Shown: one piece after another, positions 1 through 26,651 of the stretch
Layout of the letters: every line of letters begins with the position of its first letter
Numbering within the stretch: the stretch's first letter is position 1
From: Candidatus Helarchaeota archaeon
GTDB taxonomy: Archaea > Asgardarchaeota > Lokiarchaeia > Helarchaeales > RDOG01
Assembly (NCBI GenBank): GCA_029838215.1
Contig: JALGVI010000041.1
Span: 1-26,651 of the forward strand
Length of the DNA stretch: 26,651 nucleotides
Reading direction: 5' to 3'
Notes under the pieces: generated by a model
Databases searched by the model: none
Told to the model about the DNA's origin: nothing
What the model saw: the letters and a program-made list of their open reading frames with translations, nothing else
Position numbers and translations under genes: made by a program

Positions 1-126
1 AACCTCCTGCACTGTTCTAAATGCGGGAAAGATGTCAACAGGCACGAGAACGCCGCAAGGAACATCGCAAGGCGCGGGCAGGACGCATGGGACGAATTCG
101 CCGCCGCCATTGGTACTTCCACCTGA
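1..126 (+). CDS. tnpB: C-terminal fragment of a TnpB/Cas12f-like RNA-guided endonuclease (IS200/IS605 or IS607 family), 5'-truncated by the window edge
   Basis: Not in the ORF track. Frame +1 from base 1 reads NLLHCSKCGKDVNRHENAARNIARRGQDAWDEFAAAIGTST* (TGA 124-126), matching the TnpB C-terminal CxxCG...RDxNAAxNI Zn-ribbon/RuvC-III signature. Manual count gives 70/120 G+C in 1-120, far above the AT-rich background. Confidence 0.8.
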   Translation, partial: NLLHCSKCGKDVNRHENAARNIARRGQDAWDEFAAAIGTST

Positions 127-160
127 CGAAAAACATTAATATAAATAAAATCATCATCAT

Positions 161-266
161 GACGCACCCCAAAGGTGCGCGTTTCCGTCTTCTGATGGGA
201 CGGAACTCCCTTGGACGAGGACGTGTCTCCCGGCACGTCCATTAATGTCCAAGTTTATACCATCAG
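161..266 (+). ncRNA. Putative omega-RNA/reRNA scaffold and right end of the tnpB element
   Basis: GC-rich stems directly after the tnpB stop: cgcacc 163-168/ggtgcg 174-179; ttccgtc 183-189/gacggaa 199-205; ggacgtg 219-225/cacgtcc 234-240 nested in cttggac 210-216/gtccaag 247-253. Sequence turns AT-rich after about 266. TnpB omega-RNAs are known to derive from the 3' end of the element. Boundaries are approximate. Confidence 0.5.
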
Positions 267-314
267 TAATAAATAAATGCTTGAGAAATTAAGAAATACA
301 TGATTTAAAAGGTG

Positions 315-824
315 ATGAAATTGAAGATTCTCGTTACGTATTACACGCAGACAGGAAACACAGAAATAATGGCAAAAAAAATCGAAGAAGCATTAAATTC
401 TCATGACGTAACAGTCAAAGAAGTTAAAAATACAGATCCTAATGAAATAAGTCAATATGATCTCGTATTTCTTGGAACGGGTGTTTACGCAAATGGGATT
501 ACAGGGCAGCTGAAAAAGTTTCTTAAAGGTCTCCCTGAAGGTCCTGCCAAGTTTGCTTTCTTTGTTGGACATGCAAATCCAGATCCGGCATTTTGGGCAA
601 AGCCGATTAAAAAAATGGAAAAAACAATAACTCAAAAAAATGCCGAGGTCGTCGCCAAATTCGATTGCATCGGTGAAAATAAGGATGAAAAAGTAGTTGC
701 CTTGTTAAAAGCTCAGATGCCGCAGTTGATTCCTGCGATAGAAAGTGCAGTCGGTCATCCGAATGATGCGGACTTAGAAAATTTAAAGAATTTCGCAGTA
801 AAAACGTGCGATGAATGCAAGTGA
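315..824 (+). CDS. Flavodoxin family protein
   Basis: N-terminal YYTQTGNTE FMN phosphate-binding loop, DLVFLGTGVY strand, about 170 aa. ATG 315 follows GTG 312 and an AGGTG RBS-like motif. Confidence 0.85.
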   Translation: MKLKILVTYYTQTGNTEIMAKKIEEALNSHDVTVKEVKNTDPNEISQYDLVFLGTGVYANGITGQLKKFLKGLPEGPAKFAFFVGHANPDPAFWAKPIKKMEKTITQKNAEVVAKFDCIGENKDEKVVALLKAQMPQLIPAIESAVGHPNDADLENLKNFAVKTCDECK

Positions 825-835
825 AACAAAAATCT

Positions 836-853
836 TCGTTTTTTACTTTTTTT
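836..853 (+). terminator. Possible archaeal oligo-T terminator between convergent genes
   Basis: T-rich tract (tcgttttttactttttttat) right after the flavodoxin stop, abutting the stop codon of the convergent GTPase gene. Confidence 0.3.
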
Positions 854-1820
854 ATATCATGAGGTTATCCACGGCAAGTTTCATTGCAATTCGCCCGAAT
901 GCTTTATCGACATTTGTTCCAGTTTTTGCACTGGTTTCGATATAAGGCATCCCGTAACTATCGGCGACTTCTTTTGCAGCCATGAATTCAACTTTTCTGT
1001 CCAGATCGATTTTATTTCCAACGAGAATTGACTTGATGTATTTTAAGGCACCAATTTCAGCTTCCAAGTTCTTGACCCATTCGTGGATTTTTTCAAGGCT
1101 ATTGGGAGCGGTAACATCAAACACGAAAATTGCTGCTTGTGTGCCGCGGAAGTAACTCTTCCTGATTTTTCTGAAATATTTTTGTCCTGCTAAATCGTAA
1201 ATGGCAAATTTAATCTCGACGTTTTCAAAGAGGTTATAAGACTTCGTCAAGATATTCACGCCAATAGTTGATTTGTAATCGGCACTGAACTTCTTTTCAA
1301 CAAATTGATTTATGAGCGATGTCTTTCCGACGGCCCCTTCACCTAATACTATCAGTTTAAACGTGAAACGCGTGTCATGCTTCTGTGATAAATCGGGCAT
1401 CTCTAAGCTAATATCAGATTTCCCTAAATCGATGATTTGAGATATTTTTTCCGCAGCAATGTAACTATACGGAAGAATTTTGCTTGTATCAGCATCCTCA
1501 TTTGTCAGCGTGACTAACATTGCTTTGGTACCGGCTTGCGTGAAGATGAAAGTCCCCTGTTCCGTGTCTATCGTGACTCCATAATGTCCAGCAATGCTAA
1601 ACTCATTCTTGATTCGATCAGAAGCCATTTGAAACGCAGCGGAGATTCCACCAACAGCTTCTTCGTCAATGATGCGGGGGTCCATCTCAGAAGCAACTAT
1701 GAGACCTTCACTATCTACTATTGCCGTGGCTAAGACATCTTTTGAAAAGACGACATAATTATGCAATAATTGGTTGAATTTATCTTGTAACGCCAAAACG
1801 CGTCCATCCTGCCTTCCCAT
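852..1820 (-). CDS. Roadblock/LC7 (MglB-like) domain fused to a Rab-like small GTPase
   Basis: N-terminal roadblock pattern (VLATAIVDSEGLIVAS...VTIDTEQGTFIFTQAGTKAMLVTL). C-terminal G1 GEGAVGKT, G2 STIGV, G3 DLAGQ, G4 NKID, G5 ETSAK, and Rab-like YFRGT and FVFDVT. The ORF track starts at 1910; the ATG at 1820 (MGRQDG) is the more plausible start. Confidence 0.9.
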   Translation of the reverse strand: MGRQDGRVLALQDKFNQLLHNYVVFSKDVLATAIVDSEGLIVASEMDPRIIDEEAVGGISAAFQMASDRIKNEFSIAGHYGVTIDTEQGTFIFTQAGTKAMLVTLTNEDADTSKILPYSYIAAEKISQIIDLGKSDISLEMPDLSQKHDTRFTFKLIVLGEGAVGKTSLINQFVEKKFSADYKSTIGVNILTKSYNLFENVEIKFAIYDLAGQKYFRKIRKSYFRGTQAAIFVFDVTAPNSLEKIHEWVKNLEAEIGALKYIKSILVGNKIDLDRKVEFMAAKEVADSYGMPYIETSAKTGTNVDKAFGRIAMKLAVDNLMI

Positions 1821-1954
1821 GATCAGATAGGAATGACCATTGTGTGGTTTTAATGGTAGTCTATATCTATATAATATACGAATTATGTCGAAATTTTTAA
1901 ACTTTTGCAATTAAACTTAGGATAAAAATATAAGGATTCGTTAAGGAGGCTTAA

Positions 1955-2293
1955 TTGATGTTTACAACAGATTCTTCAATAAATTGCTTCACGTGTAAAA
2001 ACTTCAAGCGAATCCATTACCTTTCTAAGTTCATAGCGTTCTGCATGGAGCACGATTTTGCATTAGAGAACTTTTATAAATCAGATCCTCTTTTAAAAAC
2101 AAATTCTCGCTTATTAATCTGCAAGAACTTCGATCTTCATTCCGATTATTTCCATTTAGAAAGCGATTATGTTGCGTTTCAGCAGAACATGGGCTCTATT
2201 TTAGAAGAAAACGTGCTGTACACGTACGTGCCAAATACCTATAAATTGGAAAAATACCGCGATATTTCGAAAATCGAAACAGATAAACAATAA
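1955..2293 (+). CDS. Hypothetical protein with several Cys/His residues
   Basis: 112-aa ORF with a strong RBS (aaggagg) just upstream; CFTC, C-x-x-H and a further Cys; no family recognised. Confidence 0.55.
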   Translation: MMFTTDSSINCFTCKNFKRIHYLSKFIAFCMEHDFALENFYKSDPLLKTNSRLLICKNFDLHSDYFHLESDYVAFQQNMGSILEENVLYTYVPNTYKLEKYRDISKIETDKQ

Positions 2294-2307
2294 TACTTCA
2301 GTTAAAT

Positions 2308-2898
2308 TTATATTTCAGGATCACTACCTTCGAGGAAGTCCTTGATCTCTTCCATCGTGGTTGGTACGTGCAATTTTTGATTATACAGGTCCCGCGTGAT
2401 TTTCTGAAATTCTCTCTCTAAAATTTCTCTCTTGTCATATTGAAATTCATTCATTTCTTCAATGATTCTTTCATTAAGGATTTGCAAGATGGCAACTCGT
2501 TCTTGATGAAAATAATTCAGGCGATCCAGCAATACTTCCTTGAGTCTATCGATGGTTTCAATTAGCCTATCTTGATGTTCTTTAAAGAAAAGGAATTTAT
2601 TTCGATACTTTGCGTTTAACTTGAAAGTTTTCATCTTCCAATCTTTCTCAAATTGCTTGATTTCATTTTTAAGTGTTTCAACTTCATCTTTTAATCGCTC
2701 AATTTGAAGCTGTTTCTCTCGCATCATTTCATCTTTTTGTAATAAGATGGAATTCAATTCGATGATCTTCGATTCTAACGAATCTTTCTCGTTTTTTAAA
2801 TCCTTGAATTTGAGAACCCATAATCCTAGCTCTCTTTCGAGCTCATTTTTATCTAACGAATCTTGCAAGTCGATCACGACCATTTTAACTAATTTCAA
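2308..2898 (-). CDS. Hypothetical coiled-coil protein
   Basis: 196-aa ORF rich in E/K/L with heptad-like periodicity (LKNEKDSLESKIIELNSILLQKDE...); start may be ATG 2883. Confidence 0.65.
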   Translation of the reverse strand: MKLVKMVVIDLQDSLDKNELERELGLWVLKFKDLKNEKDSLESKIIELNSILLQKDEMMREKQLQIERLKDEVETLKNEIKQFEKDWKMKTFKLNAKYRNKFLFFKEHQDRLIETIDRLKEVLLDRLNYFHQERVAILQILNERIIEEMNEFQYDKREILEREFQKITRDLYNQKLHVPTTMEEIKDFLEGSDPEI

Positions 2899-3044
2899 TT
2901 GAAGAAAACATGAGTAGAAAATTACTCATACAAATTTAAGAACGATTCTTTAATTAATATTTAAATTGAGTTTAACGAAACTAAAATATATATAACGGAA
3001 TGATATCGAAATATCATGCCGGAAGAACGAGGAGTTCCTTTTTG

Positions 3045-3395
3045 ATGAGTCTTCGAATGAAATTAGAAAAAACCGCCAAGTCTGTAAGTCGGATCGGCAG
3101 TTTAGTTGGAAAAACCTTGAATAATCTCTTACCAATTTCCAATTCGAATGTTTTTTTTAACGTGATAGATGACCAATCATACACGTTACAAATTGAAGAA
3201 TCAACAGCACGCGTGATCGAAGGGAAAGCCAGCCCCATAACTTTAGAGTTACGAGCAACCAAAGAAGCCTTTGAAAAATGGTTTAATGGCGAAAAAAGCT
3301 TTGAATCATGTTGGGTCAATGGCGAGATCGAAATCGTTAATGCTCGAAATAGCCTGCTTAAGGCTCTGATGGTCGGCATGCTTGTTGGGATGTGA
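3045..3395 (+). CDS. SCP2 sterol/lipid-binding domain protein
   Basis: SCP2-like pattern (TLELRATKEAFEKWFNGEKSFESCWVNGEIEIVN). RBS gaggag 3029-3034 favours TTG 3042/ATG 3045 over the ORF-track start at 3000. Confidence 0.7.
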   Translation: MSLRMKLEKTAKSVSRIGSLVGKTLNNLLPISNSNVFFNVIDDQSYTLQIEESTARVIEGKASPITLELRATKEAFEKWFNGEKSFESCWVNGEIEIVNARNSLLKALMVGMLVGM

Positions 3396-4882
3396 TGATC
3401 ATGGCAACAGCAACAGAAAAATTAGCTAAATATGCGCGCGAGATGACGTTTGACAAGATTCCTGCGAAAACTGTAAAAATTGCCAAGATGCAACTCATGA
3501 ACATGATTGCCACAATTTTTGCGGGAGCCAAAACCAAGCCGGGTAAGATCATTTTTGATGCTTTTAAAGATGCAGGAGGTCATCCTTCTGCCACGATAAT
3601 TGGTTCTGGTGTCAAGGTAGCCCTTGACAAGGCAGTATTAATAAACGGAACTTATGCACAAGCCTTGGATTATGAGGATTATGGCATGCCCATGCATAAT
3701 GGTTGTACCGTGGTTCCCGTGAGTCTGGGTTATTGCGAAGTCTTAAAATTATCGGGAAAAGATCTCCTCCTGGGAATGATTTTGGGCAATGAGATCAATT
3801 CCAGAATTGGAATGAGCCTGTTCCCTTCCGTGACGACGGGTCAAACAATGGACCCTCTCGTGCATCCGATCTCCACGGCAGTGATCGGGGCGAGACTCCA
3901 AGGGTTCGAAATGGAACAAATAGTAAATGCCATTGGAATTGCGGCATATCTTCCTCAATACCCCATCCTGAAGGGATTCTTTGGACCTCATAGCAAGGTG
4001 CTGACTTCTTCTTTACCCGCACTGAATGGAATCATTGCTTGCCAACTTGCGGCAAAAGGATTTACGGGGTCACATCAGATATTCACGGCACCCGATGGAT
4101 TCTGTAACCTGATGGCAGACCTACCTTCTCCAGATCGCATCACCATCGGACTCGATCATGACCTTTGGATGACCGATACGCTGTCCTTCAAGCTCTATCC
4201 AGGATGTGCTTACCTTGATGCCCCTCTTGATTGCGTGTTCCAAATCCTTGAAAAAAATCCCACTCTTGACCCGGATAAAATTGAAAAAGTTAGCGTGAAA
4301 TTACCGGGGTTGGGCACGATCAGCATGAACCTGTCCGATCGTCCCGAGTCAACAATAGAAGGATTGCAAAAACCTGATTCTTCTTATGTCATTCTGAATT
4401 TTAATGTTCCTTATAATATTGCGGCAGCACTAATTGATAAAGAACTGACTCCGAGACAATTTACCGATGATCGCATTCTCGATCCAAAAATCCATGAATT
4501 AGCCAAAAAAGTCCACGTGGAAACAGATATTGCCATGACCGTGCAAATTTTTCAATCATTTCTCCCTGAAGGAAAAACGCTCACTTCAATTGATCCGAAA
4601 AATCTCACGTCTATCTTGGTTGAAGCATTAAAAGGCGACTTTAAATGGGAATTCGGAAGCAAGGTAATCATCAAGACGACCGATGGGACAAAATTCAGGG
4701 CATCTACCAAGATCGCAAGGGCTTCGGCAGGAAATCATGACATCAAATTTATAGAAGACAAGTTCAAGCGCGAAGCAGCGGACTTTGGATTTGATGAACA
4801 GAAAATTTCGGAGTGCTTGAAAATCTTGAATGAAATTGAAGCACATGACTCCCTTGACCCACTGATTTCAATTATCGGGTGA
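3392..4882 (+). CDS. MmgE/PrpD family protein (2-methylcitrate dehydratase/IDS epimerase superfamily)
   Basis: N-terminal TEKLAKYAREMTFDKIP, AVLINGTYAQALDYED, and FKLYPGC motifs; about 495 aa; overlaps the SCP2 stop codon. Confidence 0.85.
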   Translation: MMIMATATEKLAKYAREMTFDKIPAKTVKIAKMQLMNMIATIFAGAKTKPGKIIFDAFKDAGGHPSATIIGSGVKVALDKAVLINGTYAQALDYEDYGMPMHNGCTVVPVSLGYCEVLKLSGKDLLLGMILGNEINSRIGMSLFPSVTTGQTMDPLVHPISTAVIGARLQGFEMEQIVNAIGIAAYLPQYPILKGFFGPHSKVLTSSLPALNGIIACQLAAKGFTGSHQIFTAPDGFCNLMADLPSPDRITIGLDHDLWMTDTLSFKLYPGCAYLDAPLDCVFQILEKNPTLDPDKIEKVSVKLPGLGTISMNLSDRPESTIEGLQKPDSSYVILNFNVPYNIAAALIDKELTPRQFTDDRILDPKIHELAKKVHVETDIAMTVQIFQSFLPEGKTLTSIDPKNLTSILVEALKGDFKWEFGSKVIIKTTDGTKFRASTKIARASAGNHDIKFIEDKFKREAADFGFDEQKISECLKILNEIEAHDSLDPLISIIG

Positions 4883-4887
4883 CTTAC

Positions 4888-5712
4888 ATGTGCGAATTTT
4901 GTCAAAAACACGGTGGTTCGGCAAAACGGTGGTATCTAAATCCCTCCAATTTCCGGGAAGACCTGCTTGAAGATAAAGGACGAATAAAAGTCCTAAAGGA
5001 TATCTGTGGTTGGGGAATCGATTATTACATCGATTATGCAAGTCGTATGATGTCCAAGACAACTTGGCCAGTCTTTGGTTCGGTAATTCGTAAAATTGGA
5101 AATCTAATGGCACCGAGTAGGCATAGTGGTCAGGTCATTCCCATTGAAGAAGCATTACAACTGCTTCCTCTTGCTGATAACTTTGTAGCTCTGGAATGTG
5201 CTTGTTGCCGTCTTGTCAGCGGCGAACGGAAACCGGTTTGTATCAATTTCGGTCCAATCAAGCATTATTTTGAGACTCTAAAGCCGTCCGAACGGATGGA
5301 AACACTTACTCTAGACGAAGCACGAGCCCGCTTGAAAGAACATGATGAGCAAGGCATGATTCATCAGGTCTTGGTAGCAAAAATGCCATATCCCATCGTC
5401 ATTTGCAATTGCAACCTCAAGTATTGCACGGCTTTCAAGCAACGACTTAATTGGAACGTAGAACGTGCCGTGCTAAAAAGTCATCACGTCATTCAAATTG
5501 ATCAAAATAAGTGCGATGGTTGCTCGGATTTAAAACAACCGGCTTGTGTCAGTCGGTGCCAAGTAAATGCACTCATCCATGACAAAGAAAACGAAAAGAT
5601 CATCATAAAAACAGAAAGGTGTTTTGGATGCGGTGTTTGTAGAATCGCCTGTCCTACTCGAGCCCTTACATTGACGGAACGAGAACCGCTCCTAGGTCCA
5701 AAATCTTATTGA
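4888..5712 (+). CDS. Cys-rich 4Fe-4S dicluster domain protein
   Basis: Starts MCEFCQKHG; internal CACCR and ICNC...YC; C-terminal CDGC...PACVSRC and CFGCGVCRIACP ferredoxin motifs. The ORF track starts at GTG 4879. Confidence 0.8.
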   Translation: MCEFCQKHGGSAKRWYLNPSNFREDLLEDKGRIKVLKDICGWGIDYYIDYASRMMSKTTWPVFGSVIRKIGNLMAPSRHSGQVIPIEEALQLLPLADNFVALECACCRLVSGERKPVCINFGPIKHYFETLKPSERMETLTLDEARARLKEHDEQGMIHQVLVAKMPYPIVICNCNLKYCTAFKQRLNWNVERAVLKSHHVIQIDQNKCDGCSDLKQPACVSRCQVNALIHDKENEKIIIKTERCFGCGVCRIACPTRALTLTEREPLLGPKSY

Positions 5713-5723
5713 AGGTCTTGTTC

Positions 5724-5966
5724 ATGAAAATTAAAATAACCATAAGTAAGAATTGCACGGATGCAGGAAATTGCGAAAAATGCTTGCAAGTCTGCCCTGA
5801 AGGAGTATTTCTTTTAGTCCCACACGGGAAATATGTTCCTGAAAAACTCAAGGATGTTGAAACATTAAAGTATTCGGTCGCACCGCGTTTTAAAGAGAAC
5901 TGCACGGCATGTTTGTTGTGTGTCGAAGCCTGTCCCGTCGGTGCCATCACAATTAAAAACTCGTGA
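5724..5966 (+). CDS. 2[4Fe-4S] ferredoxin
   Basis: CTDAGNCEKCLQVCP and CTACLLCVEACP motifs; RBS gaaggt before ATG 5724 (ORF track starts at TTG 5709). Confidence 0.85.
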   Translation: MKIKITISKNCTDAGNCEKCLQVCPEGVFLLVPHGKYVPEKLKDVETLKYSVAPRFKENCTACLLCVEACPVGAITIKNS

Positions 5967-5980
5967 GTTGTTGATAAAGC

Positions 5981-6463
5981 ATGAGACTCCGTTATCGCGT
6001 TCTTTGCTTGAGTAGCATCCTGCTTTTATTCTTGTTTGGTTTCATTAATTATTTCTTGTTTTTTCCGCCAACAAGCACCTACACGAATTATATTGTTGGA
6101 GTTGATGAGTTATTACAATACCAAGACCTTTATGAAGGATATAACGTCATAATTTGGGGCGAACCGTACAACGTGTCATCAGATGAAGTTTACCTCCAAG
6201 GACAGCTTGGTTTTATCAAAATAAATTGTTCCTACATTGATGTCTCAGATGTCACGCCTCAGATCAACACGTATTTCCTAGGAACGTGCAGGTTGTCGTC
6301 TGAAGGACAGGTCATCGCTCAGGTTCATCACGTGTTGATCAGCTACTCGCTCTTATACTCGTTGATCGGTCTGGTTTTCATCGTGATCATTCTGTTTGTT
6401 GCATTGAAATTTCATCCCAAAAAATTCTCTTGGGAGTTAAGGAGGAAGCCGAAGGATGCCTGA
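5981..6463 (+). CDS. Hypothetical membrane protein with N- and C-terminal TM helices
   Basis: Hydrophobic LSSILLLFLFGFINYFLFF and LLYSLIGLVFIVIILFVAL flanking a soluble domain; overlaps the next gene. Confidence 0.7.
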   Translation: MRLRYRVLCLSSILLLFLFGFINYFLFFPPTSTYTNYIVGVDELLQYQDLYEGYNVIIWGEPYNVSSDEVYLQGQLGFIKINCSYIDVSDVTPQINTYFLGTCRLSSEGQVIAQVHHVLISYSLLYSLIGLVFIVIILFVALKFHPKKFSWELRRKPKDA

Positions 6464-7022
6464 CTGGGTTGCTCACATCTGCATTTCATTCATCATCATT
6501 TGGGTTTTGGGCAAGACCAGACTCAACTCGCATCGCGGATATTTCAACTTATTCATGCTTGGATCCGTGATGCCTGATTTGGAACGTCCACTTAGTTATC
6601 TTTTCAGTTTTGTTTTCGAAAATGTTCCTTTTCTACACGGGATTTTTTATAGCACGTTCTGCAGTCTATTCCACACGTTAGTTGGCGTGTTCATTATTTC
6701 GCTCGTGCTAACTTCATTCTTCCCGGATGATAATGCGAAGCTGGTTTATTTCTCATTTGCCATCGGCGGAGTCCTTCATCTATTACTGGATTCAATCATG
6801 TGGCCTTGGCCGGGCATGGGAATCCAGTGGTTCTGGCCGATTCCTTGGAGATTTTCATTTCTGCTGGTTTGGCCCGGAGATCCTTTCCCTTTGATCATCA
6901 GTGGCACGATTGCATTAATTCTCATCGGTGTTGATTTAATCGTTTTTAAGAGATTCTACATTTACGATTTATCAGATAAGCTCGATGCATTTTTTAAGAA
7001 CAAATCTACAAGGAATATTTGA
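6456..7022 (+). CDS. Membrane-bound metal-dependent hydrolase (YdjM-like)
   Basis: MPDWVAH, GSVMPDLE, FHTL and HLLLD motifs typical of this family, with several TM segments. Confidence 0.8.
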   Translation: MPDWVAHICISFIIIWVLGKTRLNSHRGYFNLFMLGSVMPDLERPLSYLFSFVFENVPFLHGIFYSTFCSLFHTLVGVFIISLVLTSFFPDDNAKLVYFSFAIGGVLHLLLDSIMWPWPGMGIQWFWPIPWRFSFLLVWPGDPFPLIISGTIALILIGVDLIVFKRFYIYDLSDKLDAFFKNKSTRNI

Positions 7023-7105
7023 TAGGAATGAATCGAATTTCCATCTCAAATAGAAGGATATTCCAACACGATATATTAAATAATTTAAAAAAGGCGGTGA
7101 AATAA

Positions 7106-7345
7106 ATAAGACTCGAAATCAGATTTGGAGAGACCGCTCCTAATTTCACGTTACCCAGCACGGCAGGATCTCCAATGACTTCGAGCGAGTTTCGAAACAA
7201 GAAAAACGTGGTCTTGGTTTTCTTTCGAGGTACTTTTTAAGTACCGTGCCGTGTTCAACTCATGACGTTAAAGAAGCATTAAGATGGTATCAAAGAGTTG
7301 GAAGCAGAAATTTTGGCGACATGCACAGGAACATTAGAGAAAATT
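7106..7345 (+). pseudogene. Degraded, 3'-truncated peroxiredoxin-like (AhpC/TSA, thioredoxin-fold) gene
   Basis: Not in the ORF track. Frame from 7106 reads IRLEIRFGETAPNFTLPSTAGSPMTSSEFRNKKNVVLVFFRGTF*VPCRVQLMTLKKH*DGIKELEAEILATCTG. There is ATA (7106) instead of ATG 5 nt after a GGTGA RBS, TAA at 7238-7240 at the first position of the CxxC-type motif, and TAA at 7280-7282. Similarity fades where the convergent gene's stop codon begins. Confidence 0.8.
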
Positions 7346-7961
7346 ATACCAGAATTAACTTACCAGCAAGACTAACCTCATATCTTGCACGTGTTATCTG
7401 AGTTAGGAGTCCTAAATTTTTCAATTCCTTAATGTGTGTATAAATCATCGGCTTGCTTAAATTTACTTCAGATTTGAAAAACTCAATTTTTAATTCTGGA
7501 TTTTTTGAAAATAATTCGAGAATTTGTCTTTGCTTCGGTTTTAGTTCCCAACTCACGATCGGAAGTTCAATGATCGCATCGGTTTCCTGAGCCATGTAAA
7601 AAAGCTTCTTTACCTTACCAATTCTCTGATATGCCGCGTAAAGCACGCCTGCAAAAATGGTCTTTCGTCCTCCCGTCACGTTGCACGTGATCTCATATCC
7701 TTTTTCGTGAAGGTCATCTATCAGGTTCTTTACGATCTTGCATATTTGGACAATATCATATGCAGGAATGTGAATGATCTCATAATTTATTTCAAAGCCA
7801 TCCAAGAGATTCTTTAATTCCTGAAAATTTTCCTTCTTAGTGATTTGCGGATCATACAAGATCAGATTTTTGTCGACAGGAATCCTTTGGATCCCCTTTG
7901 TTACAGGTGCCGTGAATCTGAAAAATGTTGAAATCAAAGCATTTTTTTTGCGATCGTTCAC
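7344..7961 (-). CDS. csa3: Csa3-like CARF-domain plus winged-HTH transcriptional regulator
   Basis: N-terminal ALISTF strand, Rossmann-like CARF with CNVTGGRK ligand-binding motif, and C-terminal wHTH (KQRQILELF...LSKPMIYTHIKELKNLGLL...YEVSLAG). GTG start with a GGTGG RBS. The symbol denotes the family, not orthology. Confidence 0.8.
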   Translation of the reverse strand: MNDRKKNALISTFFRFTAPVTKGIQRIPVDKNLILYDPQITKKENFQELKNLLDGFEINYEIIHIPAYDIVQICKIVKNLIDDLHEKGYEITCNVTGGRKTIFAGVLYAAYQRIGKVKKLFYMAQETDAIIELPIVSWELKPKQRQILELFSKNPELKIEFFKSEVNLSKPMIYTHIKELKNLGLLTQITRARYEVSLAGKLILV

Positions 7962-7994
7962 GAGATACCACCATGTTAGATATGGAGTTTTTAG

Positions 7995-8048
7995 TTAATA
8001 AATTTTTAGATAAGTCGGATAAAAATTTTTTCAGTTAAGTTTTTATAG
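7995..8048. promoter_or_regulatory. Candidate divergent promoter pair with an inverted repeat between the TATA boxes
   Basis: Minus-strand TTTATTAA at 8002-7995 ahead of the CARF gene; plus-strand TTTATAG at 8042-8048. Inverted repeat aaattttta 8000-8008/taaaaattt 8020-8028 with an 11-bp spacer. The region is AT-rich, so chance matches are possible. Confidence 0.4.
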
Positions 8049-8182
8049 TATTGTCTTGTATTAATTTAACTATGGAAAAATATTTTCACTCACCTCTTTT
8101 TCCCATGGAAATTGAGGCTAAACCGCATGGGAGAAAAAGAACCCCAATACCTTTTCGTGGAGAAATTAAATGAGGGATAAAA

Positions 8183-8671
8183 ATGCCAAGCGTGAATACC
8201 AAAAAAATGCCGAAAAAAAGGAAACCCTTGAGCACTTCAACATATAGACGCTTTCGATACAAGCACAAAAAATGTCAAAAGTGCCACAAGCGTTTCAGAG
8301 ATGGAAATCCTCGTGATAAAATGGAGATTCATCATGTCATTCCACTTTCTCAAGGAGGGACGAATACATACTCAAATCTCAGGGCTCTTTGTGGACAATG
8401 TCATTATTTAGAGCATTCAAATGAGTTCACTGAAGAAGAATTCTTCAGCTTGAGACAAGAACGAGAGGAAAGTCCAAAGGCAAGGGTAAAATCACCTTGG
8501 TGGAGAAAAGTTCGTGAAGAGGGAGACCAAATTTCTCCACCTACTTTTTTGCGCAAAGCCGACATTAATAGTTTCAGATATTTCTCTGGGAGAAGAAGTA
8601 TATTAAAAAACGAAACACATATCAAATTAGAAAAAAGAATACGTGAGGATAGATTTGGAGGAGTTTTTTGA
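8183..8671 (+). CDS. HNH endonuclease (McrA-like, Zn-binding)
   Basis: CQKC...EIHHVIPLSQGGTNTYSNLRALCGQCH: two CxxC pairs plus intact H-N-H residues. The stop overlaps the next start (TTGATG). Confidence 0.9.
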   Translation: MPSVNTKKMPKKRKPLSTSTYRRFRYKHKKCQKCHKRFRDGNPRDKMEIHHVIPLSQGGTNTYSNLRALCGQCHYLEHSNEFTEEEFFSLRQEREESPKARVKSPWWRKVREEGDQISPPTFLRKADINSFRYFSGRRSILKNETHIKLEKRIREDRFGGVF

Positions 8672-10365
8672 TGAAAGTATCCTTTTTTGGTGGAGTCCGA
8701 ACCGTTGGCGGAAATTGCGTGATTCTTGAGCACGCACTCAGCGATGAGGAACCATTCCGCATCATGATTGATTTCGGAAAGAACTTTAAAGATTATGACG
8801 ATTATTATGAAGCATTTTTACGACCTCGTGGGATACAACCCTTGAGGGATCAATTAGCCCTTGGATTGCTTCCCAAAATTGACGGAATATATCGAAAAGA
8901 CCTGTTAGGTATCAATGAAAATGCAGAAATTTCTTTGAAAGAAATCATCGAATCCCACAACGTGATGGTACCAAATCATGCCATAGGTAAAGAAGATCTC
9001 GATCTATGGTCAAGCAGCGTGATTAGTTATGAAGATTATAAAAAAGAACATGATGGTAAGCCTTACCTTGATGCAGTTTTGTTATCTCATGCTCACGTGG
9101 ATCATTCTTCAAACATACCATTTTTAGATCCAAACATTCCGATTTATTGTTCAGGCATTACTAGGGCTTATCTTCAAGTAACCGAAGAAATCTCAGCCAA
9201 AGGCATTGAAGCCGAAATCACACGGGCGAAGATCAGGCAGATTTCTACAACATCAAAATCATCATATTTTCCCGGAAGTTATACTTACAAGGCACCTAAA
9301 AAAGGTGAATTAATAAAAAGGAAGTTTGTTGAAACTACTAATGGTTCTGAAATTCAGATCGAAAAAACGCCTTTTCATGTTAAAGTATTAGAAACAGACC
9401 ATTCAATTCTCGGCTCGCAGGCATTTCTCGTTTTTGTAAATGAACCGGATAGAAAATCCGTGTTCTATACGGGCGATTTGAGATTTCACGGACGAAAAGA
9501 AGACGTTACGGAGAATTTTTTCAGGGATACCGCAGACCTTTCTCCAGACTGCTTGATAATCGAAGGAACAAGGATTACTAGTAATAAACCCGATAATGAA
9601 CACATTGTTGAAGAACGATGCGCGGAAATTATCAAGGAAAGTCCGGGTCTCGTGGTGATTGGATTCTCATGGAGAGATGTAAACAGGTTCGAAACAATCC
9701 TTAATGCAATTCGAAAAAGCAACAGTGAACGCATTTTTGTCATTTCTTCAAAATTGAATTTCCTTTTAAACCGACTAAAGAGCCTCAAAATCAAGGACGT
9801 GCAATTCCTTAACGAAATCCAGCCAGGACAAGTCATGCCTTATTTACCCAGGAAAGCAAGTGGATTTTACACGCTCGGTGACTACGTATATTCGAAACAC
9901 GATGTTGGTTTTGATATCACGTGGGAAAGGGGCAGTAAGACAAGAGAAGCAAGGTCTAATACGTCCCTGTATTATGAATCCATTCGTGCTTATGAGATTG
10001 CACGAAACCCGTCCAAGTTTGTCTTGTTTCTTGATTATTATGATTTTAATGAGCTCATTGACATCTTTAATGAAAAACTCATCACAAGGGCTGATAGCAT
10101 TTATATTGGAGCCATAAGTGAGTATGTTCTTAAAGAAAACAATGGACGGTTACAGAATTGGCTTCGCCACTTTAAAATCAGCGACGATTTACAATTCCAA
10201 GTTCATGCTTCAGGTCACGCCTGCAGAGATGATCTTTTTAAGATAATTTCAAACATGAAACCGAAAAAAGTATTCCCAATTCATACCGAGAAACCGGAAG
10301 AATTTGAGGTCGTTCCCCATAATGTTATAAGCAACATAAAGATTGGTAAGAAATATGAAATCTAA
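8671..10365 (+). CDS. MBL-fold beta-CASP nuclease (RNase J-like)
   Basis: FFGGVRTVGGN, DFG, SHAHVDH (HxHxDH), HS, YTGDLRFHG, IIEGT, HASGH and PIHTE motifs; RBS ggaggag 8657-8663. Confidence 0.85.
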   Translation: MKVSFFGGVRTVGGNCVILEHALSDEEPFRIMIDFGKNFKDYDDYYEAFLRPRGIQPLRDQLALGLLPKIDGIYRKDLLGINENAEISLKEIIESHNVMVPNHAIGKEDLDLWSSSVISYEDYKKEHDGKPYLDAVLLSHAHVDHSSNIPFLDPNIPIYCSGITRAYLQVTEEISAKGIEAEITRAKIRQISTTSKSSYFPGSYTYKAPKKGELIKRKFVETTNGSEIQIEKTPFHVKVLETDHSILGSQAFLVFVNEPDRKSVFYTGDLRFHGRKEDVTENFFRDTADLSPDCLIIEGTRITSNKPDNEHIVEERCAEIIKESPGLVVIGFSWRDVNRFETILNAIRKSNSERIFVISSKLNFLLNRLKSLKIKDVQFLNEIQPGQVMPYLPRKASGFYTLGDYVYSKHDVGFDITWERGSKTREARSNTSLYYESIRAYEIARNPSKFVLFLDYYDFNELIDIFNEKLITRADSIYIGAISEYVLKENNGRLQNWLRHFKISDDLQFQVHASGHACRDDLFKIISNMKPKKVFPIHTEKPEEFEVVPHNVISNIKIGKKYEI

Positions 10366-11458
10366 AGAAGAATTAACCGAAAAGAAGAATTGGACTGCAA
10401 ATTCCTTCGATTTTGTTTACGATGAAGGGCTGATGGAAAAAGCAAAAAAAGAAGCTAAAAAAATCATTGAGAATTACACCAAGTTTCTTGAAAACGTCAA
10501 GAACATGAAATTCGAATACAATCCAATCGAATGCGAGGAAAAATTTCGCAAGATAGCCGCGCTTGACGGTGGAGAGGGGCTTGAGAATCTGTTTGCATCA
10601 AGCATAATCGTGACTCGTGCAGGGGGTGCAGTATTCGAACCATCAAAACGAATCCAGCCGGTCAAACTGTATGACATGTTCATTTCTTCATTAACAGCCG
10701 ATGTTGATAAATTCTCCAATTTATTGCGGGACATTGCAGAATTTAAATTAGCGGATCAATTATTAGATTACAAGCCGGAAATACTCATAATGGATGGTTC
10801 TTTGGTTGGTTACTACAATAGGGGATTACCCTTGCAAGTTTTAGGTTACTTAAACGTTCCAACGGACGAGAAACCGATACTTGAATACATCGAGCAATAT
10901 AAAAATTATGCAAAGTTATTTGACAAGATACTCAAGCGTTGCAGGAAAGAAAATATCATAATAATGGGAGTTTCCAAGGATTCACGCGTCCGATATTTAG
11001 TGAACAAATATAAACTCGATAAAACACTTACGGACTACGGTCTAATTCAATTAAAAATGAAAAAATCAGGATATACACCCCCAATCCAAGCAACACCCCG
11101 CAAGATGGGCATGATTCGAAGAGATGCCATTCAAGAATTCTTTCTAAAAGAAGGTTTGTTTGAAGAGGACCTTGCAGAATTTCAAATTTCATATTTCAAG
11201 CTAAAAGATAGAACAAGACCAGTTAGAGTTGATTTTCCGACTTGGCAGGAAGATCGGTTCGATGAAATAGTCTCTGTCATGAAAACATATCACGATGACC
11301 AAGGTTTTCTATTAACGGCCCATTTGGTCCATAATTGGGCGGTAATGAATGACGAGATAAAAACAAACGTGATTAATGTAATAAAAAGCGAGATTTTAGA
11401 GTCAGATCCCATGATTTATGAGGCAATTTTCAGTGATCAAAGAAGAATGAATATTTAG
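10355..11458 (+). CDS. nurA: DNA double-strand break repair nuclease NurA (copy 1)
   Basis: AALDGG, RDIAE, IMDGSL, GVSKDS and C-terminal LTAHLVH motifs; lies directly upstream of herA. The ORF track starts at 10343. Confidence 0.85.
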   Translation: MKSKEELTEKKNWTANSFDFVYDEGLMEKAKKEAKKIIENYTKFLENVKNMKFEYNPIECEEKFRKIAALDGGEGLENLFASSIIVTRAGGAVFEPSKRIQPVKLYDMFISSLTADVDKFSNLLRDIAEFKLADQLLDYKPEILIMDGSLVGYYNRGLPLQVLGYLNVPTDEKPILEYIEQYKNYAKLFDKILKRCRKENIIIMGVSKDSRVRYLVNKYKLDKTLTDYGLIQLKMKKSGYTPPIQATPRKMGMIRRDAIQEFFLKEGLFEEDLAEFQISYFKLKDRTRPVRVDFPTWQEDRFDEIVSVMKTYHDDQGFLLTAHLVHNWAVMNDEIKTNVINVIKSEILESDPMIYEAIFSDQRRMNI

Positions 11459-11468
11459 AGGTAGGAAA

Positions 11469-13109
11469 ATGTCAAAAACAGAATTGATTGGTAATTTATT
11501 TGGAATGACAACACCCATTGAGGTCAAAATCATCCTAGATCCAAACGTGACTCGAACCAAACCGGTCGAAATCGGTGAATACATCACGATTGGTTATCCA
11601 AAAGAAGTCCTTAAAGAAGAGGTACTTGCTCTCATAACGGATGTTGGTTTGTTAAATGAAAGCATTCCCGACTCCTTGATGAAATCACCAGAGAGTTATA
11701 AAAAACTCGAGCGTTTAGGTGATTTTTCAGGGGGAGAAAAATTACTTGCAAGTGCCAGAATCATTGGCTATTACGATGAAAAGGAAAAAACATTGAAGTC
11801 GCCACGCTTTCCTTCAGTTCCAGGCGCGAAGGTCTATCGGTCCAATATCGATATCTTGAGAAAAGTCTTCTCCGCAGGTCAGGTTCGGATTGGACATCTT
11901 CGTGCACATCCTGACGTAGAAGTTACAGTTGATGTAAATGAATTGGTTCGACGGCATACTTGCATCTTGGCAATAACGGGTGCGGGAAAGGGAAATACCG
12001 TGGCAGTATTATCCACGCGAATTCTGAAATTAAACGGAAGCATAATAATAATTGACCCTCACGAAGAATATCCCAGCCTGCGAGAGTTTGAAGATTTCAA
12101 TGATAAAGTGGTTGTTTTTTCACCGTCTGGAGACACCTCTAAGGGCTACTTTCCTCTCAAGTTTAAATGGAGCAATTTCTCAACGGAAGAGTTGTTCGAA
12201 ATTTTCGAAATAAAGGAAAACGCAACCAAGCAACAAGCCCTCATTCGTGAAGTTCTTGACGTGTTGGAAGATCAAGAATGGGATTTGGACCAATTTAAAT
12301 TCGAACTGGGACGAGTAGAATTACCTGAAGAAGATGATGAGGAAGAAGGGAAAAAGAAAAAGAAGAAAGATCGTTTTAAAGGTGTTAGGCCTGTAGTTTT
12401 GGACCATATTAAGGGTCTTAAAGCACAAGAAATCTTCGATAAAAGAATGGAAACACCAATCGTGGACGAAACAGGTCCGTGTTTTGTCAAGCCAGGTCAA
12501 ATAACAGTAATAAGTGTATCGAACCTCCCGCAAAGAGTGCAACAAGTAGTAGTCGCACGATTAGCAAAGAAAATTTATGAAGCAGGTGTTGCTTGGCGGA
12601 GAAAGATAAGTGATAAAACACAACTTCCTTGTCCAACCTACATGATCATCGAAGAAGCTCACAATTTCATTCCCGCCCGTGGAAGTTCCCGTTCATTAGC
12701 ACCAATTGCCCGAATAGCTGCAGAGGGGCGAAAATTTGGAGTTGGTCTTTGCGTGGTAAGTCAGCGTCCCGGAAAAATCGAACCGAACATATTAAGCCAG
12801 TGCAATTCTCAGATTATCCTAAAGATAGTAAACCCTGAAGACCAATCCCAGATTCGACGTTCAGCAGAAGCGATGAGCGACGATCTACTTGCCGATCTTC
12901 CGAGCTTGAATAAAGGCGAGGCAGTAATAATTGGGTCTTGTTTACTTTTACCTGCATTAGTAAAAATTGACAAGTTTACAGGAGAGTTAGGCGGTGATGA
13001 TATTAACATCATTGGAGAATGGAAATCCACGGCACTTAAAAATGACAAAAGTGAAGATCCCGGTCCGGATTATACTAAAAATAAGAAAATTGAACGGAGA
13101 ACGTGGTAA
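11469..13109 (+). CDS. herA: HerA helicase/translocase (HAS barrel plus DUF87 ATPase), copy 1
   Basis: N-terminal HAS-barrel region, ELVRRHTCILAITGAGKGNT (Walker A), IIDPHEEY, MIIEEAHNF (Walker B), AEGRKFG, SQRP and SQCN motifs. Confidence 0.92.
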   Translation: MSKTELIGNLFGMTTPIEVKIILDPNVTRTKPVEIGEYITIGYPKEVLKEEVLALITDVGLLNESIPDSLMKSPESYKKLERLGDFSGGEKLLASARIIGYYDEKEKTLKSPRFPSVPGAKVYRSNIDILRKVFSAGQVRIGHLRAHPDVEVTVDVNELVRRHTCILAITGAGKGNTVAVLSTRILKLNGSIIIIDPHEEYPSLREFEDFNDKVVVFSPSGDTSKGYFPLKFKWSNFSTEELFEIFEIKENATKQQALIREVLDVLEDQEWDLDQFKFELGRVELPEEDDEEEGKKKKKKDRFKGVRPVVLDHIKGLKAQEIFDKRMETPIVDETGPCFVKPGQITVISVSNLPQRVQQVVVARLAKKIYEAGVAWRRKISDKTQLPCPTYMIIEEAHNFIPARGSSRSLAPIARIAAEGRKFGVGLCVVSQRPGKIEPNILSQCNSQIILKIVNPEDQSQIRRSAEAMSDDLLADLPSLNKGEAVIIGSCLLLPALVKIDKFTGELGGDDINIIGEWKSTALKNDKSEDPGPDYTKNKKIERRTW

Positions 13110-14462
13110 ATGATCGTGAAATGGGGTCACTTTTCAGACACGCATCTTGGTTATCGGCAGTATGGCTTGAAGGAGCGCATGAACGATTTCTATAACTCCG
13201 CCAGAACTTGTGCTGAACTCATCATCAAGCAAGAACCTGATTTCGTAATTTTCGCAGGAGATCTCTTTGAGAATTTCAGACCATTACCCGTGGATTATAG
13301 ATCAGCTTTCGAGCTCCTTAAATTATTCAAGAAGAAGGACATTCCAGTCTATGCTATTCGAGGCAATCACGATGCATCATACGCGGCTTCAAAAAGATAC
13401 GGAGGAGATGTCCTTGATTTTTTGCACGACATCAATTTAATAACTTACGTTCAAGATGAAGTCATCATCGCAAAAAAAGGAGAAAAAGACCTTGCAATTA
13501 TCGCAGGTTTAGGGTATTACGGCAAGCGAACCTCAAAACGGTTACAAGAATTGTTAAATGATAATAAAGTACTCTTGCAACGGCAAGACCTTCCAAAAAT
13601 ACTCATGATTCACGCATTTGTTGAAGGAATGGTTCCAGATACTAAAGAAGACGTGAAAATGTACTTCTTGAGTCAGTTACCCTTTGACTACATTGCCATT
13701 GGGCATTATCACCAGCTTTGGCCCAGTGATTTTGACAAACCTGGCAACAAATTTTTCTGTTCTGGTTCCACGGAACATTGGAGCGCAGGCGAATGGGATG
13801 AAAAGGAGGGAAATCTCTCAAAAGGGTCGAAAAAGGGTTTTTACACGGTAGAAGCAGAAAAGAACGGAAGTGAATGGAAAATTAGACCTTCTTTAACCGA
13901 ATATCCTGTTCGTCCAAAATTCTACGCCCATTACGATTTGAAATTCACGAATCCTAAAAAAATAAGGTCAACAATCAAGGAATTTTTAGATAAGTATGAT
14001 AAAAAAGACCATCTATTAAAGATGAATTTAAGGGGACAATTGAAAAGAGGCGATTTGGCACTCCTCAACATGATGGAGTTAAAAGACATGGCAAATAACG
14101 CCTTATATTTTGATTTAATAACTCAATTCATGGATTCTTCGTATGATATCGAACGTGGATTATCGACTCGAGATGCCATAATAGATATCTTGAGAAAAAA
14201 TTATGGTCTAAAAAACGAAGATTTGGATGAATATACGTCGTTAATTGAAGATATATTGAGTATTGTTAACGATAAAGAGTTTTCTTCGAAGAGCATCGAA
14301 AGAATTAAAGCATCAGTCCCAAAAATGTCAGTAATCCTAGGTGATGATTTAGATGACAAACCCAAGAAAAAGACAACTAGAAAAACGAAAGTAAAAAAAA
14401 TAAAAAGAAGCAAGAAGAAATCGGGCTCAAAAACAAAGAAATCATTGGAGGGATTCATTTGA
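13110..14462 (+). CDS. mre11: DNA repair exonuclease Mre11
   Basis: Phosphoesterase motifs SDTHLG, AGDLFE, RGNHD, MIH and GHYH; Lys-rich C-terminal tail; starts immediately after the herA stop (TAAATG). Confidence 0.93.
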   Translation: MIVKWGHFSDTHLGYRQYGLKERMNDFYNSARTCAELIIKQEPDFVIFAGDLFENFRPLPVDYRSAFELLKLFKKKDIPVYAIRGNHDASYAASKRYGGDVLDFLHDINLITYVQDEVIIAKKGEKDLAIIAGLGYYGKRTSKRLQELLNDNKVLLQRQDLPKILMIHAFVEGMVPDTKEDVKMYFLSQLPFDYIAIGHYHQLWPSDFDKPGNKFFCSGSTEHWSAGEWDEKEGNLSKGSKKGFYTVEAEKNGSEWKIRPSLTEYPVRPKFYAHYDLKFTNPKKIRSTIKEFLDKYDKKDHLLKMNLRGQLKRGDLALLNMMELKDMANNALYFDLITQFMDSSYDIERGLSTRDAIIDILRKNYGLKNEDLDEYTSLIEDILSIVNDKEFSSKSIERIKASVPKMSVILGDDLDDKPKKKTTRKTKVKKIKRSKKKSGSKTKKSLEGFI

Positions 14463-17254
14463 TTCAATTGAATAAGTTAATACTTGAAAATTTCAAGTCC
14501 TATAAGAAGCAAGAAATTACTTTTTTTGATGGATATAACTTTCTCATCGGAAAAAATGGTGCGGGAAAATCCACGGTTTTAGAAGCAATAATATTTGCAT
14601 TTTTCGGGAGGGTTAAGAATAGAGATAAGACCATAAAAAATGATGATTTAATCAGGCGAGGAACGACTTCTTTTCAAGTCATATTGGAATTCACATTAAA
14701 TGGAAATCAGTATAAAGTCGTTCGGACAAATAAATTGAAGGCGAAAGAAGCCGAAGCCCAACTATATCATGATGGAAGTCTCTTGGCTGAAAAAGCACGA
14801 ACCGTAACTAGGGAAATAGAGGAATTATTGAGAATAGACAGGGATACGTTTCAAAACGTGGTCCACGTGGGACAAGGCGAAATTCCCGAGATTGCTACAA
14901 AGCAAGCAGGAAAACGAAAAGAATTATTTGATCGCTTTCTCCAATTGGATCGATACGACAAAATGCACTCAAGTCTTCAACCAGCTCAAAAGGAACTCGA
15001 AATTCAAATAGATTCCATAAAAGAGACCATAAATGATTTGAAAAAAGATACGGAAGATTATGAAGAAAATAAGACGAAGTTAAAAGAAGAAGAAAATCAA
15101 CTCGAAAACCTGAGAGTTGAGGAAGCAAAATTGAAAGAAGAAAAGCAGAGCATCGAGAAAAAACTAGCGGAAGAAAAGGCAAAAAAAGAAGAAATTGATA
15201 AACAAGAAGCAAGGTTAAAAGAAATCTCGGATCAATTTAAGAGGATAAAAGAAAACATAAAGAAAAAGCAGGAAGAATTGGCGGATATTGGAGAAGATAA
15301 GATACCTGACACGGTCAAGGAATTGAAACAGCTTGAATCTAAATTAACAGACAAAAAATCAAAACTTGAGGAAGAAGATAAATCCTGCAATCTAAAAATC
15401 GAAGGGCTCAAGCAAATTCAAACGGAAATTGTCATGCTTCAAGAAGAACTTGAAAGAAATGAAGAGTCTTTAAATAAAATTCAGTCATACTTGAGAGAAA
15501 AAGTCAAGGAAATAAAGAAGCACGATTCGTCTTTCAAAGAAGAATCAACAACAGAAAAATTAACCGAATATGAAACGAAACTTTCGAAAATTGATAAAAA
15601 ACTCTCAGGATTAAATGTTAAAATTGAACAGGTCCGAATACTTGAAAATCAAGTTTTAGAAATCAACCTTAAGATCAAAAATTTTCAGGAAAATCAGGAC
15701 AAATCGGTCAAGGAATCGGAAGAGTGCAAGAAACAATTAAATAAGCTCAATCCCAGATGGAAAAGTTTTCTAAAAGACAACTCGGAAGAACAAATAAAAA
15801 ATAAGATTGAATCATTAGATACAAAGTTGAATGATTTAAATGAAAGAATTTCACGTGTCACGGGATCCAAAGAAGCTTTAATTGCGAGACTGAATGAATT
15901 AAAAGACGAGAGGAAGTCTGTTGAAGAATTAAAGGAGGGAGCGAAATGTACGTCTTGCAAGCAAACCATAAACAAAAAACATAAGGAAAAAGTGTTGGAA
16001 GCTATCGACATTCAAATTGACGGAAAGGAAAAAGAACTACAAAAAGAATCAGCGGAAGAAAAGAGATTAAATATAGAAAAAAACGAAATTCAAGAACAAT
16101 TACGGGTAGCAAGAGATAATGAATCAAATTTTTTGAAGATCAAGCCGCTTCAAGAGAAATTAGAAGCAGCATTACAAGATGCTGAAACCAATAGAGTCCG
16201 GATTGAAGAGCTTAAAATAGAATTGATCAGAATTAAGATTGACGAAGATTCAAAAGTCTTAGAAGACCAAATAGAGAAATGCAGAAATGAAAAAAAACGT
16301 TTTGAAACATTAATCTCGGCAATTCAAGTCATATTGACATACATGAAGCAACGAGATGACGTGCAAAAACAAATAAAAGATAAAAAAATCCAGATTGAGA
16401 AAAAAGAAAAAGAATTTGATGCTGATGAATTGTCCAAATTGGAAAAGCGCGCAAATGAGCTAGATCAAAGCGTCAAAGATCTAATAGGTCATATTAAGTC
16501 AATTACGGAATTATCGAACAGAATCACGGAAAGGAATGAGGTTCAGGGAAAAATGAACGAAGTAATAAAGGCAATTACTAAAATATCAATGACTTTCGAC
16601 TTAGATGCATTTAACCAATTACAAGAAGAAGAAAAGAAAGTAAGTAGCGACCTTACGGAACATACAACTAAAATTCAGACAATTGAGAAAAAAGTCTTAC
16701 CCCAAATGAAAGACAAAATTAAAAGCCAAGAGGATAAATTAAAAAAACTAAAAGAAAAAGAAAAGAAACTCATCATTGACGAAAAGACATACAAGATAAT
16801 CAAGTTTTTACGCGTGTTCACGCGGGAAATAACGCCGGTTCTGCGTTTACAGCACATTCAAAAAATTTCACAGAAGGCCACGGAATTTTTCTCAAATTTA
16901 ATCAATTCAAGTGAATATGGTGCAATTGAAATAAGCCCAAATTATGACCTTTTAATTCAGCGATATGGTATTGCAGAAGACATCACCAATCTGAGCGGTG
17001 GAGAGCAAGTGATTGCTTGTTTGGCAATACGAATGGCAATTGCAGAGGTTCTTGCCAAGCAGGGATTGATACTCTTGGATGAACCCACGGTTTTTCTCGA
17101 TGAAACGAGAATTGAGGCATTGGGCAACATTTTTCAACAGTTTAGACCGGTAAAACAGATGATCGCTGTTACACACGACGAGAGATTTATGACGATCGCC
17201 GATTATTCGATGGTGGTGGAAAAAGAAAAGAGACAATCAGTTGTCCGCATCTAA
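14459..17254 (+). CDS. rad50: Rad50 SMC-family ATPase
   Basis: Walker A GKNGAGKS, Q-loop VGQGE, long coiled coils with a central CTSC Zn-hook (about 15947), signature LSGGE, Walker B/D-loop LLDEPT and H-loop VTHD. TTG start overlaps the mre11 stop. Confidence 0.95.
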   Translation: MIQLNKLILENFKSYKKQEITFFDGYNFLIGKNGAGKSTVLEAIIFAFFGRVKNRDKTIKNDDLIRRGTTSFQVILEFTLNGNQYKVVRTNKLKAKEAEAQLYHDGSLLAEKARTVTREIEELLRIDRDTFQNVVHVGQGEIPEIATKQAGKRKELFDRFLQLDRYDKMHSSLQPAQKELEIQIDSIKETINDLKKDTEDYEENKTKLKEEENQLENLRVEEAKLKEEKQSIEKKLAEEKAKKEEIDKQEARLKEISDQFKRIKENIKKKQEELADIGEDKIPDTVKELKQLESKLTDKKSKLEEEDKSCNLKIEGLKQIQTEIVMLQEELERNEESLNKIQSYLREKVKEIKKHDSSFKEESTTEKLTEYETKLSKIDKKLSGLNVKIEQVRILENQVLEINLKIKNFQENQDKSVKESEECKKQLNKLNPRWKSFLKDNSEEQIKNKIESLDTKLNDLNERISRVTGSKEALIARLNELKDERKSVEELKEGAKCTSCKQTINKKHKEKVLEAIDIQIDGKEKELQKESAEEKRLNIEKNEIQEQLRVARDNESNFLKIKPLQEKLEAALQDAETNRVRIEELKIELIRIKIDEDSKVLEDQIEKCRNEKKRFETLISAIQVILTYMKQRDDVQKQIKDKKIQIEKKEKEFDADELSKLEKRANELDQSVKDLIGHIKSITELSNRITERNEVQGKMNEVIKAITKISMTFDLDAFNQLQEEEKKVSSDLTEHTTKIQTIEKKVLPQMKDKIKSQEDKLKKLKEKEKKLIIDEKTYKIIKFLRVFTREITPVLRLQHIQKISQKATEFFSNLINSSEYGAIEISPNYDLLIQRYGIAEDITNLSGGEQVIACLAIRMAIAEVLAKQGLILLDEPTVFLDETRIEALGNIFQQFRPVKQMIAVTHDERFMTIADYSMVVEKEKRQSVVRI

Positions 17255-17275
17255 AATTAAATCGGTGAAAATGAG

Positions 17276-19141
17276 ATGTCGAATGAAAAAACAACAAGAA
17301 AGCCGAAAAAAAAATCTGTTAAGATAACAAAGAGAATAACTAAAGATGGGGAAATCTTTCAAGCATTCGATTCTCGACTAACATCTTGCATTGAAGAAAA
17401 TGATTTCTTGACAAGTTACGAATTGATAAATGAAGCCAAGGAATTCGTCGATGCAGGCAAATTAACAAAAAAATCTCTTAACCTATTACGATCATTTTAT
17501 GAAAAGAAAATAGAGAAAAAATTAGAAGAACTCGGCTTCGTTGACGTCTCAAATAAAATTCTTTCAACGACTTTTTACTGCATGACACAAAGCTGTAATT
17601 TAGCACTCCGAGGTCCACCCGGAGTTGGAAAATCCTTTTTTGCCAAATCAGTCCTGCCTCATTTATGGGTTCAGGATGGAGAACTCCCAACAGTCATGAC
17701 AATTCAACCCGATCGTAACATGGATGTGGCAAGTCTCATCGTTGAAAAAGGTCTGAAAGAAGGTTCGACTGTTCCTGAAAAAGGACAAATTCATGATGCA
17801 ATGACCAAGGCAAATGATGGTAAACGGGTTATCTTGGTCTTAGAAGAAATAAATCAGTGGCCACCGAAAGTCCTTAAGGATTTAAACGATTTTCTTCAAG
17901 AACGTCGGATTGAAAAGAAAATTTCCGAGATGGACATCATTCTCGAATGTCCTAAAGAAAATTTATTGGTGATTGCGAATTACAATCCAGAAGGAGAAAC
18001 ATTGGGAGAGGATGAGACGGGTAGCGTTTCTTCACGCTTCATATTCTGTGACTTACAATTTCCTTCACGCGAAGACATTCAAAAAATTATTGCTCTTAAT
18101 ATCAACGAACGAGAATTTCGCCCTTTACGTGTTGGATTCGAAAGAAAAAAAGTATGCACGAAACAATTCTTGCGAGCAATGTCCGATGTTTGTTATTCCA
18201 TCAGGAGTGCAATACAACAGGGAGACCTAGGAATGATGGCAATGCAATTAGGCACGCGACATATTATTAATTTTTCAAGGGCTCTTTTCGAAAATAATAC
18301 GATTACGGAAGCCATCATGAAGACATTGGTCGATCCAATCTTGGAAAAATATGTAAGAGAAGGAATCAAGGCAAATGTGGAACCAAAAATATATGAAGAT
18401 TATGTTAGAACAATTTTCAAGGCAGTGAAACAAGTTCTCGGAACAAAGGAACCGATAAATGAAAAAAGCCTGAAGTCCTTAAAAAAAGGATTAGATATAA
18501 CGGCAAGTGAATTATTTAAGTTGAGATCTCAGGAAGCATTCATCATTGATTTGAATGAAACTCCTAAAAACAAGTCTTCTGCAAAGATTGAGAAGGTAAA
18601 AAAGAAAGTTGCAAAAACAGCTAAACGGAAAGTTAGGAAGAAACCCATTACTAAAGAATTGGAAGAATTAGGAATTGACGTGTCCAAACGGTCACAAAAA
18701 CAGGAGAAACCTGAAAAGGAAGATGCACGCGATCCACTCATTCAGTCTATTGATAAACACTTGAAACCGAGATTAAAAACTGGAAAGAAAAAGGAGGTTC
18801 AAGAGGAAAAGATCACCGAAAAGGTCGAACACGAAAAAAAGAGCACCACGGAAAAGAAAGTAACACGTTCAAAGACCGTTGGTGGGTTAATTTGTCCAAA
18901 GTGCGGTGAAGAAATGAAAATAGTCGTGAATAAAAAAAGAACCTTAGTCTGTCAAAAATGCATGAAACTGATAGAACTTCCAATTTTTGGTGATATTAAC
19001 GTGACGGACAAGATCTGTAAAAAGCATGGTTATGGGATTTTTGAAATTGACTACGAGAAATCGGATCCGTATTGCATATGTCCGGAGTGCTTTGACAGAA
19101 AACATAAAACCTGTAATGTATGTGATGAAGACTGTATATAG
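17276..19141 (+). CDS. MoxR/CbbQ-type AAA+ ATPase with charged linker and C-terminal Zn fingers
   Basis: Walker A GPPGVGKS, Walker B LVLEEIN, sensor-I IANYN, Arg-finger SSRF and GTRH. C-terminal CPKC/CQKC and CKKH/CICPEC/CNVC. Adjacent to a vWA gene, as is typical of MoxR proteins. Confidence 0.85.
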   Translation: MSNEKTTRKPKKKSVKITKRITKDGEIFQAFDSRLTSCIEENDFLTSYELINEAKEFVDAGKLTKKSLNLLRSFYEKKIEKKLEELGFVDVSNKILSTTFYCMTQSCNLALRGPPGVGKSFFAKSVLPHLWVQDGELPTVMTIQPDRNMDVASLIVEKGLKEGSTVPEKGQIHDAMTKANDGKRVILVLEEINQWPPKVLKDLNDFLQERRIEKKISEMDIILECPKENLLVIANYNPEGETLGEDETGSVSSRFIFCDLQFPSREDIQKIIALNINEREFRPLRVGFERKKVCTKQFLRAMSDVCYSIRSAIQQGDLGMMAMQLGTRHIINFSRALFENNTITEAIMKTLVDPILEKYVREGIKANVEPKIYEDYVRTIFKAVKQVLGTKEPINEKSLKSLKKGLDITASELFKLRSQEAFIIDLNETPKNKSSAKIEKVKKKVAKTAKRKVRKKPITKELEELGIDVSKRSQKQEKPEKEDARDPLIQSIDKHLKPRLKTGKKKEVQEEKITEKVEHEKKSTTEKKVTRSKTVGGLICPKCGEEMKIVVNKKRTLVCQKCMKLIELPIFGDINVTDKICKKHGYGIFEIDYEKSDPYCICPECFDRKHKTCNVCDEDCI

Positions 19142-19203
19142 GGGGAGATATTTCGCAAACAATCAGTTCAGATCCTTTAATTGGACCCGCATCGTATGAT
19201 GAA

Positions 19204-21501
19204 TTGAAAAAAACAATTGCCATTTGCTCTCAAAATCCCCGGATCGAATTGCAATTTTGTAAAAATGGTTACTACACGGATGGAGAAACAATATTTCTAA
19301 GTCCTCCTCCAACAGAAGTAAAACAAGTGAAAAGATGGATTCTTCTCGAATCTTGTGCAATTCATGAGGCCTGGCATGTTCTATTTCAATCAGATTTTGA
19401 TTTATTGAAAGAATTCATAGAAAAATACGAAAAAAAATACAAAGCAAGGATACCTGACATTGGGAATATTGCCAAGGACATCGTAAACATCATTGAGGAT
19501 GGGAGGATCGAGAACCTGGGTAAAAAACGATTTCAGGGAAATAAAAATACGATAGATTATTCAAATAGCTACTGGCTAACAAAACGTCCATCTTTTAAGA
19601 ACATGTCAGACTGGAGAATTTTTTTAGAGGCAATTCTTGAAGTGTCAATAACAGGAGGGATAAAAGAACGAATTCCTGATGGAGATCTCAAGCGACTCAT
19701 TCAAGCAGCAAGTTTCTATATCTATTGGGCGAAAGAAAGGTTAGATCCAACAGCAACATTTAAAGCTGCAGATAAGATAATGACGTTATTATTGGACTTC
19801 TTCGATTTGGAAGAACCATATTGCGCAGAAACAAAATTGCATCCATCACTAAAATCAAAAGATTCAGATTCCAGCACTGAAGAAAGTTCAGGCACGGCAA
19901 CACCACCTCCGTTACCATCAGAATTAGAACAAGAATTGGATACAATTAAAAAGAAAAGAGAAAAAACTGGAAAAAAAAGTTCCAAATCGACTACAAAGAA
20001 TTCAAAACACGCATCAGAGACGGATAATAAGTCAGGAAAAATGAATGATGTTGATGATAAACTAAAGGGCTTAAATGGAAATCCTGACGTGACGGATAAT
20101 TTAAAGACTAAGAAGGATAAGCCGGAAGATTTTGGAGGTACTAGTCATGAGTCAGAAAATGATGACGACTTCGATAGAGGCTCAGGAGACACTGATGAAA
20201 AGAAAAGTCCTGAAATAAAAAAATCCCCCTCAAAAACCAAGTCCAAATCGAAATCAAAAGCAAATAGAAAAGAAAATCATTCAAAAAACGGGCCTGAAAG
20301 TACATCAAAACACGGCACGAACCATGAAACCAGTCATGATGACATACCGATCATTTCAAGCATGGACCTCGATCCATTTAAACAAAACCTGCTTGATGAG
20401 GCTTCACTAAGAATAAAGATAGAAGATATTTCAAAACGGAACATCCGTTTAATTAATGAAAAAGAAATAGAACACAAGTTGAATGCATTTATCGCAGATC
20501 TCAAGCGAAAAAAGATTTTCAGCAGGGTATTCAAGACAGAAACACAGGATGTTGGAGTTGAAATTCCAATCATTGCAGGACCCAAGAGTCAACATGTCTT
20601 TAATGGTATCAAAAAGTCCATTCAGAAGATCATTCAGGTCACGATCAACCAATTTAAATCACTATTCAAATTTGGGATGAAAAGTTCCAGTCAATTAAAA
20701 TCAGGGAGACTAGATGTTAAACAGGTAGTCCGAGGAATCGTTCGACAAGATCCGCATGTCTTCAAGAAGAAAGTTCTGGAAAATAGCCGGGACGAAATTG
20801 CCATTTCATTATTGATAGATCAAAGCGGTAGCATGTCCGGTTCAAAGATAAAAAATGCTCGGAAAGCAGCAATCTTGTTTAGTGAAGTTTTAAGTGCATT
20901 GAGCATTTCGTTTTCAGTATATGGATGGACGGATATTGAATTTCTACAAAATCATCGCTTGAAATCTATTTTTGGAACTCGATTAAATGCTTTGCATAGA
21001 AAAAACGTGCCCCAGGGAATTAACAGGGAATTCTTTACAATTTTTCGTTATAAAGACTTCAAAGAAGAGTATTCTGAAACGGCTTTTAGGTTAGCAGAAA
21101 TTAAAGCATTTGCAGATAATTCAGACCACAACGCCATAAATTTTGCAGCAGAACAGCTTCTCAAGACGAAAAAACGGTTAAAAATTCTCTTTGTTATTAG
21201 CGACGGACAGCCGGCTGCTTTAGTATATGAATATAAAGCAGAAGAGATTTGTCGTTCCCAAAGTATTTGGGTAGAGCCAGGTAATGTCGGTCTTAATCTC
21301 ACTCGCCAAGCCGTAGAAGCGGCACGGTCAAAAGGAATCCAAGTCATATGCTTGAGCATTGATGAATGTCAAAATTATCAAGAAGAAATCTATGGGAAGA
21401 ATAATTACATAATTTTACCTCCCAGAAGAATTTCGGAATTACCAAACAAAATGGCAAACATCTTGCGACTACTATTAAGACAAGCAGGTTTCAAGTTGTG
21501 A
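19204..21501 (+). CDS. vWA-domain protein (CobT/NorD/CbbO-like) with N-terminal HExxH domain
   Basis: HEAWH at 19363 and NIIEDGRIE; S/K/D-rich linker; MIDAS DQSGS at 20818 and SDGQP at about 21199. The true start may lie upstream of TTG 19204. Confidence 0.85.
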   Translation: MKKTIAICSQNPRIELQFCKNGYYTDGETIFLSPPPTEVKQVKRWILLESCAIHEAWHVLFQSDFDLLKEFIEKYEKKYKARIPDIGNIAKDIVNIIEDGRIENLGKKRFQGNKNTIDYSNSYWLTKRPSFKNMSDWRIFLEAILEVSITGGIKERIPDGDLKRLIQAASFYIYWAKERLDPTATFKAADKIMTLLLDFFDLEEPYCAETKLHPSLKSKDSDSSTEESSGTATPPPLPSELEQELDTIKKKREKTGKKSSKSTTKNSKHASETDNKSGKMNDVDDKLKGLNGNPDVTDNLKTKKDKPEDFGGTSHESENDDDFDRGSGDTDEKKSPEIKKSPSKTKSKSKSKANRKENHSKNGPESTSKHGTNHETSHDDIPIISSMDLDPFKQNLLDEASLRIKIEDISKRNIRLINEKEIEHKLNAFIADLKRKKIFSRVFKTETQDVGVEIPIIAGPKSQHVFNGIKKSIQKIIQVTINQFKSLFKFGMKSSSQLKSGRLDVKQVVRGIVRQDPHVFKKKVLENSRDEIAISLLIDQSGSMSGSKIKNARKAAILFSEVLSALSISFSVYGWTDIEFLQNHRLKSIFGTRLNALHRKNVPQGINREFFTIFRYKDFKEEYSETAFRLAEIKAFADNSDHNAINFAAEQLLKTKKRLKILFVISDGQPAALVYEYKAEEICRSQSIWVEPGNVGLNLTRQAVEAARSKGIQVICLSIDECQNYQEEIYGKNNYIILPPRRISELPNKMANILRLLLRQAGFKL

Positions 21502-22559
21502 AAGAGGGAATGATCATGAAAGACGATGAAATCACGAAAATTTTTTCCGAACTTGATGAAATCTCAGACTCTGGAAGCAAAAAACCAGAAAAAATGATAC
21601 CTCGATCAGTTCAGAAAAAAATCATTAATGATAAAGAAGATGATAAGCACGAAGAGTTAGCCGAAGACGAAGAAATAAAATTAACCAAGAATGATGATGC
21701 TTTCAAGCCAATAAAAGCAAATATCTCCAACAAGTCGGCATTACCACTCTGTGCAATAGATACATCATCAATGTTAGTGGGAGAAACCAACATGGGAATC
21801 ATTTCTGCAGTTCGTGGTTCAATCGTGGTCATTGAGAAACAGATAAAAGTCGAGCAGTTCGGACCTTACGTTCTCCATTTTACAGAAAAGAACAAACAAG
21901 CATGCTATGATTTTTTCCAGCAAAAAATTTTCAACATTAAAAATAAAAGAAAGTCACCAAAATTACAAAAAATGACAGATCGGTTTCGAAATTTCCTCGA
22001 ACGAATCCTGCAAAAATATGCTTGCACGACAATTTCAGGTGGTTTGGTTTTTTTCGATGGTTCGCTAACTGCAGGAACCGTTGACACGCCTAAACAGATG
22101 CTTGAAAACATAATCACGACAGCAAAAAAGAGGAAAAATAACATAATATCAATCTCAAAACGGTCTTGGATTAAACTTTCAAATGGAGATAAAGTGATTG
22201 ACGTTCTAGATCGAAAATTTTATCCATGTTATGTAAAAATTCACGATTATCTTTCACCAATGAATAAATCTCGCGTGTTGGGAACAGTATTTGCTTGCCG
22301 CTTTTCGCATCGAGGTTTTACTTTCAGGACTGATGTGAATTCTCATGTTCCTAGCAAGGAAGAGCAAGCACTTAAAAACGTGTATCAATGCGTTGATTTT
22401 TATAAAGGTTATCCGAATGTGTTGAGACTCGCTCACATGCATTGTTATTTCACGAAATATGAGCTTCTAGCCATGCAAACGTATTCATTACAAAAATATG
22501 GAATGCGAGTATATCAAGATTATGATATAAGAAACCAAATTCTTTCACCATTTAGTTAG
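21498..22559 (+). CDS. NurA-family nuclease (copy 2)
   Basis: CAIDTSS, RNFLE, FFDGSL, SISKRS and GYPNVLRLAH motifs; acidic N-terminal extension. The start may be ATG 21516 after a gaggg RBS. Confidence 0.8.
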   Translation: MKEGMIMKDDEITKIFSELDEISDSGSKKPEKMIPRSVQKKIINDKEDDKHEELAEDEEIKLTKNDDAFKPIKANISNKSALPLCAIDTSSMLVGETNMGIISAVRGSIVVIEKQIKVEQFGPYVLHFTEKNKQACYDFFQQKIFNIKNKRKSPKLQKMTDRFRNFLERILQKYACTTISGGLVFFDGSLTAGTVDTPKQMLENIITTAKKRKNNIISISKRSWIKLSNGDKVIDVLDRKFYPCYVKIHDYLSPMNKSRVLGTVFACRFSHRGFTFRTDVNSHVPSKEEQALKNVYQCVDFYKGYPNVLRLAHMHCYFTKYELLAMQTYSLQKYGMRVYQDYDIRNQILSPFS

Positions 22560-22571
22560 AAGGGTTGAAAA

Positions 22572-24134
22572 ATGGAAATATTTGATAAAAAAGGAAACGA
22601 ATTAATCCTGATCTATGATCCCGTTCAGGAAAAAGACCCTGAAGTGGGAACTAATTTTCTCGTCTTCGATTCAGTTACCCAGCGGGGACTACTTGTATTT
22701 ATAATCGAACAAAATCTCGTCAACGTTCCGGGCATTTTGGAGGAATTGGTTCGAACAGTCGGCTTTGGAAAAGTCGTCACGACAACGCACGTCCCACCAG
22801 AATTGGGAACGTATCTAATAGATGTCAAAAACATGAAATTTGCCCGTGCAAAAATCATCAAGGAGATTAATCTCAATAAGGATAATCCCGACAAGTCGAA
22901 AATAACAAATTGGACAGGGTGGATTCCAACAAGAAATGTGCAAATTAAAAAATTGGACGATAAAACATTAATTCCATGGCTCGAATTTTCTAACAAATAC
23001 TTGATGACTGTCGGAGTCACCAGAATCGATAAACATCCATTCAAGGTTAATGCGGGGTATTTTCAGGGCATTCTTTTGGTTGTTGGTAAAAAAGGATCTG
23101 GGAAATCTCATTTAGTTAAGATAATAACTTTGGAGATCTGTGATCATGGTGGGAAATTTCTGATTTTTGACATCAATAATGAATATGCTAGTCTGGGAAA
23201 GGATCCAGCAGGTAAGCCAAACAAGTATTATAATTGCATTTTGAACTTCACGCCAGGTGATGATTTAAAATTCACGCTCGAGTATGTTGGACTTCCTGTA
23301 TTCACTCAAATTTTATTTCTAACAGGCATTGATGAAACGCGGCCTCAGTATGGTAGTTTCAGGAGCATTTGGCTGGAATTGGAAAACGCCGGCACTTTAA
23401 ATACTACGACTCTTCGTGATGAGATTCAAACACGATTAGTTCAGAGTGGACAGAGCATTAGTCAGAATATCGGGCATGCACTGCTACGGCGGCTGAAATT
23501 GATCTTTGACACGGGACTGTTCACGGACCATCCAGCATCAGCCGTCCGGCTTGAAAAGGAATTTAAGAATATAAAAAAAGGAGGAGCAATAGTCATCAAC
23601 CTAAAAGGAACGGAGAAGCTGGTTCGAGACATTGTTGTCCGCACGATGCTCGAAAAAGTAAGTAAAATTTTAGAAGATCCCAAAGCGGAACCATTATTCT
23701 TGCTTGCTGAAGAATCACAGCTTTATTTTGAAGAGCGAGTCTTTGAAAATCTCATCACCAGAATGCGCCATCTCGGTCTTTATCAAATCTATGTGACCAA
23801 CACGCCAACAGCATTACGGGACATCGTCATTCGACAAACGGATAACATTTTCTTGTTTCGTTTAAGTAGTGAAAATGACGTACGTCATTTGATTGCGGCA
23901 ATTCGACTTGATCGCGAAGCAATCTTTGCTTTGACAAACTCACTTCCTTTTCGAACCTGTTTAGCAATCGGCACGTGCACGAATGAATATCCTTTTCTCG
24001 TTGAGCCAAGAGAACTTGATGTTCTGGCATCTGGTAAAACACGACTATTATTCCCAGATTATAAAGAAATCGATGATGAAGAAGAAGATGAATACGACGA
24101 GGATGATGATGACGATACGAAATTGCAAGCATAA
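22572..24134 (+). CDS. HerA-like DUF87 ATPase (copy 2) with acidic C-terminal tail
   Basis: Walker A GKKGSGKS, IFDINNEY, Walker B LLAEESQ, TRMRHLG, TNTP, RQTDN; tail EIDDEEEDEYDEDDDDD. Confidence 0.85.
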   Translation: MEIFDKKGNELILIYDPVQEKDPEVGTNFLVFDSVTQRGLLVFIIEQNLVNVPGILEELVRTVGFGKVVTTTHVPPELGTYLIDVKNMKFARAKIIKEINLNKDNPDKSKITNWTGWIPTRNVQIKKLDDKTLIPWLEFSNKYLMTVGVTRIDKHPFKVNAGYFQGILLVVGKKGSGKSHLVKIITLEICDHGGKFLIFDINNEYASLGKDPAGKPNKYYNCILNFTPGDDLKFTLEYVGLPVFTQILFLTGIDETRPQYGSFRSIWLELENAGTLNTTTLRDEIQTRLVQSGQSISQNIGHALLRRLKLIFDTGLFTDHPASAVRLEKEFKNIKKGGAIVINLKGTEKLVRDIVVRTMLEKVSKILEDPKAEPLFLLAEESQLYFEERVFENLITRMRHLGLYQIYVTNTPTALRDIVIRQTDNIFLFRLSSENDVRHLIAAIRLDREAIFALTNSLPFRTCLAIGTCTNEYPFLVEPRELDVLASGKTRLLFPDYKEIDDEEEDEYDEDDDDDTKLQA

Positions 24135-24190
24135 TTTTTATAAAAGATCAAGACCGAAATGATTTTAACAAAATTATCAAGGGGAGAAAA

Positions 24191-25327
24191 ATGCGTGGTG
24201 TTTTTAAAGTAGATTCTGTAGCAGATCTCGTAATGAAATGTCTGAAAAGTGATTCTCAAGATATTTCTGAAAAAGAAAAAGTCTTGTTAATTGACATGGC
24301 TCAGGACATATATGATGAATATCCTGAAGTCATAGAAGAAAATGAACTCTCAAGCGAATCTCCAAATGAATGGTCTATAAATGACGTGAAGACTATTTTC
24401 AATCAGATAGAACGAAATCTTTCTAATATTAATGATGATATCCTGAAAAAAATCGGTGACCAAGTCCGAATCTTTGAATCCGATAATATCTTATTTAAAA
24501 ATTATATGGTACTTTCCAAGGTTTTTTCATCTGGAGACTCACTTAGCAAGAAGAAATGTCGTTTTTGGGAAGAATTTTTTGCCTATAACCATGCTTCAAG
24601 AGAAATTGGTTTTTTTGAAGATTCTACGATAGATTCTGCGATCCAACCAGCGGGCAAGATAAAACCAGAGACTTCATTATTAAATCAGACAGTTGACATA
24701 AAGATTTTTAGCATATATGCGTGGAAATACCCAGGCATTTTCGGTAAAAAATATGAAGTCTTATTTAATTATGATATTTTACATGAATTAACAAATGGCA
24801 AGACAGAAAAGATCAACTTCAATCAAAAATATGATTTGAAAAAACGAAGTTTTGCAAGTATCAAGGGCAAGTATATCTTGAAAAATCTCAAAGTTACAGA
24901 TAGAGGAATTAACGTATATATCAAGACCATTAACGTGCAGAATAAAGATGATACGAGAATACTTGAACTCCTTAACTCTGATGCAGTAAATAATGGTGTT
25001 GAACTACTATCGACTTTTCAACCGGTCATCAAACCATTTATTGCTATCGGAAAGAAAATTCTGGAACAGATTAATAAAAGCAACAAAAATCGAATCGTTC
25101 AAGAAATCGACATGTCTCTTGATTTAAACCAGACAGCAGCAGGACCAAAACTTCGCGAAGGAAATTACATCATCGTTCAATATCCATCAGGTTCAAATTG
25201 TCGAGAACCATGGGATTGGTCAAAATGGAAATGGAATAGCCAATATGAAACTCCCATGGGTCCAAATAATTCCCGTATCGAGTGGAATTATATCATATTT
25301 TCAGTAGTAAGATCCCCTACAAGATAA
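24191..25327 (+). CDS. Hypothetical protein (helical N-terminus, beta-rich aromatic C-terminal domain)
   Basis: 378-aa ORF with RBS aggggag; last co-oriented gene of the cluster; no family confidently recognised. Confidence 0.7.
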   Translation: MRGVFKVDSVADLVMKCLKSDSQDISEKEKVLLIDMAQDIYDEYPEVIEENELSSESPNEWSINDVKTIFNQIERNLSNINDDILKKIGDQVRIFESDNILFKNYMVLSKVFSSGDSLSKKKCRFWEEFFAYNHASREIGFFEDSTIDSAIQPAGKIKPETSLLNQTVDIKIFSIYAWKYPGIFGKKYEVLFNYDILHELTNGKTEKINFNQKYDLKKRSFASIKGKYILKNLKVTDRGINVYIKTINVQNKDDTRILELLNSDAVNNGVELLSTFQPVIKPFIAIGKKILEQINKSNKNRIVQEIDMSLDLNQTAAGPKLREGNYIIVQYPSGSNCREPWDWSKWKWNSQYETPMGPNNSRIEWNYIIFSVVRSPTR

Positions 25328-25347
25328 CCAGTGGAAGATTTCTTTTA

Positions 25348-25395
25348 TAAATAAGATTTGAAGTGAGATTGACTTTCTATCAAATATCTTATTTA
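25348..25395. terminator. Imperfect inverted repeat between convergent genes, possible bidirectional terminator
   Basis: taaataagatttga (about 25348-25361) pairs with tcaaatatcttattta (25380-25395) with a 2-nt bulge; flanked by T/A tracts. Confidence 0.35.
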
Positions 25396-25414
25396 AAAAA
25401 TAGGAATTTTGGTT

Positions 25415-26359
25415 TTATGTTTCGGCTCGCACTCCGATCTTGCGTTCGACGGCCGTTAGCGCACCTTTAGGACAAACGTCAATACAACACCTACAAGCCT
25501 TGCAATGAAAATTATCCACGCCGATTACCTTCCAAGTTCCATCGGGTTCTTCTTTCCGCGTGATTGAGAAATCAGGGCATACCAAGAAACATCTATGACA
25601 GTTAATGCATTTTTCTTCATCCCAGCGAATGTGATATATGCCCCATGTTCCCGTCTGGACCTTTTTAGAATCGCCCGGTCGGTACCAAACGGCACCAATT
25701 TCTAATTCTTCATATCCCAGTAGGTTTGGCTTGACGTGGGACCAAGCCGGTTTTTCACCTTTAGAAATGTCTAATTCTACGCCGCACTTCTCAATTTCCA
25801 CTTCATCATGTGCACGTTTTATAACACCGACATTGACTTTTGCCACTTTTTCAGTAAACGTGCGAAAGAGCGCGGCTTCAAGTTCTTCTAATGTAATGAA
25901 GTCCGAGATCTTGACCAGTGCACCAAGAATTGCCGTGTTTGTTATTGGACGTTTTATCACTTCCATTGCGATCTTCGTGGCGTCAACTTTTGCCACGTTT
26001 ACGTCCTTCCTTTTTAACATTTTCTTCAAGTTTTCGAATGTCATCGAAGTATTTACTAATACGGTTCCTCCCGGTGGCATTCCTGCAGTGACATCCATTT
26101 CAACGAGGAGTGTTTGATCAAGTACAGCCACGAATTGAGGTGTATATACTTCATTTTGTGCTTGGACTAAATCGGGATTCTTGCTGACGGTCGCATATGC
26201 AGCCGTGGGGGATCCCATTCGTTCTGCGCCAAATTTGGGTTGGGCTCGTCCCATCCCATTAAATGCTTCAACTACTAATTGTGCAGCCGTAACGCCTCCT
26301 TGTCCACCTCTGGCATGAAAGCGTATGTGAATAACTCGATCTGTTTCTTCGGGACTCAT
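25415..26359 (-). CDS. 2-oxoacid:ferredoxin oxidoreductase, fused gamma-delta subunit
   Basis: Gamma-subunit start IRFHARGGQGGVTAAQL, FGAERMGSP and NTAILGAL; delta-subunit TGTWG plus CINCHRCFLVCP and CKACRCCIDVCP Fe-S motifs in one frame. Confidence 0.9.
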   Translation of the reverse strand: MSPEETDRVIHIRFHARGGQGGVTAAQLVVEAFNGMGRAQPKFGAERMGSPTAAYATVSKNPDLVQAQNEVYTPQFVAVLDQTLLVEMDVTAGMPPGGTVLVNTSMTFENLKKMLKRKDVNVAKVDATKIAMEVIKRPITNTAILGALVKISDFITLEELEAALFRTFTEKVAKVNVGVIKRAHDEVEIEKCGVELDISKGEKPAWSHVKPNLLGYEELEIGAVWYRPGDSKKVQTGTWGIYHIRWDEEKCINCHRCFLVCPDFSITRKEEPDGTWKVIGVDNFHCKACRCCIDVCPKGALTAVERKIGVRAET

Positions 26360-26398
26360 ATAAATTACTTCCTTATAGGTCGAGATGATAATGTTCGT

Positions 26399-26590
26399 TT
26401 AATCGACTTCGACGGTAATGGCCCCTTCTGGACATTGATCTTGACAGGCCAAGCACTCGATGCATTCGTCAGGATTTACCACTTTTGATTTTCCTGTTTC
26501 AGAATCAAGTTCGTAGACACCAGATGGACACACGTCAACATAAATGCCATCGCCATTACACTTATCCAAATCTACAGTGATTTTTGCCAT
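26399..26590 (-). CDS. Small ferredoxin (4Fe-4S dicluster fold)
   Basis: CNGDGIYVDVCP and CIECLACQDQCP motifs; start ATG 26590 (MAKITVD), ORF track starts at 26599. Confidence 0.85.
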   Translation of the reverse strand: MAKITVDLDKCNGDGIYVDVCPSGVYELDSETGKSKVVNPDECIECLACQDQCPEGAITVEVD

Positions 26591-26651
26591 AAACATCAAA
26601 TCCTCTTTCTTTCAACATATTAAGTCATCAAAATAATCTATTGCAAAGTAA

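Follow-up and report, generated by a model that had tools for sequence, protein, structure and literature searches.

Introduction

The archaeal herA-mre11-rad50-nurA operon is covered in a review that calls Asgard NurA uncharacterised (PMC13748450). In S. islandicus, the regulator Csa3a binds the herA and nurA promoters (PMC5587795, PMC7515695) and directly activates both genes (PMC5587795), and Sulfolobus Csa3a couples repair genes to spacer acquisition (PMC5587795). Tailed viruses encode pairs of a MoxR-class AAA+ ATPase and a protein that begins with a metallopeptidase-like domain and ends with a CobT-type vWA domain; cobalamin supply or virion assembly, not DNA repair, has been proposed for these viral pairs (PMC7824862, PMC8651126). 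MoxR-vWA pairs capture a peptide through the MIDAS site and use the ATPase to remodel it (PMC7159879).

Here we describe a Helarchaeota-type Asgard locus in a window of 26,651 nucleotides (the whole stretch of DNA that was analysed). An earlier note on this DNA had proposed a single CARF-regulated, 11-gene system for DNA-end processing or defence. We judge, with moderate confidence, that the locus is instead a chromosomal NurA-HerA-Mre11-Rad50 end-resection operon joined by lineage-specific helpers, and not an antiviral defence system.

Results

The cluster comprises three layers

The window contains a run of 11 plus-strand genes with spacings between -23 and +62 bp (successively -4, -23, 10, 0, -4, 21, 62, -4, 12 and 56 bp), opposite a Csa3-like CARF-wHTH gene:

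7344..7961, minus strand: Csa3-like CARF and winged-helix regulator (PADLOC CARF3 1.8e-41, Csa3 2e-14)
8183..8671, plus strand: small standalone HNH nuclease, 162 aa, first plus-strand gene (Pfam HNH 3.1e-14)
8668..10365, plus strand: beta-CASP metallo-beta-lactamase nuclease, 565 aa, with His as motif C (Pfam Lactamase_B_2, RMMBL)
10343..11458, plus strand: NurA1 nuclease, core resection (Pfam NurA 3.3e-15)
11469..13109, plus strand: HerA1 hexameric translocase, core resection (Pfam DUF87 2.1e-38)
13110..14462, plus strand: Mre11 nuclease (Pfam Metallophos 7e-19)
14459..17254, plus strand: Rad50 ABC/SMC ATPase with zinc hook (Pfam AAA_23, SMC_N, SbcC_Walker_B)
17276..19141, plus strand: AAA+ ATPase of MoxR/CobS-like class, 621 aa, with C-terminal tandem zinc-ribbon tail (Pfam AAA_5 3.4e-10)
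19204..21501, plus strand: zincin-like N-domain, low-complexity, long charged linker and CobT-type vWA domain (MIDAS), 765 aa (Pfam CobT_C 8.9e-08)
21498..22559, plus strand: NurA2, paralogous NurA-like nuclease (Pfam NurA 9.7e-07)
22572..24134, plus strand: HerA2, paralogous HerA-like ATPase with canonical Walker A motif (Pfam DUF87 4.9e-16)
24191..25327, plus strand: 378-aa member of a mostly bacterial, uncharacterised family (no match in Pfam or PADLOC)

Open-reading-frame coordinates and Pfam domains agree with the earlier note's description of 11 co-directional genes opposite a Csa3-like regulator; its count of five predicted nucleases and four ATPases is correct, and the catalytic motifs of the beta-CASP, Rad50, HNH and vWA proteins are intact. 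The note's 'unknown protein', the last gene, probably lies outside the unit. The cluster is not one new system; it is three layers, that is, the core, a set of conserved accessories and a set of genome-specific additions. The conserved accessories are of four kinds: the AAA+ ATPase with its zinc-ribbon tail, its zincin-vWA partner, the beta-CASP and HNH nucleases, and the CARF-class regulator. The results suggest that the accessories beside the operon are undescribed repair helpers rather than antiviral defence.

The core resection genes

NurA1 has syntenic orthologues, ~49-50% identical, in G005, G003, L015 and L029. HerA1 scores ~260 bits against the NCBIfam HerA equivalogs, under the cut-off, and has a non-canonical Walker A motif, GAGKGNT, with Gly replacing Ser/Thr; this Ser-to-Gly change is kept among type-A HerA1 orthologues. 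Mre11 matches NCBIfam Mre11 models at 1e-32, yet below the cut-off, and its phosphoesterase His, Asp and Asn residues are invariant (alignment A4). Rad50 has a GKNGAGKST Walker A motif, a CTSC hook at residue 497, and LSGGEQ and LLDEP motifs. In the window's own genome (G000, 94% complete), a check for another mre11 copy found none, the Mre11 of the window being the single match. However, since the genome is 94% complete and one of its contigs (C6) terminates beside a second beta-CASP gene and a HerA-like gene, a further Mre11-Rad50 cluster could be absent from the assembly.

The AAA+ ATPase and its zincin-vWA partner

Alignment A1 shows conservation of the ATPase's Walker A motif (GPPGVGKS) and of four CxxC pairs. 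The nearest clusters to the AAA core are AAA_5 clusters of tailed viruses (Uroviricota). The tail, which has no counterpart in a virus-context AAA+ relative, aligns with the zinc ribbons at the C terminus of an Asgard Toprim/Topoisom_bac protein (E 3e-10); by sequence, it is homologous to topoisomerase IA zinc ribbons and is predicted to bind DNA. In the partner protein, HExxH, NxxEDxxxE, DxSGS and SDGQP motifs are invariant across 9 sequences, and a profile of the vWA family hits solved CobT (5.5e-28) and, next in rank, NorD. A model of the zincin-like N-domain (pLDDT 92.9) matches N-domains of viral CobT-like proteins of HHTV-2 and HCTV-2 with TM 0.74-0.76 and matches zincin peptidases with Z of only 5-7; on this modelled fold, the protein is protease-like. 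Conserved residues of the protein are encoded at 19171-19203, ahead of the first canonical start, and the true start is probably upstream of 19204. The family is very small, six close relatives having turned up among 5.8 billion proteins. Neither protein of the pair matches a PADLOC model.

The accessory genes recur at Mre11-Rad50 clusters

The AAA+/vWA pair occurs in nine distinct organisms, with 65-81% nucleotide identity between loci, and adjoins an Mre11-Rad50 cluster in seven of the eight informative Helarchaeota-type loci. It is co-directional after Rad50 in six of these (type A); in L017, it is divergent from a paralogous NurA-HerA-Mre11-Rad50 cluster that is only ~25% identical to the cluster of the window. 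Adjacency of pair and core is not obligatory: in G001, of the same family, the pair stands alone among metabolic genes, ~400 kb from the nearest Mre11-like gene. In G002, a type-A core is present but the pair is not. Conservation of the cluster extends over two families of one order and looks vertical, and shared ancestry within this order could account for much of the synteny.

A beta-CASP gene, an HNH gene and a CARF-class regulator each occur in five of the nine loci, with order and strand shuffled. In G005, G003, L015 and L030, HNH homologues (38-40% identity) are found close to the cluster, in differing positions and orientations; the HNH protein of the window has a complete HH...N...H motif and two CxxC pairs. 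A beta-CASP gene lies within the locus in G003, L015, L030 and L017; in the beta-CASP protein of the window, all motifs are conserved (HxHxDH, DHS, YTGD, EGT, HASGH and PIHTE). In two bacterial-looking contigs, its closest relatives are encoded between Mre11 and Rad50; no Mre11, Rad50, NurA or HerA gene lies within 1.5 kb of the beta-CASP gene at any of 29 further Asgard loci. We conclude, in line with the earlier note, that the accessories are not a random assortment: the pair, the beta-CASP and HNH genes, and a CARF-class wHTH gene recur at Mre11-Rad50 clusters in nine distinct Helarchaeota-type loci despite rearrangement.

The CARF-class regulator

The regulator matches Pfam HFX_2341_N, HTH_11 and Csa3_N, and scores 49.6 bits against NCBIfam cas_HTH, for which the cut-off is 60.2. 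Its gene is separated from the divergent operon by 221 bp, and a homologue in G002 is likewise divergent from a HerA-Mre11-Rad50 operon. The regulator probably acts in this shared stretch of 221 bp to control the operon and the nuclease genes, and placing herA and nurA under a Csa3-type regulator, as the earlier note did, has experimental precedent (PMC5587795). The designation 'CARF-regulated' for the cluster is nevertheless unproven: the window regulator is not orthologous to the HFX_2341-type regulators of other loci, and the association of CARF-class regulators with the beta-CASP gene is no looser than that with the core.

Genome-specific additions

NurA2-HerA2 is an independent, widespread archaeal pair that adjoins the operon only in G000. 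NurA2 was not found by tblastn in any of the fetched Helarchaeota-type loci, and is 38% identical to the product of the gene upstream of a HerA2 homologue in L020, in an unrelated context. The HerA2 family is found in Njord-, Odin- and Bathyarchaeia and in Thermoproteota, with identity up to 43%, in contexts without Mre11-Rad50. Since NurA2-HerA2 has no close counterpart among 40 relatives and is found elsewhere in unrelated contexts, the locus is not one 11-gene system.

The last gene likewise argues against one 11-gene system. The protein was not found in the 40 relatives, and its C-terminal domain (~240 aa) has 293 homologues, some of which are fused to PLC-type phosphoesterase (phospholipase), ceramidase, LCAT-like lipase or VgrG3/LysM modules. 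A TATA-like TTTTTATAAAAG lies immediately 3' of the HerA2 stop, and the last gene is probably separate, with its own putative promoter, and outside the DNA machinery.

Discussion

Alternative explanations

According to the defence reading of the earlier note, the whole cluster would be an extension of the housekeeping core into an inducible, CARF-controlled antiviral or anti-plasmid machine that degrades foreign linear DNA or makes spacer substrates. HerA, SMC/Rad50-like, HNH and MoxR-vWA-peptidase modules are each known in defence systems (PADLOC family matches; PMC7159879), the AAA+/vWA pair is virus-related, the regulator is of CARF class, the genome has Cas1, and Sulfolobus Csa3a provides a link from repair genes to spacer acquisition (PMC5587795). 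However, PADLOC, from which the earlier note had expected no full match, matched no system over the window and gave only generic family similarities; the flanks of the operon are metabolic and housekeeping chromosome genes, with no defence island; the sole Mre11 found in the genome sits here; conservation over two families looks vertical; no Cas10 that could supply a CARF ligand was found; and the VMAP/iSTAND third component of described MoxR-vWA conflict systems (PMC7159879) was not seen. We consider the defence reading unlikely. A maturation or metal-insertion role is doubtful. In this reading the pair would be linked to the operon as a chaperone that loads or exchanges the metal centres of Mre11, NurA or beta-CASP or assembles their complexes, as NorQ-NorD, CoxD-CoxE and CobS-CobT do for their own targets, and the HExxH site would bind metal without cutting protein. 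The vWA domain belongs to the CobT family and matches NorD next, MoxR-vWA pairs are known maturases of metal centres and complexes (PMC7159879), and all three adjacent nuclease types are metal-dependent; but a maturase would not need a topoisomerase-type, predicted DNA-binding tail on its ATPase, the fold of the N-domain is that of a zincin peptidase and its HExxH...E motif is complete, and the same nucleases run without such a chaperone in most archaea.

The pair could also lack any functional link to the operon, that is, a virus-derived CobS/CobT-like pair could have been inserted beside rad50 in an ancestor and then inherited, with the other accessories as chance neighbours. That viruses encode the closest relatives of both proteins outside the lineage, that the family is so small, that the G001 pair is away from any Mre11 and that all linked loci are within one order are consistent with such a history, which we nonetheless regard as very unlikely. 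The divergent arrangement of the L017 pair beside a different, paralogous cluster would require independent juxtaposition or retention through rearrangement; the same gene set persists around the core despite shuffled order; the cellular ATPase has gained a predicted DNA-binding tail that the virus-context relative does not have; and all motifs of the pair are under conservation. The possibility of a true cobaltochelatase, with the pair as CobS-CobT in cobalamin synthesis, is close to nil: the match of the vWA profile to solved CobT and the source-database name of one homologue, 'cobaltochelatase CobT-related', are set against the failure to find CobN in the genome, though control genomes were positive, the absence of cobalamin genes from all loci, a score of 28.5 bits against an NCBIfam CobT cut-off of 759, and the predicted DNA-binding tail.

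Proposed mechanism

According to our preferred reading, of a resection operon with lineage-specific helpers, Mre11-Rad50 would recognise and nick a DNA end, HerA-NurA would then resect the end, and trimming of ends that are blocked or structured may fall to the beta-CASP and HNH nucleases. The probable role of the AAA+/zincin-vWA pair is to remodel proteins at DNA ends or to clear them away, by a mechanism that we infer as follows: the zinc ribbons would tether the AAA+ motor to exposed single-stranded DNA; the vWA MIDAS site would let the motor grip an end-bound protein, which could be the repair complex itself or one that blocks the end or is cross-linked to it; and the motor would remodel the gripped protein with ATP, with possible cutting by the zincin domain.

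Comparison with known systems

The operon shares with the archaeal resection operon of Sulfolobus, Pyrococcus and Thermococcus the clustering and translational coupling of the same four families, in single copy on the chromosome, with intact Mre11, Rad50 and NurA motifs. It differs in gene order (nurA-herA-mre11-rad50), in the Gly of the HerA1 Walker A motif, and in that all four proteins are far under the NCBIfam equivalog cut-offs. The papers searched hold no description of AAA+, zincin-vWA, beta-CASP and HNH genes as conserved extras of this operon. The link between resection genes and a Csa3-class CARF-wHTH protein recalls S. islandicus, but the window regulator is a cis-encoded one that lacks neighbouring cas genes and scores below the cas_HTH cut-off, and relatives of the window have a non-orthologous HFX_2341-type regulator instead.

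The AAA+/vWA pair has the same architecture as the CobS/CobT-like pairs ('cobST') of cyanophages, haloarchaeal tailed viruses and jumbo phages, which are located in replication/recombination modules; the window pair, however, is cellular, vertically conserved in one archaeal order and linked to Mre11-Rad50, and has an ATPase of double the length that ends in a topoisomerase-type zinc-ribbon tail. The MoxR-vWA ternary conflict systems (Kaur et al. 2020, PMC7159879) likewise combine a MoxR AAA+ ATPase with a vWA/peptidase-like fusion, but the window has neither VMAP/iSTAND nor effector diversity nor a defence-island context, and its vWA domain is of CobT type. By analogy only, the pair may be likened to Cdc48/p97 with Wss1 or SPRTN, which combine an AAA+ motor and a DNA-directed zincin in eukaryotic DNA-protein cross-link removal: structural matches of the N-domain include Spartan (6mdx, Z 5.5), ArdC (Z 5.0) and Wss1 (Z 3.9), although its best zincin matches are minigluzincins (Z ~7) rather than SprT proteases, the AAA+ ATPase has no sequence homology to Cdc48, and the predicted DNA-binding module is on the ATPase, not on the protease.

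An archaeal end-resection operon lies in an 11-gene composite run on ordinary chromosome

The window carries a run of 11 plus-strand ORFs, 8183-25327, preceded by a single minus-strand ORF, 7344-7961, with a divergent region of 221 bp between the regulator gene and the run. The ORFs and their Pfam assignments, in order, are as follows:

7344-7961, minus strand, regulator (CARF/HTH)
8183-8671, plus strand, HNH protein (HNH)
8668-10365, plus strand, beta-CASP protein (MBL/beta-CASP)
10343-11458, plus strand, NurA1 (NurA)
11469-13109, plus strand, HerA1 (HerA)
13110-14462, plus strand, Mre11 (Mre11-type Metallophos)
14459-17254, plus strand, Rad50 (Rad50/SMC)
17276-19141, plus strand, AAA+ ATPase (AAA_5)
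19204-21501, plus strand, vWA protein (CobT_C/vWA)
21498-22559, plus strand, NurA2 (NurA)
22572-24134, plus strand, HerA2 (HerA)
24191-25327, plus strand, last gene (no Pfam family match)

Intergenic spacings within the plus-strand run are -4, -23, 10, 0, -4, 21, 62, -4, 12, and 56 bp. The description of the locus in the earlier note is accurate: ORFs, Pfam domains, spacings, and catalytic motifs all agree. A bacterial-type promoter/terminator scan, whose model is inapplicable to archaea, returned fewer sites than shuffled sequences. We conclude that the 11-gene run is a composite, not one system; the operon is a known one, present here in a novel form specific to the lineage and accompanied by helpers.

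As contig C103, the window belongs to a 94%-complete host genome of 3.6 Mb, and its homologues carry the name Candidatus Helarchaeota. The flanks encode a flavodoxin, a Roadblock-Ras GTPase fusion, PrpD, ferredoxins, a YdjM-like protein, and pyruvate:ferredoxin oxidoreductase. We conclude that the flanks are ordinary chromosome, neither an island nor a mobile element. The GTPase fusion (852-1910, minus strand; Roadblock/LC7 fused to a Ras/Roc/Arf-like small GTPase) is among the eukaryote-like signature proteins that characterise Asgard archaea; no group known is more closely related to eukaryotes than these.

The resection core is divergent and includes a variant HerA

NurA1-HerA1-Mre11-Rad50 is the archaeal end-resection operon, with predicted 5'-3' resection activity and a predicted role in homologous recombination; all four genes are on one strand (10343-17254), with gaps of 10, 0, and -4 bp. 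Mre11 matches Metallophos at 7e-19, and its catalytic His/Asp/Asn residues are invariant in protein alignment A4; Rad50 has Walker A GKNGAGKST, a zinc hook CTSC at 497, signature LSGGEQ, and Walker B LLDEP. All four proteins score well below NCBIfam equivalog cut-offs (HerA1, 264 bits vs. 800; Mre11, 114 vs. 500) and are divergent Asgard forms. Among order-level relatives, G002, G003, and G005 keep core orthologues (33-63% identity) in synteny, as do metagenome contigs. Asgard break-repair machinery is experimentally uncharacterised, and several NurA genes are often present per Asgard genome (PMC13748450).

HerA1 otherwise has HerA features (DUF87, 2.1e-38), but its Walker A (window 11970-11999) reads GAGKGNT, with Gly at the usual Mg-binding Ser/Thr, and canonical GK[ST] is absent. 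GAGKGNT is kept in orthologues from window-like, type-A cores (loci L015 and L014), whereas HerA2 and the HerAs of the paralogous, type-B clusters are canonical. Its conservation among type-A orthologues shows that the change is no error; HerA1 is a variant HerA member, and the change a lineage trait.

The earlier note had proposed looking for a second Mre11 copy, and only one Mre11 match was found in the 94%-complete host genome. Two more HerA-family loci are present in the same genome: contig C97 carries a third NurA-HerA pair, which adjoins CTP synthase (L037, 8158-10887), and a HerA-like ORF lies at the end of contig C6. Contig C6 also carries a second beta-CASP gene, 58% identical to the type in locus L017, near an OB-fold/staphylococcal-nuclease fusion protein and this HerA-like ORF (region L038, 1332-8140). 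Since contig C6 carries this second beta-CASP gene and then ends, a second Mre11-Rad50 cluster could be missing from the assembly. In relative G002, contig C98 has a second, paralogous operon, HerA(544)-Mre11(367)-Rad50(873), with a homologue of the CARF regulator of the window in divergent orientation to it (L023, 8696-16414); two types of Mre11-Rad50 cluster therefore exist in Helarchaeales.

An AAA+/vWA pair recurs beside Mre11-Rad50 across rearranged loci

The AAA+ and vWA genes that follow rad50 are rare: close relatives of the vWA protein number six among 5.8 billion proteins, and the ATPase is present in three further genomes among 185,579 species genomes. With metagenome loci included, the pair occurs in nine distinct organisms at 65-81% nucleotide identity (locus L031 being identical to both G003 contigs, which it joins), and eight of the nine loci are informative as to neighbourhood. 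The order Mre11-Rad50-AAA+-vWA is found in six of these eight (window, G005, G003, L015, L029, and L033). L017 has the pair in divergent orientation to another NurA-HerA-Mre11-Rad50 cluster, one with only about 25% identity to that of the window, and in G001, a genome of the same family, the pair is unlinked and stands alone among acyl-CoA metabolism genes. Every locus in which the pair is linked to Mre11-Rad50 belongs to one order.

Genes for beta-CASP, HNH, and a CARF-class wHTH protein are each present in 5/9 loci, in orders and on strands that vary. The vWA gene of G003 and G005 faces a convergent HNH-HAD-regulator trio, and beta-CASP adjoins the regulator in L015 and L030. The case for a functional link of the accessory genes to the core rests mainly on the survival of the same gene set through rearrangement and next to two paralogous cores. 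Mapping neighbourhoods in relatives, as the earlier note had proposed, places the pair next to an Mre11-Rad50 cluster in seven of the eight informative loci, with G001 the exception. Neither MoxR/vWA nor beta-CASP is described together with Mre11-Rad50 in the literature searched, which covers few subscription journals.

Contig L027 (DATKTP010000227.1, which is G003 contig C227) carries Helarchaeota-type Rad50-AAA+-vWA genes but is deposited as part of a MAG with the label Candidatus Deferrimicrobium; mis-binning of the contig, or a wrong label on the bin, is probable.

NurA2-HerA2 and the last gene have no close counterparts in the relatives searched

The single 11-gene system proposed in the earlier note is not borne out at its 3' end. 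HerA2 has no close counterpart in 40 relatives, tblastn detected NurA2 in none of the related loci examined, and the last gene has no match in 40 relatives. The HerA2 family occurs in Njord-, Odin-, and Bathyarchaeia and in Thermoproteota. Archaeal contig L020 carries a NurA2 homologue (38% identity) upstream of a HerA2 homologue, with no Mre11-Rad50 in the surroundings; in Odin and Bathyarchaeia loci, the partner gene of the HerA2-family gene differs. A eukaryote-type topoisomerase IB is encoded near the NurA2-HerA2-like pair of L020 (8892-10403).

The last gene encodes 378 aa, with a C-terminal domain of ~240 aa that has 293 homologues, mostly of about 300 aa. This domain family is uncharacterised, its nearest atlas clusters are bacterial, and fusions with PLC-type phosphoesterase, ceramidase, LCAT-like lipase, or VgrG3/LysM modules occur among its homologues; the pattern suggests a lipid- or envelope-directed domain. 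A TATA-like element lies directly 3' of the HerA2 stop, and the last gene is not counted in the unit. A role for the 378-aa protein as third gene of a NurA2-HerA2 module was considered and rejected: it is unlike the gene beside the L020 pair and is a member of another family.

The beta-CASP protein is of a separate subfamily, and the regulator may belong mainly with the beta-CASP and HNH genes

The beta-CASP motifs SHAHVDH, DHS, YTGD, EGT, HASGH, and PIHTE are conserved in seven family members, and the HNH motif is complete. The beta-CASP protein scores 35-45 bits vs. aCPSF1/RNase J cut-offs of 400-820, and is by these scores a member of a separate subfamily, neither aCPSF1 nor RNase J, that is widespread in archaea. 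Its closest relatives, with 36-42% identity, include genes inside Mre11-(Cas4-like)-beta-CASP-Rad50 arrangements in two bacterial-looking contigs. In these contigs (L034, 5992-11745; L035, 6741-12178), beta-CASP lies between Mre11/SbcD and Rad50/SbcC, with PNPase, S15, RmuC, and UvrA nearby, and one of the two also has a Cas4-like PD-(D/E)xK nuclease in the same operon. This three- or four-gene Mre11-beta-CASP-Rad50 operon is undescribed in the literature searched.

The generalisation that all Asgard beta-CASP genes lie by Mre11-Rad50 was rejected, since 0/29 other Asgard beta-CASP loci have a core gene within 1.5 kb. A CARF-class regulator adjoins beta-CASP in three of the 29, and a CARF-class wHTH gene is directly beside beta-CASP in L044 (360-2928), L066 (162-2368), and L071 (904-2946). 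The regulators beside beta-CASP are of HFX_2341 type in G002 and of Csa3 type in two phylum-level relatives. The results suggest a regulator-nuclease module independent of Mre11-Rad50.

The window's regulator comprises a CARF Rossmann domain and then a winged helix (PADLOC CARF3, 1.8e-41, full length; Pfam Csa3_N, CARF_Card1, and HTH_11), and it falls below the NCBIfam cas_HTH cut-off. This Csa3-like protein is not orthologous to the HFX_2341-type regulators at other loci, and no HFX_2341-type regulator was found in the host genome with one query. Control of the CARF domain by cyclic oligoadenylate was set aside because Cas10 (Csm1/Cmr2) was not found in the 94%-complete host genome. The window has no cas genes, and Cas1 of the host is on another contig. 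Csa3a of S. islandicus binds and activates herA/nurA promoters (PMC5587795; also PMC7515695). Putative control of the operon by the CARF protein is plausible, and the regulator may belong primarily with the beta-CASP and HNH genes.

The pair combines a DNA-binding-type tail with a predicted zincin-like domain and a MIDAS

Pfam matches AAA_5 in the ATPase (3.4e-10) and CobT_C in its partner (8.9e-08). The AAA core of the ATPase is nearest to AAA_5 clusters of tailed viruses. The protein is 621 aa, with Walker A GPPGVGKS and four C-terminal CxxC pairs conserved. In class-level relatives, ATPase matches are confined to this tail and fall within ORFs of 725-758 aa, one of which is a type IA topoisomerase (Toprim/Topoisom_bac) that aligns at its C-terminal zinc-ribbon region (E 3e-10). 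All Cys pairs of the tail are in register with topoisomerase IA zinc ribbons. This C-terminal zinc-ribbon region of type IA topoisomerases binds single-stranded DNA, and the tail is of a DNA-binding type. The ATPase has no sequence match in the PDB, and its full-length AlphaFold model, from four sequences, has a pLDDT of 49 and is unusable for fold search.

The C-terminal domain of the vWA protein is of CobT type (family profile vs. solved CobT, 5.5e-28; NorD next), and its MIDAS motifs, DxSGS and SDGQP, do not vary among nine sequences. The N-terminal domain has invariant HExxH and NxxEDxxxE (HExxH...E), and its 215 residues are predicted to fold with a pLDDT of 92.9. In the CobT-like vWA proteins that tailed viruses of haloarchaea and bacteria encode, the N-domains match this model with TM 0.74-0.76 and E 4e-6. 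In VIA-align comparisons with solved structures, the best matches are almost all zincins, at Z 5-7 (abylysin/selecase/jannalysin, 6.7-7.0; Ste24, 5.8; Spartan, 5.5; ArdC, 5.0; Wss1, 3.9), and a Foldseek search against the PDB gave no match at E <= 0.001. Because the Z values are modest and the Foldseek result empty, the assignment leans on the motif as well as on VIA-align. Together, these results point to a zincin-like fold, as modelled. A predicted complex of the vWA domain (residues 470-765) with Mre11 scored 0.00, which counts neither way.

The vWA ORF is open for 25 codons ahead of TTG at 19204, its earliest canonical start (region 19129-19206). Positions 19171-19203 specify DPLIGPASYDE, which, with the Leu of the TTG, gives DPLIGPASYDEL, matching the N-terminus conserved in all homologues. 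The upstream stretch has no ATG, GTG, or TTG, and an ATC at 19162 aligns with the homologues' Met. These observations indicate use of a non-canonical start codon, a single-base change, or an error of sequencing.

Repair is a better reading of the locus than defence

A match to no complete known system had been expected, and PADLOC-DB 2.0 bears this out: only generic HerA, CARF, HNH, and SMC-head family matches were obtained, with none for beta-CASP, NurA1, NurA2, Mre11, AAA+, vWA, or the last gene. The described MoxR-vWA conflict systems require a third component, VMAP/iSTAND (PMC7159879); in searches with general Pfam and PADLOC models, neither this component nor variable effectors were recognised in the window and nine related loci. 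The defence system proposed in the earlier note is not supported, and repair is the better reading, because no PADLOC system was matched, no VMAP/iSTAND was recognised with these models, only one Mre11 was found, the flanks are housekeeping genes, and conservation looks vertical.

The gene set with its motifs, the DNA-binding-type tail of the ATPase, the zincin-like fold and MIDAS of its partner, and the repeated linkage to Mre11-Rad50 clusters were observed; how the parts would work together is inferred. The AAA+ ATPase would be anchored on resected or unwound DNA, and the vWA MIDAS would capture a protein at the DNA end. ATP-driven remodelling, perhaps with zincin cleavage, would then clear the captured protein or recycle the complex, and beta-CASP and HNH would trim ends beyond the reach of Mre11 and NurA. 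The main alternative mechanism is that the pair is a metal-centre maturase.

A bolder reading, which we consider unlikely, is that Helarchaeota domesticated a virus-type AAA+/zincin-vWA pair, gave its motor a topoisomerase-type ssDNA anchor, and use it to clear proteins at DNA ends alongside Mre11-Rad50. In DNA-protein cross-link repair the pair would then do in a prokaryote what Cdc48/p97 does with Wss1/SPRTN, and the viral 'CobS/CobT' pairs, which are widespread, would serve DNA metabolism instead of cobalt chelation. In a second strand of this reading, the beta-CASP subfamily would be a third nuclease that recurs in Mre11-Rad50 operons of archaea and bacteria, analogous to Artemis/SNM1.

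A conserved AAA+ motor tethered to DNA next to Mre11-Rad50, with a vWA partner that resembles a protease, would bring a new accessory activity to archaeal resection. The pair is a testable candidate for clearing protein-blocked DNA ends in an archaeon, and viral 'cobS/cobT' genes would gain a testable function. The beta-CASP/Mre11-Rad50 link extends to bacteria and merits its own survey.

Comparison with cobaltochelatase and viral CobS/CobT-like pairs

The window's pair resembles the CobS-CobT cobaltochelatase in having a MoxR-class AAA+ subunit and a CobT-type vWA/MIDAS subunit, but its vWA protein scores 28.5 bits vs. the TIGR01651 cut-off of 759. No locus carries cobalamin genes. CobN (PF02514) was not found in the host genome, with matches in five control genomes; a chelatase role is therefore very unlikely, and the cobaltochelatase reading was rejected.

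A MoxR AAA+ with a metallopeptidase-vWA partner is an architecture known from jumbo phages (PMC7824862) and described in tailed viruses as 'cobST' (PMC8651126). In Pseudomonas phage nickie (L039, 5897-9298), cobT-cobS has DNA ligase/primase on one side and DNA polymerase III alpha on the other, and so belongs to the replication module and not among structural or cofactor genes. In virus-like contig L018, a distant pair lies among SSB, YqaJ exonuclease, and RecD2-like helicase genes, and its ATPase is without the zinc-ribbon tail. The window shares with the viral pairs a vWA protein bearing an N-terminal, zincin-like HExxH domain; in contrast, the viral-type AAA+ is about 300 aa with no extra domains, whereas that of the window runs to 621 aa and ends in a zinc-ribbon tail of topoisomerase type.

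Follow-up and report, generated by a model that had tools for sequence, protein, structure and literature searches.

Background

MoxR/CobS-type ATPases with vWA partners are employed in metalloenzyme maturation, ribosome assembly and conflict systems, and we know of no such ATPase-vWA pair in the processing of DNA double-strand breaks. On protein-blocked DNA, Cdc48/p97 and the DNA-protein-crosslink proteases Wss1/SPRTN bring together an AAA+ motor, an HExxH metalloprotease and zinc or basic DNA-binding elements, and they act beside Mre11-Rad50. An AAA+/vWA pair within an Mre11-Rad50 operon finds no mention in the literature searched, a 2026 NurA review included.

The CobS-CobT motor of CobNST (PDB 9uka; bioRxiv 10.64898/2026.07.21.739949) is encoded by one AAA+ and one vWA gene, and CobT is built from an N-domain, a long disordered charged linker, a shaft (Q373-D414) and a vWA fold with a five-position MIDAS. 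In the same account CobT_N is described as M48C-like and, in genuine CobT, as a client-binding surface that is no known protease; in CobSTN the client is held between CobT_N and CobT_C. Other clients are handled by NorQ-NorD (PDB 9qh6, 9qhd), which serves the NorB iron site, and by the MIDAS of Rea1/midasin (6qta, 8ql1), which serves ribosome assembly factors. Tailed viruses, among them haloarchaeal tailed viruses, Zobellviridae such as ICP2, Pseudomonas phage nickie and Gordonia phages, carry cobST-like pairs as well. Group 2.2 jumbo phages have been reported to encode a 'MoxR-vWA with N-terminal metallopeptidase' (Iyer et al. 2021, PMC7824862), and viral cobST has been proposed to act as a cobaltochelatase in cobalamin synthesis (Liu et al. 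2021, PMC8651126). Here, a similar pair is described from the chromosome of a Helarchaeales archaeon, where it lies in an operon of DNA-repair genes.

Results

The window is a stretch of 26,651 nucleotides from a Candidatus Helarchaeota archaeon (assembly GCA_029838215.1, contig JALGVI010000041.1). Its ORF list contains an operon of 11 genes, all co-directional on the forward strand (8183-25327, gaps of at most 62 nt), in the order HNH, beta-CASP, NurA, HerA, Mre11, Rad50, AAA, vWA, NurA2, HerA2 and a last gene of unknown type. The first-pass annotation had placed an AAA+/vWA gene pair between rad50 and nurA2 and inside their transcription unit; both open reading frames (17276-19141, 621 aa, and 19204-21501, 765 aa) proved real, and the tight packing of the operon bears out the shared unit. 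Its distance of 21 bp between rad50 and the pair was recovered on reading the sequence, the rad50 stop being a TAA at 17252-17254, and so short a spacer leaves no space for a separate promoter. The contact between the vWA gene and nurA2 that it described is also seen, as the GTG at 21498 shares nucleotides with the stop codon TGA (21499-21501); nurA2 could otherwise begin at an ATG at 21510 or 21516, preceded by GAGGGA. A search of the source genome, which is 94% complete, identified this rad50 as its sole Rad50, the only other match being weak (E 5e-6), to an open frame of 1193 aa that is probably an SMC. The features are collected in Table 1.

Table 1. Features of the pair and its immediate neighbours, in window coordinates
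Feature	Position	Strand	Remarks
rad50	14459..17254	+	NCBIfam Rad50 models, E 3e-79
rad50-ATPase spacer, 21 nt	17255..17275	+	GGTGA 6-10 nt before ATG at 17276
AAA_5 (MoxR-class) ATPase, 621 aa	17276..19141	+	Pfam AAA_5
ATPase C-terminal zinc-ribbon cluster	18887..19138	+	C540/C543/C559/C562; C581/C602/C605; C613/C616/C620
CobT-type vWA protein	19150..21501	+	783 aa from ATT 19150; 765 aa from TTG 19204
N-terminal zincin-like domain of vWA protein	19204..19833	+	helix, 3 strands, ~7 helices; pLDDT >95
HEAWH (H54-E55-x-x-H58), zincin metal/catalytic motif	19363..19377	+	invariant in 8 orthologues
NIIEDGRIE (N95, E98, D99, E103), candidate third-ligand 'Glu helix'	19486..19512	+	invariant or at least 90% conserved
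Disordered Lys/Ser/Asp/Glu-rich linker, vWA residues 212-380	19837..20343	+	pLDDT <50
Long helix and extension before vWA fold	20344..20796	+	H399-436 and following elements (AF2)
vWA domain with complete MIDAS	20797..21498	+	D539, S541, S543, N639, D667
nurA2-herA2	21498..24134	+	Pfam NurA and DUF87; abuts vWA stop; seen behind the vWA gene only in the window

The vWA protein scores above the cut-off of Pfam CobT_C (PF11775; E 8.9e-8, 32.5 bits, cut-off 21), a family matched by all 56 of its wider relatives, and CobT (9uka) is reached in the PDB with E 1.3e-12 by the family profile and with E 5e-53 by the wider one. Comparison with homologues shows its frame to be conserved further upstream than the TTG at 19204, the homologues starting with M..D(S/P)LIGPAS and the window reading DPLIGPASYDEL at 19171-19206. 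Because of this conservation, which matches the homologue N-termini, the true start is probably a near-cognate ATT (19150) or ATC (19162), and the vWA gene would then begin 8-20 nt after the ATPase stop. The AF2 model (mean pLDDT 83) has the same succession of N-domain, disordered charged linker, shaft and vWA fold as CobT, with a linker whose length differs among orthologues. A conserved QLKxGRLD in the extension before the vWA fold aligns with the CobT shaft (LkfGrLds against CobT 381-393 in the HMM alignment), and the five MIDAS residues are invariant and aligned to D422, S424, S426, N518 and D546 of CobT.

In the N-terminal domain, H54, E55 and H58 lie on one helix of the AF2 model (residues 41-60) and N95, E98, D99 and E103 on another (86-109), so that the gluzincin-type combination of an HExxH helix with a downstream Glu helix is found at the motif level only. 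Conservation of HExxH and NxxED reaches at least 90% among 85 diverse CobT-like proteins, and likewise in a set of 56. The order of the AF2 secondary-structure elements agrees with the text of the published M48C-like description of CobT_N, from which the domain differs in giving no sequence alignment: PF06213, the N-terminal CobT domain of Pfam, has no match in the vWA protein of the window (five of 56 relatives in one alignment match it), and the N-domain profile retrieved no sequence from the PDB. The closest Atlas look-alikes of the domain are viral. This zincin-like domain also sets the protein apart from NorQ-NorD and Rea1/midasin, which are without one, midasin being moreover a single giant polypeptide and not the product of two genes. 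Pfam matches to SprT, WLM or Cdc48 were absent even at E up to 10, and membership of the SprT/Wss1/SPRTN family of DNA-protein-crosslink proteases was rejected, since the N-domain has no SprT-like or WLM match.

The ATPase matches AAA_5 above the cut-off (E 3.4e-10, 40.5 bits, cut-off 22 bits), its orthologue in locus L012 reaching 49.7 bits. A basic N-terminal tail (residues 1-25, net +8) and a helical N-domain precede the AAA core (~105-260), which is followed by the lid and a helical C-domain to ~425, a Lys-rich linker (426-537, net +17) and a Cys-rich tail (538-621). Walker A, Walker B, the sensor-1 Asn and the xxRF arginine motif are all intact, with E-E replacing D-E in Walker B (VLEEIN); GPPGVGKS is kept in all five alignment rows covering that stretch, and VLEEINQWP, NYNPEG and SSRF are invariant among the orthologues aligned. 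The AF2 model is poor (pLDDT 56, below 50 over residues 145-290), and its core is an unreliable guide to the helix-2 insert typical of the MoxR/dynein/chelatase clade. The zinc-ribbon cysteines are invariant in six orthologues; Pfam gave generic zinc-ribbon matches to the tail, all under the cut-off, and the top PDB sequence match, the C-terminal zinc ribbon of E. coli topoisomerase I, is not significant at E 0.05. Both the Lys-rich linker and the ribbons are apparently missing from viral look-alike ATPases of ~300 aa, and likewise from three shorter viral or metagenomic ATPases compared, and on this sequence comparison they are a lineage-specific gain. They also distinguish the protein from CobS, which the ATPase profile did not reach in the PDB, the sequence being too divergent for a match.

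The identification as MoxR AAA+ and vWA proteins made by the first-pass annotation stands (AAA_5 and CobT_C), to which a more specific kinship that it had missed can be added, namely virus-type CobS/CobT, together with the intact zincin motif and the zinc ribbons. For both subunits the look-alikes in the Atlas come from viruses, and BFVD returned full-length structural matches headed by Haloarcula californiae tailed virus 2 (E 1.9e-22); judged by such likeness, the two genes form a CobS/CobT-like module of tailed-virus type. The tailed-virus pairs share the HExxH/NxxED N-domain and have DNA-metabolism genes as neighbours, whereas the Helarchaeal genes are cellular, chromosomal and part of a rad50 operon. 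Their ATPase has about double the length and bears zinc ribbons, sequence identity is only ~20-28%, and IMG/VR gave no close relative. A homologous phage pair lies within a replication module in five of six loci inspected, and pairs so placed include those of nickie, T5S1, ICP2, RHph_N1_15 and JGB6, and also locus L020, where the pair adjoins PolB.

The AAA/vWA family is confined to Helarchaeales, in four of the seven species genomes of the order, and its two genes are adjacent in all eight related loci. The linkage to rad50 recurs elsewhere in the order: Rad50-AAA-vWA is present in four of the five loci with upstream sequence (the window, L014, L015/L012 and L019), with intergenic spacing near zero and protein identity of just 43-54%. 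This is more than chance, though the genomes are kin and few; all linked loci are relatives, and the linkage could in part be inheritance. The link to nurA2-herA2 did not prove general, these genes being absent after the vWA gene in L012, L013, L014, L016 and L017, and in the relatives its downstream neighbours are a gene for a CARF-like regulator, in convergent orientation, and genes of the HAD and HNH families. The unrelated metabolic context that the first-pass annotation had named as evidence against a repair client was encountered once, in the closest relative of the same family (G301, which equals G306), where the pair is isolated between thiolase and acyl-CoA dehydrogenase genes; a Rad50 orthologue of the operon type was not found there, and a divergent operon of HerA, Mre11 and a short Rad50 without the pair is present instead. 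In family f2 (G240 and G305) both genomes are pairless, yet the orthologous HerA-Mre11-Rad50 cluster is present, as in G240, so Mre11-Rad50 can do without the pair. The Helarchaeales clade is tiny and uncultured, and rad50 linkage within it is not universal.

Discussion

Our preferred reading, held tentatively at a probability of roughly 0.38, is that the pair forms a CobS/CobT-like (MoxR-class) remodelling machine of tailed-virus type which serves in Helarchaeales as an accessory of the NurA-HerA-Mre11-Rad50 operon. It draws directly on what the domains are and how well their motifs are kept, on the place in the operon, synteny and the absence of CobN, and also on a CARF-like regulator and an HNH gene that repeatedly occur beside the rad50-AAA-vWA cluster. 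Weighing against it are the unlinked pair of G301/G306, the pairless f2 genomes, the kinship of the linked loci, the generic character of the zinc ribbons and the client-binding part played by the N-domain in genuine CobT. The reading makes the pair possibly a protein-remodelling accessory, perhaps a proteolytic one, that is co-expressed with DNA-end processing and acts on a putative client.

For the ring-shaft mechanism, DNA tethering, proteolysis and client identity we infer the following scheme. On the model of CobST, NorQD and Rea1, the ATPase would assemble into a hexameric ring, into which the pre-vWA shaft of the vWA subunit would be inserted. The putative client may be gripped by the vWA subunit between its MIDAS face and the N-terminal zincin-like domain and pulled by ATP hydrolysis, and the HExxH...E site, a candidate peptidase at the motif level, may then cut it; the Lys-rich linker and zinc ribbons would tether the machine to DNA. 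Because the pair is co-transcribed with rad50, the evidence points to a putative client that sits on DNA or its ends, such as a tightly bound or end-blocking protein, the repair complexes themselves being less likely. It is improbable that the pair goes as far as a DNA-anchored AAA+-MIDAS-zincin machine which, with Mre11-Rad50 and HerA-NurA, extracts and cleaves proteins blocking or cross-linked to DNA ends as an archaeal analogue of Cdc48-Wss1/SPRTN; that resemblance is an analogy with no sequence or family relationship, and is functional speculation. If it were true, the widespread 'cobS/cobT' of tailed phages would be protein-clearing machines associated with replication and repair, and not cobalamin auxiliary metabolic genes.

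The first-pass annotation had suggested Mre11-Rad50 or HerA-NurA as the client, which the recurring rad50 linkage favours and the remaining synteny does not. One of the operon products could be the client, yet this is not favoured over a DNA-bound third party because the nurA2-herA2 abutment is unique to the window, the pair of G301/G306 is unlinked and the f2 cluster does without a pair. We therefore regard as unlikely a dedicated chaperone for the assembly, metal loading or DNA-end removal of either complex, with acidic segments of the operon proteins docking on the MIDAS: direct translational coupling to rad50 (in the window also to nurA2), the order kept in four of five loci and the tendency of MoxR-vWA clients to be encoded nearby (Kaur et al. 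2020, PMC7159879) are set against a Mre11-Rad50 cluster that is pairless in G240, a pair kept in G301/G306 where no operon-type Rad50 was found, and a conserved protease-like site that would be unexpected in an assembly chaperone. The position could instead be an inherited accident, and the pair a viral CobST-like module, domesticated or hitch-hiking, whose function is unrelated to its repair neighbours, such as generic protein maturation. Tailed-virus proteins are indeed the best likeness of both subunits, G301/G306 has a free-standing two-gene unit, and one order holds all linked loci; this account is nevertheless doubtful, as the linkage has outlasted divergence to the identities given above at near-zero spacing, phage pairs too lie among DNA replication genes and not at random, and the lineage-specific basic linker and zinc ribbons suit a nucleic-acid context.

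Rather unlikely, too, is an anti-virus or conflict system in which the cluster, or at least the pair, would join a MoxR-vWA module and a peptidase effector with nucleases under a CARF-like sensor. MoxR-vWA systems with vWA-fused peptidases have been described as conflict systems (Kaur et al. 2020, PMC7159879), the operon holds HNH and beta-CASP nucleases and a second NurA-HerA pair with a CARF-like regulator, the pair is patchy in the order, and HerA1 matches PADLOC/NCBIfam anti-phage HerA models, but more weakly than repair HerA models. PADLOC, however, has no match for the ATPase or the vWA protein, the linked Rad50 is the only one of its genome, and the nearest relatives of both proteins are viral and not from defence islands. 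A third component (VMAP, iSTAND, beta-propeller or FtsH) was absent beside the pair in all loci inspected, and assignment to the MoxR-vWA ternary conflict systems of Kaur et al. was rejected. Least of all is a genuine cobaltochelatase motor to be expected, CobS/CobT serving CobN in cobalamin synthesis as in the usual annotation of phage cobST and the proposal of Liu et al. 2021 (PMC8651126). CobT_C is the top Pfam/NCBIfam family and CobT the top PDB relative; against NCBIfam CobT, however, the vWA protein scores 28.5 bits where the cut-off is 759, CobS is beyond the reach of the ATPase profile, and the genes lie in a DNA-repair operon, a context in which the pair also differs from CobNST. CobN (PF02514) was not found in the source genome or in G301, although positive controls matched, and in G297 and G302 CobN is directly followed by its own Mg-chelatase-type subunit of 726-727 aa. 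Such a role is unlikely because the genome has no CobN and CobN elsewhere has its own adjacent motor; no CobN partner without a motor was found in these genomes, and membership of CobNST was rejected.

Three observations fit together within the preferred reading of a remodelling accessory to the repair operon: the linkage in Helarchaeales, the place of the phage pairs in replication modules and the absence of CobN. Jointly they offer an alternative, concrete and open to testing, to the "cobalamin biosynthesis" label routinely given to phage cobST, and they hint at a way in which archaea near the eukaryotic ancestor might strip proteins from DNA at the expense of ATP.

Operon organisation and start codons

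The AAA_5 (MoxR-class) ATPase gene and the CobT-type vWA gene lie inside a single translationally coupled unit, as the junctions and start codons around the pair indicate. They belong to a run of 11 tightly packed genes on the + strand (8183-25327), which encode, in order, an HNH nuclease, an MBL/beta-CASP nuclease, NurA, HerA, Mre11, Rad50, the AAA_5 ATPase, the CobT_C/vWA protein, NurA2, HerA2 and a 378-aa protein, for which a homologue was found in none of the related loci retrieved. The rad50 stop codon (17252-17254) is followed by 21 nt containing GGTGA and then by the ATPase start at 17276, confirming the spacing of 21 bp reported in the first-pass annotation. The overlap or abutment it described between the vWA stop and the nurA2 start also holds: a GTG at 21498 shares bases with the stop at 21499-21501. 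Translation of nurA2 could alternatively begin at one of two ATGs (21510, 21516) preceded by GAGGGA. A TAG read-through fusion of the ATPase and vWA genes was ruled out, their frames being different. Upstream of the operon, in divergent orientation, lies a gene for a CARF-like (HFX_2341_N/Csa3_N) HTH regulator.

Judging from the reading frame, the TTG start listed for the vWA gene (19204) is probably wrong: all orthologues start M..D(S/P)LIGPAS, and in the window the same frame, read 5' of the TTG, gives DPLIGPASYDEL, in a stretch where a canonical start is absent. Translation is likely to begin at an ATT (19150) preceded by GGGGGAG or at an ATC (19162). Conserved N-termini upstream of any ATG, GTG or TTG were likewise observed in the vWA gene of L013, a related locus of genome G301, and in the ATPase genes of two further related loci, L015 and L019, with zero canonical starts in the first 80 codons of the L019 frame. 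The likely starts are an ATC in L013 and an in-frame ATT or ATA behind GGAGGG in L015 and L019; such ATT/ATC/ATA starts sit a few bases past a GGAGGG/GGGGGAG motif. In the database entry of the L013 vWA protein (P0005), the annotated start is later, downstream of the conserved N-terminus.

The genome assembly, 94% complete, totals 3.6 Mb over 170 contigs; a search within it revealed no second Rad50. The window also encodes a Roadblock/LC7 domain fused to a Ras-family GTPase, a typical Asgard signature suggestive of an Asgard host. A provirus origin of the region was considered and is unsupported, since the genes on either side are of ordinary metabolism and base composition is even.

Coordinates of the features discussed in the window and in related loci
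Feature	Sequence	Coordinates	Strand or orientation	Remark
AAA_5 ATPase gene	window	17276-19141	+	domain search
CobT_C/vWA protein gene	window	19204-21501 as listed	+	domain search
Last operon gene, 378 aa	window	24191-25327	+	without Pfam match
CARF-like regulator	window	7344-7961	divergent to operon	
Roadblock/LC7-Ras GTPase	window	852-1910	-	Ras E 3.7e-47
Near-cognate start region, vWA gene	window	19129-19206		
Near-cognate start region, ATPase gene	L015	2147-2185		
Near-cognate start region, ATPase gene	L019	7940-7975		
Near-cognate start region, vWA gene	L013	9945-10010		
Regulator/HNH region 3' of vWA gene	L012	10994-13077		
Regulator/HNH region 3' of vWA gene	L014	12482-14565		
Regulator/HNH region 3' of vWA gene	L016	3585-5668		
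Regulator/HNH region 3' of vWA gene	L017	3815-6951		
Divergent HerA-Mre11-Rad50 operon	G301:C3 (L032)	4296-10397		
HerA-Mre11-Rad50 cluster	G240:C98 (L042)	2699-10411		
HerA-Mre11-Rad50 cluster	G240:C158 (L041)	3-4680		
G301 ATPase gene	L013	7774-9960		
Distant viral/metagenomic vWA protein gene	L021	2039-4132		

Synteny in related genomes

All genomes compared are metagenome-assembled. The Rad50-linked loci are kin, L014 and L016 being near-identical; about 10 further AAA orthologues stand outside the context comparison, and three further contigs with the pair are cut upstream. The pair is present in four of the seven species genomes of the order Helarchaeales (both of family f1, two of three of f3 and neither of the two of f2). 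The order NurA-HerA-Mre11-Rad50-AAA-vWA is shared by the window, L014 (Hel_GB_A) and L019, and the loci of G297 (L012, L015) feature Rad50-AAA-vWA up to the end of the contig. The nurA2-herA2 genes 3' of the vWA gene were found in the window only. In the f3-type loci (L012, L014, L016, L017), the vWA gene is immediately followed by a CARF-like regulator gene in convergent orientation and an HNH gene; L012, L014 and L016 carry a HAD gene between these two, and in L017 a beta-CASP gene precedes the regulator. These regulators (HFX_2341_N/DUF6293) match one another at E about 1e-127; the window's own regulator belongs to that Pfam family too, as another paralogue.

Two groups of genomes depart from this arrangement. 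In G301, identical to G306 and from the same family as the window genome, the pair is flanked by thiolase/OB-fold genes on one side and an acyl-CoA dehydrogenase gene on the other, and a search with the window Rad50 as query found no orthologue of it; the only HerA-Mre11-Rad50 operon of this genome, the closest relative, is divergent, lacks the pair and encodes a short Rad50 of 676 aa. In G240, from f2, there are two HerA-Mre11-Rad50 clusters, one orthologous to that of the window and one divergent, both without the pair. This pattern indicates that linkage between Rad50 and the pair is frequent, that it is probably ancestral to f1 and f3, and that the pair is an accessory which can persist without it. 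Next to the divergent G240 cluster is a gene whose product is homologous (E 4e-23) to the CARF-like regulator of the window.

Domain architecture of the two subunits

Among solved structures, CobT of cobaltochelatase comes nearest to the vWA protein (E 1.3e-12 for an 8-orthologue profile, 5e-53 for one of 56 members), ahead of NorD and midasin. Its AF2 model, built on an 85-sequence alignment, has a mean pLDDT of 83, with values above 90 outside the linker. The five MIDAS residues (D539, S541, S543, N639, D667) are all invariant and aligned with the MIDAS of CobT, and a conserved QLKxGRLD aligns with the CobT shaft, the segment which enters the CobS ring (bioRxiv 10.64898/2026.07.21.739949). 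Residues 212-380 form a disordered, charged linker, as is also present in CobT. In the model (pLDDT >95) the N-domain opens with a helix, continues with three strands and ends in about seven helices, the same order as in the published layout of CobT_N, which its authors likened to peptidase M48C (bioRxiv 10.64898/2026.07.21.739949). It features HEAWH and, 40 residues further on, NIIEDGRIE. The residues of both motifs do not vary among the orthologues, and across 85 diverse CobT-like proteins their conservation is at least 90%. In two structure searches with the full model, the vWA domain took up all the matches; queried as a profile, the N-domain alone had zero matches among PDB sequences, and it gave nothing meaningful in Pfam at E up to 10.

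The ATPase matches AAA_5, with conserved Walker A, Walker B, sensor and RF motifs. Its AAA part is followed by a Lys-rich basic linker of net charge +17 and by a C-terminal tail with 10 invariant Cys, predicted to form two to three zinc ribbons. These ribbons are of a generic type; in the PDB, the sequence that matches best is the E. coli topoisomerase I zinc ribbon, at a non-significant E of 0.05. The N-domain and C-helical domain gave nothing meaningful against Pfam at E up to 10, and the AF2 model (6-sequence alignment, pLDDT 56) was too poor for structure search. The G301 ATPase has further zinc-ribbon-like Cys pairs, N-terminal and within its linker.

Functional interpretation

The best-supported reading of the pair is a remodeller working by ring and shaft, like CobST and NorQD, and expressed together with DNA-end processing; a defence role and a hitch-hiking module are rival readings. 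A role in cobaltochelatase was rejected, because CobN (PF02514) was found neither in the window's genome nor in G301, control genomes giving matches, and because CobN elsewhere has its own adjacent subunit: in G297 and G302 it is directly followed by an Mg-chelatase-type subunit of 726-727 aa. The first-pass annotation had suggested Mre11-Rad50 or HerA-NurA as clients, a proposal weakened by G301/G306, which have the pair but in which no orthologous Rad50 was found, and by f2, which has the cluster without the pair. For the remodeller's mechanism, DNA binding, proteolysis and client alike, we infer that the vWA subunit would grip its client between its MIDAS and its zincin-like domain, that the added basic linker and zinc ribbons would tether the enzyme to DNA, and that the machine may be proteolytic. 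PADLOC gave zero matches for either protein, and a literature search retrieved no report of a MoxR-vWA pair in a Mre11-Rad50 operon.

Distribution and viral relatives

Among 5.8 billion protein clusters, the vWA family accounts for only 8 clusters at 90% identity and the ATPase family for approximately 18. Those with a usable name all bear the label Helarchaeota or Lokiarchaeota, bar one contig under a probably mis-binned bacterial name. This contig (L015, DATKTP010000227.1) was deposited as 'Candidatus Deferrimicrobium sp.', a bacterium, yet it carries the Helarchaeal Rad50-AAA-vWA cluster and is placed in the window's order by the genome collection, so its name or binning is probably wrong. 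In 301 genomes sampled from the phylum, an orthologue was found in just one besides the window's own. In an exhaustive profile search, scores drop from above 1e-80 within the Helarchaeal clade to 1e-38 outside it, where the search retrieved about 6,000 CobT-like proteins.

Both subunits have tailed-virus proteins as language-model look-alikes (scores 0.96-0.98), and the BFVD structures that match over the full length are CobT-like proteins of viruses, the top one from a haloarchaeal tailed virus. This architecture has been reported from jumbo phages, where it was read as a MoxR-vWA pair with an N-terminal metallopeptidase (Iyer et al. 2021, PMC7824862). The family patterns retrieved no close relative from the viruses of IMG/VR, and the nearest relatives outside Helarchaeales are metagenome proteins.

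Phage genes of this kind have been read as cobalamin supply (Liu et al. 2021, PMC8651126) or as virion maturation (Iyer et al. 2021, PMC7824862). Homologous cobT/cobS genes were examined in six annotated phage loci, and in five (nickie, JGB6, T5S1, ICP2, RHph_N1_15) their neighbours are genes for helicase, primase, ligase and polymerase; the context of the sixth, a Gordonia phage, was uninformative. A metagenomic relative adjoins a family B polymerase gene. Extra zinc-ribbon-like Cys pairs were observed at the N-terminus of the distant viral/metagenomic vWA protein of L021.
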